Shown here: positions 1 to 64,000 of the stretch, in pieces | Numbering within the stretch: position 1 is the first letter of the stretch | How the letters are laid out: each line of letters starts with the position of its first letter | Origin: Patescibacteria group bacterium | GTDB taxonomy: Bacteria > Patescibacteriota > Minisyncoccia > Minisyncoccales > UBA5738 | Length of the DNA: 64,000 nt | Reading direction: 5' to 3' | NCBI GenBank assembly: GCA_034678605.1 | Contig: JAXDBQ010000032.1 | Coordinates: 40,265-104,264, forward strand | Translations under genes and position numbers: made by a program | Notes under the pieces: generated by a model | Told to the model about the DNA's origin: nothing | What the model saw: the letters and a program-made list of their open reading frames with translations, nothing else | The model's database searches: none

Positions 1-6
1 TCCCTC

Positions 7-1968
7 TTATGAGGGATTTTTTATGGGTTTGGGCTTTTCGCGGGCGACATTGGCCATGGGCTGGTTGGGCGAAGATCGGGCGGGTGCCGGATCTTCGATT
101 GGTTCGCTATAGGGCGATTCGGGCTGGTCGGCGGGCGGTTGGCCGCGGTTTTGATCTTGCCGGCTTTCCGGGGCCGCCGCCGCGGCTCCCTTTTGGATTT
201 CTTCTTTGGCGCGTTTGATCTTGGCGATCTCTTCGGGATTGGTGGTGATGATCTGGTCTTCGATGTAGGAAGACACCACTTTCATGGCCACGTGTTTTTG
301 GCCGGCAAAAAACAATCCCTCCCCGATCTCGGCTTCCAAAAGCATTCCTTTTTCTCTTTCGGTGAGGTTGAAGGTTTTTTGCACCACGTCGATGGTGGCC
401 GGCGATTGTTTCAGCAAGAATTGGATCGAAGAGTTGGTGATGATCGGCTGGCCGTAATTTGAGCGCATAAAGTCGGCCACGTCCTGGGTGATGGTGGTTA
501 CCCCCAGCCAATACTTGCGGGCGCGCTTGCACAGGCCGTACAAAAACGACGCGCCGTCTTCGCTTTGCATCAGCACCCAGGCCTCATCCACCACCAGGAT
601 CCGTTTGCGCAATTTGGAGCGGACTTTGTTCCAAATGTAGTGCATGATAATATACATCGCCGCGGTGCGCAATTCGTTTTCCATGTCGCGGATGCCAAAC
701 ACCACCAGCGGTTTTTCCATGGAAATGTTGGTGGGTTGATTGAAAAATTCGGCATAGGTGCCTTGGGTGAACTTGCGGATCCGGCGCACCAGCGAATCGG
801 TGCCGTCCATGCCTTCCAGCACCGCCTCAAGGTCGCGCATCAGCGGGACGCGTTCGGCCCATAAATTGGGGTCGGTTTCGGGGGTGATGTCTTTGGCGGC
901 ATAGACCTCGGTGAGCGCCCGATCGATGATCGCGTCCTCTTCGGGGGTCATGCCGCCCAAAAGAATGCGCACTAAGCCCACGATATTGATGATGTTGGAC
1001 CGGATCACATCGGCCGGATTTTCGTCTTCCCGTGGGTCGGGCAAGTCAAACGGGTTGATGTGGTAGGCCGACGACAGCGAAACATTCATAAACGATCCTC
1101 CCGTCGCTTCGGCCAAGGTTTTAAATTCGTTTTCCGGGTCAACCACAATGGCGTCCACGCCCAGCATCATGGAACGCAAGATCTCCAATTTCACCGCGTA
1201 GCTTTTTCCCGAACCGGATTTGGCGAAGATCACGCTGTTGGCGTTTTCCAAACTGAACCGGTCGAACAGGATCAGCGAGTTGTTGTGCAGGTTGGTGCCG
1301 TAAAGGATGCCCTCGTTGGCCGAAAGGTCGAACGATACGAATGGAAAGGTTGATGACAGCGGGCTGGTGTTCATCGGCGTGTAGATTTGGATTTTGTCCA
1401 AGGCGTAAGGGCAGGTGGAAATAAATCCTTCCCGTTGCTGGTACATTGCCGGTTTGATATAGACTAATTTTGATTCCAAGATCGAACGCAGGGTGGTTTC
1501 GATGTCGCGCAGTTTTTCGGCGTTATTCTCATAAGCGGTAAGATAGATTCCCAGGCGGAACATCCGTTCGGTGGAAGTTTGCAGTTTGTCGCGCAAGGAC
1601 TCCAAATCTTGGTAGGCGATGTCCAGCGCCGGGTCGCGCACCAGTCCTTTTTCTTCCCGCTCCATGATTTCGGCTTGCACTTCGGTGAGTTTTTTGCGCA
1701 ATTGTTTGAGAGTGGTGCCGGTGTCGATGGGATTGATGTGAAAAGCCACGTCCATGGGCGTGTCGAGATTAATCACCGGCGTGAACCACCCCGAGTTTAA
1801 ATAGCGCGGGTAGGAAAAAATAAAAAACGATTTGCCGAACCGCTCCCCGATCTTGAAGTTGTCGGCCAGCAGGACGACCGACGACGGCGCGATAATGTCG
1901 CGGATATTGATCGTTTTCATTTGCAATTCCTCGCCGGGAATGGATATTTTTTTGCTCTTTTTAACCAT
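7..1968 (-). CDS. virB4: Type IV secretion VirB4/TrbE-like ATPase, C-terminal ATPase portion (N-terminal ~220 aa encoded separately by 2142..2801)
   Basis: ORF 7..2028; Walker A FAKSGSGKSYAV; conserved VirB4 blocks IRDIIAPSS...FSYPRY..GWF and VVDPENEF; stop TAA at 7-9; the first 20 codons of the track ORF read through a palindromic repeat, so start is placed at ATG 1966-1968 (MVKKSKK). Confidence 0.7.
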   Translation of the reverse strand: MVKKSKKISIPGEELQMKTINIRDIIAPSSVVLLADNFKIGERFGKSFFIFSYPRYLNSGWFTPVINLDTPMDVAFHINPIDTGTTLKQLRKKLTEVQAEIMEREEKGLVRDPALDIAYQDLESLRDKLQTSTERMFRLGIYLTAYENNAEKLRDIETTLRSILESKLVYIKPAMYQQREGFISTCPYALDKIQIYTPMNTSPLSSTFPFVSFDLSANEGILYGTNLHNNSLILFDRFSLENANSVIFAKSGSGKSYAVKLEILRSMMLGVDAIVVDPENEFKTLAEATGGSFMNVSLSSAYHINPFDLPDPREDENPADVIRSNIINIVGLVRILLGGMTPEEDAIIDRALTEVYAAKDITPETDPNLWAERVPLMRDLEAVLEGMDGTDSLVRRIRKFTQGTYAEFFNQPTNISMEKPLVVFGIRDMENELRTAAMYIIMHYIWNKVRSKLRKRILVVDEAWVLMQSEDGASFLYGLCKRARKYWLGVTTITQDVADFMRSNYGQPIITNSSIQFLLKQSPATIDVVQKTFNLTEREKGMLLEAEIGEGLFFAGQKHVAMKVVSSYIEDQIITTNPEEIAKIKRAKEEIQKGAAAAAPESRQDQNRGQPPADQPESPYSEPIEDPAPARSSPNQPMANVAREKPKPIKNPS

Positions 1969-2141
1969 ACGATTTAAATTCAAGCACGAAGCACGAATAT
2001 TCGAAATTCGAAACAATATCAAAATCAAAAATTTTCAAAAATCAAAAAACGAGCGTGCATTTTGTTTTGGAAATTATGATTTTGGAAATTTGATATTATT
2101 TCGGATTTCGAAATTCGATATTCGGATTTCCCGAATTTATC
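1969..2141. repeat. Family-1 palindromic intergenic element (cgaatattcgaaattcgaaacaatatc ... cgaaattcgatattcggatttc) lying between the two virB4 fragments
   Basis: Arms are inverted copies of the motif seen at 8 other loci in this window; 173 bp, not a multiple of 3. Confidence 0.65.
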
Positions 2142-2801
2142 CTATTGGATCAATTCGGGCGGGATTTCCGGATAATATCCCCTTTCCGAGTCCTCCAAGT
2201 GATGCGTGCTCCACAAAAATTCGGCGATCTCCAAACTGTTGAGCGGCACGCATTGCAGGCCGCACCGCCGCAGGCCCAAGGCCACGAATTCCATTCGTTG
2301 CAGCAATTGGGATTTTCCCTGGTTGAATTGGTCGGCCGCCGCTTGGGCGATTTTGGCCCGGTCGGCCGGAGACACTTTCCCCTTTTTTGCTCCGGCCGGC
2401 GCCACGCCGGGCAGGATAATCTGTTGAAACGGCACCGTCACATAGAATGATTTGTTCATGATGGTGCCGCCCGAAACGATTTCGTTGATGAAATTGCGGT
2501 ATTCGATGATTTGGGCGCGCAAAAGATCGTTGCTTTGTTTGGCTTCAAGGTCGCTTAATTTGTCCAGATAGCTGGTGATGTTGAGCCGCCGGCTTTGGAT
2601 GGTGATCTGGATGGGAAAATCCATCGAGTTAAGAAAGTTTTGGAACTGGCCGATGACGGCGTTTTGTTCCTCTTCGGCCATGAGCGCGAAATTGATGGAA
2701 TTGACCATCATTATCCCCCGCAGGCCTTTGTTTTTCAAAACCAAAATCCCCTCTTTGATCTGGTCGATTTCCAAAAATTGTTGAGTCGATAGAATTGCCA
2801 T
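2142..2801 (-). CDS. virB4: VirB4 N-terminal domain fragment (split gene or pseudogene)
   Basis: 219 aa; block ILVLKNKGLRGIMMVNSINFALMAEEEQNAVIGQFQNFLNSMDFPIQI matches the conserved N-terminus of Gram-positive/CPR VirB4 (TraE/PrgJ-like); ends 113 bp upstream of the ATPase ORF. Confidence 0.55.
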   Translation of the reverse strand: MAILSTQQFLEIDQIKEGILVLKNKGLRGIMMVNSINFALMAEEEQNAVIGQFQNFLNSMDFPIQITIQSRRLNITSYLDKLSDLEAKQSNDLLRAQIIEYRNFINEIVSGGTIMNKSFYVTVPFQQIILPGVAPAGAKKGKVSPADRAKIAQAAADQFNQGKSQLLQRMEFVALGLRRCGLQCVPLNSLEIAEFLWSTHHLEDSERGYYPEIPPELIQ

Positions 2802-2913
2802 GATAAAAGTTTAAAGCGTAAAGCGCAAAACTTAAAAGAAAAAATGCGGATTATTAAAAGTGTTAAGCGAATTTGTATTTTACTTTACGCTTTTCGCTTT
2901 ACACTTTACGTTT
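2802..2913. repeat. Family-2 A-rich repeat (AAAGCGTAAAGCG / CGCTTTACGCTTT units)
   Basis: gtttaaagcgtaaagcgcaaaac ... ctttacgcttttcgctttacactttacg. Confidence 0.6.
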
Positions 2914-3330
2914 TTAAGCGGTTTCCAACCAGTCGCGGATCTTTTGGACATTGTTTTTGGCGGGGGCGGCGTTGATGGCCACGGTGGTCGGGGCTTTTTG
3001 GAAAACGATCTTTTCTCGCGCCACCACATGCTGGTTGGGGTTTTGAAAGCTTTGCCACAAAAAAATGCGCGGCGCCATTGAAAAAACAAAAAAATGTTGG
3101 ATTACTTTGACAATGTCGATGCCGTCGATCTTCACGAAGGCCAGGGCGCAACAGCCGCCCATGACGATGGCGATCAGCGCCAAGGCCAGCGGCATCACCG
3201 CTTTGCCCAGGGAAAAATAAATGGAAAACGACAGCACCGTGCCCACCGCCACGAACACGAATTGCTTGAAAGTGAGCGGCCCCACCACCTTGGACTCCAT
3301 CTCGATGAATTGCGGAATGGTGAAATTCAT
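2914..3330 (-). CDS. PrgI/VirB3-like small two-TM membrane protein
   Basis: 138 aa, two hydrophobic helices (VFVAVGTVLSFSIYF, LALALIAIVMGGCCALAF), lies immediately upstream of VirB4 as PrgI/VirB3 does in Gram-positive T4SS. Confidence 0.5.
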   Translation of the reverse strand: MNFTIPQFIEMESKVVGPLTFKQFVFVAVGTVLSFSIYFSLGKAVMPLALALIAIVMGGCCALAFVKIDGIDIVKVIQHFFVFSMAPRIFLWQSFQNPNQHVVAREKIVFQKAPTTVAINAAPAKNNVQKIRDWLETA

Positions 3331-3334
3331 AAAA

Positions 3335-3500
3335 GCGTAAAGCGTAAAGTGAAAAGCGCAAAGTAAGAAATACGGGAAGCGTAAAGCGTAAAGTGAAAAG
3401 CGTAAAGTAAGAAATACGGGAAGCGTGAAGCGTAAAAATTAAAGCGTAAAGCAAGAAACGCAAAGCGAAAAACGAAAAGTAAAATGCGGGCGCGAAAGGC
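3335..3500. repeat. Family-2 repeat with 59-bp tandem duplication (gcgtaaagcgtaaagtgaaaagcgYaaagtaagaaatacgggaa x2.3)
   Basis: Direct reading; the 185-aa track ORF 2906..3463 is a translation of this repeat. Confidence 0.7.
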
Positions 3501-3663
3501 GAAAAAATAAAATCACAAATAAGAATACCAAAGTTGGGGCGCGCTATTTTTTGATTTGAATTTATGTTTTGCGCTTTTCGCTTTACGTTTTTATTATATC
3601 ATCGCCCGCCAAAACCGCAAAACCGCCTTGCGGCGGTTGCGAGCGAGAAGCAACGCGGGATCG

Positions 3664-4002
3664 TCAAACCTCAATGCCGAATTTTTTGATTTGCGCCGGC
3701 AAAGAAAACCAGCGGTTGGCAAGGTCATTTTCGCTCAAGAAATGCGGCTCGATCTTTATTTCGATCTCTTTGGCCCACCAAGCGCTGCGGTCGATTTTGG
3801 CGCGGTTGAAATCCTGGCTTGAATCCAAAACCACCGCCACGTCGATGTCGCTGTCGACGCGCGGTTTGCCTTTGGCGTAGGACCCGAACAAGATCATTTG
3901 TTTCACCGGCAGCCCTTCGGCCAGCAGTTTTTGCTTGAATTTATTGACCGCTTTTTTAACTTGGCCGGCGCTTAATTTTTTTCTTATCGCTTTGTTAGCC
4001 AT
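3664..4002 (-). CDS. Minimal nucleotidyltransferase (MNT) antitoxin-type protein
   Basis: GSYAKG....DSDIDVAV nucleotidyltransferase signature; 112 aa; overlaps the HEPN ORF by 19 bp. Confidence 0.8.
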   Translation of the reverse strand: MANKAIRKKLSAGQVKKAVNKFKQKLLAEGLPVKQMILFGSYAKGKPRVDSDIDVAVVLDSSQDFNRAKIDRSAWWAKEIEIKIEPHFLSENDLANRWFSLPAQIKKFGIEV

Positions 4003-4253
4003 GAATAAAATTTATTGATTTTTCCCAGCCAGGCCGCGGCGTATTTGGCGGTGGCGGTTTTGTGGAATTCCATTTTTTCCTCCGGATACCGGCCCTGGAT
4101 GTTGAATTTGTTGACGCTCGCCAAGAATTCCTGCTGATCCGGTTCCAATTGGATTTTGGCCAATCCGGCCAAATACAGCAAATCATGGGAATGGGGCGCG
4201 TGGCTGTCGGTGCTTTTCACGATTATGTGTTTGAAATATTTTTCCAAGGCCAC
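3984..4253 (-). CDS. HEPN domain protein (toxin partner of MNT)
   Basis: HSHDLLYL ... GRYPEE motifs of PF05168-type HEPN; operonic overlap with the MNT gene. Confidence 0.6.
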   Translation of the reverse strand: MALEKYFKHIIVKSTDSHAPHSHDLLYLAGLAKIQLEPDQQEFLASVNKFNIQGRYPEEKMEFHKTATAKYAAAWLGKINKFYSWLTKR

Positions 4254-4695
4254 ATGGCCGCAAAAAAGTGCGTGGTCGTAATATTTTTTTGCGAAAACAT
4301 CGTTGGCCAGTTTTAGCGACTTTTTTGATCCTTTGAGCTAAAAATCCGCGATTTTTTCCTTTGAAAATTCCATAATTTTGATGGTTTTAATATACAACAA
4401 TCGGCGCAAAAATAAAAGCCGCAAGATCTCGCTTCGCGCTTTTGGCCGGTTCCGGTCGAGAATGTGAAACTCTTCCCCATTTGAACAAAGAAGCCGGGGG
4501 TCGTCGGTTTTTTGTTTGAATTTAAAATCCATTGCAATGGTTAGAGCGTTGCAGAAGATTAAATCCGCCATTATCCCCGCCCCGCCCGCCCGCTCCCTGT
4601 TTTTTACCCCCGCTTTCGTGTAAAAACTGCCGAGGTCAGACCTCGGCAATTTTAAACCAAGTTGCATTTAGAATGAGAATTTAGTTCGGTTAACA

Positions 4696-4724
4696 TTGAC
4701 AAAATCACCAAAATATGCTATAAT
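4696..4724 (+). promoter_or_regulatory. Consensus sigma70 promoter TTGACA-17 nt-TATAAT
   Basis: ttgacaaaatcaccaaaatatgctataat; followed by a 5'-UTR hairpin agcgcactaatttgcgct and RBS GGGAGG at 4794-4799. Confidence 0.7.
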
Positions 4725-4805
4725 CCAACCATGATCTTTGCAAAATAGCGCACTAATTTGCGCTCATAATGTATCGATTAGTTGAATGAAAAAGGGAGGT
4801 ATGAT

Positions 4806-5168
4806 ATGGGAATGTATTGGTTAAAATTAAGAGCTGATCTTGCATTAATTATTTGTTGGGTAGCTACGCCGCTGATTACATGGTGGTTGATCGCCAATTA
4901 CTGTTGGCCATGGATGTATGAGGATGATTTGAATTTTATAGAGTCGATCATTCTTTTTGTTCTTGCGATAATCATCATGAGTTATTCATGGCATTATCGG
5001 AAAATCATGCTGGCCGAGTATCGCAGATCAATGGTTAATGCGGGATTGATGTCAGATTGGCGGCCACCCGCACCAACGCAAAAATCAAAGTCGGCCAAAG
5101 AAGCGTTCATCGAAGAAATAATTGCAGAAGTTAAGGAAGAAATTAGCCCAGAAGGAGGTAAAAAGTAA
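4806..5168 (+). CDS. Small two-TM membrane protein, hypothetical
   Basis: Track ORF 4782..5168; ATG at 4806 is 6 nt after GGGAGG; W-rich helices; stop overlaps the next start (TAATG). Confidence 0.5.
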   Translation: MGMYWLKLRADLALIICWVATPLITWWLIANYCWPWMYEDDLNFIESIILFVLAIIIMSYSWHYRKIMLAEYRRSMVNAGLMSDWRPPAPTQKSKSAKEAFIEEIIAEVKEEISPEGGKK

Positions 5169-6340
5169 TGCCATTGCCGATTCCTTCGATCCCATGGTGG
5201 GCAGTTGTTCCATCGGCTGGGGTTGGGGTTGCCGGATTATCCGCTTGGATGGTATGGGACTGGATTCCCAATAAAAGAAAAACTCCCCTTTTCCGCGGAC
5301 AAGATGGTCGTTTCTATTTTATTGCAAGAGGTCAGAATAATTTTAATCCTGTAAGAAAGAATGAGGTTGGCAATGCGGCTGGCCTTGAAACTGACGGGCC
5401 GGTTATTGGTGGCTTTCTTGTTTATAAAGGGTTCCAATATCGGAAACAAGCGGATACAGATGATTCCGATATGATTATTGCCAAGGGATTGGATGATCGC
5501 GGGGTGTTTAATTCTGGTTTGTATTGGATTGGATTATTGGGCGTGGTAAAGATCCATACCAATAAGTGGGAGGAATTCGTAGAAAAAGAAGGCAAACGAG
5601 AATTGGTAACTTTTGTCCGGCGAGAATATGGATTTTCCGCCCAAGTAACAAATATGGGCGGCAGAACGGCTCCGAGCGAAGATAAGGGTAATGTGCCGAT
5701 TGAGATCGATTATGAGATATATTGGCGCATAGAGTGTCCCGACAAAGCGAAGCGCGAAGTTGATGATGCCAACTACAAAGCTATTGGGCTTATAGATGGC
5801 GAAATCGTTGCTTGGATTAACTCGCAAGCTATTTATCGGTTTGAGACCGATACGACGGGCAAGATTGTTGCGGCGAGTATGGATAAGGAGGCGATAAAAG
5901 CAGAATTAATCAAGCATCTTCAAAACAGCAAAGTTTATGCTAGAGTCAGGGAAACATATGGATATCAGATAACGGAGTTTGTGGTCCACGATATTGTTCC
6001 GTTGGGTGAATTCGCCGAATTATTGGCATTAGGGGCGAAAACCGATTTACAAGAAAGCGCAAAATTGAGAAAACTTCAATGGCAGCAAACCCAAGCCGTT
6101 ATTGAAGTTGGTATCCAGGAGCAGTGGGCGCTTTTGTATCGCAACAATCCTGAAGCGGTTGTTAGAGGAATTATTGTTGCGGCAGAGAAACATGGCTTGC
6201 CAATAGTATCTAACACGGTTGAAACACTGTTGAGAGGCGCGGCAAAAGGAGGAGAAGTAATTCCGGCAGAGGATATTGCCAAGATTGCGGCAATGGTTAT
6301 GGGGATGATTGATGAAAGAAACAAAAAACAAATTAAATAA
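5168..6340 (+). CDS. Hypothetical protein with N-terminal membrane anchor (possibly SPFH-like), translationally coupled to 4806..5168
   Basis: 390 aa; N-terminal hydrophobic segment WWAVVPSAGVGVAGLSAWMVW; RBS GGAGG 7 nt upstream; no confident family match. Confidence 0.55.
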   Translation: MPLPIPSIPWWAVVPSAGVGVAGLSAWMVWDWIPNKRKTPLFRGQDGRFYFIARGQNNFNPVRKNEVGNAAGLETDGPVIGGFLVYKGFQYRKQADTDDSDMIIAKGLDDRGVFNSGLYWIGLLGVVKIHTNKWEEFVEKEGKRELVTFVRREYGFSAQVTNMGGRTAPSEDKGNVPIEIDYEIYWRIECPDKAKREVDDANYKAIGLIDGEIVAWINSQAIYRFETDTTGKIVAASMDKEAIKAELIKHLQNSKVYARVRETYGYQITEFVVHDIVPLGEFAELLALGAKTDLQESAKLRKLQWQQTQAVIEVGIQEQWALLYRNNPEAVVRGIIVAAEKHGLPIVSNTVETLLRGAAKGGEVIPAEDIAKIAAMVMGMIDERNKKQIK

Positions 6341-6370
6341 ATACCCCTGATAAGGGTAAAATAATCCAAA

Positions 6371-6400
6371 AACCACTTTTTATTAAGTGGTTTCTTTTTT
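6371..6400. terminator. Bidirectional rho-independent terminator between convergent genes
   Basis: aaaaaccactt-ttttatt-aagtggtttctttttt. Confidence 0.6.
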
Positions 6401-6408
6401 GGCTATAT

Positions 6409-7680
6409 TTATTTGCTTCTTAAATCTTCTGAAGGTGCTCTTGTGCTGTAAATTTCTTGCCGGACGCCGTAATCAAAGCTTTTTGATTTTGATTCTATTC
6501 CTTGTTCCAGCCCTTGTTTAAATCCGGGATTTTTTCTGTTTCCGGAAAGTCCTTTGCCGAGGGCGCCTCCCACTCCTCCGAGGCTGCCGGAAACTTTATC
6601 GCTTATTTGTCCGCTGAGAGCAGGAATCATCCCGGCGCAAATCGCTTCTACGGCCATCATGTAAATTGCGATCGCAAGCCAATAAAAATGGCGATCAGTG
6701 ATTGTGGAAACCACGTAAGTGCTAAATGTTAGCGGGGTATATTGGATATTCGCCGGCATTATCATTTTTGCCGAACTTAATCCCAGTGTTAGTAAAAACA
6801 GCATCACAATCCCTCCCAATGTCCAGCCGGTAAGCCAGCTCATCCAAGTGCGGAAATGAGATTCTGTTTTTTGCAAAACGCTGGCCAAAATTGCCAATGG
6901 CGCGAGAACGGCGAGTAATTGGATCATAAACACCCTGGTTAGGAAAAACATTGCATAGGAAAACAGAATGCCGGTAATCGTGCCCATCACCATTATTTGG
7001 ATTAAAATGTTTGGCAAAGTGGTGAGCATTAATAAAAACATACCACCAACCAATGCCAAACCGGCAAGAATGTTCACTCCAAGGATTGCCGAAGAAGTTG
7101 CGCCGGCAAGATAAATCCCAAATAATGTGGCGGCGCTTTTGGCGATATCCCAAGCAAAAACATTGAAAACTGAAGAAAAAATATCTCCACTGCCAACCAT
7201 TAAGCCAGTAGTTATTATGTTGGAAATATCCAATAACATGCCCACAAATAAGGGGGCAAAATGAATTAGCAGCGCGGCAAAAAAGAATTTTACCAGATTT
7301 TTTTTCGCGTTTATCGATTCTATGTTAAAAACTGTTCCCAATGCGATGGCGATAAAAACAACGATTAATAAAATGTCGGCCAAAGTGGTGGTGATGTTGA
7401 GGCCGGTTTTAACAAATACGCTGTTGTTTAGATCAAGCATTTGCGGAGTTTGGTCCAGCGAGACCTTGAGCAAGGTAGTGGCGGCTAATAAATATATCAA
7501 CCCGGTGGATAGTTGCTTGAACAAATCAAAAATATACTGCGTTACTGGTTTTACGTAATTTGAAAGCATTACTTCCATGCTGGCGGATTGGGCAATTGCG
7601 TGTTGCGGAATAATGCAAAGGGCTATTATTGATAATATACTTACGGATATTATTAATAAAATTTTTGTTGTTGTTTTCAT
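6409..7680 (-). CDS. VirB6/TrbL-like polytopic membrane protein with signal peptide
   Basis: Track ORF 6409..7710; likely start MKTTTKILLIIS at 7680; at least 7 predicted TM helices; size and topology fit VirB6-like channel proteins of Gram-positive/CPR T4SS loci. Confidence 0.5.
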   Translation of the reverse strand: MKTTTKILLIISVSILSIIALCIIPQHAIAQSASMEVMLSNYVKPVTQYIFDLFKQLSTGLIYLLAATTLLKVSLDQTPQMLDLNNSVFVKTGLNITTTLADILLIVVFIAIALGTVFNIESINAKKNLVKFFFAALLIHFAPLFVGMLLDISNIITTGLMVGSGDIFSSVFNVFAWDIAKSAATLFGIYLAGATSSAILGVNILAGLALVGGMFLLMLTTLPNILIQIMVMGTITGILFSYAMFFLTRVFMIQLLAVLAPLAILASVLQKTESHFRTWMSWLTGWTLGGIVMLFLLTLGLSSAKMIMPANIQYTPLTFSTYVVSTITDRHFYWLAIAIYMMAVEAICAGMIPALSGQISDKVSGSLGGVGGALGKGLSGNRKNPGFKQGLEQGIESKSKSFDYGVRQEIYSTRAPSEDLRSK

Positions 7681-7690
7681 TATTTCAATT

Positions 7691-8956
7691 TTATAATCCA
7701 AATAATCCAAGAAGATCTCTAAACGCGCCGATTATATTTTGGCCTGTGTTTTTAATTTTAGTCACTGCGCTTTGCTTTGTTTTATCCTTAACCATAACTC
7801 CGGTGACATATTCAAGATTGTTTTCGCTATATGCCCATTCTAAAAATTCTTTGGAATTTTTATCGCTTGTTTGATTTACGCAATCGTCGCCGGCGCCTCT
7901 GGTGTTATCCAGACAGCGGTTAATTTGGCATCCGCATGCCAAAAATCCGCATCGCTGAAGATCGGAGGTTGGATTGCCTTTTGCGTCCTTCACTTTGCTG
8001 AATGCTTCGTATGATCTTGGCTGGTTAACTGATCCTTGAGGGAAATAAATCCAGTTGCTATTTATCGCGCTGGCATCCATATCCCATGAGCTGCCTGTGA
8101 AATTTGGCTGGCTGTAAAATCTAACAACATCACAACCCATTTCTGGCGCGCCGGAAGTGGCCACGCACATTTTTGGATTTGGCAGACATATCTTTTTCCA
8201 AGTAGTTTTCTCGCCGGTGCTTGGATCGATACCATAATTGCAACCGCAATTCATATTTTGGCAGTCGGTATTTTTAGAACATTCAGCCCAATCCGCATTT
8301 GTACCCGCGGTTACTATTACGCCTTTAGCTAACGTTATTGAATCTGTCCCTTTTTCTATGCAACCGGTATCGTTTCCCCGGCAGCAATACCAATTTTTGG
8401 GAATGCAGGTTTGATCAAAATTTCCAGAAGCATCATTGCAACAATCGATTGCTTGCTCGCACTCTTTGTCTCCGAGCAAGAAATTCCTATTTTGGTTTTG
8501 TGGAATTGATGGCAAGGTTGAAGTTAGTTTGGTGAGATTGGGATTAAGCAAACGGAATATTGCCCAACTTGAAAGCAAAAGCACTAAACCGATGAGCGAT
8601 GATTTGATGCGTTTTTTTGCGTCGTTAACTTTATTCGGGTCAGCAACTGAAGTGATATATTCTACGCCGGCGATGATTAATGCGATAAAAACCGCTAATC
8701 CGCCCAGCCCTATTCCCCAGCCGAAAAAATAGCCCACAAGATCGGCAATCGTAGATTCTGGCTTAAGCTGGTACCCTCCGATTGGCGCATTCGGCCAGTC
8801 AATTTGCAGGGATTTGATCATTGGCTTGGGTGCTATACATTCTGTTTCGGCAAGATTTGCGGACGCAATTGGTATGGCCAAACAAAAACTTGACGCAATA
8901 ATTATTGGTAAGAAAAAAAGTTTGCCGGTATTGTTTTTTTGCTTTGGTTTATCCAT
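7691..8956 (-). CDS. VirB2/TrbC-like (PF18895-type) pilin domain protein with large Cys-rich C-terminal extracellular domain
   Basis: Signal peptide, then two-helix module GYFFGWGIGLGGLAVFIALIIAGVEYITS...KKRIKSSLIGLVLLLSSWAIF; C-terminal 260 aa contain about 22 Cys (CCNDASGNFDQTC, CCRGNDTGC, CQNMNCGCNYG). Confidence 0.5.
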   Translation of the reverse strand: MDKPKQKNNTGKLFFLPIIIASSFCLAIPIASANLAETECIAPKPMIKSLQIDWPNAPIGGYQLKPESTIADLVGYFFGWGIGLGGLAVFIALIIAGVEYITSVADPNKVNDAKKRIKSSLIGLVLLLSSWAIFRLLNPNLTKLTSTLPSIPQNQNRNFLLGDKECEQAIDCCNDASGNFDQTCIPKNWYCCRGNDTGCIEKGTDSITLAKGVIVTAGTNADWAECSKNTDCQNMNCGCNYGIDPSTGEKTTWKKICLPNPKMCVATSGAPEMGCDVVRFYSQPNFTGSSWDMDASAINSNWIYFPQGSVNQPRSYEAFSKVKDAKGNPTSDLQRCGFLACGCQINRCLDNTRGAGDDCVNQTSDKNSKEFLEWAYSENNLEYVTGVMVKDKTKQSAVTKIKNTGQNIIGAFRDLLGLFGL

Positions 8957-8965
8957 TTTTTTATG

Positions 8966-9724
8966 TTACCGTTTTTCGATTGGTCTTTCGGTTGTAGCCA
9001 GCGATATTGATTCCATTATTTTATCGACTTCCTGTAAAATTAATGAATCGCTGTTTTGCAAAATTGTGGTAATAATATATATATTATTACCGTTTGTGAT
9101 GATTGCGCTTTTTAATATTAAATTCGTGGCAATATTAGGCGATAACTCAACCAAATCATATTTTATTTCGATCGTTGGGATTATTTGTTCCCCTTTTATT
9201 AACTCTGATTGGGTGATTTTAGCGGCAACGCCTTTTTCTTGGATGTTTTTTTTGTATTGTTCAATAATCGCTTCAGTGCTTGTTGAGTACGATTCTTCCA
9301 CTGTTAAATAATTGATTGCAATTGATGCTGATGAGAGGATGTTTATTTTTTGCGCTGAAAAAAATAATTTGCCGTTGTTGTTGCTTATTTCGGCTTGATT
9401 TGCAATTTCCTGCCAGTCGGAGGGGTAGTCGAAGGAGAAAGAGCTGTCCGGGGCGGTGTAGGTTTTGGTGGAGGTGGCGGCGGAGTCGTTGGCGGCGGCG
9501 GAGTTTTGCTGGTTTTGGGTTTGATTTTGCAATTGGCCTTGGATTTGGCCCATCATTTGGCTCAATTGGTCGTTGGCGTTGGGCATGTTAGTCAATTCTT
9601 GGGGCAGGCCGAATTGCAGGTTTTTCACGTTGGTCTGGAATTGCTGATATTGCCACATCGTGGAGCCCACCAAAAAGGCGATCATTACGAACACGCCGAT
9701 AAGATATAGTTGAACCAATTTCAT
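8966..9724 (-). CDS. Bitopic membrane protein with Q/N-rich linker and C-terminal globular domain (VirB8-like position), hypothetical
   Basis: 252 aa; TM LYLIGVFVMIAFLVGSTMW, then QNQTQNQQNSAAANDSAATST low-complexity, then about 150-aa domain. Confidence 0.45.
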   Translation of the reverse strand: MKLVQLYLIGVFVMIAFLVGSTMWQYQQFQTNVKNLQFGLPQELTNMPNANDQLSQMMGQIQGQLQNQTQNQQNSAAANDSAATSTKTYTAPDSSFSFDYPSDWQEIANQAEISNNNGKLFFSAQKINILSSASIAINYLTVEESYSTSTEAIIEQYKKNIQEKGVAAKITQSELIKGEQIIPTIEIKYDLVELSPNIATNLILKSAIITNGNNIYIITTILQNSDSLILQEVDKIMESISLATTERPIEKR

Positions 9725-9960
9725 AGTAGTAAAATCAATATCGAATGTCGAATATCGAAATCCGAAACAATATCGAATATCAAAATTTTCAATATCAAAG
9801 GGAAAACAGGGGGCGAAATTTTATTTGCGAAAATCAAACAGCCAAATCAATATCGAATGTCGAATATCGAAATCCGAAACAATATCGAATATCAAAATTT
9901 TCAATATCAAAACGAAAACGGGATTTTAATTCAATACAATTAACGCAAAATTAACGCGGA
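9725..9960. repeat. Family-1 palindromic element containing an internal 65-bp direct duplication (period about 116 bp)
   Basis: caatatcgaatgtcgaatatcgaaatccgaaacaatatcgaatatcaaaattttcaatatcaaa occurs twice; only 2 long copies, so not CRISPR. Confidence 0.7.
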
Positions 9961-9972
9961 ATCAATACAAAA

Positions 9973-10335
9973 TCAGTCGGATTTTCTGACGATTGAACCA
10001 AAAATTTTCATCAATTCTTCGGCTTCTCGCAAAAGAATATTTTGTTCTTTTGCCAATTCTTGATTATTGCCATTATCGATCAATTTCAACCAATAACAAG
10101 TTTCTTTGGCTTCTTTGCGGCTGATTTTAACGCGCATATTGAAATCTTTTTTGCTCAACGCTTCGTTGGCTTCGATGTAATTGGCCCCGATTGATCCGGA
10201 AGATCGAGCGAGCTGTTTGATGTCTTCCAAATTTGAAACCGTGCGCGGCAATTTTTTCAAAAACAATCTTGTGTTTTTCGCGAACAAATAAGTTCTTTTT
10301 TCCAAGTTGTATGGTTTTGAATTTGTTTCAGTCAT
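9973..10335 (-). CDS. Four-helix-bundle protein (23S rRNA intervening-sequence protein family)
   Basis: GSIGANYIEANEALSKKDF...ISRKEAKETCYWLKL hallmark; 120 aa; flanked on both sides by family-1 repeats. Confidence 0.8.
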   Translation of the reverse strand: MTETNSKPYNLEKRTYLFAKNTRLFLKKLPRTVSNLEDIKQLARSSGSIGANYIEANEALSKKDFNMRVKISRKEAKETCYWLKLIDNGNNQELAKEQNILLREAEELMKIFGSIVRKSD

Positions 10336-10395
10336 TTGATATTTGAAAATTCGATATTGTTTCGATATTCGAAATTCGATATTCGGATTTGTGTT
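10336..10395. repeat. Family-1 repeat fragment
   Basis: aaaattcgatattgtttcgatattcgaaattcgatattcggattt. Confidence 0.6.
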
Positions 10396-12924
10396 TTAGA
10401 TTTGCCACCATGTTCCCGAGTAGCCGAACAGCGACAGGAATACGCCCACGATCAGCCAGGCAAAGAACAGCAGGCCGTAGCCGATGCCGATTAGTTTCCA
10501 CCAGGAGATGACTTTTTGCTTTAAATCGGGCGTGGAAAAATTGGTGAAAAATATTCCGGCGGTGGCAAGCCCCAAAATGGGCAAAAGCCAAAACGACATT
10601 TGGAACAAGAATAAATTAATGATCTGCATCGCGTTGAGCAAAAGGTGCTTTGCGCCGCATTTTTCGCGGTCATCCCATTCGGTGTTGGGGTTGTCGTTGG
10701 TCATGCCGCACACGGCCATCACTGCCTGCCCTTTTTTGATTTCTTGGCCGCCGGCCACAAAATCAAAGCTCCAAATTTCGGGCGTGGCGCCCGCGTCTTT
10801 GCATTGCGCGTCCAAGCAGGCCAGCACGCTCCATTGGTATTTGCCCAAGCAGAACATCTGGTCGATGTCGTTGTCCACCATTATCGAAGTGTCTTTGACG
10901 ATCTTTTCCACTTTGGGCCCGGGAGCGCAATCTTTATTGGTTTCCTTTTCCGAAACCTCTTTGTATTCCAAGGCGACTTTGTAATAATGCGCGCCGGCCA
11001 CCGGCTGCCACGATAGGTTGTAAGCGATTTGGCTGTTGTCCAGCGTGCTGCTGGCATTGGCCGGCGTTTTGGAGGCACCCAGGGCCGCGGTGGCAAACGA
11101 AAATTCCGGGCCGGCCGGGCCGCAAAGCGCGGCGCTGGCGTCGGCGCAGGTTTGCACTTTCCATTTATAGGATTGTTTTTGGTTGATGGTCGGATAGTCC
11201 AGGGTGTATTGGTTGGTAGCAGTTGTGATCTTTTGGCCGCCAAAATCCAAAATATAGGCCTTGGCGCCGGCAACCGCTTCCCATTGCAATTCAACCGGCA
11301 TGGCTACATCTTTGGCATTGTTGGTCGGTTGCATGGACGCGGTTTTGGGCGCGCGGCCGGTGGTGCGAAAATACCACCAGTCCGACCACGGCTCGTTGCA
11401 CACCTCGCCCACCGGAATTGCCGGCCAGCAGGACTTGGCGCGCCATTTGTAGGCCGTGTCCAATTCCAGTTCGATGTTTTGTTCTTCGCCTTTGGAATTA
11501 TTGGCGTTGCCTTTGGTGAAAAGCACTTGCGAAGTGGTCACGCGGCGTTCGCCGTTGACCAATGAGGTCGCGCCGGCGCCGGAAATTTTTTGAATGTCAT
11601 AGCCATAGGAATTGGCGCCGTTGGGCGCTTGCCATTGCAGGCGGCCGGGAAGTTCGGTGAGCTTGGCGTTTTGGTTGTCGGCATAATTGTTGTCGTTTCC
11701 CGGCGACAAAAGCGCGGGCGCGGGAACGGTTTCGTTTTTATCGGTGAAGGTCCACAACTGCCCCCAATATTTGTCGCTTTGGGTGTTGCAGTTTTCGTCG
11801 CCGGCATTGGTATTGTTGAAACAGCGCCGCAATTGCCAGTAATAGGTGTTGTTTTTGGTGAACAGCGCCCGGTCGGTGTTGGGCAATTGAAGGTGCGACC
11901 ACCAATAGCAATCGATAGCGGGGTTGTTGGCCAAGCATTTAACGTTTCTTGGGGTTTTGGCCTTGATGGGATTGACTACGTCGGCCTTGCAGGTGTTGTT
12001 GGTTTGTTTTTCCAGATAATGGCAGGCCAGCGGGTTTTTCAGCGCCGGCGTGTCTTTTTTGAGCCAATTGGCCAAGTCGCTGAATTTGGCCGGGATTTGC
12101 GCGCCGGTGAGCACCAATTGGTTTTCGTTGGTGTAGACGCGCATTTGGTATGACAGCGAATAGGGCTCGTTTTCGTTATAGGGCTGTTTTTCTTTTGAGA
12201 CCTGCGCGTGGCACCAATCCAGCCGCAGGTTTTTGTAGGAAATATTTTTGGCGCCGGCCGGGCCGTTCCAATCGGGATCGTCAAAATTTATCGGTTCGGG
12301 CGCCGGGCTGGTGCGAAAGGTCCACCAAGTGGCGTTTTCTTCGGGCTGGCAATAGGAGCCGTTTTCCTTGCAACACGGCCGCACGCGCCAACGGATGGTT
12401 TTGTCGGAGTTGTAAAAGCAGGGGTAATACAAATCCCGAGCGTTGAACTCGTTGGTGGTGAGGATTCGGCGGAAAATGCCGCCTTTGCTTTCGTCGTCGT
12501 TTAGTTCGCCGTTTTTGTTTTCGATCTCCAAAAGATAGGAGCGCGCGCCATAGGCCTTGGAGGTGGCGGCTTGGTTGCCCTGGCGGCCGTCCCATTCCCA
12601 ATGGTATTGGCCGTTTTCCAATTGCCACAAGGCGATGTGATCCCAGGCCAGCACCACCGGCAAAGTAACTTCGTTTTCGTTGGCTTGTTTGGTTTTGTTC
12701 ACCGGATCATCCAAGTAATAATGGCCGGGCGGGGTTTTTAAACAAGCGTTGGCGCAAATGCAGGTGGTCACGTCAACTTCCACCACATTGGTCATGGATT
12801 GTTTTTGTTCGGGCTGGCATTGAATGCCGCCGGCGATTGTGGCGCCGCAACCGCTTTCGGCGATCGCCGCCGCCGGCGCGATCAACGCCAGCGCCAGCGC
12901 GAGTTTGAAAAAATTGGTTTTCAT
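10396..12924 (-). CDS. Giant secreted surface protein: signal peptide, tandem FN3-like disulfide-containing repeats, C-terminal VirB2/TrbC-like two-TM pilin domain
   Basis: 842 aa; signal MKTNFFKLALALALIAPAAAIA; about 6 repeats with Y.W.V..C....C....W.F.T signature; C-terminus LLPILGLATAGIFF...KLIGIGYGLLFFAWLIVGVF is paralogous to the C-terminus of 13136..16084. Confidence 0.7.
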   Translation of the reverse strand: MKTNFFKLALALALIAPAAAIAESGCGATIAGGIQCQPEQKQSMTNVVEVDVTTCICANACLKTPPGHYYLDDPVNKTKQANENEVTLPVVLAWDHIALWQLENGQYHWEWDGRQGNQAATSKAYGARSYLLEIENKNGELNDDESKGGIFRRILTTNEFNARDLYYPCFYNSDKTIRWRVRPCCKENGSYCQPEENATWWTFRTSPAPEPINFDDPDWNGPAGAKNISYKNLRLDWCHAQVSKEKQPYNENEPYSLSYQMRVYTNENQLVLTGAQIPAKFSDLANWLKKDTPALKNPLACHYLEKQTNNTCKADVVNPIKAKTPRNVKCLANNPAIDCYWWSHLQLPNTDRALFTKNNTYYWQLRRCFNNTNAGDENCNTQSDKYWGQLWTFTDKNETVPAPALLSPGNDNNYADNQNAKLTELPGRLQWQAPNGANSYGYDIQKISGAGATSLVNGERRVTTSQVLFTKGNANNSKGEEQNIELELDTAYKWRAKSCWPAIPVGEVCNEPWSDWWYFRTTGRAPKTASMQPTNNAKDVAMPVELQWEAVAGAKAYILDFGGQKITTATNQYTLDYPTINQKQSYKWKVQTCADASAALCGPAGPEFSFATAALGASKTPANASSTLDNSQIAYNLSWQPVAGAHYYKVALEYKEVSEKETNKDCAPGPKVEKIVKDTSIMVDNDIDQMFCLGKYQWSVLACLDAQCKDAGATPEIWSFDFVAGGQEIKKGQAVMAVCGMTNDNPNTEWDDREKCGAKHLLLNAMQIINLFLFQMSFWLLPILGLATAGIFFTNFSTPDLKQKVISWWKLIGIGYGLLFFAWLIVGVFLSLFGYSGTWWQI

Positions 12925-13049
12925 TTTATTTTTGTTTTTTGTTTCAATTTAATTATATCGCTTAAAAATCAAAACCGCAATTTTGAAACAAATTTAATCA
13001 ATTGCCGGGACAAGACGAACGTTAGTATTTGGATTCAAATGCTGTTGAC

Positions 13050-13088
13050 GGGGTCTAACCGCCCGCGAGTACTCGGGGGTTAGACCCC
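13050..13088. other. GGGGTCTAACC...GGTTAGACCCC hairpin element (family 5), reverse orientation
   Basis: 11-bp perfect stem with palindromic loop; related copies at 31381 and 60383. Confidence 0.55.
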
Positions 13089-13135
13089 AAAAAATGCTAA
13101 TACTCGGTTTGCTTTGACAAGCTATTGCTATAAAA

Positions 13136-16084
13136 TCACAATAGCGCGTTCCAGCTGGCGGCGGCGCTGTAGCCGGCAAATTGCATTAATAGTGAAACGA
13201 TGATCCAGGCGAAGATCAAGATCAAATAGCCGATGCCGATCTTGCGCCAGGTGTCTTTAATTTCGGCCAAAAGCTTTGATTTGTCTTGTGCCAGATAAAA
13301 AATTCCGCCGGTGATCGCGCCGGCGATTGGCAACAGCATCAACGCCAATTTGAAGATCACAAAATTAATGATCACCTTGGCCAGCAAAAACAAATGTTTT
13401 ATTTGGCAGGGCTCTTTTTCGTTGTATTCGGGCGTGTTGATTTTGTCGTCATAGTTTTGGCCGCAAACCATCAAGCCGGCGGTTTGTTTTTTTTCGATGA
13501 TCGAAAATGTTTGGGTGGCTTTTTTCGCGCCCGAACTCAATGATTTGCATTGGGAATCAAACGCCGGCTGAACCGAAAAGGAATATTGGCCGCCGCAATA
13601 TTGCGAGCTGCCGGTCTCTTTTGATTTGATCGCCAAACTGGTGCCGGCAACGCATTTTTCTTTATACTCATCGTTGAACCATTTTGGATCGCAACTGGTG
13701 CTGTCTTCGCCGCCGGCCACTTGAACGCTCACTTGATAATATTTGGCCGCGCCGCTCCAGCTCAAGCTTGGCGGAAGCTGGTTGATTTGATCTTCTGGCG
13801 CCAATCCCGTTGGCTTGTCAAAGTCCGCGGTTTTGAACGGCAGGATGTTGGTTTTGGCCGCACCGCAAATTTGTCCGGCCGCGTCGGCGCAAGTTTTCAC
13901 CGTCCAGTCGTATTTTTGATCAAAGGCCGAATAGTTAAACGAATATTGCGCGGCGGTGAGTACCAATTCGTTTTTGGGCGCGTCCGGGCCGGTGATCTTG
14001 ACGCGATAAGAACCGGCGCCGGGAACGCTTTCCCATTCGAGCGCGGCCGTGGGTGCGCTGGTTTTGGCGGTGGCGGTGAGCGGCGGACGGCCGGTGGTGT
14101 AAAAATAATTTGCCGGGCTCAACGACTTGCTGCAAATTTCATCGATCTTTTTGTTGGCCATGGGTATTGACGGCCAGCAGGATTTGACTTGCCATTGGTA
14201 GAGCGTGTCGAGTTTTAATTTTACCCGTCCGGGGTCGTTTTCTTGCGCCGGATCTTTGTCGGTTGTTAATGATATTAAAATTTGCGACACGGTCGCGCGC
14301 CGGCCTTGGTCGGCGGTATAAGTTTTATCTTTCTCAAAGATGCTGGCGCCGGTCTTGGCGTCTTTGATGTCGTAAAGGAAAGAGTTGGCGCCGCAGGGGG
14401 CCGTCCATTGAATGCTTCCGCCCTCTCCCACCAATCCCACCGGATCGCGGTTGCTTTTGTTTTTGTTGTTTGGCGGCGCCAACGGCGCGGGCGCGGTCAA
14501 ATTGGTGTCGGTGAACTTTTCGCCGGAGAATTTCCATTTTTGGCCGTAATCTTCATTATTGTAAGTGGCGCAAAACGGGAATTGCTTTTCGTCACCTTTT
14601 TTACCGGAAATGACATCAAAGCAAACTTTGGTTTGCCAAGAATAGATAAGATTCCCGTCGGCGTTGCCGGAAAAAAGGTTGCGGATCTTTTCTTGGTCAA
14701 AATACGGATGGAAATTCTGGTTTGGCTCAATAATCTCTTTTAAGTAGCTTGTGAACGGCACGCTTTCCGGTCTGCAGGTGCCGTCGTTTTGCAGTTCCAA
14801 ATAGTGGCACGACTCGCCGTCGCGTTGGCTTTCGGGCTGGTTGAAGGCGTTGAGGGCTTTGTTTTTCACTCCGGCCAATGATTTTGAAAGGTAATCGGAA
14901 AAGGCCTGGCTCAAATTGTTTGACCAAGAGCTGCTTGATAGCGTTTTTTGCATTATTGATTGGTAGTCCGACGGGCTTGTCCCGCCGATACTTCCCAAAA
15001 GATCCATCAGCGACCATGTTTCATTGAATTTAACGCGCATCTGATAATTGGCGGCATAATCAGCTTGGCTGGCATTATATTTTTTTGAGAAACGCGCGTT
15101 GTCGTCGGTCATCAATTTGGCTTTGCACCAATAGGGCTTGGCACTGCAAAAATGAACATCGGTTAATTTATCCGGGCCGTTCCAATCGGGGTCTTGGGTT
15201 GGATTCTTTTTGTTCGGGTGATTGTTGTCAACAATTCCCAGCGGTTCGGGTCCCGGGCCGGTGGTGAATGTCCACCACCCTTCGTCGTTTCCCATGGGTT
15301 TGCAGGTTGATTCTTCGCCGTTGGCGTCGCAGCAAGGTCGCACGCGCCATTGGTAGGCGGTGTTGGTGTTAAAAAAACATGCTCCCCCGTCCTCGCGGGA
15401 ATTAAACCCATCATTGATGCCGTCGTTATTTTTGTCGGCGATCACTTTGAAAAATATTTTGCCGCCGCCCAGCGCCTCGATGTTGTTGGGGTTGATGGTT
15501 TTGTCAATGTGCAGATTCGCGTCGCCGTTTTTGTATTCCTCATATTTGATCTCCACCCGGTAGCTTTGCGGGCCGCTGTCCACTTTTGTCGGTCCGTTTT
15601 TATATATCGGCGTTTTGTAAGGGTCTTTGTTTTTCCAACCGGCAATATCGTTCCATGCCAAAACCACCGGCAAAGTGATTTGGTTTGATTTTGTTTGCCG
15701 GGTATGATTTTTGGGATCGTCATAATACAAGGGGTTGGCGCTTGAATCAAACGGGGCTTCCAAGCATTCTTTTTCGCATTTGCACACGCCATAGTCGCTG
15801 CCGGTTTTGGCGACTTGCCAATCTTTGCAATATTGCATTGGTGGCCGGATGATCTTGCATTCTCCCGGCTTGCCTCCGGGAACTTCTCTTAATTCTTTTA
15901 TGAGCGAGCTTTTTCCATTTTGGTTGTGGCATTTACTATCATTGATTTGCTCTTCGTAATATTTTATATGTCCCGAACATGCTTTAGCTTCATTGCTAAA
16001 ACCAAAAATTATTACTGTTGAAAACAGCATAATCGAAAACGCGCGGAAAAAAATAGTTTGATTGCTTTTTAAAAATCGGGTCAT
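13136..16084 (-). CDS. Giant secreted surface protein, paralog of 10396..12924 (FN3-like Cys repeats plus C-terminal VirB2-like pilin domain)
   Basis: Track ORF 13136..16120; likely start MTRFLK at 16084; shared motifs RVRPCC...WWTFTTGPGPEP, DPDWNGP; C-terminus KHLFLLAKVIINF...LLPIAGAITGGIFY...KIGIGYLILIFAWIIVSLL. Confidence 0.7.
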   Translation of the reverse strand: MTRFLKSNQTIFFRAFSIMLFSTVIIFGFSNEAKACSGHIKYYEEQINDSKCHNQNGKSSLIKELREVPGGKPGECKIIRPPMQYCKDWQVAKTGSDYGVCKCEKECLEAPFDSSANPLYYDDPKNHTRQTKSNQITLPVVLAWNDIAGWKNKDPYKTPIYKNGPTKVDSGPQSYRVEIKYEEYKNGDANLHIDKTINPNNIEALGGGKIFFKVIADKNNDGINDGFNSREDGGACFFNTNTAYQWRVRPCCDANGEESTCKPMGNDEGWWTFTTGPGPEPLGIVDNNHPNKKNPTQDPDWNGPDKLTDVHFCSAKPYWCKAKLMTDDNARFSKKYNASQADYAANYQMRVKFNETWSLMDLLGSIGGTSPSDYQSIMQKTLSSSSWSNNLSQAFSDYLSKSLAGVKNKALNAFNQPESQRDGESCHYLELQNDGTCRPESVPFTSYLKEIIEPNQNFHPYFDQEKIRNLFSGNADGNLIYSWQTKVCFDVISGKKGDEKQFPFCATYNNEDYGQKWKFSGEKFTDTNLTAPAPLAPPNNKNKSNRDPVGLVGEGGSIQWTAPCGANSFLYDIKDAKTGASIFEKDKTYTADQGRRATVSQILISLTTDKDPAQENDPGRVKLKLDTLYQWQVKSCWPSIPMANKKIDEICSKSLSPANYFYTTGRPPLTATAKTSAPTAALEWESVPGAGSYRVKITGPDAPKNELVLTAAQYSFNYSAFDQKYDWTVKTCADAAGQICGAAKTNILPFKTADFDKPTGLAPEDQINQLPPSLSWSGAAKYYQVSVQVAGGEDSTSCDPKWFNDEYKEKCVAGTSLAIKSKETGSSQYCGGQYSFSVQPAFDSQCKSLSSGAKKATQTFSIIEKKQTAGLMVCGQNYDDKINTPEYNEKEPCQIKHLFLLAKVIINFVIFKLALMLLPIAGAITGGIFYLAQDKSKLLAEIKDTWRKIGIGYLILIFAWIIVSLLMQFAGYSAAASWNALL

Positions 16085-16091
16085 TAGATAA

Positions 16092-16910
16092 TTATAATTC
16101 AAAAGAGCGGGCAAGGCCAATCCAATTTTCCACGGCCAGGTCTTGCGCCCGGCAATTTCGCGGCAGATCGTTTTTGGCCAGCCATTCGATTGCTCGTTCG
16201 CGGCTGATATTCAAGCCGCCGGCCAGATTGCCGGCCAATTGTTTGCGCGGGTGGGCAAAGCCGGCTTTGGCGATCTTAAAGAACCGATCGATGAATTCTT
16301 TTTTGCACCCCTCCCCTGCTTTCGGAAACAGGTCGAGGCGCAGGATCGCGCTGTCGACTTTGGGCACGGGCCAAAAACAGCCGCGCGAAATTTGGCCGAT
16401 GATATTTGGCGCGGCATAGAACTGCACCGACAATGCCAACAAGTTCATTCGCGGCGGCTGGGCGCAAATTCTTTGCGCCACTTCTTTTTGCGCGATCACC
16501 GCCATTGATCGCGGCGGATTGCCGCTTTCCAAGAATTTGCGGATCATGGGCGCGGCGGCGTAGAAAGGCAAATTGGCAACGATCTTATAAGGCGGGATGA
16601 TCTTGCTTTCGTTGAATTTGAGCGCGTCGGCATTGATGATCTCGACATTTATCGCGTCGGCGAATTCTTTTCCGAGGATTGCGGCCAGCTCGCGGTCTTT
16701 TTCCACGGCAATCACGCGGTTGCCGGTTTTGGCCAATTCCCGCGTCAAATTGCCGGTGCCCGGGCCGATCTCCAAAATCGTTTGGTTATCTCCAAGCTCG
16801 GCGGCGGCGATCAATTTTTTGATCACGCCGATTTGGTTCAAAAAATTTTGCCCCAGCCGTTTTTTGGGTTTGACGGATGGTTTTTGGTCGTTTGTGTTTA
16901 TCATGATCAT
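16092..16910 (-). CDS. rsmA: 16S rRNA (adenine1518/1519-N6)-dimethyltransferase
   Basis: KKRLGQNFL, LEIGPGTGNLT SAM-binding motif; 272 aa. Confidence 0.9.
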   Translation of the reverse strand: MIMINTNDQKPSVKPKKRLGQNFLNQIGVIKKLIAAAELGDNQTILEIGPGTGNLTRELAKTGNRVIAVEKDRELAAILGKEFADAINVEIINADALKFNESKIIPPYKIVANLPFYAAAPMIRKFLESGNPPRSMAVIAQKEVAQRICAQPPRMNLLALSVQFYAAPNIIGQISRGCFWPVPKVDSAILRLDLFPKAGEGCKKEFIDRFFKIAKAGFAHPRKQLAGNLAGGLNISRERAIEWLAKNDLPRNCRAQDLAVENWIGLARSFEL

Positions 16911-17027
16911 GCGTATATGTTTATTCTATCATAATTGCAAAAAATCATGGGTCTGTTGCCAAATAGGGTTTGTAGCGAAATTTAAAGATTTCGTCTTTGG
17001 TAACAGACCCATCATTGACCCGGCAGT

Positions 17028-17098
17028 GAATTTTTGGCGGGATTTTTTTAAAAAATCAATTATCGCCAAGCGAGCCGAAAATCTACTGCCGGGTTGAC
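17028..17098. repeat. Family-4 75-bp palindromic element (cccggcagtgaatttttggc-hairpin-aattatcgccaagcgagccgaaaatctactgccggg)
   Basis: Second copy in opposite orientation at 49091..49176. Confidence 0.65.
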
Positions 17099-17133
17099 AA
17101 ATATCGCCGATCTTATAACATTATTAATGTAAA

Positions 17134-18204
17134 ATGGATATTAAGCTTCAATTAAGGAATTTTGCCAAACTTCTCCTCATCGGAGCGGTTTTGTTTACCG
17201 GATTTTTTGCCGCCTCTCATCAGGCGGTTCGTTGCGTGTCGGCCAAAAGCGAGCCGGTTTGCCAAGCCGACACCGTCGAAAGGATGTTTGCCAAGGCCGA
17301 CGATCAGCCCAAACCCGAGTCCCCGGGCTATTTGATGGCCGGCGACGCGTGCGTCAAGGCGGTTTTGCCGCCCGCGGCCATCACGCCCAAAATTTTGGGC
17401 GCGATCGTGGGCGATTCCCAGGGATATGTTCAAGAAGAGGATTCTCAAAATACCATCGTTGAATATGAAATTCAACCGGATGATACCATCGCCGGCGTGG
17501 CCCAAAAATTCGGCGTGAGTTCCGAAACCGTGGCTTGGGCCAACGATTTGGCCAAAACCGCGCCGTTAAAACCGGGGCAAAAATTGATCGTTCCGCCGGT
17601 TTCGGGCGTGATCCATTATGTGGTTTTTGGCGACACCATGGACAAAATCGCCCAATCATACAAAGCCGAAGCTGAGGAGATCGTGGCGTTCAACGAGTTG
17701 GCCGGTCAAGATGATATTTTCGTGGGTGATGTTTTGGTGGTGCCCGGCGGCCGGATCGCGCCGCCGCCGGTGGCCAAAAAGCCGGTGGCGTCAAATGCCA
17801 AATCAAGCCCGTCAAAAATCGCGTCGGCGCCGATTGGGCAAGCATTGCCGCAGAATTATTTCCTTTGCCCGGTGGGCCCGGCTTGCAAAAAAACTCAAGG
17901 GTTGCATTTTCGCAACGCGGTTGATTTGACCGGCGGTTATTGCGGCGCGCCGATCTACGCGGCGGCTTCCGGCACCGTCGCCAAAGCCAAAACCGGCTGG
18001 AACGGCGGCGCGGGCAATAACATCGCGGTCTCCCATATGGGCGGCGCGGTGATCACTCATTATTATCATTTGCAATCATTTAACGTGGCCTCCGGCCAGG
18101 AAGTCAAAAAGGGCGATGTTATCGGGTTTATGGGAAGCACCGGCAAATCGACCGGTTGCCATCTTCACTTTGAAGTGATCGGCGGAACCAATCCCTTCAA
18201 TTAA
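17134..18204 (+). CDS. LysM-repeat M23 family metallopeptidase (peptidoglycan hydrolase)
   Basis: Two LysM motifs (DTIAGVAQKFGVS, DTMDKIAQSYK); C-terminal M23 motifs HYYHLQS and HLHFEV; N-terminal TM. Confidence 0.85.
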   Translation: MDIKLQLRNFAKLLLIGAVLFTGFFAASHQAVRCVSAKSEPVCQADTVERMFAKADDQPKPESPGYLMAGDACVKAVLPPAAITPKILGAIVGDSQGYVQEEDSQNTIVEYEIQPDDTIAGVAQKFGVSSETVAWANDLAKTAPLKPGQKLIVPPVSGVIHYVVFGDTMDKIAQSYKAEAEEIVAFNELAGQDDIFVGDVLVVPGGRIAPPPVAKKPVASNAKSSPSKIASAPIGQALPQNYFLCPVGPACKKTQGLHFRNAVDLTGGYCGAPIYAAASGTVAKAKTGWNGGAGNNIAVSHMGGAVITHYYHLQSFNVASGQEVKKGDVIGFMGSTGKSTGCHLHFEVIGGTNPFN

Positions 18205-18414
18205 GGAATGTTCGAATATCGAAATCCGAATGTTCGAAATAAGCACAAATTTTCTCCGCCAAAGGACGGATCCGCCTCCGGCGGAAAATTTAAAATATCA
18301 AAACAAAAATAAGAATTTATTTTGAACTTTTGAAAATTTGAATTTCGATATTGTTTCGATATTTGAGATTCGATATTCGGATTTCCAGTTTAAAACCGCC
18401 GTTATTCGGCGGTT
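18205..18414. repeat. Family-1 composite palindromic element with central ccgccaaaggacggatccgcctccggcggaaaat core
   Basis: Left arm cgaatatcgaaatccgaat, right arm tttcgatattgtttcgatatttgagattcgatattcggattt. Confidence 0.65.
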
Positions 18415-19938
18415 TTAAACTGGTTCGGCGGGTCGATACGCCAGCGCTTCGGAGACATGGTTTAATCGGATTTCCTCGGAACCGTCCAGATCGGCGATGG
18501 TGCGGCTCACTTTCAGCACCCGGTGGTAGCCGCGGGCCGATATTTTAGCCGAATCCACGGCATTTTTGAGCAGCCGCTGGGACGCGTCGTCGGTTTGGCA
18601 GTATTGTTTTATTTGAGCGATGTCCATTTCCGAATTGGTTTGGCCGTTGCCGAAGCGCCGTTGTTGGATTTGCCGGCAAAGCCGCACCTTATCTTTAACT
18701 TGATCGCTGGTGGTTTTGATTTCAACATCGCGGCCGGCTAACTTTTCGTATTTTATCGCCGGAACATTAATGAAAAGATCGATCCGGTCCATCAGCGGCC
18801 CGGAAAGTTTTTTGCGATACATTCGAATTTGCGATTGCGAACAAACGCAGATTTTTTCCGGATTGCCGAAGTTGCCGCACGGGCAAGGATTCGAGGCGAT
18901 TACCAAGGTGAAGCGCGCCGGCAGAGACAGGGTGTTTTTCGCCCGCGCGATATTGATCGCGCCTTCTTCTATCGGTTGGCGCATTGCTTCCAGGGTGTCG
19001 CGATGGAATTCGGGAAATTCGTCCAAAAATAATATTCCCCGATGGGCAAGGGTGATTTCCCCCGGCCGGGGCGGATTGCCGCCGCCGATGAGCGCGGCGT
19101 CGGAGGTGGTGTGGTGCGGGGCGCGAAACGGCCGCCGCGAGATTAAAATTTGGTCGTTGAGCAAGCCGCAAACGCTGTAAATTTTTGTGACCTCCAATGA
19201 TTCTTCGAAAGAAAGTTCGGGCAGGATTGTGGGCAAAGTTTTAGCCAGCAAGGTCTTGCCGGTGCCGGGAGGCCCCCACATCGAAAGATTATGGCCGCCG
19301 CCGGCCACGATTTCAAGCGCCCGCTTTGCCGACTCTTGGCCGGAGATCAATCCCAAATCGTTTCCCCTTTCGTTTTTTTGAGAAATTGGTCGCGAATCGG
19401 CGGTTGCCGGCTCGATGACGATTTTGCCTTCCAAAAAATCAACGGCTTGCTTTAATGTTTCCACGCCGATGGCGCGCACTCCGGCAATCAGGCCGGCTTC
19501 GGCGGCGTTTTCTCGGGGAAGGATAATCTCTTTGATCCCCTTCTGCCGGCAAGCGATCGCGAAACAAACCGCGCCTTTCGCGGGCCGAAGGCGGCCGTCA
19601 AGCGCCAGTTCCCCCAAAAAAATGCGATCGGCCGGATCGAAATTGGTTTTTTTGCTTGCCGCCAGATAACCAAGAGCAATCGGCAGATCATAGAGCGCGC
19701 CTTCTTTTTTAAGATCGGCGGGCGCCAGCGAAACCAGCACTTTTACCGGTTCATGGTGCGGCGGTTTGAATCCGGCGCTTTCGATGGCCGTGCTCACTCT
19801 TTCTTTGGCTTCCTGAACGGCTTTATCGGGCAAGCCGACAATGTCAAACCGCCGCAAACCATAAGAGGCGTCAACTTCGACTTCGATGATTTGGGCATCC
19901 AGGCCGGTGATCGCCGCGGAAAATATTTTGGAAAGCAT
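18415..19938 (-). CDS. comM: YifB/ComM family Mg-chelatase-like AAA+ ATPase
   Basis: 507 aa; N-terminal Lon-like domain, Walker A GPPGTGKT; ChlI-type C-terminus. Confidence 0.9.
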   Translation of the reverse strand: MLSKIFSAAITGLDAQIIEVEVDASYGLRRFDIVGLPDKAVQEAKERVSTAIESAGFKPPHHEPVKVLVSLAPADLKKEGALYDLPIALGYLAASKKTNFDPADRIFLGELALDGRLRPAKGAVCFAIACRQKGIKEIILPRENAAEAGLIAGVRAIGVETLKQAVDFLEGKIVIEPATADSRPISQKNERGNDLGLISGQESAKRALEIVAGGGHNLSMWGPPGTGKTLLAKTLPTILPELSFEESLEVTKIYSVCGLLNDQILISRRPFRAPHHTTSDAALIGGGNPPRPGEITLAHRGILFLDEFPEFHRDTLEAMRQPIEEGAINIARAKNTLSLPARFTLVIASNPCPCGNFGNPEKICVCSQSQIRMYRKKLSGPLMDRIDLFINVPAIKYEKLAGRDVEIKTTSDQVKDKVRLCRQIQQRRFGNGQTNSEMDIAQIKQYCQTDDASQRLLKNAVDSAKISARGYHRVLKVSRTIADLDGSEEIRLNHVSEALAYRPAEPV

Positions 19939-20016
19939 GGAAGCGTAAAGCGTGAAGCGAAAAATACGGCGCCGCGTTTTTGTTTTATGTTTTACGTTTT
20001 TAGTTTCGCGCTTTTT
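19939..20016. repeat. Family-2 repeat (ggaagcgtaaagcgtgaagcgaaaaatacgg ... tttacgtttttagtttcgcg)
   Basis: Direct reading. Confidence 0.55.
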
Positions 20017-20424
20017 TTACTTTTGGCAGTCAACGCAAAACCGAGCTTCGGGAAATATTTCCAGCCTTTGGCGCGGAATATTTTGGCCGCATTTTTCGCA
20101 TTTGCCGTAATCGCCTTTTTCGATTTTAGCAAGGGCCGCGTTGATGGCGGCAAGCTTTTCTTCGTGCTGGCGTTCTTCGGCCAAGCGCGTGGCGTATTCT
20201 TCGACCTCGTCGGCCTGCCGTTCAAGAGAAGCGGTGCCGGAATCGCCATTGCCGTACGGGAACTTGCTTTGCCAGTCCCCCGGGACGCTTTTGTTGGGAA
20301 CCGCGATTTTCGACAGTTCGGATTCGATCGCTTTTCGATCGGCTTCAAGTTTTTTTGAAATCTCTTTAAGATTATTTTCGTTTCGCGTTGTCCTGTTCAT
20401 GTTCTTTTTAAAATTATTAAGCAA
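20017..20424 (-). CDS. DksA/TraR family C4-type zinc-finger protein
   Basis: CEKCGQNIPRQRLEIFPEARFCVDCQ C4 finger after a coiled-coil region. Confidence 0.7.
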   Translation of the reverse strand: MLNNFKKNMNRTTRNENNLKEISKKLEADRKAIESELSKIAVPNKSVPGDWQSKFPYGNGDSGTASLERQADEVEEYATRLAEERQHEEKLAAINAALAKIEKGDYGKCEKCGQNIPRQRLEIFPEARFCVDCQK

Positions 20425-20613
20425 CCATCAAATCCGGCAAAAGATCAATTATTCAACCTTCTTGGTTTTAAAGAAAAATCGCTTTTGGCGGTTAATGTTA
20501 TTTTACATTTTTTTGCCAATTGGCGCAATCGCGCAAACTGGCGCAAACCGGCAATCGCGCTTTGAAGCGCGTATTAAGCGTTTTATCCGGCCGGCGGAAT
20601 GTTTCAAGACGGT

Positions 20614-23583
20614 TCAATTCGGCAATTGATCGAAAAGCTTCACCAAAGAATCGTTTGAAGTTGAAAACGCGAAATATTTTTGTTCGTAAATCGCCCATGC
20701 CAGGGCGAAATTATCGCCGGCCGGCTTGAAGTCGACCGATTTGTATTCGATTCCTTTGGCGGTTTGCGAAATTTCAAATTTTAAAATTTCTTTTTCGTCT
20801 TGGGGCTTACGATCAAGGCGGCTGAAAAAGTAATTCGTGTCGGCAATTGCGGTTTTCTCCCAGGCCGAAAGAGCGGTTTTCAATGTTCCGGGATTGGCGG
20901 CGGCGGCCACGAACCCAAGTCGGTTTTTGCCGTTTTTGGCGTAAATGAAAAGATTGATTTCATCGCCCGTCGAGTTGTAAAAAGCGGCCGGCGGGTTGAT
21001 TTTGTACGCGCTTAAAAATTGCCTCACTCCGATTTTGGCGCCGGTAACCTTGTTTTTTATTTCAACTCCATGATAGCCATCTTCCATTTTTTTGAGCAGA
21101 TTCGGGTACAGCAAATTCGGGATATTGGAAACATCGTCCAGATAAATGGTTATCAATGAAATTGTTGAGACCGGTGATGTGTTTGCCGGCTCGGGTTCTT
21201 TTTCGGCGGGAGTTTTTTTGATCGCGGTTGTTTTTGCCGGCGGTTCGGCCTTTTTGGTCGCCGAGGGGGCGCTGTTTTTGCTCAATATCATCACAAGAAT
21301 AACCCCGAATAGTCCGGCCAAGACCAAAATAACCATCATTCTTGCCAGCAGTTTATTGTCGCCGGATTTTTTTTGAACCGGCAAGGGATCGATTTCGATT
21401 TTTTTGCCATATTCCCTAACGGCGGCCGGGTTTGCCGAGGGGACGGTGGTTTTTTTGATTTGTTGCCATCGATTTTCCAAATTCCGCGCCAATTCCGGCG
21501 GCTGCTCCAAGGATTTAAATTCCGGCGCGGCCGTTTTTTCATTTATTCCGTTTGATATCGTTTCTTTTTTAACATTTTGAGTTTCCGGAGCCGCCGTTGG
21601 TTTTTCTTTGGGCAAATTGAGCCGGTCGAGCGAAGGAATGTTTTTGGTCGGCTGGGATTCGATTTTTTCCCGATAAAAAGCCGAAGCGTCCGATGCCAAA
21701 CTTTTTTTATCGAGCGGTTTTTCTTTCGAAGAATTATTTGCCGCGACCGCCGCCGGAGTTGCTTTTTGGATTTCGTTTTGAATGTTTTTTATCGCAAGAC
21801 CGTCGGTTCCGTCTGTTTTCGCGGCCGTTTTTTGTTGCGGTTCGCTTTTTGCCGTATCGCGCGGTTTCAAAAGATCGTTTGCCATTGGGACATTTTTTTT
21901 GGCTTCAATGGCGGTTTCATGGGTCTCGTTATCTCGCGGTAGCGGATCATTTTTTTTCGCCGTTTCTTTTTTTGTTTGATCGGGAACCGCTTGCTTTACG
22001 GGATCTTCAAGTTCGGACGCGGTTTGCTTTTCTTCGGGTTGAGTTTGGATGATGTCTTTTAGGACATCTTTTTCGTATTTTATTTGATTTTCATCCAAAA
22101 GGCCGCCGATTAGATCGCGGATTTGGCGTACCGGCAAGTTTTCTTTTTCGAGCGCGGCTTCTTTTGTCGCGATTTCATTTTGGACGCGGTCTATTTTCGC
22201 GTCGAGAATGCCGATTTTATTTCGCAATGATTCGCTTTTAGCGGCAATTTCCTTTAGACTTTTTTGATTTTCCCATTTGAGGCGGACGATGGATTTCAAT
22301 TTTTCGCCGATATCCCAGCGCTGCCGTTCGGCGGCTCTTTTTTCGGCGGGATCGGCGGCCGTTTTTTCCATGTTTTCGGCTTTTTCAAGTTCTATGTTTA
22401 TTTCGTTTTCTTCTTTCGCGGCTTTGGCGAGGTCGGCTTCTTTTTCTTTTTGGGAATTTTTTGCCGATTCAAAATCCGGCAGCAGCGCCTCTTTTTCTTC
22501 GATGATTTTTAATATTTCTTCTTCAAGCCGGTTTTTTTCCGCGGCGAAATTCGCGATTTTTTCTTTTCCGCCAATGTCTTTTATTTTTGATTTTATGAAT
22601 TCCGCTTGGCTGTCTTTGGCCATTATTTCGGCAACGATGTTTTCCGTTTCGGCGGCGATCTTGAAAACGCGGTCTTCCACGTCCCAGCGTTGCTTTTCGA
22701 TTTTTTTACGTTGTTCTTCGTTTTCCCATATTTTTTCTTTTACCGTTTTTTCCTGTTCAGTCGGCTGGTTTTCTTTGACCTTTGTTTTTTCCGCCTCGAT
22801 TTTGCTTTCGATTTCTTTTTCCAATTCTTCAATGGCGGCCAATTCGCTTTTTTTTATCATCTCGATCTTGCTTTCCAGCGCGGTCCTTTTTTGTTCCAAA
22901 GGCGCTTTTTGAGCGGGGATTTCCAAAAGCTGTTTTTCAAGATCGCTTTTTTTTTGCTTTAGTTTGGCGGCAAGCTCTTTTAAAATCGCGGGAAGGTCGC
23001 GGTGGGCGTCAACGATAATCTCCGGAGCGGCGGAGTCGAAGGGATTGACGGCAAACGCTTCCTTTTTTTGCCGCGCCAAATCCTGGAGTTTCTTTTTTTC
23101 GCGCTCTTCTTCCAGCAGGATCAACCGTTGGCGCGTTTCTTCCTGGATTCGATTTTTTTCCGCTTCTTGGCGTTTTTTTTCTTCCGCGATCTTTTCTTGC
23201 CGTTTTGTTTCTTTTTTTTGTTCTTCGGCCAAAAGCGCCGCCGCTTCCCGTTTTTTTTGTTCTTCGGCGCGCGCTTGTTCTTCGGCCGCGGTTTTTTCTT
23301 TTTGGGCGGCATCCTTTTCGATGTTTTCAAGCGCTTTTTCCAGGGATCGCGATTTTTCGGCCGCGACGGTTTCTGTTTTTTTTGGCGTTGGCGCGGCGGT
23401 CGTTTTTTGTACGATTGGCGATAGCCCTTTTCGGGCCGGGTTTATTGGAAGCCCCAACGACTCGCGCAGGGAATCGTTTAATCCTTGTATGTCAAAATCA
23501 ACCGCCTCCGGTTTTTCGGAGTCTTTGCTTTTGGCAACCGCCTTTGCCAAAGTTTGGATGGCGTTTTTTTTGAATTTCAGCAT
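20614..23583 (-). CDS. Large membrane protein: N-terminal about 640-aa K/E-rich coiled coil, single TM, about 300-aa C-terminal domain; hypothetical
   Basis: 989-aa uninterrupted ORF; TM MMVILVLAGLFGVILVMIL; plus-strand ORFs over the same DNA are F/S-rich antisense artefacts. Confidence 0.6.
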   Translation of the reverse strand: MLKFKKNAIQTLAKAVAKSKDSEKPEAVDFDIQGLNDSLRESLGLPINPARKGLSPIVQKTTAAPTPKKTETVAAEKSRSLEKALENIEKDAAQKEKTAAEEQARAEEQKKREAAALLAEEQKKETKRQEKIAEEKKRQEAEKNRIQEETRQRLILLEEEREKKKLQDLARQKKEAFAVNPFDSAAPEIIVDAHRDLPAILKELAAKLKQKKSDLEKQLLEIPAQKAPLEQKRTALESKIEMIKKSELAAIEELEKEIESKIEAEKTKVKENQPTEQEKTVKEKIWENEEQRKKIEKQRWDVEDRVFKIAAETENIVAEIMAKDSQAEFIKSKIKDIGGKEKIANFAAEKNRLEEEILKIIEEKEALLPDFESAKNSQKEKEADLAKAAKEENEINIELEKAENMEKTAADPAEKRAAERQRWDIGEKLKSIVRLKWENQKSLKEIAAKSESLRNKIGILDAKIDRVQNEIATKEAALEKENLPVRQIRDLIGGLLDENQIKYEKDVLKDIIQTQPEEKQTASELEDPVKQAVPDQTKKETAKKNDPLPRDNETHETAIEAKKNVPMANDLLKPRDTAKSEPQQKTAAKTDGTDGLAIKNIQNEIQKATPAAVAANNSSKEKPLDKKSLASDASAFYREKIESQPTKNIPSLDRLNLPKEKPTAAPETQNVKKETISNGINEKTAAPEFKSLEQPPELARNLENRWQQIKKTTVPSANPAAVREYGKKIEIDPLPVQKKSGDNKLLARMMVILVLAGLFGVILVMILSKNSAPSATKKAEPPAKTTAIKKTPAEKEPEPANTSPVSTISLITIYLDDVSNIPNLLYPNLLKKMEDGYHGVEIKNKVTGAKIGVRQFLSAYKINPPAAFYNSTGDEINLFIYAKNGKNRLGFVAAAANPGTLKTALSAWEKTAIADTNYFFSRLDRKPQDEKEILKFEISQTAKGIEYKSVDFKPAGDNFALAWAIYEQKYFAFSTSNDSLVKLFDQLPN

Positions 23584-23739
23584 GCTGTTTCACTTATTTT
23601 AGCATATGATTTTTTGCAATAAAAGGTTTTTAATTAAAAATAAAATTGGTCATTTTTGTTCAAGCGTTAAAAACCCCGAAGTCGCCGTTCGGAGTTTTTT
23701 AACGCTTGGCGCCGTCGCCGCGCGGACATTATTGCTTTA

Positions 23740-25845
23740 TCAGTTGTTTTTGATGTCTTTTAAAGACAAATTTATTCGTCCTTGTTGGTCGATTTCCACC
23801 ACTTTCACCGCCACCATATCGCCGATATGGACAACATCTTCCACTTTATTAACGCGCCGGTCGGCCAATTTTGATATATGGATCATGCCTTCCTGTCCGG
23901 GGAGGATTTCCACGAACGCGCCGAAATTCATTATTCGTTTGACTTTGCCCTGGAATATTTCCCCCACTTTTACCTCGCGGGTGATGTTTTGGATCCATTC
24001 CACGGCTTTTTTGCCGGCTTCGGGTTTTTCGGCGGTGACAAAGATTGTGCCGTCTTCTTCGATATCGATTAAAACGCCGGTGTTCTCGATAATTTCGTTG
24101 ATTACTTTTCCTCCGGGCCCGATAACTTCGCGGATTTTTTCCGGGTTTATTTTGATGATGATAATGCGAGGGGCGTAGGGAGATAATTCCGGCCGCGGCG
24201 AACTCAATGTGCCTTCGATCACATCCAATATTTGGTGGCGCGCTTTTTTACCCTGCTCCAAGGCGTCGGCCATCATTTTTTCGGTGATGCCGTCGATTTT
24301 AACATCCATTTGGATGGCATTGATGCCTTTACGGGTGCCGGCCACTTTGAAATCCATATCGCCGTGATGATCTTCGGGGCCTTGAATGTCGGTGAGAATT
24401 TTATAGTTGTTCAATCCTTTCGCGATCATTCCCATTGAAATACCGGTCGCGGGCGCTTTGATGGGCACGCCGGCATCCATAAGCGCCAAGGTCGCGGCCG
24501 ACAAGGCGGCCATCGAAGTTGACCCGTTGGAGGAAACGATTTCGGAAGTTACCCTGATAGTGTAAGGAAAATCCTCCACCGACGGAATAAGCGGCAAAAG
24601 CGTTTTTTCGGCCAGCATTCCGTGTCCGATTTCCCGGCGGCCGGGCGCGCGCAAAAATCGCACTTCCCCGCAGGAATAGGGCGGAAAGTTGTAATGATGC
24701 AAAAATCGTTTCTTGCCGGTGATTTCCATTCCGTCCAGCAGTTGCTGATCGCCGGGCGCGCCCAATGTGGCGGTGGAGAGCGCCTTGGTTTCGCCTCTTT
24801 GAAAAAGACCGGAGCCATGGGTGCGCGGGATGATTGCCACGCGCGCGCTCAACGATCGCAATTGGTCGGTGGTTCGCCCGTCGGGCCGCAAACCGGTCGC
24901 CAGCACCGTTTCGTGCAAGACATTATCGATTTCTTTTTCAAAAAAGTTTTTCGCGAATTTCATTCTTTCCGAATCTTGCGGGTAAGTCAAATTGACGAAT
25001 TCTTCAATTTTTAATTTGGCCGCGTCCATCGCTTCTTGGCGGGCGGTTTTTTCTTTTTGGTACAAGGCGTTTTTTAAATCGCTTCCCAATTGAGCGCGCA
25101 ATTCATTTTCATAATCTTTGCCGAAAGCCGGTTCCTTGAGCGCCATTTTGGTTTTTCCGGCAGTTTTGGCGATTTCCAATTGAAAATCGATCAGTTGCTT
25201 GATATAAGGTTTAGCGAAACGAAACGCGCCCAAAATCATTTCTTCTCGGGCTTCGTCAAATCCCCCTTCGATCATATTGGCGATTACCTCTCCGTCGCGG
25301 ATAATTCCCGCGAAAACCACATCCATGCCGCTTTTCGCTCTTTGTTCGTAGGTTGGGTTTAAAATATAATTACCTTCCAAAAAGCCCACGCGCACCGACG
25401 CGGCCGGTCCGTTCCATGGAATATCCGACACCGTAAGCGAGCAAGAAATGCCAAACATGCTCAAGATGTCGGGCTCGTTTTCGGCGTCCCAAGACAACAC
25501 CGTGGCGATGGTTTGAACTTCGTTTTTGAGCCGATCATCGAAAAGCGGCCGGATTGCCCGGTCGATCTGGCGTGCGTTGCAAACCGCCTCATCGCTCGGG
25601 CGGGTTTCGCGCTTGATAAACCGCGGTCCCTTGATCTTTCCGGCGGCATAGTATTTTTCTTCGTAATCCACCATCAACGGGAAAAATCCCATATCGGGTT
25701 TTTCTTTTTTTGCCATCACCGCGGTGGTGAGCACCATTGTATCGCCATAGCGCACGAGCGCCGATCCGTTGGCTTGTTGGGCCAGTCCATTGATCTCAAC
25801 GGACAATTCTTTGTTCCCGAGCGTTAGGGAAAACTTGTTTTCCAT
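23740..25845 (-). CDS. pnp: Polyribonucleotide nucleotidyltransferase (PNPase)
   Basis: 701 aa; two RNase PH domains, KH and S1 domains (GQEGMIHISKLADRRV...). Confidence 0.95.
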   Translation of the reverse strand: MENKFSLTLGNKELSVEINGLAQQANGSALVRYGDTMVLTTAVMAKKEKPDMGFFPLMVDYEEKYYAAGKIKGPRFIKRETRPSDEAVCNARQIDRAIRPLFDDRLKNEVQTIATVLSWDAENEPDILSMFGISCSLTVSDIPWNGPAASVRVGFLEGNYILNPTYEQRAKSGMDVVFAGIIRDGEVIANMIEGGFDEAREEMILGAFRFAKPYIKQLIDFQLEIAKTAGKTKMALKEPAFGKDYENELRAQLGSDLKNALYQKEKTARQEAMDAAKLKIEEFVNLTYPQDSERMKFAKNFFEKEIDNVLHETVLATGLRPDGRTTDQLRSLSARVAIIPRTHGSGLFQRGETKALSTATLGAPGDQQLLDGMEITGKKRFLHHYNFPPYSCGEVRFLRAPGRREIGHGMLAEKTLLPLIPSVEDFPYTIRVTSEIVSSNGSTSMAALSAATLALMDAGVPIKAPATGISMGMIAKGLNNYKILTDIQGPEDHHGDMDFKVAGTRKGINAIQMDVKIDGITEKMMADALEQGKKARHQILDVIEGTLSSPRPELSPYAPRIIIIKINPEKIREVIGPGGKVINEIIENTGVLIDIEEDGTIFVTAEKPEAGKKAVEWIQNITREVKVGEIFQGKVKRIMNFGAFVEILPGQEGMIHISKLADRRVNKVEDVVHIGDMVAVKVVEIDQQGRINLSLKDIKNN

Positions 25846-26005
25846 GAATTTTTAAAATTCGAATATCGAATTTCGAATATCGAAACAAGGTTCAAATTTT
25901 CAAAATTCAAATGTCAAAAACAAAAACTTGTTTCGAACATTTGATCATTTGAAAATTCTGATTTGTTTCGAATTTCGATATTCGTGCTTCGAATTTGTTT
26001 TAAAA
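25846..26005. repeat. Family-1 palindromic element
   Basis: ttcgaatatcgaatttcgaatatcgaaacaagg ... ttgtttcgaatttcgatattcgtgcttcgaa. Confidence 0.65.
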
Positions 26006-26503
26006 TTATTTGCTCATTAAAAATTTGGCCGGTTCTTTTTCCATGTCGATGAATTCATCGGCGATTTCTTTTAATTTTGACGACGCCGAACGCCCAAAAG
26101 CGATGATTTCCACCCGTTTGCCCTGGTTTTCAAGGTATTCCACCAATTGCTGGAAGTCGCCGTCGCCCGAAGCCAAAACGATCGTGTCCACCGAGGGGCT
26201 GATGCGAATCGCGTCCACGGTGATCCCCACATCCCAATCGGCTTTTTTGAGGCCGTCGAAATATTCCTGCAGGTCGCGGATGCGAGTTTCAATCCCCAGC
26301 TTGACCAGCGCCTCGAAAAAAGGTTTTTCTTCGCCGGTTTTGGTGCGCACCACATAGGCGAACGCCCGAATCAAATTGCGGCGGCCCACGGCGGATTTTA
26401 ACACTTCTCGAAAGTTCACGCGCGCCTGGTAAAGGTTGCGCGCCGAATAATAAAGATTTTGCACGTCGATTAGAACGGCAACTCTTTGAGCGTTTAATTG
26501 CAT
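26006..26503 (-). CDS. NYN/LabA-like domain protein
   Basis: VLIDVQNLYYS ... DVGITVDAI ... LASGDGDFQQLVEYL. Confidence 0.8.
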   Translation of the reverse strand: MQLNAQRVAVLIDVQNLYYSARNLYQARVNFREVLKSAVGRRNLIRAFAYVVRTKTGEEKPFFEALVKLGIETRIRDLQEYFDGLKKADWDVGITVDAIRISPSVDTIVLASGDGDFQQLVEYLENQGKRVEIIAFGRSASSKLKEIADEFIDMEKEPAKFLMSK

Positions 26504-26507
26504 GTTA

Positions 26508-26540
26508 CATTAAGCCAAAACCTCCGCGCGAGCGGAGGCG
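26508..26540 (-). terminator. Rho-independent terminator of rpsO
   Basis: cctccgc-gcga-gcggagg followed on the minus strand by a T-run. Confidence 0.6.
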
Positions 26541-26544
26541 GAAA

Positions 26545-26811
26545 TTATTTTTTCAATCCCAGCTGTTTGGCGATTTGCGCGTATTGGTTCACGTCGGTGT
26601 CGCGCAAATAATTTAAGAATTTGCGGCGCTTGGAAACCATTTTCAGCAGTCCCCTTTTTGAATGGATATCTTTGGCGTGTTTTTTCAAGTGTTTTTGCAG
26701 GCGGTCGATCTCTTCGCTCAGCAAGGCGATTTGCACGTTGGGAGAGCCGGTGTCTTCCTGATGAAGCTTGTATTTTTCGATCAACTTGGCTTTTTCTTCG
26801 GTGGTCAACAT
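26545..26811 (-). CDS. rpsO: 30S ribosomal protein S15
   Basis: 88 aa, LIEKYKLHQEDTGSPNVQIALL...SKRGLLKMVSKRRKFLNYL. Confidence 0.95.
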   Translation of the reverse strand: MLTTEEKAKLIEKYKLHQEDTGSPNVQIALLSEEIDRLQKHLKKHAKDIHSKRGLLKMVSKRRKFLNYLRDTDVNQYAQIAKQLGLKK

Positions 26812-26879
26812 TTTTTTGTATTTTATTATTTTCTGCGGAAAATAAAATTATTGAATTTTTAATTTTGAATTTTGTATTT

Positions 26880-26917
26880 TCTCATTACTCATCAACTCAT
26901 TACTCATCAACTATCCC
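26880..26917. repeat. Family-3 tRNA-associated TCATCAACTCAT tandem motif
   Basis: ctcattactcatcaactcattactcatcaactatccc abutting tRNA-Lys. Confidence 0.6.
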
Positions 26918-26989
26918 AGTGCCCCCAGCAGGATTCGAACCTGCAACGAACTGCTTAAGAGGCAGCTACTCTACCGTTGAGTCATGGGG
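26918..26989 (-). tRNA. tRNA-Lys (anticodon CUU), CCA not encoded
   Basis: GCCCCCATGACTCAACGGTAGAGTAGCTGCCTCTTAAGCAGTTCGTTGCAGGTTCGAATCCTGCTGGGGGCA folds as cloverleaf; loop CTCTTAA. Confidence 0.85.
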
Positions 26990-26998
26990 GCTTCTTTT

Positions 26999-27415
26999 TT
27001 ACGGCCCGGTCGGACAATTCACGCTGTTAAAATCCAACGGGTTATCGACGATGTATCCGGCCCCCTTTAATCCCGTGGTTATTATCGCGAAACTGCCGTA
27101 GATCAACGCCAGCCCGATGATCACCATTAAAATTATTTTTTTGGATTCGGCCAAGACCTCGGAATTGTTTTGGTTGATCAGCATTTTGAAACCGGCGATC
27201 GCGATCACCAATCCGGCGGCCACCGGCACAATCCCCACGATCACCAAAATGATGATATTGTCGATCAATTCGAACAAATGGCATATTCCGCATTGCGGTT
27301 GGCCCGCGCCGCCGCAAGCCGGCAACAATTGCTCGGGGTCTCTTGCCAGCGCTTGGCCGAAAAGCGAAAAAGTCAATAGTGTTCCCAAAATAATCGTTGT
27401 TAATTTTTTTTTCAT
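26999..27415 (-). CDS. Small VirB2/TrbC-like (PF18895-type) pilin
   Basis: 138 aa; signal peptide, CGGAGQPQCGICHLFELIDNIIILVIVGIVPVAAGLVIAIAGF ... SKKIILMVIIGLALIYGSFAIITTGL two-helix module. Confidence 0.6.
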   Translation of the reverse strand: MKKKLTTIILGTLLTFSLFGQALARDPEQLLPACGGAGQPQCGICHLFELIDNIIILVIVGIVPVAAGLVIAIAGFKMLINQNNSEVLAESKKIILMVIIGLALIYGSFAIITTGLKGAGYIVDNPLDFNSVNCPTGP

Positions 27416-27444
27416 TTTGGCGGTCGAAATTTCGAGGCGTCTTG

Positions 27445-27518
27445 GGCGCCTCTGGAGGGAATCGAACCCCCGTCGCCGGTTCCGAAGACCGGCACTTTGT
27501 CCGTTAAGCTACAGAGGC
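27445..27518 (-). tRNA. tRNA-Arg (anticodon UCG), CCA not encoded
   Basis: GCCTCTGTAGCTTAACGGACAAAGTGCCGGTCTTCGGAACCGGCGACGGGGGTTCGATTCCCTCCAGAGGCG; anticodon stem CCGGT/ACCGG, loop CTTCGGA. Confidence 0.8.
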
Positions 27519-27574
27519 CAACGGCCGATAATCACGATCACATTATACCAAAGAATTGAAAAAAAGCAAATATT

Positions 27575-27645
27575 GCGATATAAAAGAAAGCGTAAAGCGT
27601 AAAGTGAAAAGCGCAAAGTGAAAAAATTAAAGCAAGAATAATTAT
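27575..27645. repeat. Family-2 repeat in divergent promoter region (aaagcgtaaagcgtaaagtgaaaagcgcaaagtgaaaaaattaaagc)
   Basis: Direct reading. Confidence 0.6.
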
Positions 27646-27652
27646 ATTTTAA

Positions 27653-29146
27653 ATGCAAGATTTGCTTAATAAAATACCTTTAGGAGTCCGCCAGCTGATC
27701 GAAGCCATGCAAGCCGCCGGATTTGAATGCCATATCGTGGGCGGTTGCGTGCGCGATCTTTTGGCGGGTGTTGAGCCGTCGGATTGGGACGCGGCCACCA
27801 ATGCCGCTCCGGAGCAGATTCGCGCGATTTTTCCCGACAGCTACGCCGACAATGATTTTGGCACGGTGCGGGTGCGCATGCCGCAAAACGCGGCCGGTGA
27901 TTTTTTGGAAATTGAAGCGACCCCCTACCGCGTGGAATCAAAGTACACCGATAAAAGACATCCCGACAAGGTGGAATGGGCGGACAGCATTAAGGATGAT
28001 TTATCGCGGCGCGATTTCACGGTCAATGCCATCGCGATGGGCTATATAAAGGAAGGCGGCAAAATCAACATTGATATAATTGATCTTTTCGGGGGACGAG
28101 ATGATTTAAAAAATAAAATTATTCGCGCGGTGCGCGATCCCGATGAAAGATTTTTGGAGGACGCGTTGCGGATGATGCGGGCGGTGCGGTTTGCGGTTTC
28201 GCTTGGTCCGGATTGGCGCGTCGAAGAAAAAACGATGCGCGCGATCGCCGCCAATTCGCGGTGGCTGAAAATGGTCTCGCAAGAAAGAATTCGCGATGAA
28301 TTCGCGAAAATTGTCATGGCCGATCGCGGCGTTGAAGGCATCGAAATTTTGCGCCAAACCGGATTGTTGGAGCATATCATTCCCGAAATGTTGGAAGGGG
28401 TTGGTTGCGGCCAAAACAAGCATCATATTTATGATTGTTACGCTCACCTGCTTAAATCGTTTGAATTCGCGGTTGCCAAAAAATTCAATTTTCACGTGCG
28501 AATGGCTTCGCTTTTGCATGATATCGGCAAGCCGCGAGCAAAATCCGGCGAGGGGCCAAACGCCACTTTTTATAACCATGAGATCATCGGCGCGCGCCTG
28601 GCCAAAAAAATTTTGGAGCGGATGAAATTTTCCAAAAAAGATATTGCCAAGATCGTTTTGTTGGTGCGCTATCATCTCTTTTACTATAATGTGGGCGAAG
28701 TGAGTGAAGCGTCGGTGCGGCGGCTGGTGCGCAATGTGGGCAGCGAAAATTTGGAAGAGTTGCTGCAGGTGCGCATGGCTGACCGCATCGGTTCGGGCTG
28801 TCCAAAAGCCGAGCCTTATAAATTGCGCCATTTGCGCTATTTAATGGAAAAGACCGCGCTTGATCCCATTGATCCAAAGATGATAAAAGTGAATGGGAAA
28901 GATGTGATGGAAGTTTTAAATATCGCGCCGGGGCCGAAAGTCGGCCAGATTTTGGAAATTTTATTGGCGCGGATTTTAAACGATCCGCGATCAAACGATC
29001 GCGATTATTTGTTGGGCGAGATCAAACGGCTTGGCGGCCTTGGCGACAATGAATTGGCGCGAATCGCGCTTGACGCCAAAAAACAAAAAAACGAAGTTGA
29101 GATCAAGCGGGATCAAATGACGAAGAGGAAGTATTGGATAGTGTGA
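27653..29146 (+). CDS. cca: CCA-adding tRNA nucleotidyltransferase with HD domain
   Basis: GGCVRDLL...DWD PolyA-polymerase head domain; HD motif LLHDIGKP; consistent with tRNA genes lacking CCA. Confidence 0.85.
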   Translation: MQDLLNKIPLGVRQLIEAMQAAGFECHIVGGCVRDLLAGVEPSDWDAATNAAPEQIRAIFPDSYADNDFGTVRVRMPQNAAGDFLEIEATPYRVESKYTDKRHPDKVEWADSIKDDLSRRDFTVNAIAMGYIKEGGKINIDIIDLFGGRDDLKNKIIRAVRDPDERFLEDALRMMRAVRFAVSLGPDWRVEEKTMRAIAANSRWLKMVSQERIRDEFAKIVMADRGVEGIEILRQTGLLEHIIPEMLEGVGCGQNKHHIYDCYAHLLKSFEFAVAKKFNFHVRMASLLHDIGKPRAKSGEGPNATFYNHEIIGARLAKKILERMKFSKKDIAKIVLLVRYHLFYYNVGEVSEASVRRLVRNVGSENLEELLQVRMADRIGSGCPKAEPYKLRHLRYLMEKTALDPIDPKMIKVNGKDVMEVLNIAPGPKVGQILEILLARILNDPRSNDRDYLLGEIKRLGGLGDNELARIALDAKKQKNEVEIKRDQMTKRKYWIV

Positions 29147-29151
29147 TTGTC

Positions 29152-29257
29152 GCCAATCGCAACGATATTGCGGCGCACGGATATTCGCCTGCTGGCGAAT
29201 TCCTCGTGTTCGCGCCGGTCGCGCTCGCAGAGGCGCCGCAATATCGTTGCGATTGGC
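29152..29257. other. Long structured element: perfect 25-bp inverted repeat gccaatcgcaacgatattgcggcgc / gcgccgcaatatcgttgcgattggc enclosing 56 nt; partial third copy near 29375
   Basis: Direct reading; GC-rich; overlapping track ORFs on both strands look non-coding. Confidence 0.55.
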
Positions 29258-29482
29258 TTTTGGTTTTTTGCAAAGCACATAATTTTCTGCTGAAAATTTG
29301 CTTTCGCGCGGCCGTCGCCTGTGCGGCATTGCGCAAGCGAATCGCGAGAATTGGTGCGGTTGGAGTTTGGCGCAGAGGCGCCGCAACACTATTGCGATTA
29401 ACTTTTGATAGTTTGGGAAATGGACAAAAGGAGGATTATGGATTAATATGGTTTTGTCGCGGCTAAAATTAGCGTTGAGACG

Positions 29483-29553
29483 ACGGGGAGGAGTATGCCG
29501 GCAGTACGCACGATTCGGGTTCGTGCAGACAGGGTTCGATTCCCTGCTCCCCG
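29483..29553 (+). tRNA. tRNA-Pro (anticodon CGG), CCA not encoded
   Basis: CGGGGAG-GA-GTAT-GCCGGCA-GTAC-G-CACGA-TTCGGGT-TCGTG-CAGA-CAGGG-TTCGATT-CCCTG-CTCCCCG-A; G37 as expected for Pro; atypical G8 and 4-nt variable loop lower confidence. Confidence 0.6.
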
Positions 29554-29594
29554 AATGTTGCCGCCGAAGCCTTGCGCGCAGGTGGCCAAGTTTA

Positions 29595-29620
29595 AAAATG
29601 GACATTGCTGTCCATTTTTA
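29595..29620. terminator. Bidirectional rho-independent terminator
   Basis: aaaaatggaca-ttgc-tgtccattttt. Confidence 0.65.
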
Positions 29621-29660
29621 ATTATGATGCAGGGAATCGAGGGTTCCCTTAATAGGGAGT

Positions 29661-29676
29661 CATTCCCTGCTCCCCG
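29661..29676 (+). repeat. 16-bp direct duplicate of the tRNA-Pro 3' end (ATTCCCTGCTCCCCGA), att-like
   Basis: Identical to 29538..29553; preceded by a degenerate T-arm-like cagggaa...ttccctg. Confidence 0.6.
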
Positions 29677-29715
29677 ACATCGGCCCGCCGTAGTTTTAAC
29701 GAAGGCGGCCATAAT

Positions 29716-29803
29716 TTGAGAGCGTTGAATAATTGATTTTCTGAACTATTTTAAACTTGGCAAATTCGTAAAATCAATAAAATTCGACAATTATTCAACG
29801 CTC
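29716..29803. repeat. Family-8 TIR-flanked element copy 1 (17-bp perfect IRs GAGAGCGTTGAATAATTG / CAATTATTCAACGCTCT)
   Basis: Direct reading; about 88 bp. Confidence 0.6.
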
Positions 29804-29823
29804 TAAATTTAATAAACATCAAG

Positions 29824-29842
29824 CCCTTGCGGGCTTTTTGTT
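29824..29842 (+). terminator. Rho-independent terminator
   Basis: aagccc-ttgc-gggctttttg. Confidence 0.55.
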
Positions 29843-29954
29843 TTGCCACGCCGGACAACTGCTAACTCCGCAAGACCCGCCTCTCTTGGCAAAAAAATTT
29901 AGATTGTTTAAAATGGGATAAAGCAATCTCGACCATCAATAATAATAAATAAAA

Positions 29955-30042
29955 TTGAGAGCGTTGAATAATTGATTTCGCGAACTATTTTAAACTTGGC
30001 GAATTAATAAAAACAATAAAATTCGACAATTATTCAACGCTC
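29955..30042. repeat. Family-8 TIR-flanked element copy 2, abutting the start codon of 30051..31091
   Basis: About 90% identical to copy 1; right IR ends 8 nt before ATG. Confidence 0.6.
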
Positions 30043-30050
30043 TAAAAATT

Positions 30051-31091
30051 ATGCCGGGCAAACAAATAATTCAATCATTGAACAATAACAGCGACTATTC
30101 AATGACGCTTTATGAAACATGCGAGTATCTCGCGAAAAGCGCGCGCACGATCAGTCGCTATATTCACAAAAATGTTTTGCATCCGCGCGAATTCAGAAGC
30201 CGGCAGGGTTCTTTGGAATATCGTTTCAGCCGCATTGAAGTCGAAAGGTTGCGCGAAAGAGAAATGATTTTGCGGCCTTATGTTTATGAAGGTTCGCCGC
30301 CGGCCGCGCCGTCCTATGCGGCAAATTTCGCGGATTACAATGCCGCCGCGGCATCGCCGGCGCAGCCGCAAACGGCGCCCTATCTCGCTCCCGGAGTTCC
30401 GTTTATCGCGCCGCAAAATCAGGTCCAATTCAAAAATCCGCCCGCGGTTTGGCCGCCGAATTGCGATCCGGCCGTCGCGTCCTCGGCGCAAGGATACGAT
30501 CGGCAATCTTTTCAAGATATGTGTTCGAGGGAAGCCGAAAAACATGAACGCCGCGAATCAAAAATCAAAACCGATGATCCGGCCGTTGAAACCAAAAAAG
30601 AATTGCGATCCGTCCCAAAAGAAACCCGCGACACCGCCAACAAAGAGATTATTTCCCTGTTAAAAGAAACTACCGAAATGTTGCGCGGGCAATTAAAAGC
30701 CAAGGATGATCAAATCAAAAATCTCGACGACAAGATCGGCCAGTTGATCGAGCGCAATCGCGAAACCAATATTTTATTGAAAGGGTTGCAGGACAAAATA
30801 ATGCTTTTGGAAAAACCAAAAACTGAAAGCCATAAAGATTATCATTCCGAACCGGCGCGTGAAACGGAATTTTCAACGCCTGACTCCGGCGCTTCGATTG
30901 ACGAGCGGCAAAAAAACAAAAAGAATTCCGTGCCGATAACAGTTGAAAATGATTTGCCGGTTTCGGAAAACGACAAACAAGACACTATCCAGCCGTCGGC
31001 GCCGCCGATTGCCGATAAACCTGTTTTTTCAAAAGAGGCCAAAATCGAAAAGATCCAAAAAAAAGGATTGTTCGGCAAAATATTTGGCTGA
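30051..31091 (+). CDS. Excisionase/AlpA-type HTH DNA-binding protein with Pro/Ala-rich linker and C-terminal coiled coil
   Basis: MTLYETCEYLAKSARTISRYIHKNVL...YRFSRIEVERL resembles HTH_17 excisionase-family domains; 346 aa. Confidence 0.5.
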   Translation: MPGKQIIQSLNNNSDYSMTLYETCEYLAKSARTISRYIHKNVLHPREFRSRQGSLEYRFSRIEVERLREREMILRPYVYEGSPPAAPSYAANFADYNAAAASPAQPQTAPYLAPGVPFIAPQNQVQFKNPPAVWPPNCDPAVASSAQGYDRQSFQDMCSREAEKHERRESKIKTDDPAVETKKELRSVPKETRDTANKEIISLLKETTEMLRGQLKAKDDQIKNLDDKIGQLIERNRETNILLKGLQDKIMLLEKPKTESHKDYHSEPARETEFSTPDSGASIDERQKNKKNSVPITVENDLPVSENDKQDTIQPSAPPIADKPVFSKEAKIEKIQKKGLFGKIFG

Positions 31092-31344
31092 TAAATTCCG
31101 CCCCTTATCGGGCGGTTTTTGTTGCGGCGGCGCGATTTTGGGATTAGAATAACAATAGCGGTTATTCCATCGCGTTGGAATAAGGCTATTTGTTATTCCA
31201 ATTTACTTTGAATTGCGAAATTAGCTCTCGACAGCCATTGGAAATTTTTCCGCTGAAAAATTTCTTGGTATTTCGCGCCGGTCGCGCGAAATGGCGCTCC
31301 GCGAAAATAGCCGTCTTCGATTAATTTCGTAATTCAAGGTAATT

Positions 31345-31466
31345 TTTTTGAATTACGAAACGCTTTGTATTTTGCATTTTGGGGTCTAACCCCGCGCTTA
31401 TTCTCAATGAATAGGCGCGGCGGTTAGACCCCGACAAAAGTATTTTAATTTATAGTTTCGTAATTC
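31345..31466. mobile_element. Family-5 miniature palindromic element: 12-bp TIRs GAATTACGAAAC/GTTTCGTAATTC around the GGGGTCTAACC...GGTTAGACCCC hairpin, flanked by 19-bp direct repeats tttcgtaattcaaggtaat
   Basis: Direct repeats at about 31326 and 31456; hairpin 31381..31432. Confidence 0.55.
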
Positions 31467-31487
31467 AAGGTAATCTAATAATACAAT

Positions 31488-32573
31488 ATGAAATCAACAG
31501 TTTTATCGCCGTTGCCGCCGGCAATTGATTATGAGCCGCTCATTCGGGTTATCGGGGAAGCGCACCGCGCCATCGGCGAACTCAACGGTTTGTTGCGCAA
31601 AAATATTTTGGCGCCGGAGTTGATGGCAATGCCGTTACTCACTAAAGAAGCGGTGTTGAGTTCGCGCATCGAAGGCACGCAAGCGACTTTGGAAGACGTG
31701 TTCCAATACGAAGCCTCGCCGGTGGTCGGGGAAAAACAAAATCAAGAAATCGCCGAGATCATTAACTATCGCCGAGCGATGAATTTTTCGGTTGAAGAAT
31801 TAAAAACCAAAACGATTGGCCAGTCGTTTTTAAAAAAGATTCATTACCTCCTTCTTGATTCGACTCGCGGATTTCAAAAAGATCGCGGCCAATTTCGAAC
31901 CGGCCGGGTTTATATCGGCATGCCCGGCGCGGCCATCGAAGACGCCAGCTATGTGCCGCCGTCTCCCGAAATGTTGCCGGAATTGTTGGCAAATTGGGAA
32001 AAATACATTAACTCCAACGCCGAAAAAGATCCGCTGGTGCAGATCGCCATCGCCCATTATCAGCTTGAAGCCATCCATCCGTTTCGCGACGGCAACGGCC
32101 GCGTGGGGCGATTGATGATCCCGTTGTTTTTGTATCAGCGCGAATTGCTGTCTTCGCCATTGTTGTATATCAGTGAATATTTCGAGAAAAACCGCCGCGA
32201 CTATTATGATTATTTGCGCGCGGTTACCGAACAAAACGATTGGAATTCGTGGTTGAAATTTTTCCTTTTGGCGCTGATCACCCAATCGCTCAAAACCCAG
32301 AATTCGATCATGAAAATTTTTGATCTCAATTGCCGGATGAAAAACAAAATCGCGGCCGCCAATTCCGCCCACGCGGCCGATCTGTTGGATTTGTTGTTTA
32401 TGTCGCCGATGATCACGTTCGTGAAAATAAAAGATAAATTAAAGACAAAAAACCCGCAAACGATCTATAACCTTTTGGACAAATTCATTAAGCTCGGCAT
32501 TCTCGCCGAAGAACCCGGCCGCCAGCGCAACCGCGTTTTCATCTTCAAAGAATTGCTCGATATTTTGAAATAA
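31488..32573 (+). CDS. Fic family protein (AMPylator-type)
   Basis: Fic motif HPFRDGNGRVGR; 361 aa. Confidence 0.9.
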   Translation: MKSTVLSPLPPAIDYEPLIRVIGEAHRAIGELNGLLRKNILAPELMAMPLLTKEAVLSSRIEGTQATLEDVFQYEASPVVGEKQNQEIAEIINYRRAMNFSVEELKTKTIGQSFLKKIHYLLLDSTRGFQKDRGQFRTGRVYIGMPGAAIEDASYVPPSPEMLPELLANWEKYINSNAEKDPLVQIAIAHYQLEAIHPFRDGNGRVGRLMIPLFLYQRELLSSPLLYISEYFEKNRRDYYDYLRAVTEQNDWNSWLKFFLLALITQSLKTQNSIMKIFDLNCRMKNKIAAANSAHAADLLDLLFMSPMITFVKIKDKLKTKNPQTIYNLLDKFIKLGILAEEPGRQRNRVFIFKELLDILK

Positions 32574-32642
32574 TTTAAATAAAGTTGACCGGAGGTAAAA
32601 TATTTTGACTTAATTGTCGGGTCTGGCGTTTGAGATGTATCA

Positions 32643-32666
32643 AAAAAACCGCGTCGCGGTTTTTTT
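32643..32666. terminator. Bidirectional rho-independent terminator
   Basis: aaaaaaaccgcg-tc-gcggttttttt. Confidence 0.7.
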
Positions 32667-32737
32667 GTTTGTTGTCTGTTTATCGAGACATCAAGCGGCG
32701 TTTAATTCGCCGAAACTCCGCTTCGGCGGAGTGAAGG

Positions 32738-32809
32738 CGGCCCCAGCGGGAATCGAACCCGCGTTTCCGCCTTGAAAGGGCAGCGTCCTGACCATTAGAC
32801 GATGGGGCC
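32738..32809 (-). tRNA. tRNA-Glu (anticodon UUC)
   Basis: GGCCCCATCGTCTAATGGTCAGGACGCTGCCCTTTCAAGGCGGAAACGCGGGTTCGATTCCCGCTGGGGCCG; closely resembles E. coli tRNA-Glu; downstream hairpin ctccgc-ttcg-gcggag. Confidence 0.85.
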
Positions 32810-32909
32810 AAAAAAACGGCATAACGAGAGTATGTTAGCAGAAAGTTTGCCAAAAGTAAATCTTGGAGGTATGTTGAGATTGGATTATGTCTAATTTTAA
32901 TTATGATTT

Positions 32910-34451
32910 ATGGAAAATATCGATTATTTGAATTTGGCGCGGGCCGAGGATTTGGCGGGCGCCAAAAAAAGGGGATACCGGCTGCTGGAAGTTTTTCCGG
33001 GAATTTTGGCGTGGGCCACGTTGCTTTTTGGGTTTGTATTGTCGTGGCGCTGGCCGGTGGCGGTGGCGGTGTTTATCATCGCGTTTGATCTTTATTGGCT
33101 GTGCCGGGTTTTGTATTTGGCGGCGCATCAAATCGCCAGTTATAAAAAAATGAAAAAAGCGATCGTTGCCGATTGGCAAAAAAAACTGCGCGCGGATTTT
33201 GGCGACAGCTGGCGCGAAATTTATCATTTGGTGATTTTGCCGTTTGCCAGCGAGGGGCCGGAAGTGGTGAAAACCACGCTCGATTCGTTGATGGCCGTTG
33301 ACTATCCCAAGGACAAGATCATCGTGCTTTTGGCCGTGGAAGATATCGCTTCGGCGCGCGATTTGGCGCGGGAAATGGAAAGCGAATATAAAAATAAATT
33401 TTTCGCGATTTGGAGCGTGATTCATCCGCGAGGGGTTGCCGGCGAATTAAAAGGCAAGGGCGCCAATGTGAATTGGGCGATCGAGGAGTTGAAAACAAAA
33501 TTGTTGCCGGCATTGGGCGTCGCGGCCGAAAATATCGTGGCGTCGCTTTTTGATATCGACACCAAACCTCATCCGCGGTATTTCTCATGTTTGACCTGGC
33601 ATTATTTGAACGCGCCCGACCGGCTTTTGAAAAGTTATCAGCCCATTCCGGTTTATAACAATAACATTTGGGACGCGCCGTTGGTGAGCCGGATCATCGC
33701 CACCTCATCGACTTTTTGGGAGATGATGCAACAAGAACGGCCCGAACAATTGGTGACATTTTCAAGCCATTCCATGCCGTTAAAAACGCTTTTGGAAGTT
33801 GGTTATCCGCGCAACGTGGTGTCCGACGATTCGCGGATTTTTTGGCGGGCCTATTTTTATTATCGGGGAAATTATAAAGTCGTGCCCATGTATTATCCGG
33901 TGTCGATGGACGCGGTGATCGGTAAAAACGCTTTGCGCACCATGATCAACCAATACAAACAACAGCGGCGCTGGTCGTGGGGAGTGGAGAATTTGCCTTA
34001 TGTGTTTTTTAATTTGTTTTTCGGGCCGGCGCGAAAACAAATAAAGTTGGGCGAAAAAATGTTTCATGTTTTCACGATCATCGAGGGTTTTTGGTCGTGG
34101 GCCACCGGTTCGCTTTTGACCTTTGGTTTGGCATGGCTGCCTTTGTTGCTGGGAAGCGAAAAATTCAAATCCAGTTTGCTTTCCCACAACTTGCCCATGT
34201 TGGCGTCAACGATAATGACCTTGGCCATGGTGGGCATGGTGGTGTCGGCCATCATCAGCATGCTGCTGTTGCCGCCCCGGCCGGCAAACCACGGCAAATG
34301 GCGACACGCGTCAATGTTGTTGCAGTGGCTGTTTTTACCGATAACCTTGATCTTTTTCGGCTCCCTGCCGGCGCTGGAATCCCAAACCCGTTTGATCATC
34401 AACCGGCCCCTCGGCTTCTGGATCACCGAAAAAGGCAGCAAAAAGGGTTGA
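32910..34451 (+). CDS. Family-2 processive glycosyltransferase (cellulose/chitin/hyaluronan-synthase-like, membrane-embedded)
   Basis: 513 aa; GT2 core; QQRRWSWG (QxxRW) processivity motif; N- and C-terminal TM helices. Confidence 0.8.
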   Translation: MENIDYLNLARAEDLAGAKKRGYRLLEVFPGILAWATLLFGFVLSWRWPVAVAVFIIAFDLYWLCRVLYLAAHQIASYKKMKKAIVADWQKKLRADFGDSWREIYHLVILPFASEGPEVVKTTLDSLMAVDYPKDKIIVLLAVEDIASARDLAREMESEYKNKFFAIWSVIHPRGVAGELKGKGANVNWAIEELKTKLLPALGVAAENIVASLFDIDTKPHPRYFSCLTWHYLNAPDRLLKSYQPIPVYNNNIWDAPLVSRIIATSSTFWEMMQQERPEQLVTFSSHSMPLKTLLEVGYPRNVVSDDSRIFWRAYFYYRGNYKVVPMYYPVSMDAVIGKNALRTMINQYKQQRRWSWGVENLPYVFFNLFFGPARKQIKLGEKMFHVFTIIEGFWSWATGSLLTFGLAWLPLLLGSEKFKSSLLSHNLPMLASTIMTLAMVGMVVSAIISMLLLPPRPANHGKWRHASMLLQWLFLPITLIFFGSLPALESQTRLIINRPLGFWITEKGSKKG

Positions 34452-34712
34452 TTTCAATATTAACCTGATAATTGTTAAACTCGACTTTAATGATTATGAG
34501 GTTAACATTAAAACGCAGTTATATTTTTTATCAATTTATTGTTGGAAAATATCAGTCAAAAGAGGCGTGGGTGGTGAATTTGTCGCTGGACGCCGAAATC
34601 AAGATCGGCCAAACCGCGGTGAAATTCCTGCCCTATTGGAAACTGCTGGTTTGAAATTTTTAATTTTGGTGATATGCCAAAATTCCCATTCTGTCGAATG
34701 GGAATTTTTAAT

Positions 34713-34743
34713 TTGACAATTGGGTTGCGGGGGGGGGTATTAT
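34713..34743 (+). promoter_or_regulatory. Promoter module TTGACA-19 nt spacer containing G9 homopolymer-TATTAT, with about 100-nt conserved A-rich leader; paralog at 54290
   Basis: tttgacaattgggttgcgggggggggtattat; leader aaaagtcaaaa..tcaaaagtgaagg..gatttttggaaacaatATG. Confidence 0.55.
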
Positions 34744-34838
34744 GGAGAAAAGTTAAAAGTCAAAAATCAAAATTCAAAAGTGAAGGTTAAAATTTATAAT
34801 TGCCAAAAAATCAAAATCATAAGATTTTTGGAAACAAT

Positions 34839-35126
34839 ATGGAAATACCTATGCCCGCCGATATTACAAATGAAAAAGAGAAAGTGGAGGCGGAGATTAA
34901 TTATTTGGAGCAAAGGGGTTTGTGCGTGCATGAAAAAACAATGGAAATGGAGGAAGATCTTAAAAAAATAACAAGCGCAATAATTGAAACCAATGATCCA
35001 GAAAAAAATCGTGAGAAATTTGATCGATTGATCGCGGAATTGGAGTCGTTGCATAAAGAGCAACACGAGATAAACGATTTGCTTTTGCAAAAAATCAAAG
35101 AAAAAAAGGAGCTTCTTTTTTCGTGA
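34839..35126 (+). CDS. Small charged coiled-coil protein, hypothetical
   Basis: Track ORF 34800..35126; ATG at 34839 aligns with the equivalent ATG position in the paralogous leader at 54441. Confidence 0.4.
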   Translation: MEIPMPADITNEKEKVEAEINYLEQRGLCVHEKTMEMEEDLKKITSAIIETNDPEKNREKFDRLIAELESLHKEQHEINDLLLQKIKEKKELLFS

Positions 35127-35203
35127 TGTTAATTTTGGATTGTTGTTAAAAAATCCGCGGGAATTGATTTTCGCGGATTTTGTATTATTTTATTTTCTGG
35201 TTT

Positions 35204-37345
35204 CTATTCCAAGTGGGCGCGGTCGCGGAAACGGGCGACGCGGGCGCGTAGTTGGGGGTGGCGCGACAGGTCGGGGTCGGTTTGCAAAACGCCTTTGGCC
35301 GCGGCCCGGGATTTTTCCAGCAAAAACACATCGGCAAGCGAAGCCATGGCAAGATCGGGCGCGCCCCATTGTTGGGAGCCAAACACTTCGCCCGGGCCGC
35401 GGATTTCCAGATCTTTTTCGGCCAATTGAAAACCGCTGTCGAATTTGAGCATGGCGTTTAGCCGCCTTGTGGGATAATCGCAAAACAGCAGGCAATATGA
35501 CTGATGCTGGCCGCGGCCCACGCGGCCGCGGAATTGGTGCAGTTGCGCCAGGCCGAATTTGTGGCTGCCTTCGATAGCCATGATCGCGGCGTTGGGAATG
35601 TCGATACCCACTTCGATCACCGAGGTGGACACCAAAATATCAATTTGGCCGGCGTTCATTTTGGCCATGGTCGCTTGCTTTTCTTCGGTTTTCATTTTGC
35701 CGTGCAGCATGGCCACGCGCGTTTCCGGGAATATTTCTTTTGATAATTTTTCATATTCAACTTTCACCGCTTTTACGGCATCGGCGCCGGACCAGTCGGC
35801 CTTGGGGTCAAACAAAATGCCGTCGCGCTTGAATTCGGGTTTATCTTCTTCGGGATCGATGCGCGGGCAGATCACAAACGCTTGCCGGCCGGCGTTTATT
35901 TCCTGGCGAATAAATTCGTAGGCCTTGGCTCTTTCGCCGGGCAAGATGATTTGGGTTTTGATTTTGGCGCGGCCTTCGGGCATTTGGTCGATCAGCGAAA
36001 TATCCAGATCGCCATAAATCGTGAGCGCCAGGGTGCGGGGGATCGGCGTGGCGGTCATGGAAAGCAAATGCGGCGTGGCGGCGTTTGTTTTGCCGGTTTG
36101 ATGGTTGCGCGCCAGCGCGGCGCGTTGATCGATGCCAAAGCGGTGCTGTTCGTCCAAAACGATTAAATTCAAGTTTTTAAACGCTACGCCTTTTTGGATT
36201 AACGCGTTGGTGCCGACAATAATTTTTATTTCGCCGGTTTTTATCAGCTCGAGGAGCGTTTTTTTTGACGCCGCGCCATAACTTGAAGCCGCGCAATTTT
36301 TGGCACAGAGCAAACCGATCTCGATCCCGAACGGCGCCAGCATTTTGGAAAAACCGGCAAAGTGCTGGCGGGCGAGAATTTCGGTGGGAACCATGATCGC
36401 GGTTTGGCCGCCGTTTTTGGCGCACGCCAACGCGGCGATCATTGCCACCACGGTTTTTCCCGAGCCCACATCGCCTTGGAGCAGGCGGTTCATCGGCCGG
36501 GGTTTTTCCATATCTTTTAAAACCTGATAGGCGGTTTTGCGCTGGGCCTCGGTGAGTTTGAAGGGCAACGACCGCACGAATTCTTTTGTTAACTTTGCGT
36601 CAAACAAAATCGAAACGGCCATTTCTTTATTCAAGCGGATCCGTTCGCGCAGCACAGCCAATTGGATGAAGAACAATTCTTCAAACGCGAAACGTTTGCG
36701 GGCCGCCGCCGCCATCTCTTCGGAATCCGGGAAATGAATTTGCTTGATGGCTTCGCTCCATGGCATGAATTCATAGGCGGCCAGAATGTTGTTTGGCAAG
36801 GGGTCGGCAAAGCGGGAAAATCCGGCCAGCAGCGGCTTGATGATGTAGCGCAGCCAGCGGCTGGTGACGCCGGCGGTTTCCGGATAGACCGGCACCAGGC
36901 GGCCGGTGTGGGTGTAATTTTCTTCGGTTTCAAAGCGGTCGCGCACTTTTTCGTACATCGGGTTGGAAAGGTATTTGCCGCCTTTTTTGTCAACCAATTT
37001 GCCGGCTAAGCAAACGATTGTGCCTTTTTTGAGCTGGGCGGCTAAATATGGCTGGTTGAACCACAAAACCTTCACCGATCCGGTGGCGTCTTTTACCATC
37101 GCTTCAATGAGGGTCATATGCCGTTTCCAGATGCGGATGATTTTGATGCTGTCGATTTGGCCTTGAATGCAGGCGGTTTTGTCGACCTCCAAATCGGCGA
37201 TGTCGGCGCGCGCCGAAAAATCTTGATACCGGGTTGGGAAGTGGTACAAAAGATCGCGCATCGTTAAAATCCCCAGGTTTTTTAATCGGGATTTATAGGC
37301 CGGCGAAATCCGGGTGAATTTTTCAATGGGAGTTTCAAGATCCAC
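35204..37345 (-). CDS. recG: ATP-dependent DNA helicase RecG
   Basis: 713 aa; wedge domain, DEQHRFG (DExH), helicase C-terminal motifs. Confidence 0.9.
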   Translation of the reverse strand: MDLETPIEKFTRISPAYKSRLKNLGILTMRDLLYHFPTRYQDFSARADIADLEVDKTACIQGQIDSIKIIRIWKRHMTLIEAMVKDATGSVKVLWFNQPYLAAQLKKGTIVCLAGKLVDKKGGKYLSNPMYEKVRDRFETEENYTHTGRLVPVYPETAGVTSRWLRYIIKPLLAGFSRFADPLPNNILAAYEFMPWSEAIKQIHFPDSEEMAAAARKRFAFEELFFIQLAVLRERIRLNKEMAVSILFDAKLTKEFVRSLPFKLTEAQRKTAYQVLKDMEKPRPMNRLLQGDVGSGKTVVAMIAALACAKNGGQTAIMVPTEILARQHFAGFSKMLAPFGIEIGLLCAKNCAASSYGAASKKTLLELIKTGEIKIIVGTNALIQKGVAFKNLNLIVLDEQHRFGIDQRAALARNHQTGKTNAATPHLLSMTATPIPRTLALTIYGDLDISLIDQMPEGRAKIKTQIILPGERAKAYEFIRQEINAGRQAFVICPRIDPEEDKPEFKRDGILFDPKADWSGADAVKAVKVEYEKLSKEIFPETRVAMLHGKMKTEEKQATMAKMNAGQIDILVSTSVIEVGIDIPNAAIMAIEGSHKFGLAQLHQFRGRVGRGQHQSYCLLFCDYPTRRLNAMLKFDSGFQLAEKDLEIRGPGEVFGSQQWGAPDLAMASLADVFLLEKSRAAAKGVLQTDPDLSRHPQLRARVARFRDRAHLE

Positions 37346-37520
37346 CGAAATAAATCCGAATATCGAATATCGAAATCCGAAACAATATCAAATGACCTAA
37401 ATTAAAATGATCAAAACATGGTTCTTGGCTTGTTTTGTTTTTTTAGATTTTTGAGATTTTGAAATTGTTTCGATATTCGGATTTCGATATTTGGATTTTT
37501 TTGATATTTAATCTTATGCT
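37346..37520. repeat. Family-1 palindromic element
   Basis: ccgaatatcgaatatcgaaatccgaaacaatatcaaat ... ttgtttcgatattcggatttcgatatttggattt. Confidence 0.65.
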
Positions 37521-37554
37521 ATAATAAATAACATAAAAGAAGATTAACTTAAAT

Positions 37555-37626
37555 AATCGATAAAGTCGCGAGCGTTAAAGGCATTTTTATTTTGCGCTTT
37601 ACGCTTTGCGCTTTACGTTTAATTTT
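37555..37626. repeat. Family-2 repeat (tttgcgctttacgctttgcgctttacgttt) upstream of SPFH gene
   Basis: Direct reading. Confidence 0.55.
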
Positions 37627-38478
37627 ATGGCTAATTATCAATCTCAGGAAATCAACGCGGTTTCGGCGCTTTTGTCGCTGATTATCGGCGCGATCGCGTT
37701 GGGGTTTCCGGCCTATGGGATTTGGGGGTGGTTTGGGATCTTTTTGGTGGTGGCGGGATTCGCGTTGATGCTGGTGATCATCGGGTTGCGGGTGATTGAT
37801 CAATATGAGCGGGGAATTGTTTTGACTTTGGGGCAATATTCGGGCACGCGCGGCCCGGGCCTCACCTGGATATTCGTGGGCATTCAACGGATGATCAAAG
37901 TTGATATGCGCATTACCACCGTGGACATTCCGTCGCAGGAAGTGATCACCAAAGATAATGTGCCGGTGGGGATCAACGCGGTGGTTTATTTTCAGGTGGA
38001 GTCGGCCGAGAAATCGATCTTGAATATTAAGGATTACACGTTGGCGGTGGCGCAATACGCGCAAGCGGCGTTGCGCGACGTGATTGGCGGCATCGAGCTT
38101 GATCCGTTGTTGAGCGAGCGGGAAAAAATTTCCGACGCCATCAAACAAATCGTGGATCAGGCCACGACCGGTTGGGGAATAAATGTTACCGATATCAAGA
38201 TTCAAGATATCGAACTGCCCGCGGATATGAAGCGGGTGATGGCCAAACAGGCCGAATCCGAACGCGAGCGCCGGGCAATCATTATCCGCGCCGAAGGCGA
38301 ATTTCAGGCCTCGGCCAAATTGGCCGAAGCCGCCAAGATGCTCACCGAAACCCCGGGGGGATTGTCGATGCGCACTCTGCAAACCATCGAAAAGATTAAT
38401 CCCGATCCGTCAAAGACCGTGATCTTTGCCTTGCCGGTGGAGATCATGGAGGGTTTCAAAAAACTTGCGGGCAAATAA
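37627..38478 (+). CDS. SPFH/band-7 (stomatin/prohibitin-like) membrane protein
   Basis: Track ORF 37606..38478 (its first 7 codons lie in the repeat; start moved to MANYQSQ); SPFH blocks TTVDIPSQEVITKDNVPVGINAVVYF, INVTDIKIQDIELP. Confidence 0.85.
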   Translation: MANYQSQEINAVSALLSLIIGAIALGFPAYGIWGWFGIFLVVAGFALMLVIIGLRVIDQYERGIVLTLGQYSGTRGPGLTWIFVGIQRMIKVDMRITTVDIPSQEVITKDNVPVGINAVVYFQVESAEKSILNIKDYTLAVAQYAQAALRDVIGGIELDPLLSEREKISDAIKQIVDQATTGWGINVTDIKIQDIELPADMKRVMAKQAESERERRAIIIRAEGEFQASAKLAEAAKMLTETPGGLSMRTLQTIEKINPDPSKTVIFALPVEIMEGFKKLAGK

Positions 38479-38607
38479 TTTTGGTTTTAAGTATCTAAAC
38501 ATTTAAACACGGGGCGGGCGCGAGGGCTCGCCCTTTTCGCGATTGTTGAAATTTAAGAATTCGGGTTATAATCGTAGTGGACAAGCCGGGGAATAATTCG
38601 GGAAAAT

Positions 38608-39537
38608 ATGTTGAAAAACAAAATTTTTTTGGTGATCGACGGCAATTCGGTGGCGCATCGGGCGTTTCATGCCATGCCCGCCCTCACCAACAAAAAAGGT
38701 CAGGCGGTGGGCGCGGTCCATGGTTTTATGTTGGCGTTATTGCGCGCGGTTGAAGATTTTCGACCCGATTTTTTGGCGGTGTGCTTTGACACCAAAGGCG
38801 GCACTTTTCGCAACGCGGAATTCAAAGATTACAAGGCCCAGCGGCCGGCCACGCCGCCGGATCTCATCTCGCAACTGGCGCTTTTAAAAGATATTTTGCC
38901 AAAAATGGGCGGCGCGGTGTTTGCCCAAGAAGGGTTTGAGGCTGATGATTTGATCGCGGCGGTGATCGCGGCGGCCAAAAAAGAATCGCCGGCGGTTGAT
39001 TTTTTTATTTTAACCGGCGATTACGACAGTTTGCAATTGGTTGACGGCGGCGTCAAAGCTTTTATTGTCAATCGTGGCATAAAAAACGCCGTGCTTTTCG
39101 ACGCGGCCGCGGTGAAAGAAAAATTCGGCGTAGCGCCCCAAAACATCCCGGCGTTGAAAGCGTTGGCCGGCGACAGCTCCGACAATATTCCGGGCGCGGT
39201 TGGTATCGGCCCCAAGGTCGCGGCGGAAGTTTTGGAAAAATACGGCAATTTGGAAAACGCGCTGGCGGCCGCGACTCGCGCGGATGATTATTGTTTCGGC
39301 GCCGGGGACCGCGGTAAAAAGATCAAGCGAATCCTTTTGGAAAACAAGGAGCAGGTCTTGAAATTTCAAAGATTGACCGCGATGCGGACCGACGCGCCGG
39401 TGGGGGAAGTTTTGGATAAATGTTCTTTTTCGGGGTTTGCCGGCGCGGCGGCGCAAGCGCTTTTGGACATCGGTTTGGCCGGCATTGCCAAACGATTGCC
39501 TCGCGAAGGCGCCGGCCGGCCGCAAACTTTGTTCTGA
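38608..39537 (+). CDS. 5'-3' exonuclease (Pol I N-terminal/FEN-like)
   Basis: IDGNSVAHRAFHA ... EADDLIA ... GIGPKVAAEVLEKYG (HhH2) motifs; 309 aa. Confidence 0.85.
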   Translation: MLKNKIFLVIDGNSVAHRAFHAMPALTNKKGQAVGAVHGFMLALLRAVEDFRPDFLAVCFDTKGGTFRNAEFKDYKAQRPATPPDLISQLALLKDILPKMGGAVFAQEGFEADDLIAAVIAAAKKESPAVDFFILTGDYDSLQLVDGGVKAFIVNRGIKNAVLFDAAAVKEKFGVAPQNIPALKALAGDSSDNIPGAVGIGPKVAAEVLEKYGNLENALAAATRADDYCFGAGDRGKKIKRILLENKEQVLKFQRLTAMRTDAPVGEVLDKCSFSGFAGAAAQALLDIGLAGIAKRLPREGAGRPQTLF

Positions 39538-39613
39538 TGTTTTCACGAAAGTTGTGTTATCATAAAAAATGAGGGGTGTTGTTAATTAGCCGATTGTTTA
39601 ATATTCTCAATCT

Positions 39614-40846
39614 ATGGATTTTGTTGATGCCGTCAATATCGCGGGGCTGGCTGACAAAATGTTTGTTTTTTTGATTAACGCGGTTGGACTTGAATTGATT
39701 TTGTGGCTGTATATCGCCAGCCGGCGCGTTTTTTTAGGCCGCTTGCTTTTGTACGGATCTTTTTGTTTTTTGCTGTGGTTCAATCTTGATTTTATCGCCA
39801 CCCAGGCAGTCGAGCTTTTTTCGTTGTCCGCGGCCACAACCTTGGTGCTTTGGTCGTTTCGAGCGATGTACGCGCTTTTGGCGGTGTTTTTTGCTTTATT
39901 TTATGTTTTTTGCTTGAATTTTCCGGCGGCCAATCCGCTTAATGGCCGTCAGCGCCAAAAGAGGCGGGCGGCCGCCGCGGCCGGATCGTTTTTTGCCGCG
40001 GCATCATTATCTTCAATGGTCGTCGAAGGCGCGGTTTTTGACGCGAATTTTCCGGTTTTTTCATGGATAATTCCCGGCGGATTGTTTTGGTTTTATTGCG
40101 GCGCGGCGTTATTGGCATTGTTTTTCTCGTTTCGGGAGCTTTCGCGCAACCGCCGTTTGGCCGACGCGCAAAACCGGCAAAAGTTGAAGTTGGCGGCGGT
40201 TGCCGGCGGATTTTTTGGCGTTTTTAATTTGATCTTCAATGTTATTATGCCGGGCATCGGCCCGATTTCGGGTTATGTTGGTTTTTTCGCGCTTTTTGCC
40301 AATCATGCCATTGTGGCGTTGTTGGGATATGCCGTTTATTTGGCGGCGCGAGATAATCTTTCCGGAATTAAAATAATACTGGTGGAAATATTCGTGGGGT
40401 TGATGGGGGCCAGCTTGGTGGTGATGCCGTTTTTTGTTGATTTTTTGTGGCAAAAAACATTGTTGATTTTGTTATTCTTGCTTTTTTGCGTTTTTGGCTA
40501 TCTTTTGATTAAAAGCGCGGTGAAGGAATACCGGGAAAAAGAAATGCTGGAACAAAAGGTCGTGGAAAGAACGAAAGAATTGGAGTTGGCCAAAAACGAT
40601 CTTGAAGAGACGAATTTGATGTTGGAAGCGCGCGTGCGGTCGCGAACCAAAGAGTTGGAACAATTGAATGAAACCTTGGAAGAAAAGATCGATTCGCGCA
40701 CTAAAGATTTGAAAGAAAAAATTAAAGATCTTGAGACGTTTCAGCGGATCACGGTGGGCCGTGAATTAAAAATGATTGAACTCAAAAAGGAAATTGAAAG
40801 GTTGAGGTTCGCCGCCGGCTTTGAGCGCGCGCGAAAAAGCGTTTAA
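39614..40846 (+). CDS. Polytopic membrane sensor-domain protein with C-terminal coiled-coil/signalling helix; possibly the detached N-terminus of the downstream histidine kinase
   Basis: About 8 TM helices, then heptad repeats ERTKELELAKNDLEE...; 3' end overlaps the next ORF by 26 bp in another frame. Confidence 0.5.
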   Translation: MDFVDAVNIAGLADKMFVFLINAVGLELILWLYIASRRVFLGRLLLYGSFCFLLWFNLDFIATQAVELFSLSAATTLVLWSFRAMYALLAVFFALFYVFCLNFPAANPLNGRQRQKRRAAAAAGSFFAAASLSSMVVEGAVFDANFPVFSWIIPGGLFWFYCGAALLALFFSFRELSRNRRLADAQNRQKLKLAAVAGGFFGVFNLIFNVIMPGIGPISGYVGFFALFANHAIVALLGYAVYLAARDNLSGIKIILVEIFVGLMGASLVVMPFFVDFLWQKTLLILLFLLFCVFGYLLIKSAVKEYREKEMLEQKVVERTKELELAKNDLEETNLMLEARVRSRTKELEQLNETLEEKIDSRTKDLKEKIKDLETFQRITVGRELKMIELKKEIERLRFAAGFERARKSV

Positions 40847-42203
40847 TAAACGCAAATTATCCATGAGCAAAATAACAAATGAATCGGCGCCTGTCGCCGT
40901 TGAAAACGCGCGAAATTTTGCCGATCAAACCAAAGAGGTTGAAATTTTGGAAGCGGATTTGGCCGCGGCAGACGATAAATCGCGTGAAATTGCCGAAAGC
41001 TTTGAAAAACAAATCAAGGAGCAGGCGCGCGAATTAAGGGCAAAAATTAAAGAATCGGAGGATTCGCGCGTGGCGTTGATGAATATGTTGGAAGATATGG
41101 AGGACCTGAGGCGCCGGGCGGAAGAAGAAAAAGAAAAAACATTGGCGATTATCGCTAATTTTTCCGATGGGCTGATGTTTTTCGACGCTGAAGAAAATTT
41201 GGAATTGGTGAATTCGCGAATGGAAGTTTATTTTGAAATTCCAAAGGGGGCGGGGTCCAAAATCGTTGGCAAAAAAATCGCCGATCTTGGCGTCGTTCCC
41301 GCGTTAAAACCGTTAGTTGAATTATTGGCCAAAGAATCCAAACCGGTGTTTCGCAAAGAGCTTTTTATGAGTGAAAAAGCGGTTTTTGAAGTGAGTTTAT
41401 CGGATATCTCGGGTTTTCATGGCAAGATCGGCTCGTTGTTGATAGCTCACGATATCACTCGGGAAAAATCGGTGGAAAGAATGAAAACCGAGTTTGTTTC
41501 CATCGCGGCTCATCAGTTGCGCACGCCGATATCGGCGATCAAGTGGACGTTGAGAATGATATTGGACGGGGATTTGGGGCCGATAAACAGCGAGCAGCGC
41601 GATTTTTTGGAAAAAACCTATAAATCCAACGAGCGGATGATTGTGTTGATCAATGATTTGCTCAATGTGACGCGCATCGAAGAAGGCCGGCTCATATTTG
41701 ATCTTGCTTTGGTTGATATGGGCAAGATCGCGCAATCGCTGGCGGTTTCTTATATCGACATTGCCAAGCAGAAAAATATTAACATTGAGATTGAAGACAG
41801 CCGCGGCGCGGCCTTGCTTGAGGCGAGGGTTGATGTTGAAAAGATCAAATTGGTGATTTCGAATTTAATTGAAAACGCGATAAAATATACTCCGGCCGGA
41901 GGGAAAATAATCGTTGCCGCGGGCGAGATTGGCGGCAATGTGGAGGTGGCGGTGCGCGATACGGGCATGGGAATCCCGGCCAGCCAGTATGAACGTATTT
42001 TTACCAAATATTTTCGCGGCGCCAATGCCGTCAAAATGGAAACCGAAGGCACGGGATTGGGGTTGTTTATCGCCAAAAATATCGTGGAAAGCCACGGCGG
42101 AAAAATATGGTTCGAATCGGTTGAGGGTCGCGGCGCCACGTTTTTTTTCACCATTCCAAAACCGTCCTCGCCGGCCGGCGGGGAAAAAACGAATGTTGCT
42201 TAG
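40821..42203 (+). CDS. Sensor histidine kinase (PAS, HisKA, HATPase_c), no TM segment of its own
   Basis: H-box AAHQLRTPISAIKW; N, G1, G2 boxes (NLIENAIKYT, DTGMGIP, GTGLGLFIAKNIVESHGG). Confidence 0.85.
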   Translation: MSAREKAFNKRKLSMSKITNESAPVAVENARNFADQTKEVEILEADLAAADDKSREIAESFEKQIKEQARELRAKIKESEDSRVALMNMLEDMEDLRRRAEEEKEKTLAIIANFSDGLMFFDAEENLELVNSRMEVYFEIPKGAGSKIVGKKIADLGVVPALKPLVELLAKESKPVFRKELFMSEKAVFEVSLSDISGFHGKIGSLLIAHDITREKSVERMKTEFVSIAAHQLRTPISAIKWTLRMILDGDLGPINSEQRDFLEKTYKSNERMIVLINDLLNVTRIEEGRLIFDLALVDMGKIAQSLAVSYIDIAKQKNINIEIEDSRGAALLEARVDVEKIKLVISNLIENAIKYTPAGGKIIVAAGEIGGNVEVAVRDTGMGIPASQYERIFTKYFRGANAVKMETEGTGLGLFIAKNIVESHGGKIWFESVEGRGATFFFTIPKPSSPAGGEKTNVA

Positions 42204-42289
42204 TAAAAATCGGTTTACCTTGCGTTTGATCCGGTTTTTAGTTAAAATGGCAGTAAATCGCGCCGCGCGAATTATTATTCCATAATCAA

Positions 42290-42658
42290 ATGGCAAAAAA
42301 AATTCTTATTGTTGAAGACGACAAATTTTTGCGGGAATTGATCGTTAGAAAGCTTTCGCACGAAGGATACGACACGATCGAGGCGGCCGATGGCGAAGAA
42401 GGGTTGCGAAAAATCAAAGAGGATAGGCCGGATTTGGTGCTTTTAGATTTGATTTTGCCGGGCATCGACGGGTTTGAAGTTTTGACGCAAAAAAAGGAAG
42501 ATCCTTTTATCGCGATGGTGCCGGTGATCGTTCTTTCCAACCTTGGACAAAAAGAAGACGTGGACAAGGGGCTGAATCTTGGCGCGACCGATTATTTGAT
42601 CAAAGCGCATTTTACGCCGGGCGATATTATTGAAAAAGTTCGCAATATTATTAAATGA
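42290..42658 (+). CDS. Stand-alone response-regulator receiver domain protein
   Basis: KILIVEDD...LVLLDLILPGIDGFEV...LSNL..K; 122 aa. Confidence 0.85.
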   Translation: MAKKILIVEDDKFLRELIVRKLSHEGYDTIEAADGEEGLRKIKEDRPDLVLLDLILPGIDGFEVLTQKKEDPFIAMVPVIVLSNLGQKEDVDKGLNLGATDYLIKAHFTPGDIIEKVRNIIK

Positions 42659-43574
42659 GATGGTGATTTTTCTCTACGGTCCGGACACCTTCCGGCTTAA
42701 TCGGAAGTTGAAGCAAATAATCAATGAATATAAAAATCGCGGCCGCGGAATCAATTTCGCGGTTTTTAACTCGCTTGACGAGCCGGCCAATGATTTTTTT
42801 GCCGAATTGCGCCAAGATTCTCTTTTTGGGGAGAAAAAACTTTTTGTCGTTAAAGCCCCCGTGTCTAACAAAGAATTTAAAGAATCGCTGATCGATGGCA
42901 TCGAAAAAATTGCCGCTTCCGAACACAATATCGTTTTTGTTCAAGAGGGCAAGGTTTTGAAAGCCGATCGCCTGTTGAAGGCGCTGTCAAAACTCGGCCA
43001 AACGCAAGAATTTGATCTTTTGGAAAACGCCGGCGTTGAATCTTGGGCCGCGGCCGAATTCAAGCGGCTTGGAAAACCGGTGTCGCCAAAAGTTGTTCGA
43101 TTGCTGGTTGAACGCGTTGGCAATGATCTTTGGCGATTGGAAAACGAGATTCAAAAATTGGTTCATTTCGCGATTGACAGGGAGATCAATATTGATGATG
43201 TCGCCAAAAATGTGACGCCGGCAATAAGCGCCGGGGTGTTCGATGCCATTGACGCGGTGGCGAGCCGCAGTCGCGAGCGGATGTTTGCTTTAACGCGGGA
43301 ACGACTTGCCGCCGGCGATCACCCAATCTATTTTTTGGCAATGGTTGCCGGGCAATTGAAAAATTTGCTTTTGATAAAATCGTCTCCCGCGGCCGGCGCC
43401 GCCGGGTTGGGGATGCATCCTTTCGTATTTGGCAAATCACGGGCGCAAGCGAATCGGTTTTCCCTTGACGAGTTGAAAGCCGCTTATCGGACGGTTTGCG
43501 GGACGGATTTGGACATCAAAACCGGGCGGGTGAGTCCGGAAGCGGGTTTGGACATGCTTTTGGCGCGAATTTGA
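42630..43574 (+). CDS. holA: DNA polymerase III delta subunit
   Basis: 314 aa; HolA-like N-terminal motif LYGPDTFRL, clamp-loader delta architecture. Confidence 0.75.
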   Translation: MKKFAILLNEMVIFLYGPDTFRLNRKLKQIINEYKNRGRGINFAVFNSLDEPANDFFAELRQDSLFGEKKLFVVKAPVSNKEFKESLIDGIEKIAASEHNIVFVQEGKVLKADRLLKALSKLGQTQEFDLLENAGVESWAAAEFKRLGKPVSPKVVRLLVERVGNDLWRLENEIQKLVHFAIDREINIDDVAKNVTPAISAGVFDAIDAVASRSRERMFALTRERLAAGDHPIYFLAMVAGQLKNLLLIKSSPAAGAAGLGMHPFVFGKSRAQANRFSLDELKAAYRTVCGTDLDIKTGRVSPEAGLDMLLARI

Positions 43575-43596
43575 TTGACTATTGACTATTAATTAA

Positions 43597-43624
43597 AACG
43601 CCCTTTTTAAAGGGCGTTTTTTGC
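43597..43624. terminator. Bidirectional terminator shared by holA and rpsT
   Basis: aaaacgccc-tttttaa-agggcgtttttt; rpsT stop codon lies in the loop. Confidence 0.7.
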
Positions 43625-43873
43625 CAGGAATTTTGCCAACCTTGATTTTTTGCGGCTGGCGGCGTTGGGCTTGATCAAGCCGGTTTTAGCGGCTTTATCC
43701 AACGATTTATAAGCCAGAACCAGATTTTTTTGAGCTTCGGCGGTTTTTTTTGCCGTTGCCATCCCCCGGGTGGCTTTCAGGATCGATTTCAAATTTTGCT
43801 TGGCGGTTTTGTTTTTGGCGCGCCGTTTGGCATTTTGGCGCAAGGCCTTTTTGGCGGATTTGATAATGGGCAT
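43607..43873 (-). CDS. rpsT: 30S ribosomal protein S20
   Basis: MPIIKSAKKALRQNAKRRAKNK... Confidence 0.9.
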   Translation of the reverse strand: MPIIKSAKKALRQNAKRRAKNKTAKQNLKSILKATRGMATAKKTAEAQKNLVLAYKSLDKAAKTGLIKPNAASRKKSRLAKFLAKNAL

Positions 43874-43894
43874 GTTTCAAATTAAAAATTATAT

Positions 43895-43945
43895 GCCGGA
43901 GGCGCATCCGTCCTCTGGCGGAAAAACTAAAAGTTAAAATACGCG
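43895..43945. promoter_or_regulatory. Copy of conserved GCCGGAGGCGCATCCGTCCTCTGGCGGAAAAA motif (family 7) in divergent rpsT/Mur-ligase promoter region
   Basis: Same motif at 54331 and, inverted, inside family-1 elements at 18263 and 53100. Confidence 0.5.
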
Positions 43946-44003
43946 ACAAGGCAAACTATATCACATTTTTTGATTTTTGCAAGAGTGATTGGTATAATGC
44001 GAT

Positions 44004-45281
44004 ATGGCGCCAAAATCAATTGTAAAAAAAATAATTCCGGAATTCGCGATCGGGGGATACCATTATTTGGCGGCGTTTTTGGGGGCGCTGTTTTTTGGGT
44101 TTCCGAGCCGGAAGATAAAGGTGATCGGCGTGACCGGGACCAACGGCAAATCAAGCACGGCCGCGATGATCGATAGGATTTTGAACGAGGCCGGCGTTAA
44201 AACCGCCTTGTCGTCGTCGGTGGAATTCCGGATCGGCGATAAAGCTTGGAAAAATTCGTCGCGCATGACCATGCCGGGAAGGTTCGCGTTGCAAAAATTC
44301 TTGCGGCAAGCGGTTGCCGCCGGCTGCCAATATGCGGTGGTCGAGGTGAGTTCCGAGGGCGTGCGCCAGCACCGGCACCGGTTCATTGATTTTGAAGCGG
44401 CGGTTTTCACCAATCTCGCCCCCGAGCACATTGAATCTCATGGAAGTTTTGAAAAATATCGGGCGGCCAAGGGCGAGTTTTTTAAGGCATGCCGCAAGAT
44501 CCATATTCTTAACGCCGATGACGCCAATTGCGGTTATTTTGCTCAATTTCGGGCTCAGAAAAAATACGGATATGCCATTGAAGGCAAAAACAATAATATC
44601 AGTGAAATGGCGGGCGGAGAAATTGTTTTGGCGCGAAATATTAAATTATCGCCGATCGGATCATCGTTTGAGATTGCCGGCCGCCGGTTTGATTTGAAAA
44701 TTTTGGGCGAATTCAATGTTTATAACGCGCTGGCCGCGATTGCTTGCGCCCGGTCGCAAGGAGTTGATTTGGACATTTGCCGAACCGCGCTGGCGGGAAT
44801 GGAAGCGGTGCCCGGACGGATGGAGCGAGTAATCGGCGCGCCGTTTGAAGTTTTTGTTGACTACGCGGTAACGCCGGACGCGTTGGGAAAGGCCTATCAA
44901 ACCGCCAAGATCGGCCTTGGAAGCGGCAAATTGATTTGCGTGCTGGGCGCGTGCGGCGGCGGGCGCGATAAGTGGAAGAGGCCGGTAATGGGCGGTTTGG
45001 CCAAAAAGTATTGCGATCGGGTTATCCTGGCCAACGAGGACCCTTATGACGAGGATTCTCAAAAGATCATCGACCAGATCGCCGGTGACGGTGCCCCCAA
45101 TATCGAAAAGATCGTCGACCGGCGGAAAGCGATAAAAAGGGCGTTGGCAATGGCCAAGCCCGGCGATCGAGTGCTGGTTACCGGCAAGGGATGCGAGGAT
45201 TCAATGTGCTTGGCCGCCGGCAAAAAGATGCCGTGGAACGACAAAACGGTAATTTTGGAAGAAATGGCCGGGTTGGGATGA
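44004..45281 (+). CDS. Mur ligase family protein (MurE-like UDP-MurNAc-tripeptide synthetase)
   Basis: GVTGTNGKSSTAAMI P-loop; C-terminal GDRVLVTGKGCED resembles MurE GKGHE region; 425 aa, short for MurE so the family member is uncertain. Confidence 0.65.
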   Translation: MAPKSIVKKIIPEFAIGGYHYLAAFLGALFFGFPSRKIKVIGVTGTNGKSSTAAMIDRILNEAGVKTALSSSVEFRIGDKAWKNSSRMTMPGRFALQKFLRQAVAAGCQYAVVEVSSEGVRQHRHRFIDFEAAVFTNLAPEHIESHGSFEKYRAAKGEFFKACRKIHILNADDANCGYFAQFRAQKKYGYAIEGKNNNISEMAGGEIVLARNIKLSPIGSSFEIAGRRFDLKILGEFNVYNALAAIACARSQGVDLDICRTALAGMEAVPGRMERVIGAPFEVFVDYAVTPDALGKAYQTAKIGLGSGKLICVLGACGGGRDKWKRPVMGGLAKKYCDRVILANEDPYDEDSQKIIDQIAGDGAPNIEKIVDRRKAIKRALAMAKPGDRVLVTGKGCEDSMCLAAGKKMPWNDKTVILEEMAGLG

Positions 45282-45302
45282 TAGGGTTTTGGATTTAAGC
45301 AA

Positions 45303-45333
45303 AAAATACGCCGCACGGCGTATTTTTTTGCGT
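45303..45333 (+). terminator. Rho-independent terminator
   Basis: aaaaaatacgccg-cac-ggcgtattttttt. Confidence 0.7.
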
Positions 45334-45561
45334 TAATTTTTCCATTTTGTCAAATTGGAAATGTCAAGCTTTTGTGGGTTTTTAAGGTTGATTTTGCCTT
45401 GACAAAAAGGGCGTTTTGGACTATAATTGATGGCGTTGCAATGATTTTTGGTTTTTTGTCCCGCCTTTGGCTTTGGGCCGAAAATATGGCAAAATCGAGT
45501 TTTTTGCCGGGGAAAAACCTTAATTTGCGCGCCGGAAAGGCATTCGGAAGCGCCGTAATTT

Positions 45562-46131
45562 ATGAGTATTTGCCGTAAATGTTTGATTGCCGGGAAAAGT
45601 TTGCTCGTTTTCATGTTTGGGGTTTCCGGGTTGTGGCTGGGGTTTCGCGTGAGCGCCGTGACGGCGCAGGAGATCGCGGCCAAATCCGCGGTGAAAGCCG
45701 GCCCGGAAGTGGTCTATGCCGACGCGGTGGAGCTTCAATTTTGCGGGCCGATGGTGTCGCAGATTAGCTTTTTGAAGGATATCGGCGGCGAAATTTGCTC
45801 CAAAAACGGCAAAATCGCCGCGCCCAAAGAAGCGGTGCGGCGCATCCGGGTGGTGCTCACGGCCTATTCCAGCACCGTGGCGCAGACCGACAGTACGCCG
45901 TTCATCACGGCCAACGGCACCTATGTCCATGACGGCATCGTGGCCAACAACGGTTTTCCGTTCGGCACCCAGATCCGCATCCCGGAACTGTTCGGCAACA
46001 AGGTGTTCTCGGTGGAGGACCGGATGCACTGGCGCATGGACGATTACCGCTTCGACATCTGGTTTCCGACCTACGAACAAGCCAAAAAATTCGGCGTCAA
46101 ATACGCCTACGTAGAAATCTTGAAAAAGTAA
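45562..46131 (+). CDS. 3D-domain (MltA/YabE-like) cell-wall protein with signal/TM anchor
   Basis: VVLTAYSS...QTDSTPFITANG...GIVANN..PFGTQIRIPE matches 3D domain (PF06725). Confidence 0.75.
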   Translation: MSICRKCLIAGKSLLVFMFGVSGLWLGFRVSAVTAQEIAAKSAVKAGPEVVYADAVELQFCGPMVSQISFLKDIGGEICSKNGKIAAPKEAVRRIRVVLTAYSSTVAQTDSTPFITANGTYVHDGIVANNGFPFGTQIRIPELFGNKVFSVEDRMHWRMDDYRFDIWFPTYEQAKKFGVKYAYVEILKK

Positions 46132-46139
46132 TCTTTGTT

Positions 46140-46209
46140 GGCATAGCCGAGCAGTAAATTGCGACTTTGTATTTTAAACCCCCATTTAATAATGGGGGTT
46201 TGTCGCAAT
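46140..46209. terminator. Terminator hairpin nested in a 70-bp palindrome
   Basis: gcagtaaattgcgac ... aaaccccc-atttaataa-tgggggttt ... gtcgcaattttactgc. Confidence 0.55.
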
Positions 46210-46293
46210 TTTACTGCTTGGTGCCCGGGGTGGGACTTGAACCCACATGAGTTGCCTCGCAACATTTTAAGTGTTGTGCGTATGCCGGTTTCG
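46209..46293 (-). tRNA. tRNA-Leu (anticodon UAA), CCA encoded
   Basis: GCCCGGGTGGCGAAACCGGCATACGCACAACACTTAAAATGTTGCGAGGCAACTCATGTGGGTTCAAGTCCCACCCCGGGCACCA; long variable arm. Confidence 0.85.
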
Positions 46294-46337
46294 CCACCCG
46301 GGCGGGATGGCAATTTTTACTTTTTAACTTTCAGTTT

Positions 46338-46412
46338 TTAACTTTCGTGGAGGCCGCAGTGAGAATCGCACTCACGTATAACAGTTTTGCAGACTGTCGC
46401 CTTACTACTTGG
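46338..46412 (-). tRNA. tRNA-Cys (anticodon GCA), CCA encoded
   Basis: GGCCGCATAGCCAAGTAGTAAGGCGACAGTCTGCAAAACTGTTATACGTGAGTGCGATTCTCACTGCGGCCTCCA. Confidence 0.85.
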
Positions 46413-46465
46413 CTATGCGGCCGGGAATAGTTGATGAGTTGATGAGTTGATGAGTTGATGAGGGA
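46413..46465. repeat. Family-3 tandem repeat (AGTTGATG)x4 directly upstream of tRNA-Cys
   Basis: gggaatagttgatgagttgatgagttgatgagttgatgagggatgagtaaaa. Confidence 0.65.
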
Positions 46466-46487
46466 TGAGTAAAATTCTAATGCAAAT

Positions 46488-46826
46488 TCAGGATTTTTTC
46501 AATTGCTCAAGGAGAGTTTCGACTTGCTGGGCTTGGAAGGGATTTTGGTCGGCGATGAAAATGATCTTGGGCACCGGCCGCATTTTCAGTTTGCGGTCGA
46601 GCGCTTTTTGGAACTCCCAAACCTGGTTTTCCAGCGCGGCCACCACTTGCCTTTGTTTTTGGTCGGGGAGCACGCTCACAAAAACCTTGGCTTCCTGCAG
46701 GTTGCCGCTGGCCTTCACTTTTGTGATCGAGATCAGGGTTTCGCGGTCCGCGCAAAAATCGCGCGCGATCATTTGCGCCAAAACCTCTTTCATCAGTGAT
46801 TCGATTTTTTCAACGCGATGGTCCAT
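46488..46826 (-). CDS. rbfA: Ribosome-binding factor A
   Basis: Track ORF 46488..46871 (its first 15 codons lie in the family-1 repeat; start moved to MDHRVEKIESL); RbfA KH-like domain ETLISITKVKASGNLQEAKVFVSV. Confidence 0.85.
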   Translation of the reverse strand: MDHRVEKIESLMKEVLAQMIARDFCADRETLISITKVKASGNLQEAKVFVSVLPDQKQRQVVAALENQVWEFQKALDRKLKMRPVPKIIFIADQNPFQAQQVETLLEQLKKS

Positions 46827-46980
46827 CTTGGATGCAAATTCGAATGTTCGAATATTCGAAATCCGAAACAATTTTCAAATTCTCAAAATTTTAATTTTCG
46901 AAAAAGAGTCCGTTTAAAAATTTGAACATTTGAAAATTTGGATTTGTTTCGAATATTCGGATATTCGTGCTTCGGATATT
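46827..46980. repeat. Family-1 palindromic element between infB and rbfA
   Basis: aaattcgaatgttcgaatattcgaaatccgaaacaatt ... ttgtttcgaatattcggatattcgtgcttcgg. Confidence 0.65.
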
Positions 46981-48477
46981 TTAGAAATTCTTTTCCTGCA
47001 CATAGAACACCAATTGGTCGCCTTCTTGGACTTTTTGGTCGCCTTCATACAAAATTCCCACTTCATCGCCCTTGCCGGCTTGAGGGATGTCTTTTTTGTT
47101 TTTTTGCAAATTGATCAGCCGGCCCTGGCCGATTAAGTTTTGATTGCGCATGACTTCGATCTTGACGCCTTTCTTAACCTCGCCGTCAATCATTTTCCCG
47201 CCCACGATCTGGCGGTTTTTGTCGGCCCAAAAACTTAACAAAACCTTTAGTTTGCCCAGGTCTTTGCGCGCGATCCGCGGCGTTCTGAATTTTTCCATGT
47301 AGCCGCGGAGCCATTCGATCATTTCATAGATGATTTCAAAATTCATCACGCGGATTTTTTCCCGTTCGACCATGGCTTTGGCGTCGGGGCTGATTTTAAC
47401 CCGAAAGCCAACGATTATGGCGTTGCCGGCGCGAGCGGTTTTGACATCGTTTAAATTGACTTCGCCGGCGCCGGTTTCCAAAATATCCAAAACTACTTCG
47501 GTTTGCGGAATTTGAGAGATGGTTTCTTTGAGCACTTCAATCGATCCCAAGACATCGGCCTTCAAGACGATAGCAAGCGTTTTTTGGCCTTCTTTTGGGG
47601 CCGCGGCAATGGATTGCGGCCGGTTTTTTTTGGCTTCGCGTTGTCGCGCGATCACGAAATCGCGGGCCGCTTCCAAGCTTTCCATTTCTTTGAAAATTTC
47701 GCCCACCACCGGAACCTCGTCCAAGCCGATGGCGATGGCCGGCTGGGAGGAGAAAAGTTTTTCGATCTTACGGCCACGGGTGTCTTCCAGTGATTTGATT
47801 TTTCCCAAAGATGATGTTGTGGCCAAAACTTTGCCGGCAGTTAAAATGCCGTTTTGCAACAAGATGCTGGCGCTGGGGCCGCGGCGGTGGTCAAGCGATG
47901 ATTCAATAATAATCCCTTGCGCGGGCGCGGCCGGATCGGTCTGCAAGTTTTCCATTTCGGCCACCAGCAAGATCATTTCCAGCAAATCATCGATGCCGGC
48001 GCCGGTTTTGGCCGAAACGCTGATCGCGGGCACGTTACCGCCCCAATCCTCCACCAATAAATTTTCTTTTTGCAGATCGCGCTTGACTTTTTCCACATTG
48101 GCTTGCGGCAGATCGGTTTTGTTCATGGCCACAATCACCGGAATGCCGGCATTTTTAATGGCGTTGGCGGCTTCTTTGGTTTGCGGCTTGAAACCCTCTT
48201 CGGCGGCCACCACCAAAACCGCGATATCGGCGATCTTGGCGCCGCGGGCGCGCATTTGCGAAAACGCCTCATGGCCGGGAGTGTCGATGAAGGTGATGGT
48301 CTTGCCGTTGAACTCGGCCACGGACGCGCCGATATGTTGGGTAATGCCGCCGGATTCGCGGTCGGCCACGTGGGTTTTGCGGATATAATCCAAAATCGAG
48401 GTCTTGCCGTGATCGACATGGCCCATTACCACCACCACGGGCGGCCGGGAGATTAAGTTTTTAGCGGAATTATCCAT
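46981..48477 (-). CDS. infB: Translation initiation factor IF-2, short form without N-terminal domain
   Basis: 498 aa; G-domain VMGHVDHGKTS...DTPGHEAF...NKTD, then domains II-IV. Confidence 0.9.
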   Translation of the reverse strand: MDNSAKNLISRPPVVVVMGHVDHGKTSILDYIRKTHVADRESGGITQHIGASVAEFNGKTITFIDTPGHEAFSQMRARGAKIADIAVLVVAAEEGFKPQTKEAANAIKNAGIPVIVAMNKTDLPQANVEKVKRDLQKENLLVEDWGGNVPAISVSAKTGAGIDDLLEMILLVAEMENLQTDPAAPAQGIIIESSLDHRRGPSASILLQNGILTAGKVLATTSSLGKIKSLEDTRGRKIEKLFSSQPAIAIGLDEVPVVGEIFKEMESLEAARDFVIARQREAKKNRPQSIAAAPKEGQKTLAIVLKADVLGSIEVLKETISQIPQTEVVLDILETGAGEVNLNDVKTARAGNAIIVGFRVKISPDAKAMVEREKIRVMNFEIIYEMIEWLRGYMEKFRTPRIARKDLGKLKVLLSFWADKNRQIVGGKMIDGEVKKGVKIEVMRNQNLIGQGRLINLQKNKKDIPQAGKGDEVGILYEGDQKVQEGDQLVFYVQEKNF

Positions 48478-48618
48478 CAGAATTAAATTCGAATATCGAA
48501 TATCGAAATCCGAAACAATATCGAAATTTAAATTTCCAAAACAAAAATTCGAGTTTCGTTTTGGTCATTTGGATTTTGAAAATTCGTGCTTGTTTCGAGT
48601 TTCGACATTCGAGCTTCG
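48478..48618. repeat. Family-1 palindromic element
   Basis: aaattcgaatatcgaatatcgaaatccgaaacaatatcgaaattt ... gtttcgagtttcgacattcgagcttcg. Confidence 0.65.
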
Positions 48619-48987
48619 TTATTTATGTTTTTCTTGGGCGAGTTCGATTGCTTTCTTTTCTTCTTCGGAAAGGGGATAAGTGGAGGCGCCGTTTTCCACC
48701 GGTTTGGCATAGACGCGGTTGCCGTCGCGGGAAAACAAGCTGGTGACTACCGCGCCGTTGCCGTTGCCGTCAAGCATTGCCAAACAAAAACTTTGATTGC
48801 CGCCAAAACCTTCGAATGGGTTAAAGCGGGTGACCGCCACCCGGCTGATATGCTTTTTGTTTTCTTTTTTCAGCGATTTCACTTCCTCGGCCAAGGATTC
48901 GCATTTTTCTTTCACCTCTTTAAACTGCGCCAAGATCTCGGAAATATCCTGCGGCTCTTCATCTTGTTTTTTTTGGAAAAAAGACAT
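48619..48987 (-). CDS. DUF4446-like small protein
   Basis: Track ORF 48619..49278 extends over tRNA-Ser and repeats; plausible start MSFFQKKQ at about 48987; conserved RVAVTRFNPFEGFGGNQSFCLAMLDGNGNGAVV. Confidence 0.55.
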   Translation of the reverse strand: MSFFQKKQDEEPQDISEILAQFKEVKEKCESLAEEVKSLKKENKKHISRVAVTRFNPFEGFGGNQSFCLAMLDGNGNGAVVTSLFSRDGNRVYAKPVENGASTYPLSEEEKKAIELAQEKHK

Positions 48988-48994
48988 CGGGTAG

Positions 48995-49176
48995 TTGATT
49001 AGTTGATGAGTTATGAGTTGATGAGTAAAATGCGAATTCGGAGTTTTTGAATTTTTCTCATTTCTCATCAACTCATTACTCATTTCTATTTCGGGCGGTG
49101 CCCGGTAGTAGATTTTCGGCCGGATTTTTAGCAAAAAATCCGTAATCGCCAAGCGAGCCGAAAATTCACTACCGGG
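48995..49176. repeat. Composite repeat: inverted family-3 TGATGAGT arrays (about 48995..49090) plus family-4 palindrome (49091..49176)
   Basis: agttgatgagttatgagttgatgagt...actcatcaactcattactcat; then cccggtagtagattttcggc-ccggatttttagcaaaaaatccg-taatcgccaagcgagccgaaaattcactaccggg. Confidence 0.65.
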
Positions 49177-49263
49177 CGGTGGGAGGAGGAGTCGAACCTC
49201 CGATACCCTTGCGGGCATAACGGTTTTCGAAACCGTCCCATTCGGCCACTCTGGCATCCCACC
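49177..49263 (-). tRNA. tRNA-Ser (anticodon CGA)
   Basis: GGTGGGATGCCAGAGTGGCCGAATGGGACGGTTTCGAAAACCGTTATGCCCGCAAGGGTATCGGAGGTTCGACTCCTCCTCCCACCG; long variable arm. Confidence 0.85.
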
Positions 49264-49488
49264 AAATTTTGCGAACAAAATTTGGAGTAGTTTGTAATTA
49301 GTATTTAGCAGTTAGCAAAATGCAAAATACAAGCCAAGTCGCAAGCAAAATTTTCCTAATTACAAATTACTCACACTAATTACAGATCCGTTCGCGCAAT
49401 AAAAAAACAACCGGCCGCGACACCGCAACAGGTTATGTATAGCATTTTTTGCGCCCAAACGCAATAAAAAAGAGAATAACTGCGGTTG

Positions 49489-49809
49489 TTATTCTTTGTT
49501 CTCTGGAGCGATCCAAAGAAGACTTTGCCAAATCGTATCGGCTATTCCCGGAAGAAGATCAGCTATTTGTTTTTCATTGCCACCGTGTAATTTTGGTATT
49601 AAATTATAGCTGCTTCCCATACTGCGTAAATTCCATTTGATATTTTCTTGGTCTGTTCGATGGTTTTGCCCGATGGCAATACATATCGCCATTAGTTTTT
49701 CTTGTGCTTTTGTGGGATCTTGGCTGTTTAAAATAACCAGTATCTCTTGGAGTATTTTTTCCGGAACTTCTTCTTTGTATTTTTCGATTAATTCATCGTC
49801 GATCATCAC
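49489..49809 (-). CDS. Hypothetical small protein
   Basis: 106 aa; RBS AAGGAGG 6 nt upstream of ATG. Confidence 0.5.
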   Translation of the reverse strand: MMIDDELIEKYKEEVPEKILQEILVILNSQDPTKAQEKLMAICIAIGQNHRTDQENIKWNLRSMGSSYNLIPKLHGGNEKQIADLLPGIADTIWQSLLWIAPENKE

Positions 49810-49839
49810 AAAATCCTCCTTAATTTTTTAATGGTGCTG

Positions 49840-49913
49840 TGGACGATACAGGATTCGAACCTGTGGCCTACTCGGTGTAAACGAGTCGCTCTGGCCGGCT
49901 GAGCTAATCGTCC
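49840..49913 (-). tRNA. tRNA-Val (anticodon UAC)
   Basis: GGACGATTAGCTCAGCCGGCCAGAGCGACTCGTTTACACCGAGTAGGCCACAGGTTCGAATCCTGTATCGTCCA. Confidence 0.85.
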
Positions 49914-50010
49914 AAGAGTAGTTGATGAGTGATGAGTTGATGAGTGGTGAGCAAATACGAAATCCCGTATTTTCTCATCAACTCATTTCTCATAAACTCA
50001 TCAACTATTC
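49914..50010. repeat. Family-3 inverted TGATGAGT/ACTCATCA arrays between tRNA-Val and tRNA-Leu
   Basis: gagtagttgatgagtgatgagttgatgagtggtgagc ... ctcatcaactcatttctcataaactcatcaactattctc. Confidence 0.65.
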
Positions 50011-50014
50011 TCGG

Positions 50015-50098
50015 TGCCCGGGGCGAGATTTGAACTCGCACGGGGGTGAACCCACTAGCACCTCAAGCTAGCTTGTCTGCCGATTCCAACACCCGGGC
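50015..50098 (-). tRNA. tRNA-Leu (anticodon GAG)
   Basis: GCCCGGGTGTTGGAATCGGCAGACAAGCTAGCTTGAGGTGCTAGTGGGTTCACCCCCGTGCGAGTTCAAATCTCGCCCCGGGCA; resembles E. coli tRNA-Leu; upstream hairpin atcccgcc-ag-ggcgggat. Confidence 0.8.
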
Positions 50099-50174
50099 AA
50101 ATCCCGCCAGGGCGGGATAGCAGATAGTCAATAGTTGATAGTTTATCGGAAAACGATAAAAAAGCAAGAAGCGG

Positions 50175-50543
50175 TTAGGCCTCTTGCTTTGGTTTCGGTT
50201 CCACTCTTTTCAGGCGCGATTTGCGGCCTTTGGCGGTGCGGATATAGAAGATCTTGGCGCGGCGGACTTTGCCCACTTTAATCACTTCGATCCGGTCGAT
50301 GATGGGCGAGTGGATCGGGAAGATTTTTTCCACGCCCACGCCCGAGGCGATCTTGCGCACCGTGATGGCCGCGCCGGTTTCGTTGCCGTGCTTGCGGCAC
50401 AGCACCAGACCCTCAAACATCTGGATTTTGTCCTTGCCTTTGTCTTTATATTTTTGATAGACGCGCACGGTATCGCCGGCCTTGATGGCGGGCAGGTCGG
50501 TTTTCTTGACGGCTTGCGCGAACTCTTCGATTTGCTTTTCCAT
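50175..50543 (-). CDS. rplS: 50S ribosomal protein L19
   Basis: 122 aa; IEVIKVGKVRRAKIFYIR, GDTVRVYQKYKDKGKDKIQMFEGLV. Confidence 0.95.
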   Translation of the reverse strand: MEKQIEEFAQAVKKTDLPAIKAGDTVRVYQKYKDKGKDKIQMFEGLVLCRKHGNETGAAITVRKIASGVGVEKIFPIHSPIIDRIEVIKVGKVRRAKIFYIRTAKGRKSRLKRVEPKPKQEA

Positions 50544-50623
50544 GTTGTTTGATGTTCAAGTATTGGATTTTTACCTTGATAACTATAAACTATAAACTGA
50601 ATTTTTGCAAGAGCAAAAATTTG

Positions 50624-50697
50624 TGGGCGTATCCCGATTCGAACGGGAGACCTTTTCAATGTCAATGAAACGCTCTAACCAGCTGAGCTATACGCCC
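50624..50697 (-). tRNA. tRNA-Val (anticodon GAC), CCA encoded
   Basis: GGGCGTATAGCTCAGCTGGTTAGAGCGTTTCATTGACATTGAAAAGGTCTCCCGTTCGAATCGGGATACGCCCA. Confidence 0.85.
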
Positions 50698-50787
50698 GGT
50701 GAATAGTTGATGAGTTAATGAGAAATGAGCCGGTGAGCGAAGCGCATTCTCTCATAAGCTCATTACCAATTTACTCATTTCTACCTC
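50698..50787. repeat. Family-3 repeat arrays
   Basis: gaatagttgatgagttaatgagaaatgagc ... ctcataagctcattaccaatttactcatttctacc. Confidence 0.6.
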
Positions 50788-51148
50788 TGGTGTGCATGGA
50801 TGGGATCGGACCATCGGCCGCAGCTTTATGAAATTGTTGCTACAATTTCCGCCAAAAATAATAATTAATTTGGGCGGTGGGCGCAGATGGACTCGAACCA
50901 TCGACCCCGGCTTTATGAAACCGTTATAGCGGTTTCCGCCATTATTTTAAAAATTCTGGTAGTGGGCGTGGAAGGGATCGGACCTTCGGCCCCCACTTTA
51001 TAAGAGTGGTGCTCTAACCACTGAGCTACACGCCCAGAATTTTTAAAATAATGTCATAAGAGCCGTGCTCTAACCGACTGAGCTATGCGCCCAAATTAAT
51101 TATTATTTTTGTCATAAGAGCTGTGCTCTACCACTGAGCTACACGCGC
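50788..51148 (-). other. Nested split-tRNA locus: outer tRNA halves (5' half about 51111..51148, 3' half about 50788..50853) enclose a middle tRNA (5' half about 51053..51092, 3' half about 50872..50940), which encloses an intact tRNA (50963..51035); each insert is flanked by a perfect inverted repeat
   Basis: Middle pair: acceptor GGGCGCA/TGCGCCC and anticodon stem CGGCT/AGCCG are complementary across the pieces; outer pair: anticodon stem CAGCT/AGCTG and acceptor 6/7 bp; inner IR ATTATTTTAAAAATTCT/AGAATTTTTAAAATAAT (17 bp); outer IR AAAAATAATAATTAATTTGG/CCAAATTAATTATTATTTTT (20 bp). Confidence 0.55.
50963..51035 (-). tRNA. Intact innermost tRNA, anticodon UAU (Ile-AUA reading), CCA not encoded
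   Basis: GGGCGTGTAGCTCAGTGGTTAGAGCACCACTCTTATAAAGTGGGGGCCGAAGGTCCGATCCCTTCCACGCCCA; anticodon stem CCACT/AGTGG, loop CTTATAA; T-loop TCCGATC slightly atypical. Confidence 0.6.
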
Positions 51149-51240
51149 AAGACGTAGTCAATGAGTTGTGAGAAATGAGTTGATGAAAAAATACGGGATT
51201 TTGCATTTACTCAATACTCATCAACTCGCCACTCATCAAC
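51149..51240. repeat. Family-3 repeat arrays upstream of the nested tRNA locus
   Basis: gtagtcaatgagttgtgagaaatgagttgatg ... actcaatactcatcaactcgccactcatcaactat. Confidence 0.6.
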
Positions 51241-53062
51241 TATTTTTGATTCCTACCAGTTTTTCGTATTCTTCTTTTTCAATGGTTTCTTTTTCGATCA
51301 GGCGATTCGCGATCTTTTCCAATGTGTCGCGTTTTTCGGCCAAGATCTTTTGCGCGGTGGTTTGGCCTTCTTCGATGATTTTGGCGGTTTCGGCGTCGAT
51401 CTTGGCCGCGGTTTGTTCGGAATAATTGCGGTTGGATTCGAATTCCTGGCCCAAAAACGCCAGTTCTTCTTTTTCACCAAAAACGATCGGCCCCAGCGGC
51501 GACATGCCGTATTCTTTCACCATTTTGCGGGCGATCTTGGACGCCACTTTCAGATCGTTTGACGCTCCGGTGGACGATTGGCCAAAGATTATTTTTTCGG
51601 CGGTAAGCCCTCCCAGCAAGGTGGCAATTTCGGCGACAAAGTCGCTTTTCGACCGCAGTTTCTTTTCTTCGGCCGGGGTTTTTAAGGTGTAGCCGGCGGC
51701 CATTCCCCGTGAGATGATGGATATTTTGCGCACCGGCTCGGTTCCCGGTAAAGAAGATGACACCAGCGCGTGGCCGGATTCATGATAGGCGGCGATTTTT
51801 TTTTCTTCAACTGATAACAAATGGCTTTTCTTTTCCGGCCCCAGCATCACTTTTTCGATTGATTCCAAAAATTCTGTCTGAAAGATTTCGCTTTTGTTTT
51901 GTTTGGCCGCCAATAGTGCGGCTTCGTTGACCACATTGGCGATGTCGGCGCCCGAAAATCCGGGGGTTCGTTCGGCTACTTCCCGCAAGTTCACGTCTTT
52001 GGCCAAGGGTTTTTGCCGGCAATGAATGGCCAAGATCGCTTCGCGGTCTTTGGCGTCGGGCAGATCCAAAATGATGCGCCGGTCAAAGCGTCCCGGCCGC
52101 AGCAGCGCCGGATCAAGATATTCGGGCCGGTTGGTGGCGCCCAAAACGATGATGCCCTCGCCGCTTTCAATTCCGTCCATTTCGGCAAGGATCTGATTGA
52201 GGGTTTGTTCGCGTTCTTCGTGGCCGCCGGTGACGCCCACGCCGCGGGTTTTGCCGATGGAATCAATTTCGTCAATGAAAATTATGGCGCGTTTTACTTT
52301 GTGGGCTTGTTCAAACAAGTTGCGCACCCGGCTGGCGCCCACGCCCACGAACAATTCGATGAATTCCGAACCGGAAATGGAAAAGAAAGGCACATTGCCT
52401 TCGTTGGCGATGGCTTTTGCCAGTAGGGTCTTGCCGGTGCCGGGCAAGCCCATCAGCAGTACGCCGCGGGGGATTTTGGCGCCCATTTTCAGGTATTTTT
52501 CGGGATTTTTTAAAAAATCAATGATTTCTTGCAACTCCTCTTTGGCCTCTTTGAGGCCGGCAATATCGTTGAAGGTGGTTTTTTGTTTTGGATTGCCGCC
52601 TAAAAGGCGGGTTTTGGCTTTGGTAAAGTCGAATGCTTGCATGGCGTTGCCTTTGGCCTGGCGAAAGATCAGCGAAAACACGAATAAGATCAGCAGCAAC
52701 GGCAAGAAGCTGTAAAGCAGGGGCGCCAACCAAATCCAGACGCTGTCGTCGTTTTTTGATTCAAAATTCACCGCGGCGATCTTTTCCTTGTCCACTCCCA
52801 AATTGACCAAGGTTTGCGACAGGGATGAGTCGGCTTCTTTTTTGGCGATGGTGGTGGAAGCGGCCGCGTCGTTGTATTCGACGGTTAATTTTTCGCCGGC
52901 GATTTGGACATTCTTGATCTTGCCTTCGTTGATCTCGGCCGCCAAGCGCGAGAGGGAAATTTCCTCGGGTTTTTGGGAGTTTTGCGAAAACAACGAAAAC
53001 AGACCGGCCAAACCGACCAAAAAAATAACTACCATCGCGAAATTTTTGAAAAAGCCCTTCAT
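51236..53062 (-). CDS. ftsH: ATP-dependent zinc metalloprotease FtsH
   Basis: 608 aa; two N-terminal TM; AAA Walker [14 protein letters not shown]; HExxH as HESGHA. Confidence 0.95.
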
Positions 53063-53247
53063 TTAAAATTCAAGCACGAAGCGCGAAGCACGAAATCCGA
53101 AACAAATTCCGCGCCCGAGGCGCGTCCGCTTTCAGCGGAAAATTTTCAAAATTTAAATATCAAAACAAAAATACGAATTTGTTTTTATCATTTGAAAATT
53201 TGAATTTCGATATTGTTTCGATATTCGATATTCGATATTCGACATTC
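53063..53247. repeat. Family-1 composite palindromic element with central cgcccgaggcgcgtccgctttcagcggaaaatttt core
   Basis: cacgaagcacgaaatccgaaacaaattcc ... ttgtttcgatattcgatattcgatattcgacattc. Confidence 0.65.
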
Positions 53248-54078
53248 TTATTCTTGGTTGGTTGGTTCTTTTAACGACAGGAATACTTTGCCGTTGGAAA
53301 TTTCCACGATCCGGGCCGAGATTTTGTTGCCGATCTTGAAGTTTTCCGAAAGATTTTTGGTCATTTCGGCCGGAATTTGCGCGATCGGGATCAGGCCTTC
53401 GACCGCTTCGGCGCCAAAGCGCACGAAAATTCCGAATTCCATGATGCCGGTGATGTCGCCTTCGATTTCTTGGCCGTTTTTGTATTTCCGCAGGCGCTCT
53501 TCGCGCTGTTCCATTTCGGCCATCTTTTCCGACAAAATGATCTCGCCGGTTTTTGGTTTGAGGTTTAATATGCGCACCGAAAGGTCGGCACCCACGAATT
53601 TTTGCAGTTCGCGCAAGATCTTTTCCGGATCGCCGCCCATCACTTTGGGATAATGGCCGCTGGCCAATTGCGACACCGGCAAAAACGCGGGCAATCCCGC
53701 CACTTTGGCGATCAAGCCGCCTTTATTGGCGCCCGTGATCTTGATGCTCACCGGCGCGCGGTTTTCCGCCATTTCACGCAGTTCATCCCATACTAGTTTA
53801 CGCGTGGCGCCGCTCACCGACAATTCGATGTAGCCGTTTTCGTCTTCCAAGCTCACGATCTTGGCCGAGATCGGATCGCCTTCTTTGACGTCTTTGAGCC
53901 GGTCTTTGACTTCGTAGTATTCTTTGCCGCAAACAATACCGGTGCCGATGGCGCCCAAATCCACGTAAAGCGCGGATCGCTCCTGGGTGATCACCGTTCC
54001 TTTTACAATTTCTCCGGTTCGCGGAGGGTTAATTGACGCAACGGAAGCGCCGTTGCTTTTGTTGTTTTCTTTTGTCAT
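53248..54078 (-). CDS. S1 RNA-binding-domain protein (short ribosomal protein S1-like)
   Basis: Track ORF 53248..54114; three S1-like repeats (GEIVKGTVITQERSALYVDLG, GDPISAKIVSLED, GQEIEGDITGIMEFGIFVRFG); start moved to MTKENNKS. Confidence 0.7.
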   Translation of the reverse strand: MTKENNKSNGASVASINPPRTGEIVKGTVITQERSALYVDLGAIGTGIVCGKEYYEVKDRLKDVKEGDPISAKIVSLEDENGYIELSVSGATRKLVWDELREMAENRAPVSIKITGANKGGLIAKVAGLPAFLPVSQLASGHYPKVMGGDPEKILRELQKFVGADLSVRILNLKPKTGEIILSEKMAEMEQREERLRKYKNGQEIEGDITGIMEFGIFVRFGAEAVEGLIPIAQIPAEMTKNLSENFKIGNKISARIVEISNGKVFLSLKEPTNQE

Positions 54079-54119
54079 AGTTATCACCCTACAACATTTT
54101 GAGCCAAATTTCAAGAGGG

Positions 54120-54290
54120 CGCACCCGTGTTTCGCATTCGCATTTTGTATTCGTAGGGGCGAAACTATGTTTTCGCCCGAATTGTATTTTTGCGTTGCAT
54201 CCGTAGGGGCGGCCTTTATGGCCGCCTTTTTACATAGGCGGAAAATCGGGCAACCACAAGGGTTGCCCTTACGAATGCAAATGCCGGATT
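54120..54290. repeat. Family-6 GC-hairpin repeats (GTAGGGGCGaaac..GCCCC; GGCGGCCtttaTGGCCGCC; caaGGGTTGCCCtt)
   Basis: Re-occur at 55490..55610 (inverted) and 56085..56180. Confidence 0.6.
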
Positions 54291-54320
54291 TGACTTTTGG
54301 GCTGCGGGGGGGGGTATTAT
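54290..54320 (+). promoter_or_regulatory. Promoter module TTGACT-19 nt spacer containing G9-TATTAT with conserved leader (paralog of 34713)
   Basis: atttgacttttgggctgcgggggggggtattat; leader carries gcgccggaggcgcattcgtcctttggcggaaaaaatcaaaagtcaaaagtgaaag ... gatttttgaaaaaatATG. Confidence 0.55.
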
Positions 54321-54440
54321 TAAGTCAAAAGTCTGCGCCGGAGGCGCATTCGTCCTTTGGCGGAAAAAATCAAAAGTCAAAAGTGAAAGTCAAAAGTAAT
54401 AACCGTCAAAAATCAAAACCCTAAAGATTTTTGAAAAAAT

Positions 54441-54791
54441 ATGTTTGAAAGGCCAAATGAATCGGAAAATGATCAAAGCAATCAAGAAGCAGGCGGCGAA
54501 AAATTTGAGCTGACGCCCGAAAAGGAAAAAGAGTTAAGCGATTTAGCTTATGTTTTTATAGACAAAGTTAGGGGCGATGCCGAAGGATTTAACGGGATGG
54601 ATGGTGCGGATGCCAGCATTTATCTGTTGAATGGCTATAGAGAAAATGGTATGGCGGGTGTTGAAGAAGCGATTTTAAATCTTTTGGATCGGGCAAAATC
54701 CAATCCGGCTTATAAGGGAACGCAATTTGAAACCGGCAAACATAATGAAGATTTGGCAAAAGCGATAGTTAGGGAAGGGATAAAGGGATAG
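54441..54791 (+). CDS. Hypothetical small acidic protein
   Basis: 116 aa; ATG placed exactly as in the paralogous leader at 34839. Confidence 0.45.
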   Translation: MFERPNESENDQSNQEAGGEKFELTPEKEKELSDLAYVFIDKVRGDAEGFNGMDGADASIYLLNGYRENGMAGVEEAILNLLDRAKSNPAYKGTQFETGKHNEDLAKAIVREGIKG

Positions 54792-54929
54792 AGTAATAAA
54801 ACAATAAATTAATATTACGGGGGTTGAACCCCTGTAATTTTTTGGTTGGGCGGGGGCGGGGCGGTAAAAGAGGTGATTTTTGCGTTTTTGGAAAATTTAT
54901 GTTATAATTTTTCTATTATCGTTTGACTT

Positions 54930-54995
54930 GATTGGCTAAATTTACGTGCAATGGTCTAACCATTGCATTAACAATGGATAGACCATTGCTTTTAA
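54930..54995 (+). promoter_or_regulatory. Tandem operator-like palindromes CAATGGTCTAACCATTG and CAATGGATAGACCATTG upstream of the hicB-like gene, downstream of a TATAAT box at about 54903
   Basis: Direct reading. Confidence 0.5.
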
Positions 54996-55035
54996 CCAAT
55001 TGCGTAAGTTGAGTCCTCAATAAAGAAGTGATAAG

Positions 55036-55323
55036 GTGATGAAAAAAATAAAAAACACCAAACAATACGGGTTGGCGCGGGTTTTTATTTTTCCGGCCGC
55101 GGGCAAATTCACGGCGGTTTGTTTGGATTTGGATTTGATCGAAGAAGCGGATTCGAAAAGCGAGGCGCTGGCGCAGATAAAAGAGGCGGTGAGCGGATAT
55201 CTTGCCAACGCGGTTAAAAACAATTTGGACTACGATATTTTGAATCGGCCCGCGCCGAAAAAATATTGGGATTTGTATCGAATTGATAGTTGCGCGGAAA
55301 GCGCCAATTTGTGTTTTGCTTAA
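55036..55323 (+). CDS. HicB-like (UPF0150) antitoxin-family protein
   Basis: YGLARVFIFPAAGKFTAVCLDLDLIEEADSKSEALAQIKEAVSGYL resembles HicB N-terminal RNase-H-like domain; no adjacent hicA found. Confidence 0.45.
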   Translation: MMKKIKNTKQYGLARVFIFPAAGKFTAVCLDLDLIEEADSKSEALAQIKEAVSGYLANAVKNNLDYDILNRPAPKKYWDLYRIDSCAESANLCFA

Positions 55324-55451
55324 CGCAAGGATTTAGTGCAAAATCAGCCGTCGCAAGGCAAAGCGCATAAGCACCTCCTGATTAAGTTCGCCGCAAGGCC
55401 GCGGGGGTTATGGCGGAGAGAATAAAAGGCGCACCACTCTTAATCCTTGTA

Positions 55452-55484
55452 AAAGCGTCCGGATATTGAATGTCCGGGCGCTTT
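55452..55484 (+). terminator. Rho-independent terminator
   Basis: agcgtccgg-atattgaatgt-ccgggcgcttttt. Confidence 0.55.
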
Positions 55485-55489
55485 TTCGT

Positions 55490-55610
55490 TCTGCGTTTGT
55501 ATTTTGTATTTGTAGGGGCGATTCTATGTAATCGCCCAGTTTGCGGTTGTTTTTTATTCGTGATGCGGGCGAAAACATAGTTTCGCCCCTACAAATGCGA
55601 ATGCGAAGGG
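55490..55610. repeat. Family-6 repeat copy, inverted orientation
   Basis: tttgtatttgtaggggcgattctatgtaatcgccc ... gggcgaaaacatagtttcgcccctacaaatgcgaatgcg. Confidence 0.55.
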
Positions 55611-56084
55611 TTGACAATCGGCGGGCGGCCGGTTTACTATCAAAGCAGACTCGCAAGAGTTGAGTTTGCGCGAAGGGCGCATCCTGCCATTGGCGGGTAA
55701 AAACAAAAAATTGAAATTTTTGCGCCAAACCGCCCATTTCGGCGGAAAAATTGAGATTTTTGCACAAATACCATGATGATGGACGAAGGTACCCAAACAG
55801 GAACCCCTGTTGCCGAACCGGCCGCTACAACTCCGGAACCGGCGACAACTCAAGATGCTCCGGCGACCGAAGCTCCGGCGCAACCGGAACAAACGCCGGC
55901 CGCCTAACGATCGGGCCAAAAAAAACATATCGCGCGCGGTATGTTTCGTAAAAGTTGGATAATTCCAATTTTTTGTTTTCAATCGTTTGTTTTGCCATTT
56001 TTCGTGCCTCGGCGCATGGGCGAGCCGATCACGGCGCGAAAGCAAATCAAATAGCGTTAAAGCGGGTCATTCCCGCTTTTTTGC

Positions 56085-56180
56085 TTGCGTTTTTTGTATT
56101 GCACCCGTAGGGGCGGCCTTTATGGCCGCCCTTTTAAAATGCGGGCGACCACAAGGGTTGCCCCTAAAATGCGAATACGG
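56085..56180. repeat. Family-6 repeat copy
   Basis: ttgtattgcacccgtaggggcggcctttatggccgccc ... ccacaagggttgcccctaaaatgcgaatacgggg. Confidence 0.55.
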
Positions 56181-56242
56181 GGATTCGGCAAACCATTGAC
56201 AAGTAGCAAAAAATTATCTATGCTTTCGCCAGCTGTTTTGTA

Positions 56243-56725
56243 TTGATGGATGGAGGAATCTTTATAAAAATTTCGACATTTAAAGATGTAAGGTTTAAGG
56301 CTCGCGGCGGTCCGTGGGCTACAAAATCGGGTGGGAAACTTGAAGTGCTGGTGCGGTTTGATTTTTTTGGTGCGATGGATTTCTTGAATTTTTATCAAAA
56401 TTCGGGGATTCGCGGACTGCGGTTGTATATCGTAAAAGAGTTGCCTGATGGCGAAGTCGGCGGCGGCGAGTTTCATAAAGTCCGTCAAGAAATATTGATG
56501 GTAACCCAAGGCGAGGTTCTTTTTATTATCGAGGATTTGCACGGTGTTAAAAAAGAAATTACTTTAACGCCTGAAACCGGTGTGTTGTTTATCCCGATTT
56601 GGATTTTGCACACATATGTCGCAAAAAGACCAGGAAGCGAAATTTTGGTTCTCGCCAACACCGATTTTGATCCGCAAGATCCGGCTACGTATGATTCTTA
56701 TCCAAAAGAAGAATTCCATTTGTAA
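56243..56725 (+). CDS. WxcM/FdtA-like cupin domain protein (sugar 3,4-ketoisomerase-like)
   Basis: FKDVRF...RGLRLYIV...H...EILMVTQGEVLFIIEDLHG...LFIPIWILHTYV...LVLANTDFDPQD matches the FdtA/WxcM C-terminal cupin pattern. Confidence 0.6.
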   Translation: MMDGGIFIKISTFKDVRFKARGGPWATKSGGKLEVLVRFDFFGAMDFLNFYQNSGIRGLRLYIVKELPDGEVGGGEFHKVRQEILMVTQGEVLFIIEDLHGVKKEITLTPETGVLFIPIWILHTYVAKRPGSEILVLANTDFDPQDPATYDSYPKEEFHL

Positions 56726-56823
56726 CCTGATCTTCCGGTTCTTTTTTTATATAAACGCGCGAAGGGCTTCAATTATTCGCCAAATTTGCTACATTCAAAG
56801 TGTGTAAAATCTTATTTATTGTT

Positions 56824-59800
56824 ATGGAACAAAATTTCAATCAAAGAGAGGAAAGGACAATTAAATTTTGGAAGGAAAATAAAATTTTTGAAAAGTCGGT
56901 GAAGCGTGCCCCTAAACGCAAAAAAGAATTCGTTTTTTACGAGGGGCCGCCCACGGCCAATGCCAAGCCGGGGATCCATCATGTGGAGACGCGGGTGTTT
57001 AAGGACATGGTTTGCCGCTACAAAAACATGGCCGGTTTTCGCGTGCCGCGGCGCGCCGGCTGGGACACGCATGGCCTGCCCGTGGAACTGCAGATCGAGA
57101 AGAAATTGAATTTGCGCAACAAAAAAGAGATCGAAAAATTCGGCATCAAGGAATTCAACAAAGAATGCCGGGATTCGGTGTTCGAGCAGATCGGCGAGTG
57201 GCGCAATTTAACCGAGCGCATCGGCTATTGGCTGGATTTGGACAATCCCTATATCACCTACGACGCCCGTTATATGGAGTCGGTGTGGTTTATTTTGAAG
57301 CGGGCTTGGGAAAAGAAGTTGTTGTTCCAGGATTACAAAGTGATCCCTTATTGTTCGCGGTGCGGCACCGCGCTTTCCAGCCATGAAGTGGCGCAGGGTT
57401 ACCAAAAAGTAAAAGACCCGTCAGTGTTTGTCAAGTTCCGGATATTGAACCCGGAGGTCAAGAACGCGGCGCTGCTGGTGTGGACCACCACGCCTTGGAC
57501 TTTGCCGGCCAACGTGGCCGCGGCCGTGAATTCGGAAATGGATTATGTGAAAGCCAAGCCGAAAGAAGGAAGCGGCGAAGCGCTGATCCTGGCCAAAAGC
57601 CGATTGGAAATATTGGGCGAGGACTATGAGGTTGTTGAGGAAATGAAAGGCCAAAAACTGGTTGGTTTGCGCTACCAGGCGGTTTTTCCGGTCGAGCGCG
57701 AATCCGAAAAAACGATCTACAAAGTGATCGCCGCGGATTTTGTGTCGGCGGTCGACGGCAGCGGCATCGTGCATATCGCGCCGGCATTCGGCGCCGAGGA
57801 CATGGAGGTGATCCGCGGCCAAAACAAGCAGCTGCGGGAAAGCGGCCAACCGGAGTTTCCGGTGATCTTGAATGTTGCCGAAGACGGCGGCTTCACTTTG
57901 GAGGTGGCCAAGTGGGCGGGGATGTTTGTGAAAGATGCCGATCCGTTAATAATCAAGGATCTGGAAGCGCGCGGCTTGCTGTTCAAGACCGAGCCCTATG
58001 AGCACGATTATCCTTTTTGTTGGCGGTGCAAGACACCGCTATTGTACTATGCCAAAAAGAGCTGGTTCATCAAGATGACCGCGTTGCGCCAAAATTTGCT
58101 GGAAAACAACCAAAAGATCAATTGGGTGCCGGCGCATTTAAAGGAAGGGCGCTTTGGCGAATGGCTGCGCGAAGTGAAGGATTGGGCCATCTCGCGCGAC
58201 CGCTATTGGGGCACGCCTTTGCCGGTGTGGAATTGCGCTTGCGGCAACATTGAAGTCGCCGGTTCTTTGGGCGACCTGCTGGCCAAAAAATATTCGGCAA
58301 ACCGCTATTTCATCATGCGCCACGGCGAATCGCGCCGCCAGATTAAAAAGGTCTCTTCGTGCTGGCCCGAGGCCGAGCCGCTGCCGCTCACGGAAAAGGG
58401 CAAAAAAGAAGTTGCCGCGGCGGCCAAAAAATTGGCCAAGGAAAAGATCGATCTGATCATTGCCTCGGATATCTTGCGGACAAAGGAAACCGCGCAAATT
58501 GCGGCGCAGGCAACCGGCGCTAAAGTTGTTTTTGACAAGCGCTTGCGCGAGCACAATGTGGGCGAATTCAATGGCACCGATCCCAAGAATTTTTGGGAAT
58601 TCGCCAACGCGAAAATTGACCGGTACGCGGCCAAGCCCAAGGGAGGGGAAAGCTTGGTGATGGTGCGCAAGCGGATGTATGAATTTTTGGCCGAGATCGA
58701 CAAAAAATACCAAGGCAAAACAATTTTGCTGGTGGGGCATGAATTGCCGTTCACGGTTTTGGAGCATACTCTGAAGGGGATATCGCTGCCGGAGATCATC
58801 GAAAGCCGCTATTCGGGCAAGATCAAAAGAATTGTCACGGCCGCGGCCAAAAAGATCGAATTCAAGCAGCTGCCATTGAACGATGACGCTGAAATCGATC
58901 TGCATCGGCCGTTCATTGATGGCGTCAAGCCGGTTTGCGCCAAATGCGGCGGGCAAATGGCGCGCGCGCCCGAAGTGCTTGATTGCTGGCTGGATTCGGG
59001 TTCGATGCCCTTGGCCCAGGCCTATTGGCCCTTTAAAAAAGGCGATTCGCCGGCCAAGCCGGTAAAATTGTTCCCCGCGGATTTTATTTCCGAAGCCATC
59101 GATCAGACGCGCGGCTGGTTCTATACTTTGCTGGCCGTGTCCACCACCATGGGGTTTGGCGCGCCCTACAAGAATGTGGTGTCGTTGGGGCATGTTTTGG
59201 ATCAAAACGGCGAGAAAATGTCCAAATCAAAGGGCAATGTGGTCAATCCATGGGAGATGGTGCAAAAATACGGCGCCGACGCGGTGCGCTGGTATTTTTA
59301 CACGGTCAATGATCCGGGCGACCCCAAGCTTTATAACGAAAAGGATTTGGAGTTGGCGCAAAAGAAATTTCTGCTCACTTTTTGGAATTGCTATGTGTTC
59401 TTGAAAACCTACGCGCCCGCAATAAAAGCGCCGGCGACGATCGCGCCGGTCAATGTGCTGGACAAATGGATCGTGTTGCGGCTTCATTCGGCGTTGGCCG
59501 AAATCACCGATTGTTTAGAAAGATATGATATCACCCGTGCCGCCCGCAAAATAGAGGATTTTACGATCAATGATTTGTCGCTGTGGTATGTGCGCCGGTC
59601 GCGCCGGCGGCTGCAGCAGCCGCAAAGCCCGGCCGAACTAAATCAGGCGGCCAAGGTTTTTGCCTATATTTTGGCGAATTTGGCCAAAACCAGCGCGCCG
59701 TTTGTTCCGTTTTTGAGTGAGGAGATTTGGCAGGGATTGTCGGGAAATGGTTTTTCCAAATCCAAGTCAGTGCATTTGGAACCATGGCCCGCGGCAAATA

Positions 59801-60360
59801 AAAAAATGATCGATTCGGAATTGGAAAAGCAGATGACGCGGGTGCGCGAACTCACCGCGCTGGTTTTGGCCGAGCGGGCCAAGCATGGCGTGAAAGTGCG
59901 CCAGCCGCTGGCCAAGCTTGCGGTCGGCGGCCCTACCTTCGCCAAGGCTACGGCGGGCGAAGAAATAAAATTGGGCGATGAGTTGCGCGATCTATTGGCT
60001 GGCGAAGTGAATGTCAAAATCATTGAATTTGATCCGGAGCAAAAAACCGCGGTCGAGATCGATTGGAATATTACGTCTGAATTGAAAGAAGAAGGCAATA
60101 TGCGCGAAGTGATGCGCCAGATCCAGGAATTGCGCAAAACCGCCAAATTCACCCCGCAAGACAAGATCACCATTTACGTCCAAGCCGAAAGTGAGTTAAG
60201 GGCCGCGATCGAAAAACATCGGAAAATGATCGTCAAAGAAACCAAGGCCGCCGCGATTAAATTCGAAAAGCCGGCCAAGCCCGCGGCGCAAATCGAAGTC
60301 AAAATTGACGGTGTCTCTTTATGTCTGGGAATTAAGAAATTGTCATCAAAGTTGTTTTAA
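56824..60360 (+). CDS. ileS: Isoleucine--tRNA ligase (type-2) carrying an inserted histidine-phosphatase (PGAM-like) domain
   Basis: Track ORF 56800..60360; editing domain TTTPWTLPAN; WAISRDRYWGTPLPVWNC; DCWLDSG; KMSKS; the about 210-aa insert (about 58290..58910) has RHGESRR and LLVGHELPF catalytic-His motifs. Confidence 0.9.
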   Translation: MEQNFNQREERTIKFWKENKIFEKSVKRAPKRKKEFVFYEGPPTANAKPGIHHVETRVFKDMVCRYKNMAGFRVPRRAGWDTHGLPVELQIEKKLNLRNKKEIEKFGIKEFNKECRDSVFEQIGEWRNLTERIGYWLDLDNPYITYDARYMESVWFILKRAWEKKLLFQDYKVIPYCSRCGTALSSHEVAQGYQKVKDPSVFVKFRILNPEVKNAALLVWTTTPWTLPANVAAAVNSEMDYVKAKPKEGSGEALILAKSRLEILGEDYEVVEEMKGQKLVGLRYQAVFPVERESEKTIYKVIAADFVSAVDGSGIVHIAPAFGAEDMEVIRGQNKQLRESGQPEFPVILNVAEDGGFTLEVAKWAGMFVKDADPLIIKDLEARGLLFKTEPYEHDYPFCWRCKTPLLYYAKKSWFIKMTALRQNLLENNQKINWVPAHLKEGRFGEWLREVKDWAISRDRYWGTPLPVWNCACGNIEVAGSLGDLLAKKYSANRYFIMRHGESRRQIKKVSSCWPEAEPLPLTEKGKKEVAAAAKKLAKEKIDLIIASDILRTKETAQIAAQATGAKVVFDKRLREHNVGEFNGTDPKNFWEFANAKIDRYAAKPKGGESLVMVRKRMYEFLAEIDKKYQGKTILLVGHELPFTVLEHTLKGISLPEIIESRYSGKIKRIVTAAAKKIEFKQLPLNDDAEIDLHRPFIDGVKPVCAKCGGQMARAPEVLDCWLDSGSMPLAQAYWPFKKGDSPAKPVKLFPADFISEAIDQTRGWFYTLLAVSTTMGFGAPYKNVVSLGHVLDQNGEKMSKSKGNVVNPWEMVQKYGADAVRWYFYTVNDPGDPKLYNEKDLELAQKKFLLTFWNCYVFLKTYAPAIKAPATIAPVNVLDKWIVLRLHSALAEITDCLERYDITRAARKIEDFTINDLSLWYVRRSRRRLQQPQSPAELNQAAKVFAYILANLAKTSAPFVPFLSEEIWQGLSGNGFSKSKSVHLEPWPAANKKMIDSELEKQMTRVRELTALVLAERAKHGVKVRQPLAKLAVGGPTFAKATAGEEIKLGDELRDLLAGEVNVKIIEFDPEQKTAVEIDWNITSELKEEGNMREVMRQIQELRKTAKFTPQDKITIYVQAESELRAAIEKHRKMIVKETKAAAIKFEKPAKPAAQIEVKIDGVSLCLGIKKLSSKLF

Positions 60361-60382
60361 ATTTTGAAACGCTTTGCATTTT

Positions 60383-60420
60383 GGGGTCTATCCCCGGCGT
60401 AATCGCAGGAGTTAGACCCC
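60383..60420. other. GGGGTCTA...TAGACCCC hairpin element (family 5) immediately after ileS, preceded by gaaacgctttgcatttt as at 31360
   Basis: Direct reading. Confidence 0.55.
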
Positions 60421-60476
60421 TTCAATAGCATTTGGATTTGATGATTTCGTAATTATATGGCGAGCGGCATAAATTA

Positions 60477-61028
60477 TTGATAGATAATTTATCTGCCAGG
60501 ATAACTGAAGGCCTTGAAGAAGAGGATAGAGTTAGCGCGCAGAATAAATTGGTCGGACTTCAAAAAGAAGCGATTGAATTTTTAAAAACCAAAGTTGAGC
60601 TTGCGGGTTTAATCGGTGTTAAAGGGGGTGAATATAAATTGCCCGAAAACCAGCCAAACCATATGAATTTGCCGATTCCGGAAGATATGATATCAAGAGA
60701 AGAAATCGATTCGATAAATGACGAGATAAACCGCAAAACTGCAGAATTGGTTAATTTACAAGAAAGATTGAAGCAAGAAAAACCCGATAAAGTACAAGAT
60801 TATATTAAAAAATATGTCGAGCCGATAAAGAGAAATGCACAAGAACAATTGATTAAAAAAAGTAAAAACAAGGACGATATTTTTGCGAATCATAGAAAAA
60901 CAAATGCGCTTTATGATGGCGCGATTGATTTTTTAAAAAAAATATTATCGCAATCCGGGGATGATGTCGCTAAACCTGATAAAAATAAAGGGCGCTTGGC
61001 GGGCTTGAGGAAAGCGATATCCAGATGA
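60477..61028 (+). CDS. Hypothetical charged protein
   Basis: 183 aa, lower GC than neighbours, no recognisable motif. Confidence 0.5.
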   Translation: MIDNLSARITEGLEEEDRVSAQNKLVGLQKEAIEFLKTKVELAGLIGVKGGEYKLPENQPNHMNLPIPEDMISREEIDSINDEINRKTAELVNLQERLKQEKPDKVQDYIKKYVEPIKRNAQEQLIKKSKNKDDIFANHRKTNALYDGAIDFLKKILSQSGDDVAKPDKNKGRLAGLRKAISR

Positions 61029-61150
61029 TTAAGCTATTGGTAAAATGCGGGCAAAAGGCGCTTGCGGCAAGCCGCGGGCGCTTTTTGAATTTTTGATGGG
61101 AAATGCTATTATAAAAATACTGAAAAATTTGGTAAAATCAAAATAAGAAG

Positions 61151-61375
61151 GTGATAATTTTTACCAAGCATTCGCTGTTAAAGTTGCGGCACCGCGGCAT
61201 ATCGAAAGATTTGGTTGTCGCGGCGTTGGCAAGCCCGGATTTTATTTCGGATTCTCGTTGTGGCCGCGCGATATGTTTTAAAAAATTCCGCAAACTTTAT
61301 TTGAAAGTCGTGTTTAAAAGAGAAGCGGGCGACACCGTTGTTATCACTCAATATTGGGTTGATAAAATCAATTAA
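61151..61375 (+). CDS. DUF4258-family small protein (putative toxin)
   Basis: 74 aa; C-terminal VVITQYWVDK pattern typical of DUF4258. Confidence 0.55.
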   Translation: MIIFTKHSLLKLRHRGISKDLVVAALASPDFISDSRCGRAICFKKFRKLYLKVVFKREAGDTVVITQYWVDKIN

Positions 61376-61384
61376 ATTACTTCC

Positions 61385-61597
61385 ATGAAAATAAATTACG
61401 ATCCTGTTGCCGACGCTTTGTCAATCACGATAAAAAAAGGCAGGGCGGTCAAAACAATCGAAATCGCGCCCGAAGTTAATCTGGATGTGGATAAATCCGG
61501 CAATTTTCTTTATTTGGAAATCATCGGCGCCGGTGAAAAAATCGGCGCAAAACAAGCAAAAGAAATTTTGGCCAAAAATTTGGCTTTGGCCGGTTAA
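61385..61597 (+). CDS. DUF2283-family small protein (putative antitoxin partner)
   Basis: MKINYDPVADALSI...DKSGNFLYLEIIGA matches the DUF2283 consensus; 9-bp gap after the DUF4258 gene. Confidence 0.6.
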   Translation: MKINYDPVADALSITIKKGRAVKTIEIAPEVNLDVDKSGNFLYLEIIGAGEKIGAKQAKEILAKNLALAG

Positions 61598-61726
61598 TAA
61601 ACTACCCGGGGCAAAGCCCCGAGGTATTCCGGCGCTCCGCTACGCTGCGCGATCGGAAAAGTTTGATTCCCCGCCATTAATCCTCGGGGCAAATCCCAGG
61701 ATATTCTGGCGGATGAATAACAAAAT

Positions 61727-62734
61727 ATGGAACTTTTTATTTGGTTGGTTATTTTTATTGTTTCCCTCACGGCGCTATTGAAGGCCGCAGGGTGGTTTTC
61801 CGCGGGCGCGGTGAAGCTTTTGGGCTACAACGCCAATTCCGGTTTTACCGCGGCGTCGATCGCAGCGGCATTGCCGGAATTGGCGCTGGCGCTGGCGGCG
61901 GTGTTGATCGGGCGGGCCGAATTGGCGGTGCCCATCGTGATCGGTTCGTCGATTGCCAATATTTTTTTGGTGGTGGGCGCCAGCGCGGTGGCGGCCAAAA
62001 ATCTGGCCATCAAGCCCGATTATGTCGATCTGGACGCGCCGCTTTTGGCCGCGGCCTTGGCGATGTTTTGGTTTTGCGGCCGCGACGGTCAGATAGTTTT
62101 TAGCGAGGGAATTTTGATGATCGCGGCGTTTTTTTCCTGCGCGGCCTATGTGATTTTCCGCGCTGGCGTCAAGATTTTCACGCCGCGCGACATCGTCACG
62201 CCCGGGTTTTTCGTTTCGGCGCGGCGCAATTTGGCCGAATTGGTGGGGGCGCGTTTTAGCCGGGGATTTGTCAAGATTGGCAGCAATAATTTTTTGATTT
62301 CATTGGCGGCGGTATTTTTTTCCGCGGCGCTTTTGGCGATAGCCGCGGGCATCGCTTTGGAATCGATAGATGGAATTTCTCAAAAGACCGGAATATTAGC
62401 CGTGGTTTTGGCGATGTCGGCGGTGAGCGTGGCCGGCGCGCTGCCGGAGATGCTGTCGAGTTTGCGGATCATCGCGCGAAAACGCTATGAGATTTTGCTG
62501 GGCAATGTTTTTGCCGGCACCACGGCCAATATTTTGCTGGTGGCCGGGATCGCGGCTTTGTTCGGGGATTTGCCGCTGGGAGCCGAGGCGCTGGATTTGG
62601 GTTTGCCGTTTTTGGTCGCGGCCGCCGGAGTGTTGACAGTGTCGAGCTTTTCGCGCAAAATCAATGCTGGCGAAGGCATGATCTATTTGTTTTTGTATTT
62701 ATTGTTTTTGGCCAAATTATTTAATTTATTCTAA
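61727..62734 (+). CDS. Ca2+/Na+ antiporter (CaCA family, YrbG-like)
   Basis: Two alpha-repeats (GFTAASIAAALPELA...GSSIANIFLVVG and ALPEMLSSL...GNVFAGTTANILLVAG); about 10 TM. Confidence 0.85.
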   Translation: MELFIWLVIFIVSLTALLKAAGWFSAGAVKLLGYNANSGFTAASIAAALPELALALAAVLIGRAELAVPIVIGSSIANIFLVVGASAVAAKNLAIKPDYVDLDAPLLAAALAMFWFCGRDGQIVFSEGILMIAAFFSCAAYVIFRAGVKIFTPRDIVTPGFFVSARRNLAELVGARFSRGFVKIGSNNFLISLAAVFFSAALLAIAAGIALESIDGISQKTGILAVVLAMSAVSVAGALPEMLSSLRIIARKRYEILLGNVFAGTTANILLVAGIAALFGDLPLGAEALDLGLPFLVAAAGVLTVSSFSRKINAGEGMIYLFLYLLFLAKLFNLF

Positions 62735-62745
62735 TTATAAAAAAT

Positions 62746-63264
62746 ATGAACAACGGAACATCTGTCGGCGGGGAATCGCCCACCGGCCCCACAAATTTGA
62801 ACCAAGGGTCAAAACCCGGGTTTACGCCGCGTTCCAGTTATGGTGAAAAGCCCAGAGGATTTTTTGAAAGTTTTTTCGGAAGCCGGAGGCAATCCGATAT
62901 TAAAGCCGGGAAATTCCAAACCGCAGCCAAGAAAATGGAAGCTGAAAAAGCAAAAAAGTATTTTGATGGCGGCGTGACTAAATTAAAAACAATCGGCCCG
63001 GCGCTTGGTCCGACTTTTGGGAAAATATCAGGAGCGGATTCCCGCGAAGCGATTGGCAAGGGTTTGGGGCAGATGTTCGGCGTGAGGCAGTCTGATGAAA
63101 AAATAAAATTGGAAACAGTAAAAGAGGTTTATAAAGCCTTGGATAGAGGCGATTGGGGACGCTTCAAAGACCAAAAATTGGCAAAAACATTAAGAACCGA
63201 TTCCGGCAGAAGAGAAGCATTTAAGCGGTCATTAAGAGATCTTGATCCAAGAATTAAGGGTTAG
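62746..63264 (+). CDS. Hypothetical Gly/Lys-rich protein
   Basis: 172 aa, no TM, low complexity. Confidence 0.45.
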   Translation: MNNGTSVGGESPTGPTNLNQGSKPGFTPRSSYGEKPRGFFESFFGSRRQSDIKAGKFQTAAKKMEAEKAKKYFDGGVTKLKTIGPALGPTFGKISGADSREAIGKGLGQMFGVRQSDEKIKLETVKEVYKALDRGDWGRFKDQKLAKTLRTDSGRREAFKRSLRDLDPRIKG

Positions 63265-63284
63265 CTAATTTTTAAAAAGCGATA

Positions 63285-64000
63285 ATGAGCAAATTCGTTA
63301 AAATTTTAATTGTTTTCACTTTGGTGCTGGCCGCGGTGGGCTATGGTTTTTGGCGCAAAAACATCTATTCCAAAGAAGAGTTGAAGTTGGAAATCATCGG
63401 TCCCAAGGAAGCGCAGTTGGGCCAAGAGGTGGAATATGTGGTCAAATACAAGAACAACGGCGAATTCCGTTTGGAAAATCCCAATTTAATGTTTGAGGCG
63501 CCGGAATTTTCCATTAAAGACGATAAAATTTACGCCAAGGAAGCCATTGAATCCGACAAGCTGGGCGGCACAATCTACCCGGGCGAAGAGCGAAGTTTTT
63601 CCTTTAAGTTCCGGATGGTGGGCAAAGCCGGCGACGCCAAGATCGCCAAGGCGACGCTCACCTATCAGCCCAAAAATTTGAGCGCGCGTTATGAATCAAA
63701 CACCACGGCCACCACGGTGATGCAAGAGGTGCCGCTGGATTTGGACATGGATTTGGCATCGACCGTGGAGGCGGACAAAAGTTTTCACTTTAAAATTAAT
63801 TATTTTTCCAACGTTGACTGGCTGCTCACCGATTTGCGGGTGAATGTTGATTATCCGGCCGGCTACGCGTTTTTTGAATCCAGTCCGAAATCATTTGACA
63901 AAAACGAATGGAATGTGCCGGTGTTGAACAAAAATCAATCCGGCATCATTGACATTACGGGCCAGCTTTCCGGCGAATTGGGCGAGGGCAAAGTTTTTCG
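63285..64000 (+). CDS. Membrane-anchored hypothetical protein, 3'-truncated by the window edge
   Basis: ATG at about 63285; open frame to the end of the window (not in the ORF track because it has no stop); N-terminal TM ILIVFTLVLAAVGYGFW. Confidence 0.5.
   Translation, partial: MSKFVKILIVFTLVLAAVGYGFWRKNIYSKEELKLEIIGPKEAQLGQEVEYVVKYKNNGEFRLENPNLMFEAPEFSIKDDKIYAKEAIESDKLGGTIYPGEERSFSFKFRMVGKAGDAKIAKATLTYQPKNLSARYESNTTATTVMQEVPLDLDMDLASTVEADKSFHFKINYFSNVDWLLTDLRVNVDYPAGYAFFESSPKSFDKNEWNVPVLNKNQSGIIDITGQLSGELGEGKVF

Follow-up and report, generated by a model that had tools for sequence, protein, structure and literature searches.

A chromosomal, origin-proximal type IV secretion locus in Patescibacteria with giant pilin-fused proteins

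The minus-strand gene block at one end of the window, the whole 64,000-nucleotide stretch analysed here from a Patescibacteria group bacterium, encodes a T4SS-derived surface apparatus carried on a CPR/Patescibacteria chromosome, and the evidence supports its being apparently non-conjugative. The machinery originates from a monoderm (MPF-FATA) conjugation apparatus, its neighbourhood holds no relaxase or coupling protein, and we infer that it likely serves as a host-contact pilus or adhesion machine. We favour, with reasonable but far from complete confidence, the reading that this is the chromosomal origin-proximal T4SS typical of Patescibacteria, derived from MPF-FATA, and that its product would be a short pilus or surface fibre displaying giant pilin fusions as adhesins. 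An earlier note on this DNA had likewise proposed a T4SS derivative suited to a pilus or adhesion rather than to conjugation, and fitting for CPR bacteria; the component families, the synteny and the missing relaxase support this view. All of the minus-strand ORFs that the note named were found where it had placed them, HMM searches did not assign the membrane proteins to unrelated families, and the locus is kept as a unit in related genomes.

The cytoplasmic-membrane core is formed by the three promoter-distal genes, which encode a VirB4 ATPase, a detached N-terminal piece of VirB4 and a PrgI/VirB3 protein. VirB4 (637 aa; 7-1920, minus strand), recognized as such in the earlier note, matches the NCBIfam model NF045971 (conju_CD1110) at 5.4e-109 with 365.5 bits against a cut-off of 325, in addition to P-loop_TraG of Pfam (2e-24) and AAA_10; the gene is likewise given as 637 aa in L019, which comes from the same strain, and the protein is 84-88% identical in relatives. 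The missing N-terminal part is supplied by a TrsD/TraC-like protein of 219 aa (2142-2801, minus strand; CD1110 model 8e-6, TrsD 2.6e-5), such that the TrsD-like gene covers positions 2-120 of the CD1110 model and the VirB4 ORF positions 163-733. In relatives this gene matches PF26593 (TraC-like) and is 76-83% identical; the earlier note had left it unidentified. The PrgI/VirB3-like protein (138 aa, two TM helices; 2914-3330, minus strand) bears out its previous naming with a match to PF12666 (9.5e-12; 45.7 bits, cut-off 27), and in relatives it is 67-74% identical and always 138 aa long where the gene was called (L001-L006, L020, L021). The envelope parts come from the adjacent upstream block on the same strand: two giant proteins, a bitopic PsbP-like protein, a 421-aa Cys-extended pilin and a VirB6-like channel/assembly protein, the last being polytopic and 423 aa long from its ATG (6409-7680, minus strand; identical protein P0001). 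In Pfam and NCBIfam scans no gene of the locus matched the VirB5 or VirB7-VirB11 families, which is consistent with a monoderm-type system.

The two giants, of 982 aa from the ATG at 16084 (13136-16084, minus strand) and 842 aa (10396-12924, minus strand), are paralogues with 32-34% identity, each with a signal peptide and, in a TM scan, two C-terminal TM helices. Giant 1, with 28 Cys in all, combines a Cys-rich beta-sandwich array with a C-terminal pilin-like helix-loop-helix, and its last 125 aa can be aligned to the small-pilin module. The AF2 model of giant 2 (pLDDT 82.9) has beta-sandwich domains across residues 25-725 followed by helices at 758-793 and 799-832, and its Foldseek matches are FN3/Ig arrays (contactin, 9e-16; GhpA neck, 1e-12). 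The giants are Sec-exported stalks of about seven disulfide-rich FN3/Ig-like domains (700-900 residues) that end in a complete VirB2-like pilin module. This module, with the pattern of a C-G...C..H motif, helix, loop, helix and G-Y, matches a whole small pilin in register: the last ~125 aa of the giants correspond to the entire mature small-pilin module, including its invariant C, G, C, G, G and Y positions. Giant 2 matches PF18895 at E 0.003 over residues 783-829. The C-terminal pilin domain that the earlier note had assigned to both giants lies below the Pfam threshold in the window copies (18 bits against 26.6, and no match for the 994-aa copy) and finds its support at the family level, where 14 of 32 relatives match PF18895, hhalign relates the giants to the 421-aa pilin family (E 2e-5) and some homologues are named 'pilin' by NCBI. 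The pilin-fused giants are real and conserved, and we found no discussion of them in the searchable literature.

Two further pilins belong to the same picture. The 421-aa protein (7691-8956, minus strand) is a Cys-rich VirB2-like pilin, as had been proposed, and continues into a Cys-rich C-terminal extension of 284 aa; it has 21 Cys, a signal peptide and two TM helices, and it exceeds the cut-offs of both PF18895 (3.8e-10, residues 71-137; 40.1 bits against 26.6) and NF045849, the Mbov_0395 pilin-like family (5.3e-12; 45.2 bits against 40). Its C-terminal part has no sequence match in the PDB. If the VirB6-like gene starts at the ATG at 7680, as taken here, a gap of 10 nt separates the two genes; they overlap, by 20 nt, only if it starts at the alternative TTG at 7710. 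A stand-alone VirB2-like pilin of 138 aa (26999-27415, minus strand) lies 11 kb away and may be the major pilin. Its matches to PF18895 (6.5e-5) and TrbC/VirB2 (4.2e-4) are both under the cut-offs; it also matches both local pilin HMMs (2e-6 and 1.4e-4) and shares with the giants the invariant C-G...C...G...G-Y module.

Between the giants and the 421-aa pilin lies a 252-aa protein (8966-9724, minus strand) with one N-terminal TM helix and an extracytoplasmic domain that matches PF18933 (PsbP_2; 29.5 bits, cut-off 27), as do nine of nine relatives. It had been described as a bitopic protein in the VirB8 position; the bitopic topology stands, and the likeness to VirB8 does not, as there is no VirB8 homology and the ectodomain is PsbP-like. 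The TM helix and juxtamembrane 85 aa are nearly invariant, and the ectodomain is variable. On the opposite strand, a divergent pair (4806-6340, plus strand) consists of a small 2-TM protein (4806-5168) and a 390-aa protein (5168-6340), which the earlier note had treated as an unknown two-gene operon. The 390-aa protein is tentatively a divergent SPFH/stomatin-like protein, a weak assignment at E about 1e-3: its family profile matches stomatins in the PDB (3bk6, 4.4e-4; human stomatin, 2e-3), and hhalign aligns it with the window's own Band_7 protein (E 1.2e-3). Homologues of 390 aa with 25-35% identity lie on the opposite strand just after the VirB6-like gene in L001, L002, L005-L009, L013 and L018. 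A perfect sigma-70 consensus is found at 4696-4724, and positions 6368-6395 hold a bidirectional hairpin. Beyond the coordinates covered by the earlier note, and divergent from ksgA, a LysM and M23 peptidase gene (17134-18204, plus strand; PF01551 5.5e-25, PF01476 3.1e-21) encodes a candidate VirB1-like cell-wall hydrolase, and it occupies the same position in L001, L003, L004, L007-L010, L018, L020 and L021; VirB1 candidates with M23/LysM domains have been reported in Patescibacteria (PMC12102498).

The order LysM-M23 / KsgA-giants-PsbP-pilin-VirB6 ... PrgI-TrsD-VirB4 / jag-yidC-rnpA-rpmH-dnaA is retained in the 10 longest of 14 related loci, with proteins 38-88% identical, and also in the distant loci L020 and L021, where the giants are only 25-37% identical and still lie directly upstream of the PsbP-pilin-VirB6 genes. 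KsgA marks one flank and adjoins giant 1 in L001, L003-L005 and L007-L010 and, according to the gene tables, also in L018 and L021; on the other flank jag directly follows virB4 (same strain, L019), and in relatives jag-yidC-rnpA-rpmH-dnaA-dnaN follow beyond virB4. ComM (18415-19938) is a conserved neighbour. That no relaxase or VirD4 is visible in the window was borne out by HMM scans of its ORFs of at least 300 aa, which returned no match to relaxase or VirD4/T4CP families, and in relatives the precomputed Pfam annotations for genes called within 10 kb on either side list none either. A T4CP may be encoded elsewhere in the genome; most T4CPs lie far from virB4 in the Patescibacteria survey (PMC12102498).

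The T4SS itself is already known and is not new, contrary to the earlier note, because its gene order and its missing relaxase and coupling protein match the Patescibacteria T4SS of Wang et al. 2023 (PMC10633639) and Quinonero-Coronel et al. 2025 (PMC12102498). Across Patescibacteria, TrsD, PrgI, VirB6 and PF18895 pilins occur without a relaxase at a site beside dnaA, rnpA, ksgA and rpmH (PMC12102498), and in Southlakia epibionticum the T4SS genes and pilin array are essential for epibiotic growth (PMC10633639; PMC12857230). The locus shares with these systems (S. epibionticum SEML1_0006-0019; survey PMC12102498) the core order PrgI - TrsD-like - VirB4, VirB6-like proteins and PF18895 pilins within the cluster, M23/LysM hydrolases as candidate VirB1 analogues, the absence of a relaxase or T4CP nearby and the chromosomal site beside dnaA/rnpA/rpmH/ksgA. 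The S. epibionticum cluster, however, has six small pilins (their PF18895 domains end between residues 99 and 180, and gene lengths, where given, are ~380-420 nt) as well as an NTF2-like protein of VirB8 fold, whereas here the cluster pilin modules are fused to ectodomains of ~730-880 aa, in the two giants, or to the Cys-rich tail of 284 aa, a PsbP-like protein is the bitopic partner and the divergent SPFH pair recurs as a conserved neighbour. The survey states that it detected no adhesins, and a term search of its main text returned no passage on fused or oversized pilins (PMC12102498). As far as we searched the literature, the conserved pilin-fused giants, the PsbP-like and SPFH partners and a strain-level swap of the PsbP-pilin-VirB6-SPFH module are undescribed.

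Compared with monoderm MPF-FATA systems (CTn2 with its CD1110-type VirB4; TrsC/TrsD/TrsE of pGO1; PrgI/PrgJ/PrgH of pCF10), the locus has a VirB4 above the CD1110 cut-off, TrsD-like and PrgI-like partners and no outer-membrane core components, but it has a fixed chromosomal position, lacks a relaxase, T4CP, oriT or PrgB-type adhesin, and has VirB2-like pilins, which are absent from Gram-positive conjugation systems (PMC12102498). The Mycoplasma ICE transfer module (Mbov_0395 pilin-like, Mbov_0397 VirB4) is matched by the 421-aa pilin above the NF045849 cut-off and, through NF045975, by the TrsD-like protein and by VirB4, the latter below cut-off (289 against 590 bits); here, though, the locus is not a mobile element and the pilin module sits within much larger proteins. 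Large pilin ectodomains and the absence of VirB5 and VirB7-VirB11 also separate it from Gram-negative VirB-type pilus biogenesis (R388 TrwI/VirB6-TrwJ/VirB5 stalk; VirB2 pilus). The Pam pilus of CPR bacteria resembles it as a CPR-specific surface filament of Ig-like domains for host contact (Troman et al. 2026 preprint, 10.64898/2026.03.03.709456) but is an unrelated system, whose assembly proceeds by donor-strand exchange and uses chaperone-usher-like factors; no T4SS or VirB component is mentioned in the preprint.

In the mechanism that we propose, the pilin modules would enter the membrane after Sec export. VirB4, kept at the membrane by PrgI, would then pull them out at the VirB6 platform, much as pili are made in Gram-negative bacteria. 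The result would be a short pilus or surface fibre with a body of small pilins, such as the 138-aa protein, and the giant fusions, shown along the shaft or, as we infer, at the tip, would act as host-cell adhesins. Position and conservation suggest probable roles for three more components: the PsbP-like protein would stand in for the VirB8-like scaffold that is missing here, the LysM-M23 peptidase would open the wall, and the SPFH pair would organise the membrane patch. That any Patescibacteria T4SS forms a pilus is still hypothetical in the literature (PMC12857230), and an N-terminal extension of 700-900 aa or a C-terminal one of 284 aa may clash sterically with VirB2-type helical filament packing.

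Because the window giants are sub-threshold for PF18895, their hairpin could simply be a membrane anchor. The giants would then be ordinary adhesins held by two helices beside a T4SS that serves as a separate channel for proteins, signals or nutrients, an arrangement that we regard as unlikely, though worth serious consideration. The hairpin is just slightly more conserved than the ectodomain (mean column identity 0.57 against 0.50), origin-proximal regions may gather highly expressed genes (as argued in PMC12102498), and models for S. epibionticum have the T4SS deliver DNA or protein with separate adhesins (PMC10633639). However, the giants carry the whole mature pilin module with its invariant residues, more than two hydrophobic helices, the T4SS pilin HMM is matched by 14 of 32 family members, and their place directly upstream of the PsbP-pilin-VirB6 genes persists in copies only 25-37% identical.

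It is less probable still that the apparatus works inward, in the manner of ComB or Ced, and imports host DNA or macromolecules to feed a cell unable to make nucleotides. The conserved ComM neighbour and the absent relaxase would fit such a role, as would the weak similarity of VirB4 to two archaeal DNA importers, CedB (8.7e-14) and CedD, at scores well short of their cut-offs, and host-molecule uptake is one possibility raised in review (PMC12857230). Yet VirB4 is closest by a wide margin to the conjugative CD1110 family, nothing DNA-binding or ComEA-like was seen among the components of the locus, and deletion of comEC in S. epibionticum ended competence but not viability, with the T4SS still essential. 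Least probable of all, to the point of being nearly negligible, is a conjugative element (ICE) or its decayed remnant: although VirB4, PrgI, TrsD and the pilin are closest by HMM to Gram-positive and Mycoplasma conjugative-element components, and one relative (L005) has a DDE transposase inside the locus, the site between ksgA and jag-yidC-rnpA-rpmH-dnaA is fixed in every relative examined, no integrase, relaxase, T4CP or element boundary was found, and the strong conservation of the core, as in VirB4, does not fit decay.

Two smaller parts of the block are passengers. The toxin-antitoxin pair noted earlier is present as a HEPN gene (3984-4253; PF05168 1.2e-6) and an MNT nucleotidyltransferase gene (3664-4002; PF01909 4.2e-11) on the minus strand (3664-4253), but it is a strain-specific insertion outside the system, because no related locus has a counterpart. 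The four-helix-bundle protein likewise keeps its family, the 23S rRNA IVS/Avd-like PF05635 (9973-10335, minus strand; 4.7e-13, 49.7 bits), and loses its place as a core component, because its position changes between relatives: it lies between PrgI and TrsD in L003, L004 and L021. Neither a reverse transcriptase nor a DGR turned up in the window, and here inverted copies of an intergenic repeat (I3, I7) lie on both sides of the gene.

The open reading frames that the earlier note had listed on the minus strand from 16084 to 7 are present, and a 219-aa gene that it had missed lies among them. In order of transcription, the locus begins with two giant secreted proteins, one of 982 aa from the ATG at 16084 (13136-16084; also counted as 994 aa, and called the 994-aa giant here), which starts 8 nt past the stop codon of ksgA (16092-16910, minus strand), and one of 842 aa (10396-12924). 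These are followed by a 120-aa PF05635 protein (9973-10335), a bitopic 252-aa PsbP-like protein (8966-9724), a 421-aa T4SS pilin (7691-8956) and a 423-aa VirB6-like polytopic protein (6409-7680). A variable stretch then separates the VirB6-like gene from PrgI (2914-3330), and holds a plus-strand gene pair (4806-5168 and 5168-6340), the second member of which encodes a putatively SPFH-like protein of 390 aa, and a minus-strand HEPN/MNT pair (3664-4253). The locus ends with the 219-aa TrsD-like protein (2142-2801) and VirB4 (7-1920), both also on the minus strand.

The remainder of the window is housekeeping in content (PNPase, CCA-adding enzyme, RecG, IF2, FtsH, IleRS, a MurE-like ligase and 11 tRNAs), and the setting is therefore chromosomal. 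In the same strain (contig L019) virB4 is directly followed by jag, and downstream of virB4 in relatives come jag, yidC, rnpA, rpmH and then dnaA and dnaN; the locus thus sits near dnaA, rnpA, rpmH and ksgA, the last of these being in the window itself and the others placed through L019 and the relatives. As the earlier note had remarked for the relaxase and VirD4, no relaxase or coupling-protein Pfam match was found among window ORFs of at least 300 aa, nor in the gene tables of the related loci, and there is no integrase or element border in the window or in the flanks of the relatives. With relaxase, T4CP, integrase and borders all missing and the chromosomal position fixed, a conjugative element, whether ICE or plasmid, is rejected on the grounds of context.

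Among the core proteins, VirB4 scores 365.5 bits against the curated cut-off of 325 for NF045971 (conju_CD1110, a family of conjugative VirB4 ATPases from Gram-positive bacteria), also matches P-loop_TraG (2e-24) and AAA_10 (2.3e-13), and is an ATPase of the monoderm, MPF-FATA-related type. It aligns to positions 163-733 of the 752-position CD1110 model; the 219-aa protein matches positions 2-120 of that model (8e-6) and TrsD (2.6e-5), both under the curated cut-offs, and its orthologues in relatives match PF26593 (TraC-like). As VirB4 and the 219-aa protein cover complementary parts of one model, the N-terminal part of VirB4 is here a conserved gene of its own. PrgI is a clear assignment (PF12666, 45.7 bits against a cut-off of 27).

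Synteny across relatives upholds the locus as a unit. Of fourteen related loci, the ten longest (L001-L010) keep one gene order, which runs (ComM), LysM-M23 (opposite strand), KsgA, giant, giant, PsbP-like, pilin, VirB6-like, an opposite-strand SPFH-like gene in most loci, PrgI, TrsD and VirB4. Protein identity between relatives and the window is 84-88% for VirB4, 76-83% for TrsD and 67-74% for PrgI; it is 59-65% for the 842-aa giant, 38-50% for the 994-aa giant, 41-50% for the PsbP-like protein, 36-53% for the 421-aa pilin, 38-59% for the VirB6-like protein and 25-35% for the SPFH-like protein. The plan is unchanged in two far more distant loci (L020 and L021), where the place of the VirB6-like gene is taken by an ORF of 749-847 aa. 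The NCBI names of the homologues suggest Patescibacteria, and within them Paceibacteria. In L020 (10001-13285; also proteins P0081/P0082) a single giant of 1094 aa also bears an M23 peptidase domain, so that a peptidoglycan hydrolase and a pilin module would share one polypeptide.

When the locus is set against the literature, its kind becomes clear. A survey of Patescibacteria (PMC12102498, Quinonero-Coronel et al. 2025) describes a monophyletic VirB4 clade related to MPF-FATA, with TrsD as the commonest partner and with PrgI, VirB6 and PF18895 pilins, including arrays, as further partners; VirB8 and relaxases are almost absent, T4CPs are mostly far away, the locus lies near dnaA, dnaN, rnpA, ksgA and rpmH, M23/LysM hydrolases are possible VirB1 substitutes, and no adhesins were detected. 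The present locus shares with this system VirB4, a TrsD-like protein, PrgI, a PF18895 pilin, the lack of an adjoining relaxase or T4CP and the dnaA/ksgA position, and we conclude that it belongs to the Patescibacteria chromosomal T4SS. The earlier view that the system is undescribed must therefore be given up, while the functional reading that went with it, a T4SS-derived pilus or adhesion apparatus, agrees with published work. Tn-seq found the T4SS genes and pilin array of Southlakia epibionticum, the only organism in which the need has been demonstrated, to be essential for epibiotic growth (PMC10633639, Wang et al. 2023), making this the first T4SS demonstrated to be essential to the growth of its bearer (PMC12857230, PMC10633639), and a 2025 review speculates that the machine builds a pilus serving as a conduit (PMC12857230). 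The S. epibionticum cluster differs from the present locus in having six small pilins and an NTF2-like protein in place of giant pilin fusions. The Pam pilus of CPR (2026 preprint), a donor-strand-exchange system, is unrelated to the locus.

Within this known kind, the variant architecture is one that we have not found described, namely the giants with a pilin module, the PsbP-like partner, the SPFH neighbour and the exchange of a cassette between strains. Giant pilin fusions were not found in the searchable literature, where PF18895 leads only to PMC12102498 and to one structural atlas, and a term search of the main text of PMC12102498 returned no passage on fused or oversized pilins.

In a TM scan both giants, which contain 26-28 cysteines, show a signal peptide and, at the C-terminus, two hydrophobic helices joined by a short polar loop as in pilins of the VirB2/TrbC type. 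An AF2 model of the 842-aa giant (pLDDT 82.9, from a 37-sequence alignment) has predicted beta-sandwich domains over residues ~25-725 and long helices at 758-793 and 799-832; the modelled ectodomain resembles FN3/Ig arrays, with contactin (9e-16) and the GhpA neck (1e-12) as examples, GhpA being a grappling-hook protein of Aureispira, and relatives of the giants match fn3, Pur_ac_phosph_N and Ig_Rha78A_N. The main rival explanation of the C-terminal hairpin is that it is an anchor only. The mature proteins (~820 and ~950 aa) lie outside the size of a small pilin that packs into a filament (about 70-130 aa), and in the window PF18895 reaches 18 bits against 26.6 in the 842-aa giant and has no match in the 994-aa giant. 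At the level of the family, PF18895 is matched by 14 of 32 members at E<=0.01 (best 4.4e-6), hhalign matches the last 125 residues to the domain that the 421-aa pilin family shares with other pilins (PF18895 region, E 2e-5), and an HMM of the giants' C-termini picks up a 138-aa small pilin elsewhere in the window (E 2e-6). In a joint alignment the C-terminal module spans the entire mature small pilin, with C, G, C, G, G and Y invariant, and NCBI already calls some family members 'pilin', a name for which we looked for the underlying NCBIfam model and did not identify it. By these matches, the giants are, at the level of sequence, pilins with an N-terminal extension.

The 421-aa protein, with a signal peptide, two TM helices, a 284-aa tail and 21 cysteines over its whole length, matches PF18895 (40.1 bits against 26.6) and NF045849 (Mbov_0395 pilin-like, 45.2 bits). 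The stand-alone VirB2-like pilin of 138 aa (26999-27415, minus strand) is encoded between the genes for tRNA-Lys and tRNA-Arg, at a distance of 11 kb from the T4SS locus; it matches PF18895 (6.5e-5), TrbC/VirB2 (4.2e-4) and both local pilin HMMs, and carries a C-G...C..C-H motif along with a signal peptide and two TM helices. A profile search of PDB sequences gave nothing useful for the pilin module, for the C-terminal domain of the 421-aa pilin or for the VirB6-like family.

The 423-aa protein itself has no Pfam match, including to PF04610 (TrbL/VirB6), and Foldseek alone was not significant. Several lines nevertheless point to VirB6: PF04610 is found in 6 of its 25 closest homologues (best 2.9e-5), and the protein has a polytopic helical fold like that of solved VirB6. 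With 7636 representative clusters at E<=1e-3 this is a large family, and it includes many 'extended' forms of 650-1400 aa, whose C-terminal extensions have no Pfam annotation. The 252-aa protein had been placed by the earlier note in the position of VirB8, and it is indeed bitopic, with a single N-terminal TM helix at 3-21; its ectodomain is PsbP-like (PF18933 in 9/9 family members, PF01789 in 7/9), and there is no VirB8 match and no PDB sequence match in the profile search. A VirB8/PrgL (NTF2-like) identity is therefore rejected. The gene lies inside the T4SS operon, and relatives keep it between the giants and the pilin. The 85 residues that make up the TM helix and the juxtamembrane part are almost invariant whereas the ectodomain is variable, which suggests that the membrane part may contact the conserved core.

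The plus-strand pair at 4806-6340, which had been taken for an operon of unknown nature, is preceded by a perfect sigma-70 consensus and set apart from the VirB6-like gene by a bidirectional hairpin. Its 390-aa product has no Pfam match, and is perhaps a divergent SPFH/stomatin-like protein, given the weak matches of the family profile to PDB stomatins (4.4e-4 to 3e-3) and of the protein to the Band_7 protein of the window (hhalign E 1.2e-3, probability 19%); its small 2-TM partner has no detectable homologue in the related loci. The PF05635 gene and the HEPN/MNT pair, once counted as parts of the system, are passengers. The former is bracketed by inverted copies of an intergenic repeat and has another location in L003, L004 and L021, and the latter is absent from the relatives' loci. 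The PF05635 family takes in Avd proteins, and a DGR was considered on this account; it was rejected, as the gene changes position among relatives, no reverse transcriptase family match exists among window ORFs of at least 300 aa, and a repeat search of 1-20000 returned no TR/VR-like pair. The HEPN ORF (3984-4253, minus strand) has a GTG start, its match to the 117-position HEPN model is confined to positions 34-114, and on the identical Logan contig L015 gene callers leave it uncalled; it could be a truncated or degenerate gene. The HEPN gene precedes the MNT gene instead of following it.

Comparison with a near-identical strain (L018, GCA_964551425.1) reveals an exchange within the locus. L018 has 96.5% DNA identity to window 10101-22930, and the similarity stops abruptly inside the PF05635 gene (window ~10100, L018:12805). 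Left of this breakpoint the neighbouring proteins are 98.6-100% identical and the giants 91% and 96%, whereas right of it, as far as the contig reaches, identity falls to 56% for the PsbP-like protein, 39% for the pilin, 40% for the VirB6-like protein and 27% for the SPFH-like protein. The abrupt drop shows that an envelope-exposed module has been exchanged through recombination between otherwise near-identical strains. The giants also have a dS (0.20 and 0.11) several-fold (about 4-10x) higher than that of ComM, LysM-M23 and KsgA (0.01-0.045). Their dN/dS in this comparison is 0.15-0.21, leaving positive selection unsupported; they exceed their neighbours in divergence mainly at synonymous sites, a pattern that points to recombination.

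In VirB-type systems, VirB2 sits in the membrane until VirB4 extracts it for polymerisation, and in the R388 structure VirB6 is reportedly the assembly platform, with VirB5 at the tip; in S. aureus, assembly of the T7SS is supported by flotillin. Drawing on what is known of VirB-type pilus assembly, we propose that the PrgI-TrsD-VirB4/VirB6 core would handle the pilin modules in the giants and the 421-aa pilin in the manner of VirB2, and that the FN3/Ig stalks would thereby be carried on, or at the tip of, a short fibre. The 138-aa pilin at 26999-27415 would be a candidate subunit of the fibre body, the PsbP-like protein could act in the stead of VirB8 and the M23 enzyme in that of VirB1, and the SPFH protein could be a membrane scaffold. 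It is possible, though less likely than not, that a Gram-positive-type T4SS here builds a surface fibre whose adhesive subunits each combine, in one polypeptide, a pilin module with a 25-30-nm FN3/Ig stalk (in effect VirB2-VirB5 hybrids, an architecture not found described for any T4SS), and that the PsbP-pilin-VirB6-SPFH block is swapped as a cassette between otherwise near-identical strains, retargeting the machine to different hosts.

On what the Patescibacteria T4SS moves or builds, the locus suggests a concrete and testable handle. In one large lineage, pilin modules form one chain with long adhesin-like stalks, and their linkage in cis to VirB6 and VirB4 is conserved, which argues that the output is a host-contact structure rather than DNA; the swap between near-identical strains marks parts on which host specificity may depend. 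If the giants were mere neighbours of the machine, the locus would be another example of the published system.

Several further features of the window were recorded. An intergenic 30-mer repeat, TTCGATATTCGAAATTCGATATTCGGATTT, has five matches against none expected by chance (2100-2129, 10361-10390, 18355-18384, 25855-25884 and 37469-37498), with related copies at 9732-9922, and it is inverted copies of this repeat that flank the PF05635 gene; a REP-like element, a regulatory site and a mobile-cassette end are candidates for it. A second intergenic family with 7-nt periodicity, AAGCGTAAAGCGTAAAG, has 18 matches against none expected (within 2807-2913, 3333-3492, 3549-3597, 19941-19957, 27588-27611 and 37590-37620), is concentrated on both sides of the PrgI gene and gives a spurious 185-aa ORF at 2906-3463. 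An IleRS-like protein of 1186 aa (56800-60360, plus strand) carries a histidine-phosphatase domain (His_Phos_1 1.4e-31, residues 504-666) between the halves of its class I catalytic domain. ARAGORN finds a tRNA-Ile with anticodon TAT at 50962-51035 (minus strand); in most bacteria AUA is read by a lysidine-modified CAU tRNA and not by a TAT anticodon. In a 989-aa protein without cysteine and without a Pfam or NCBIfam match (20614-23583, minus strand), a long N-terminal part, rich in Lys and Glu and coiled-coil-like, precedes a single TM helix (749-767) and a C-terminal domain of ~200 aa; AT skew is strongly negative in this region, and residues 219-989 are 100% identical in L018, up to the end of that contig. 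At 30051-32573 (plus strand), near tRNA-Pro and tRNA-Glu, a gap of ~400 nt separates the gene for an HTH_17 protein (346 aa) from that for a Fic/DOC protein (361 aa), which comes second, and the two may form a small mobile or toxin-like module.

Follow-up and report, generated by a model that had tools for sequence, protein, structure and literature searches.

A predicted type IV secretion locus in the genome of a Patescibacteria group bacterium raises a simple question: has its VirB4 ATPase been broken in two by a repeat, or has it always been made in two pieces? In the 64,000-nucleotide stretch of DNA analysed here (the window), VirB4 is divided between two open reading frames (ORFs) on the minus strand, and the 173 bp that separate them are a copy of a palindromic repeat found elsewhere in the window. 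The first-pass annotation had drawn two possibilities from this coincidence: either a MITE-like insertion had disrupted virB4, leaving a pseudogene or a two-polypeptide enzyme, or a VirB4 made in two pieces is natural to the organism. The evidence set out below argues for the second of these, and very probably the locus holds an ancestral two-gene VirB4 within a standard CPR type IV secretion system (T4SS), the element being a later arrival in a pre-existing spacer.

The two open reading frames

The upstream ORF (2142..2801, minus strand) encodes 219 aa and ends in a TAG stop. Its earlier description as the N-terminal region of VirB4 followed by a stop holds, coordinates included, with NCBIfam and fold comparison both pointing to a TrsD-like, or 'TraC-like', stand-alone VirB4 N-terminal module. 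The NCBIfam matches are weak and collinear (CD1110 model 2-120, VirB4_CagE 18-161, TrsD 26-69), the TrsD match (NF041427) reaching E 2.6e-5 and 24 bits against a family cut-off of 200 bits. PF26593 (TraC-like) is recorded in the precomputed annotation of P0001, a protein 100% identical to this ORF, and of all 120 best homologues; hmmscan against a local copy of Pfam-A, from which the PF26593 model is probably absent, returned no family. Against PDB sequences, neither phmmer nor hmmsearch with a profile built from 20 sequences gave a significant match, so that the link to canonical VirB4 rests on fused relatives, the weak NCBIfam matches and the fold. An AlphaFold2 model of the protein (pLDDT 75.8), compared with the PDB by Foldseek, recovered TrwK/VirB4 of R388 as every one of its top 14 hits, at probability 1.00, TM ~0.5 and ~210 aligned columns, with probabilities of 0.21 or less beyond them. 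Taken together, the fused relatives, the weak family matches and a moderately good fold match identify the protein as a homologue of the N-terminal ~200 residues of VirB4. Its best 120 homologues (57-100% identity) are all stand-alone proteins of 184-232 aa, and among the 150 best cluster representatives (50% identity) only two reach VirB4 length (P0229, 797 aa; P0254, 898 aa); in three inspected homologues of 400 aa or more, the extra length consists of low-complexity tails. A 13-nt inverted repeat (CCCGAATTTATCC / GGATCAATTCGGG, 92% complementary) at 2130-2159 of the window spans the trsD-like stop codon, such that the final trsD-like codons pair with the first bases of the spacer.

The downstream ORF, in its longest mechanical form (7..2028), opens with a TTG at 2028, and it is of this form that the second ORF can be said to begin 113 bp past the stop of the first. 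The suspicion that the N-terminal extension so obtained is spurious proved correct: it is read from the AT-rich repeat, and the true start is the ATG at 1968..1966 (MVKKSKKISIPGEELQMKT...), which yields a protein of 653 aa (7..1968, minus strand) with a basic leader, MVKKSKKISIPGEELQ, ahead of MKTINIRD. Relatives keep this leader as M..KK.KK...PGQELQ. A start at ATG 1920 (MKT...), as called for this gene in an independent ENA assembly (L001), was considered and rejected, since the leader is conserved and the 'MKT' methionine is an isoleucine in two relatives (L005 and L089), where MKT therefore cannot be the start.

This second protein comprises the rest of the N-terminal region, a P-loop ATPase domain and a low-complexity tail. 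It matches NCBIfam NF045971 (VirB4-like conjugal transfer ATPase, CD1110 family) at 362.3 bits (cut-off 325; E 5e-108), carries the Pfam domains P-loop_TraG, AAA_10 and DUF87, and in PDB searches is similar to the VirB4 C-terminal domain of 4AG5 (E 3e-43) and to the ATPase domain of TrwK; its Walker A (AKSGSGKS, [AG]x4GK[ST]) and Walker B (ILVVDE) motifs are both intact. It spans positions 170-733 only of the CD1110 model, positions 2-120 lying on the separate upstream ORF, and, judged from sequence, the VirB4 enzyme is complete only as the pair. In comparisons with four relatives, with and without the element, dN/dS is 0.08-0.14 for the N-terminal ORF and 0.03-0.12 for the C-terminal ORF, values at which neither can be regarded as a pseudogene; neither an intact fused orthologue (0/85 loci) nor any relaxation of selection was found.

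The ATPase tail (~70 aa; window 7-200, minus strand) is low in complexity and rich in proline, alanine and glutamine, with a local GC of 0.56. Measured from the MKT-equivalent residue, the ATPase is 578-666 aa long in close relatives. In the complete Nealsonbacteria genome L006 (CP179887.1, 4661-8437) the virB4 ATPase gene encodes 1,258 aa and contains an intein, with Intein_splicing and LAGLIDADG homing-endonuclease domains, and the trsD-like gene is still separate, upstream.

The same locus in relatives

A scan of species-representative genomes gave 80 loci, to which seven metagenome loci were added; both parts of VirB4 are present in 85 of them (78 GTDB species genomes and seven metagenome contigs), the remaining two running off their contigs. 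The groups surveyed were Nealsonbacteria, Staskawiczbacteria, Gribaldobacteria, Moranbacteria and other Paceibacteria-type CPR. Without exception, the N- and C-terminal parts are separate ORFs (85/85, none fused) in mixed relative frames, and the order prgI/virB3, separate trsD-like gene, virB4 is shared by the window and all 85 loci, with a median of 70 nt from the N-terminal stop to the MKT-equivalent residue.

Measured instead from the N-terminal stop to the ATG of the conserved leader, the spacer is 6 nt in L007 (65% N-ORF identity to the window), 21 nt in L006 (60%; the complete genome, 689 kb) and 43 nt in L005 (78%), none of which has a palindrome at this site; it is 127 nt in L002 (82%), where the palindrome is degraded, and 172 nt in L088 (84%), 173 nt in the window and 215 nt in L089 (86%), where it is present. 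The copy in the L090 spacer is also degraded, and the left arms can be aligned at the site across the window, L088, L089, L002 and L090. Relatives that lack the element are split at the same residue position as the window. Related genomes with and without the element thus agree in keeping the ~215-aa and ~640-aa proteins separate, and the split in all 85 loci, the element-free spacers of 6-43 nt and the strong purifying selection on both ORFs together indicate that the split long predates the repeat.

Alignment to an intact homologue bears on the junction itself. The concatenated N- and C-terminal proteins and the fused P0229 of Colwellbacteria (797 aa) form one gap-poor BLASTP alignment (6-792 versus 8-796, 49% identity), and a single full-length alignment of this kind means that no residues are missing at the junction. 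The upstream ORF is collinear with residues 8-~210 of P0229, and the stop/start junction falls in a linker of that protein; in P0254 the linker is ~100 aa of low-complexity sequence.

Larger distances between the two genes also occur. In L056, L062, L065 and L070 the trsD-like gene and virB4 lie 0.5-1.75 kb apart, and in L090 a gene at 3708-3962, after the trsD-like gene and before the contig end, resembles by eye the 23S-rRNA-intervening-sequence family; these gaps and this gene show that the trsD-like/virB4 spacer tolerates large insertions.

The palindromic element

As had been recognised at the outset, the intervening 173 bp (1969..2141, a length not divisible by 3) are one copy of a repeat, here called family 1 (inverted repeat I1 and others): a long imperfect hairpin, the arms of which look to be made of degenerate CGAAnnn heptamers, extending to a few bases short of the virB4 ATG. 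Its predicted RNA fold has an energy of -50.9 kcal/mol (z = -4.8 versus shuffles). A blastn search of the window located the family at eight more places (9730-9927, 10322-10396, 18285-18394, 25844-26006, 37352-37498, 46832-46977, 48485-48619 and 53063-53241), with 63-83% identity and E-values of 1e-9 to 1e-24, so that 64 kb contain nine in all, and each copy is an imperfect palindrome over nearly its full length. On a mechanical ORF map all nine fall between ORFs, with neighbours that are co-oriented, convergent or divergent, and often only a few bases of spacer are left between the element and the ORFs on either side. The presence of an element exactly at the split is explained by this habit, because family 1 sits between ORFs at all nine places: the element is where it is because the spacer was already there, and the spacer is not due to the element. 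Family 1 resembles a MITE in having multiple dispersed copies with inverted-repeat ends, and in its presence/absence polymorphism at the trsD-like/virB4 spacer among relatives. In the relatives with an empty site (N-ORF identity 78% or below), the spacer sequence appears too diverged to fix the point of insertion.

Searches for a role gave the following. Rfam at the gathering threshold, applied to the whole window, reported tRNAs only (nine), the element matching no family; a scan of 1700-3700 for promoter and terminator consensus sequences placed none in the spacer and gave no more matches than shuffles did; and the spacer 1969..2141 holds no terminator-like U-tract above chance. In a test for selection on the hairpin, arm complementarity within copies (~72%) was not above identity between copies (~74%), and the L088 copy (74% identity) is no closer than are the paralogues within the window. 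No structural conservation is therefore claimed, and, as the L088 copy is no closer than the paralogues, the element may have inserted at the same spacer independently. Two family-1 copies (18205-18414 and 53063-53247) enclose a nested GC-rich palindrome (CCGCC..GGCGG type) within the AT-rich hairpin, and the L089 copy in the trsD-like/virB4 spacer has a different nested palindrome; it seems that family-1 elements either are composite or serve as targets for each other.

Alternative explanations and proposed mechanism

Insertion of a MITE-like element into an intact virB4, with a pseudogene or an accidental two-piece enzyme as its outcome, would account for an element that fills the gap exactly, has a length that is not a multiple of 3 and provides the start of the longest form of the second ORF. 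It is contradicted by the split in all 85 loci, those with element-free spacers of 6-43 nt included, by the fact that nothing is missing or duplicated at the junction with respect to P0229, by dN/dS of 0.03-0.14 and by the C-terminal ORF having its own conserved start and leader peptide, and this half of the original proposal can be given almost no credence. Since AT-rich palindromic repeats are difficult to assemble, the break might instead be an artefact of sequencing or assembling repeat-rich DNA, the gene being really continuous. However, the independent assembly L001 is base-identical over the 221 nt from the N-terminal stop to the MKT codon, its identical spacer excluding an assembly error; a second NCBI contig encodes an identical 219-aa protein; and the positions of the N-ORF stop and the C-ORF start are conserved in all relatives, so that an artefact is improbable in the extreme. 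The very stable hairpin between the ORFs and the existence of fused relatives could suggest, alternatively, that the two are joined at expression into a full-length VirB4, whether the ribosome reads through the stop codon, shifts frame or bypasses the hairpin. Such joining is hardly believable given relative frames that vary from locus to locus, spacers of anything between 6 and over 1,700 nt, sometimes with room for another gene, a TGA that (on our own reading of the sequence) the N-terminal frame meets within the element once past its TAG, and element-free relatives that are still split with no hairpin at all.

A different possibility accepts the ancestral split and supposes that the element has since been co-opted, its mRNA hairpin tuning the ratio of TrsD-like protein to ATPase. 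In support of this, the element is kept at the spacer in lineages dS ~1 apart (L088 and L089, with degraded copies in L002 and L090), and the hairpin ends a few bases from the virB4 ATG. Against it, the spacer has no terminator-like U-tract or promoter consensus above chance, family 1 occupies spacers of every gene orientation, and the figures of ~72% for arm complementarity and ~74% for copy identity, with an L088 copy no closer than paralogues, give no sign of site-specific constraint. Co-option is accordingly unlikely, as are the routes by which it might act (the hairpin could partly terminate transcription, be a site of processing, act as a stability element or occlude the start of virB4), and any function for the element is speculative and doubtful. 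Also unlikely is the compound proposal that the palindromic elements form a class of structured spacer repeat not yet described in Paceibacteria-type CPR genomes and that the virB4 copy has been co-opted as a stoichiometry-setting mRNA hairpin; if true, a hairpin would set the ratio between the two parts of a secretion ATPase, and the Patescibacterial counterpart of that enzyme is known to be essential.

The reading preferred here, an ancestral two-gene VirB4 with a later element, can be set out as a mechanism. The locus is very probably a standard type IV secretion locus of the Paceibacteria-type Patescibacteria (CPR), composed of prgI/virB3-like, trsD-like and virB4 genes, in which VirB4 is in all likelihood made, as it was ancestrally, in the form of two polypeptides. 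The 219-aa TrsD-like protein corresponds to approximately the first 200 residues of canonical VirB4, and the 653-aa protein to the remainder with the ATPase domain, with the break placed in a variable, often low-complexity linker. By analogy with R388 structures, and with the VirB3-VirB4 literature cited in PMC12102498, the two proteins may assemble non-covalently, and the TrsD-like module may tether the hexameric ATPase to PrgI/VirB3 in the membrane, in the manner of the covalent N-terminus of R388 TrwK. The element very probably expanded a spacer of 6-43 nt to one of 127-215 nt in a sub-lineage with at least 82% N-ORF identity, leaving both reading frames untouched, and any effect it has would be expected to come about through the mRNA, where it may form a hairpin separating two co-oriented genes. 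The timing of its arrival is one that we infer from the sequences of a handful of relatives.

Comparison with known systems

The staphylococcal plasmids pGO1 and pSK41 (MPF_FATA) encode TrsD/TrsE (TraD/TraE), in which a small VirB4-N-like protein lies upstream of a shortened VirB4 ATPase. The window likewise has a small VirB4-N-like protein; its NCBIfam match to TrsD is far below cut-off (24 versus 200 bits), and its locus is chromosomal, the examined stretch showing no conjugative-plasmid mark. Among Bacillota, the Pontibacillus sp. ALD_SL1 plasmid NZ_CP062975.1 encodes a 274-aa hypothetical protein that is homologous to the N-terminal ORF (E 1e-20; 27% identity across 93% of the query), and next to it a 621-aa protein annotated as 'VirB4-like conjugal transfer ATPase, CD1110 family'; the split is as here, but the pair overlaps by 11 nt, with neither spacer nor repeat. 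On the Leifsonia plasmid NZ_CP065038.1 a fused CD1110-family VirB4 of 773 aa follows prgI. Single-chain VirB4 proteins (R388 TrwK, PDB 7O41/8RTB; Leifsonia; P0229 and P0254) are collinear with the N- and C-terminal pair over their full length, and differ in being one polypeptide where the window has two.

As for the element, REP/BIME, ERIC and the Correia and RUP MITEs are short dispersed hairpin-forming intergenic elements that also occur between co-oriented genes. Family 1 shares with them its short length, dispersal, hairpin-forming capacity and position between genes; no sequence relationship to them was found, and its arms look to be of degenerate CGAAnnn heptamers. A literature search on palindromic intergenic repeats in CPR brought up only unrelated papers, and searches on split VirB4 and on TrsD+TrsE+VirB4 brought up no match.

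From the T4SS of TrsD plus VirB4 described in Patescibacteria by Quinonero-Coronel et al. (2025, PMC12102498), the locus shows no difference in kind: the gene set and order are the same, pilin-domain proteins lie nearby and a stand-alone TrsD-like gene adjoins virB4. [quoted passage not shown] The paper also lists the TrsD homologue of Ca. Southlakia epibionticum as essential and places Patescibacteria T4SS often near the replication origin, a position with which the yidC, rnpA and rpmH genes found beside the locus in relatives are in keeping. The alternative that the first-pass annotation had left standing, a VirB4 naturally made in two pieces, is supported by separate ORFs in 85 of 85 loci and by TrsD and VirB4 as published in PMC12102498.

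The two-gene architecture of VirB4 is already published. What the window and its close relatives add is a palindromic repeat in the trsD-like/virB4 spacer, of which term searches of PMC12102498 brought up no mention; only this repeat-enlarged spacer in one sub-lineage is new here, a minor point, and the repeat families are uncharacterised. For annotation, the locus carries a caution: a short VirB4 that follows a 'hypothetical protein' of ~215 aa represents the enzyme in its normal two-gene form, both in Patescibacteria and in some Bacillota, and is not to be flagged as a pseudogene, even where a repeat lies between the genes. The two-piece architecture also marks a natural domain boundary of VirB4, already in the literature, that could be used for structural and biochemical dissection.

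Neighbouring genes and further repeats

The trio prgI, trsD-like, virB4 begins with a PrgI/VirB3-like small membrane protein of 138 aa (2914..3330, minus strand; Pfam PF12666 PrgI, E 9.5e-12), and prgI is also found upstream of the N-terminal module in relatives L002-L007 and L088-L090. The 112 bp that separate prgI from the trsD-like gene (2802..2913) contain a palindrome of a second family, with AAAGCGT heptamers (repeats D2/D8/D14) and a predicted RNA fold of -23.3 kcal/mol (z = -2.4); this second family occupies the spacer upstream of prgI as well (~3331-3600), in the same operon. A 421-aa protein with a T4SS pilin domain (7691..8956, minus strand; Pfam PF18895 T4SS_pilin, E 3.8e-10) belongs to the secretion-system neighbourhood, and in L006 a T4SS_pilin gene follows virB4.

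At least two further repeat families are present in spacers of the window (2802-2913, 3331-3600, 19921-20023, 26854-26914, 27568-27635, 37579-37623, 46441-46478, 48997-49090, 49913-50015, 50701-50738 and 51166-51248), and they have no Rfam match. One is of AAAGCGT-type heptamers; another, made of GATGAGTT-type units, is apparently clustered near tRNA genes. Their arms, like those of family 1, look like strings of degenerate units of 7-8 nt, each arm mirroring the other. The nine tRNAs that Rfam reports in the window include clusters at 46222-46422 and 49840-51035, and direct-repeat family D13 consists of three adjacent tRNA genes. Upstream of prgI, two overlapping small ORFs of 112 and 89 aa lie at 3664-4253 on the minus strand, and the equivalent position in L089 is taken by a HEPN and nucleotidyltransferase pair, a toxin-antitoxin-like module.

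Follow-up and report, generated by a model that had tools for sequence, protein, structure and literature searches.

Intervening sequences (IVSs) in rRNA have been known since 1990, and those of 23S rRNA that carry an S23p open reading frame (ORF), in Leptospira, Coxiella burnetii and Xanthomonas, were reportedly the subject of work by Ralph and McClelland in 1993. Our source for such IVSs, Warrier et al. 2016 (PMC4990558), describes the Coxiella IVS as bounded by terminal inverted repeats, with tandem heptamers ahead of the S23p ATG and with RNase III cutting at the first of these repeats. The palindromes analysed here, termed family-1, resemble these IVSs in the ~120-aa PF05635 four-helix-bundle ORF held in the loop, the closing stem made from terminal inverted repeats, the tandem heptamers just upstream of the ATG (GACAGAT three to four times in Coxiella, AAnnnCG four times in family-1), the lack of a Shine-Dalgarno sequence, the sporadic and horizontally spread distribution, and the location of ORF-less copies at 23S hairpin tips in a Saccharibacteria metagenome-assembled genome (MAG). 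They differ in that family-1 lies mostly between protein-coding or tRNA genes, both in the window and at most loci examined, that most of its copies are ORF-less, that its heptamer sequence is another one and that its cleavage by RNase III is suggested by analogy.

Several non-coding repeat classes are also comparable. With ERIC/IRU, Correia/NEMIS, RUP and BOX elements, family-1 shares a build as multi-copy, imperfect, non-coding palindromes of 100-250 bp, a presence that varies among relatives and the kinship of an ORF-less form with a longer coding form; those elements are co-transcribed from 3' or inter-cistronic positions, and family-1 occupies the same position, where read-through would transcribe it. 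It departs from them in having no target-site duplication (TSD), a coding partner that is not a transposase, arms of tandem heptamers, a spread over at least ten phyla and arms that evolve under purifying selection. Like REP/BIME-RAYT sequences and IS200/IS605 palindromes, it is intergenic, palindromic, free of TSDs and often found after stop codons; however, its arms are AT-rich heptamer arrays of 60-70 nt and not GC-rich hairpins of 20-40 nt, contrary to the REP-like reading of an initial annotation of this DNA, and it comes with neither a TnpA or RAYT gene nor a conserved flanking tetranucleotide.

The cyanobacterial STRRs are heptanucleotide intergenic repeats. The TAACTGA repeats of Beggiatoaceae belong to the same type (PMC4679880). 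Both are like family-1 in their 7-nt unit, their intergenic location, an end that often falls a few bases from a start codon and their occurrence in distant lineages; unlike family-1, they are direct repeats without dyad symmetry and are not known to be linked to a four-helix-bundle gene. Diversity-generating retroelements have an accessory protein, Avd, which is a small, basic four-helix bundle that forms pentamers and binds nucleic acids. The Avd gene belongs to PF05635 (PMC10053308), as does the family-1 cargo gene; the cargo genes differ in having no adjoining retroelement parts, since neither a reverse transcriptase nor a template repeat or variable repeat was found beside them at the four gene-bearing loci.

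Family-1 is a discrete, multi-copy family of palindromic non-coding elements. The window, that is, the whole 64,000-nt stretch of Patescibacteria group DNA that was analysed, contains 17 half-arms, which belong to eight copies, seven of them ORF-less palindromes of 140-185 bp and the eighth interrupted by a gene. The initial annotation had listed nine sites, and family-1 is present at all of them; two of these (9725-9960 and 10336-10395), counted there as separate elements, together form a single copy around 9973-10335, the first being its duplicated 3' arm and the second its 5' arm, and the end of another (18390-18414) does not belong to copy C but is a small GC hairpin beside it. The features are as follows.

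1976..2138, minus strand: ORF-less copy A, with profile arms and hairpin z -4.0/-4.3; its spacer (1969-2141) lies between the stop of the gene at 2142-2801 and the start of a VirB4/TraG-like gene (1968).
9725..9972, minus strand: 3' side of the gene-bearing copy, with a tandem arm duplication (9732-9810 and 9844-9922, 96% identical).
9973..10335, minus strand: cargo gene for a 120-aa four-helix-bundle protein (PF05635 23S_rRNA_IVP; TIGR02436), from Pfam, NCBIfam and PDB matches.
10336..10395, minus strand: 5' arm of the gene-bearing copy (AAATCCG AATATCG AATTTCG AATATCG AAACAA...), which reaches the ATG at 10335 and whose partner in the predicted RNA fold is the 3' arm.
18205..18389, no strand assigned: ORF-less copy C (z -6.6/-5.9), with a GC-rich double hairpin at 18256-18284, between the convergent genes M23/LysM (17134-18204, plus) and ComM-like (18415-19938, minus).
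25846..26005, minus strand: ORF-less copy D (z -7.9/-6.7), from the stop of an NYN gene (26006) to the start of PNPase (25845).
37346..37505, no strand assigned: ORF-less copy E (z -6.0/-4.9), between the divergent starts of RecG (minus, 37345) and Band7 (plus, 37606).
43895..43921, plus strand: solitary GC-rich double hairpin, GCCGGAGGCGC-AT-CCGTCCTCTGGCGG, upstream of a Mur-ligase gene.
46827..46980, minus strand: ORF-less copy F, from the IF-2 stop to the RbfA start; relative L229 has the orthologous copy, L228 and L231 are empty.
48478..48618, minus strand: ORF-less copy G, from the DUF4446 stop to the IF-2 start; L230 has family-1 at the same junction, L231 is empty.
53063..53247, minus strand: ORF-less copy H, from the stop of an S1-domain gene to the FtsH start, with a GC-rich double hairpin at 53111-53138; at this junction L229 has a short family-1 copy and L230 is empty.
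54335..54363, plus strand: solitary GC-rich double hairpin, found as a repeat-family match.

The GC-rich core that had been noticed inside the copies at 18205 and 53063 and alone at two other sites is indeed a ~30-nt double hairpin with four window copies, two within family-1 and two on their own. The window also holds two further heptamer palindrome families, found on either side of a PrgI gene and flush against tRNA genes.

Each family-1 arm in the window consists of four tandem AAnnnCG heptamers followed by AAACAA. A search with the pattern CGAANNNCGAANNNCGAANNNCGAAACAA, tolerating at most two mismatches, returned 13 window matches against 0.01 expected, a number that none of 100 shuffles attained, and an arm profile found 16 arms, every one at the sites listed by the initial annotation. 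The elements span the entire stop-to-start spacer and directly adjoin a stop codon in seven of the eight copies, which upholds the stated preference for positions after stops except at 37346-37505, where RecG and Band7 diverge. ORFs do gain false extensions into the arms, as had been suspected (e.g. ORF 7..2028).

Across 162 arms from many phyla, the arm boundary is sharp, with A at positions -5, -4 and -3 in 99%, 96% and 88% of cases and random sequence from -6 outward. The 7-nt periodicity of these arms runs for ~9 units of fixed number and order, and within each heptamer the AA and CG are invariant, whereas the bases at the three intervening positions vary freely and without compensation. 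The termini read AAATYCG...CGRATTT between random flanks. Comparison of the copies, a check of the kind proposed by the initial annotation, yields sharply defined ends and no TSD: 61 of 94 copies have no shared flanking base at all, and the others share bases at chance level. Each copy is predicted to fold as a long imperfect hairpin (z -3 to -8, both strands).

The gene at 9973-10335 matches Pfam PF05635 (E 4.7e-13), NCBIfam TIGR02436 (E 5.3e-18) and PDB 2rld (E 2.6e-9), and its family, which comprises 5,221 clusters at 50% identity, is annotated as "23S rRNA intervening-sequence protein". A Gemmataceae contig carries a 62%-identical cargo gene within the same family-1 palindrome. Among the 76 metagenomic homologues with enough flanking sequence on each side, a scripted test detected family-1 arms on both sides at 34, and ~15 more, counted by eye, carry an upstream arm that runs into the start of the gene, for a total of ~49/76; the remaining homologues keep this layout but use other heptamer dialects (CT, CC, AC), with both arms changing together. 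The layout is also shared by four more distant homologues, which are 50-65% identical to a query protein whose own identity to the window protein is 44%. The cargo protein does not co-diverge with the dialect (0.672 within and 0.669 between dialects), and a role for it in reading the heptamers is therefore not supported.

The gene-bearing unit is mostly 463-484 bp long (~472 bp, 30 loci in exact register) and codes solely for the 120-aa protein. Its 40-nt 5' arm comprises four AAnnnCG heptamers and AAACAAATnCAA, directly followed by the ATG at element position 41, and the 5' arm, together with the gene's first codons, recurs in inverted complement as a 3' arm of ~70 nt. In the predicted RNA fold of 9840-10396, the 5' arm pairs with the 3' arm around the ORF and the AUG lies at the inner end of the stem. 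The seven other window copies are ORF-less, and their arms retain the first codons of the gene as the remnant ATGACCAAAATTCAA. We consider them best explained as internal-deletion derivatives of the full unit, 100-250 bp long with both arms retained, within an overall reading that we hold to be probable but by no means certain.

At least ten bacterial phyla contain ORF-less copies; their stop-to-element distances peak at 0-10 nt, and they are flanked by co-directional genes in 25 cases, convergent genes in 13 and divergent genes in one; the cargo gene shares the direction of the upstream host gene at 56 loci versus 6. In the Saccharibacteria MAG (L085), positions 3425-6545 are a 23S rRNA gene (1318 bits) with four internal family-1 copies, the three mapped ones replacing hairpin tips at model positions ~160-170, 283-290 and 583; two copies were assigned to rRNA helices 9 and 25. 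The window has no rRNA gene, and all of its copies lie between protein genes and not at 23S helix tips. The copies found in any one genome are old and have diverged, and many short contigs end in a copy. Horizontal transfer is required to explain why a CPR bacterium and a Gemmataceae both carry family-1 with cargo genes that are 62% identical. The initial annotation had passed over the four-helix-bundle coding partner, the 23S rRNA copies and the spread over many phyla.

Comparison of the syntenic S1-FtsH-L19-DUF4446-IF2-RbfA loci of four relatives revealed both filled and empty family-1 sites: at the three junctions compared, filled spacers measure 83-185 nt and empty ones 1, 3, 13 and 20 nt. 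The arms of the copy orthologous between the window and L229 are identical at 31/34 and 33/37 positions (~90%), versus 39-47% (~44%) at 4-fold sites of the flanking genes, and outer arms keep 34-38% GC across hosts of 36-72% GC while the centre tracks host GC. Judged from these alignments, the arm sequence is under purifying selection. Variable heptamer positions match less often between paired arms (0.42) than between random arm pairs (0.49; z -3.3), and this absence of co-variation indicates that the stem is kept imperfect and that the constraint could be sequence recognition, in DNA or RNA, rather than pairing. The G-U counts of sense and antisense strands show no asymmetry (68 vs 70), so that neither RNA strand is marked as the selected one.

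The insertion polymorphism, together with the sharp ends, speaks against the reading that the initial annotation had set against its own, namely that the repeats merely reflect AT-rich low-complexity spacers. In many bacteria the long simple repeats are most commonly heptanucleotide repeats, which may adjoin start codons (PMC4679880), and this would suit heptamer microsatellites born by slippage; yet the excess of pattern matches (13 vs 0.01), the fixed number and order of units behind a sharp boundary in 162 arms from many phyla, the recurrence of the same cargo gene and the filled and empty sites refute both forms of this explanation, to which we give next to no credence. Other candidates were rejected as well. 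REP/RAYT or IS200/IS605 palindrome-associated elements (PATEs) are excluded by the long AT-rich arrays, the random flanks without a tetranucleotide and the absence of a Y1 (HUH) transposase gene from the window, and integron attC sites by the termini, which are not RYYYAAC...GTTRRRY, by the housekeeping operon genes nearby and by the lack of an integrase. The elements are not intrinsic terminators, a role proposed by the initial annotation, because no U-tract follows their AT-rich stems of 60-70 bp; a terminator scan picked up only the GC hairpin nested in copy H.

A classical MITE, moved at the DNA level and in trans by a transposase or recombinase encoded elsewhere (IS200/IS605, IS110-like or other) with the four-helix-bundle gene as mere cargo, would explain the sharp-ended terminal inverted repeats, small size, absence of an ORF and high copy number, as well as the filled and empty sites, the contigs that end in copies and the joint switching of dialect by the two arms, as in terminal repeats of one enzyme. 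The MITE-type reading of the initial annotation holds for the multi-copy palindromes and their insertion polymorphism. It is not supported, however, as regards TSDs, which are absent, and mobility genes: the cognate transposase that was to be sought, IS200/IS605 TnpA, is not encoded in the window, nor is any other transposase, a RAYT or a reverse transcriptase, and no transposase was found beside the four gene-bearing loci with listed genes (the 80 metagenome loci lie outside that scan). The uniform unit with its sole 120-aa product, and arms that stay conserved in old and diverged copies, likewise argue against this explanation, which we regard as unlikely. Quite unlikely, too, is a signal evolved by the host and spread mainly vertically, in which hairpins maintained by selection for the host would punctuate polycistronic, tRNA and rRNA precursors so as to direct their processing, stability or termination. 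The conservation of arms beside saturated 4-fold sites, the exact inter-cistron position in conserved operons such as infB-rbfA and the heptamer palindromes around PrgI and tRNA genes are in line with it, but close relatives do without copies at the same junctions, the element and its cargo are shared by a CPR bacterium and Gemmataceae, and the arms are AT-rich even in hosts of 60-72% GC. Finally, the 7-bp-spaced CGAA/TTCG blocks could be an array of sites on double-stranded DNA, bound by a protein (possibly the pentameric four-helix-bundle protein) for transcription control or chromosome organisation, with the dyad incidental. Invariant AA and CG around free, uncompensated positions, the lack of RNA strand bias and arm conservation independent of host GC agree with this model; copies inside a 23S rRNA gene nevertheless need handling at the RNA level, the preference for sites 3' of stops and avoidance of divergent promoters (1/39) fit a constraint on transcripts better, and the protein does not follow the dialect, which makes it very unlikely.

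We favour, with somewhat better than even confidence, the interpretation that family-1 consists of free-standing, mostly ORF-less hairpin elements of the IVS class. Their position directly 3' of a host stop, in the orientation of the host gene, means that they would be transcribed by read-through from upstream, an explanation that cannot apply to the window copy in the divergent promoter region. In the predicted fold the arms pair as a long imperfect stem in which the cargo start codon is buried. If rRNA IVSs are a guide, this stem is probably cleaved by RNase III, and such cutting would render insertions harmless in operon spacers and at rRNA hairpin tips. Since the arms are under purifying selection, copies may have been adopted by hosts as marks for inter-cistron processing or stability.

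A broader hypothesis, which we put forward as tentative and on balance doubtful, is that a heptamer-armed hairpin with or without the S23p gene could colonise any transcribed spacer or RNA hairpin tip across bacteria. Selection would then retain ORF-less copies as RNA punctuation, whose cutting or binding would set cistrons apart, and the PF05635 protein would be the RNA-handling factor of the element, possibly also serving its spread at the RNA level. If this were true, rRNA intervening sequences would represent just the conspicuous part of a pan-bacterial system present in operons, tRNA clusters and rRNA.

The palindromic repeats recognised in the initial annotation form a genuine family, family-1. 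The pattern CGAANNNCGAANNNCGAANNNCGAAACAA, allowing up to two mismatches, matches the window 13 times versus 0.01 expected, and a profile built from the arms detects 16 arms, none outside the sites already noted. Alignment of 17 half-arms from the window yields the consensus AAATYCGAATATCGAATATCGAAATYCGAAACAATATC..TTTTCAAAAT..CAAAACAAA, in which each arm is a tandem run of AAnnnCG heptamers with AAACAA at its end. A long imperfect hairpin is predicted for every window copy on both strands (z -3.1 to -7.9). The window is dense in genes (GC ~47%, 11 tRNA genes), and the copies occupy the entire spacer from stop codon to next start codon. The originally described location after stop codons holds to that extent, with one copy lying between divergent genes; six lie between co-directional minus-strand genes and one between convergent genes.

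Genes adjoining family-1 copies in the window
7-1968, VirB4/TraG-like gene
2914-3330, PrgI gene
8966-9724, PsbP-like gene
17134-18204, M23/LysM gene
18415-19938, ComM-like gene
23740-25845, PNPase gene
26006-26503, NYN gene
35204-37345, RecG gene
37606-38478, Band7 gene
46488-46826, RbfA gene
46981-48477, IF-2 gene (adjoins more than one copy)
48619-49170, DUF4446 gene
51236-53062, FtsH gene
53248-54114, S1-domain protein gene

Two of the nine sites first proposed, 9725-9960 and 10336-10395, are the two sides of a single copy that encloses the gene 9973-10335. Its 120-residue product matches PF05635 ("23S rRNA intervening sequence protein", E 4.7e-13) and TIGR02436 ("four helix bundle protein"), and is related to the solved structure 2rld. 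The closest named relatives of this four-helix-bundle (4HB) protein and of the window IF-2 belong to Patescibacteria/CPR (Paceibacterota, Yanofskyibacterium, Nealsonbacteria), and the window PNPase is identical to a protein from a contig of MAG GCA_964551425.1. In the predicted RNA fold of the gene-bearing copy, the 5' and 3' arms pair so as to enclose the ORF, and the AUG falls at the inner end of the stem. The inner arm sequence reads ..CRAATGACCAAAATTCAAATGTTCAAAAC, and copies without an ORF retain in their arms the opening codons of the gene, ATGACCGAAATTCAAAAC. These retained codons mark the ORF-less copies as internal-deletion derivatives of the gene-bearing form.

The same arrangement recurs far from the window. 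A high-GC Gemmataceae contig (L119) carries the same palindrome with a 4HB gene 62% identical to that of the window in its loop, as a 498-bp unit that starts 5 nt past one gene's stop and ends just before the next start. A metagenome scan with the window 4HB protein recovered 80 loci at 57-70% identity. In 34 of the 76 loci with room on both sides, a scripted test detected family-1 arms at either flank; in ~15 more, counted by eye, the upstream arm overlaps the gene start, bringing the loci with family-1 arms to roughly 49 of 76. Among 30 loci in exact register, the unit is mostly 463-484 bp long (maximum 631 bp), the ATG falls at element position 41, and the unit continues for ~70 nt past the stop of the gene. 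About 20 4HB loci without family-1 arms have an identical layout written in other heptamer dialects (AAATCCT/AGGATTT, AAnnnCC/GGnnnTT and AAATAAC/GTTATTT); the dialect always switches in both arms together, with AAACAAAT..ATGACCGAA retained. Protein divergence is no greater between dialects than within them, giving no co-divergence beyond shared descent. The layout also holds in four more distantly branching homologues, as in SecA-4HB-GatB and Fer-4HB-GltB; these share 50-65% identity with a query that has 44% identity to the window protein. The protein family comprises at least 7,993 sequences by word-index search, and 5,221 clusters at 50% identity with E<=1e-3.

A CT-dialect gene-bearing element was found in five metagenomic loci (L127, L142, L180, L181, L186), apparently at one junction, which we take from its flanks to run from the leuC stop to the leuD start. 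The Shine-Dalgarno-like AAGAGG of leuD is preserved downstream of the 3' arm, and the insertion looks like one inherited across an entire lineage.

An exact scan with a pattern specifying 20 bases, over one genome per species, returned at least 120 stretches. The matches listed include Planctomycetota, Verrucomicrobiota, Desulfobacterota, Omnitrophota, Acidobacteriota/Aminicenantes, Nitrospirota, Binatia, Calditrichota, Bacteroidota, Proteobacteria and several CPR classes, as mapped from record titles. Because some of them sit on contigs 0.5-1.6 Mb long, the phylum spread cannot be put down to mis-binning. Most matches listed form plus/minus pairs, and 94 of 97 paired elements measure 97-248 bp (median near 150). 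A comparison of 162 arms shows a very sharply cut outer boundary: directly ahead of the first TYCG stand three bases that are A in 99%, 96% and 88% of arms, and one base further out the sequence is random. The heptamers before AAACAA number exactly four, and a decaying 7-nt periodicity extends for about nine units.

The pattern also occurs on 26 predicted viral contigs (IMG/VR, L202-L227; mostly 51-68% GC), ~15 of which carry complete ORF-less palindromes. None of the 26 encodes a close 4HB homologue, and we rejected these contigs as vehicles of the gene-bearing form, as only ORF-less copies are found there.

A Saccharibacteria MAG locus recovered by pattern match (L085) holds five family-1 copies within 3.4 kb. 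Its segment 3425-6545 is a 23S rRNA gene (Rfam LSU_rRNA_bacteria, 1318 bits) with four ORF-less copies inside it. The three mapped copies replace rRNA hairpin tips at model positions ~160-170, 283-290 and 583; the first and third positions we take to be helices 9 and 25, classical sites of the intervening sequences (IVSs) that split 23S rRNA. This assignment leans in part on literature cited in PMC4990558. In Coxiella, the published IVS has a 28-bp terminal stem and 3-4 tandem heptamers (GACAGAT) right before the S23p ATG, lacks a usable Shine-Dalgarno sequence and is cut by RNase III at the first repeat (PMC4990558), an architecture that matches that of family-1. Family-1 shares all sequence-level features of S23p-type IVS elements except location in rRNA, which the window copies lack and the same family displays in L085. 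Flank complementarity, a test for insertion into existing hairpins, is weak overall (2.97 versus 2.59 of 10), the effect coming mainly from the L085 rRNA copies and a few others. Two further stretches inside the L085 23S gene, 4716-4853 and 5911-6044, share 87% identity with one another and align when inverted as well, which suggests additional insertions of another family. The rRNA sequence stops after 6450, with unrelated sequence beyond.

Four syntenic relatives (L228-L231; IF-2 74-80% identical) keep the gene order S1-FtsH-L19-DUF4446-IF2-RbfA, and their spacers are polymorphic for the insertion.

Spacers of the window and its relatives at three junctions (S1→FtsH lies outside the extent of the L231 locus)
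IF2→RbfA: window 154 nt, family-1; L229 127 nt, family-1; L228 1 nt, empty; L231 13 nt, empty; L230 114 nt, palindrome in another dialect
DUF4446→IF2: window 141 nt, family-1; L230 family-1, the arm providing the DUF4446 stop codon; L228 91 nt, other dialect; L229 99 nt, other dialect; L231 3 nt, empty
S1→FtsH: window 185 nt, family-1; L229 105 nt, family-1; L228 83 nt, non-repeat, holding a TTGACT-17-TATAAT promoter; L230 20 nt, empty

At IF2→RbfA, the copies in the window and in L229 are orthologous, with rare 8-base units in common and an identical unit order. Their arms are identical at 31/34 and 33/37 positions and their centre at 32/42 with a deletion, versus just 39-47% identity at the four-fold degenerate sites of IF-2, RbfA and FtsH, the genes alongside; this difference shows the arms to be under purifying selection at their sites. 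Outer-arm GC stays at 34-38% in hosts of 36-72% GC, whereas the centre tracks the host from 33% to 55%. Similarity among copies within a genome (0.72-0.77) barely exceeds that between phyla (0.65), and the window copies are no closer than that (0.61), which argues against a recent burst and for old copies kept to a consensus. Each heptamer is nearly invariant at its AA and CG. At the three variable heptamer bases, arm-to-arm covariation is absent and in fact negative: they match between arms less often than in random arm pairs (0.42 versus 0.49, z -3.3), and the third heptamer type is equal in both arms in just 4 of 44 elements, so the stem retains internal loops. There is no G-U bias relative to transcription (68 versus 70), leaving the sense strand unmarked.

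In other phyla, the ORF-less copies with two classifiable neighbours lie between co-directional (25), convergent (13) or divergent (1) genes, and most commonly the element begins 0-10 nt past the stop codon. Among gene-bearing copies, 56 of 62 share the direction of the host gene upstream, and 41 of 52 that of the downstream gene. This pattern fits an element without its own promoter that relies on read-through. No consistent promoter-like hexamers were seen in the arm ends.

The transposon and terminator readings offered initially are not supported by these comparisons. No target-site duplication was detected at the junctions of the relatives or in any of 94 copies tested, and the 64-kb window encodes no transposase, reverse transcriptase or RNase III, so that a MITE reading fails both on duplication and on a transposase partner. 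Tests for membership in REP/RAYT and IS200/IS605 families, the latter also at odds with the absence of a transposase from the window, were negative, as were those for attC sites and intrinsic terminators. Rfam offered no other assignment: a gathering-threshold scan of the window returned tRNAs only, and a permissive scan of one family-1 copy gave only generic long-hairpin (miRNA-precursor) matches far below threshold. Free-standing, mostly ORF-less, heptamer-armed IVS-type elements are undescribed in the searchable literature, which covers few subscription-journal papers; work on S23p, the IVS protein and four-helix bundles yielded no description of intergenic heptamer palindromes, and the arm sequence gave chance primer matches only.

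Several other repeats share the window. The GC-rich core reported within some copies is real, and is a separate double hairpin of ~30 nt (GCGCCGGAGGCGC-AT-CCGTCCTYTGGCGG, then an A-run) present four times: inside two family-1 loops (18256-18284 and 53111-53138, one inverted) and solitary, upstream of plus-strand genes (43895-43921 and 54335-54363). Beside the convergent-gene copy, a small perfect hairpin at 18390-18414 (AAAACCGCCG-TTATT-CGGCGGTTTT) is distinct from family-1 and resembles an ordinary bidirectional terminator. A second heptamer palindrome family (AAAGCGT/ACGCTTT; 2791-2916, 3317-3600, 19921-20023, 27568-27640, 37579-37623) brackets the PrgI gene 2914-3330, its left arm triplicated at 3317-3460. 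A third (GATGAGT/ACTCATC, with some 8-base units; 26854-26914, 46441-46478, 48992-49090, 49916-50007, 50694-50790, 51166-51248) lies flush against tRNA genes, and long-range pairs of its arms, separated by 1170 nt (83 nt, 87% complementary), enclose a tRNA-L19-tRNA block. Both were absent from the other fetched loci, the second being seen besides only in the same genome. The segments 29152-29257 and 29706-30056 hold a perfect 25-nt inverted repeat and two 95-nt direct repeats, 92% identical and each a palindrome. They are flanked by tRNA-Pro on one side and, on the other, by an HTH_17 gene with a Fic gene and tRNA-Glu after it, and may mark the termini of an integrated element.

A nested tRNA-Ile(UAU) set (50789-51146, minus strand) comprises, in this order, two 5' halves, each ending in the anticodon loop, an intact tRNA-Ile and two 3' halves, with mutually complementary spacers (24 nt at 100%, and 19 nt). 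Half 2 forms an acceptor pairing with its 3' half, and half 1 pairs poorly; neither ARAGORN nor Rfam calls the halves, which may be decayed duplicates or tRNA genes whose anticodon loop is interrupted by inserts bracketed by inverted repeats. The isoleucyl-tRNA synthetase (56800-60360) carries a His_Phos_1 (histidine-phosphatase) domain between its catalytic segments, an insertion shared with L228 (1-433). Consensus-like promoters before the Mur ligase gene (TTGATT-17-TATAAT, 43970-43998) and before ftsH of L228 (2061-2143) both end 5-6 nt before the ATG, and no Shine-Dalgarno sequence was seen before any gene adjoining family-1 elements, which together suggest leaderless or SD-independent initiation in this lineage.

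To the observed identity, architecture, cargo, rRNA copies, orientation, insertion polymorphism and arm constraint of the element, we add two steps drawn from published IVS work: the transcript would fold into the arm stem, and RNase III would cut it. Such folding and cutting would explain both the tolerated insertion at rRNA helix tips and between cistrons and the buried AUG of the cargo. Judging from their conservation, the ORF-less copies may be useful to the host, as processing or stability marks, or to the element.

In practical terms, family-1 elements break assemblies and give rise to false ORF extensions, at N-termini as initially noted and at C-termini too. Some of the rRNA insertions reported in CPR bacteria may also be due to them. 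Hairpin intervening sequences occur sporadically in bacterial rRNA genes and their origin is unexplained; we know of no function for the very large "23S rRNA IVS protein" 4HB family outside DGR Avd. Should a general inter-cistronic hairpin element have rRNA IVSs as one of its landing places, both puzzles become testable in ordinary operons, with the arms as a defined substrate and the 4HB protein as a defined partner. The ~90% conservation of the arms where synonymous sites are saturated suggests a selfish element turned to host use, which, if true, would be notable in such reduced genomes.
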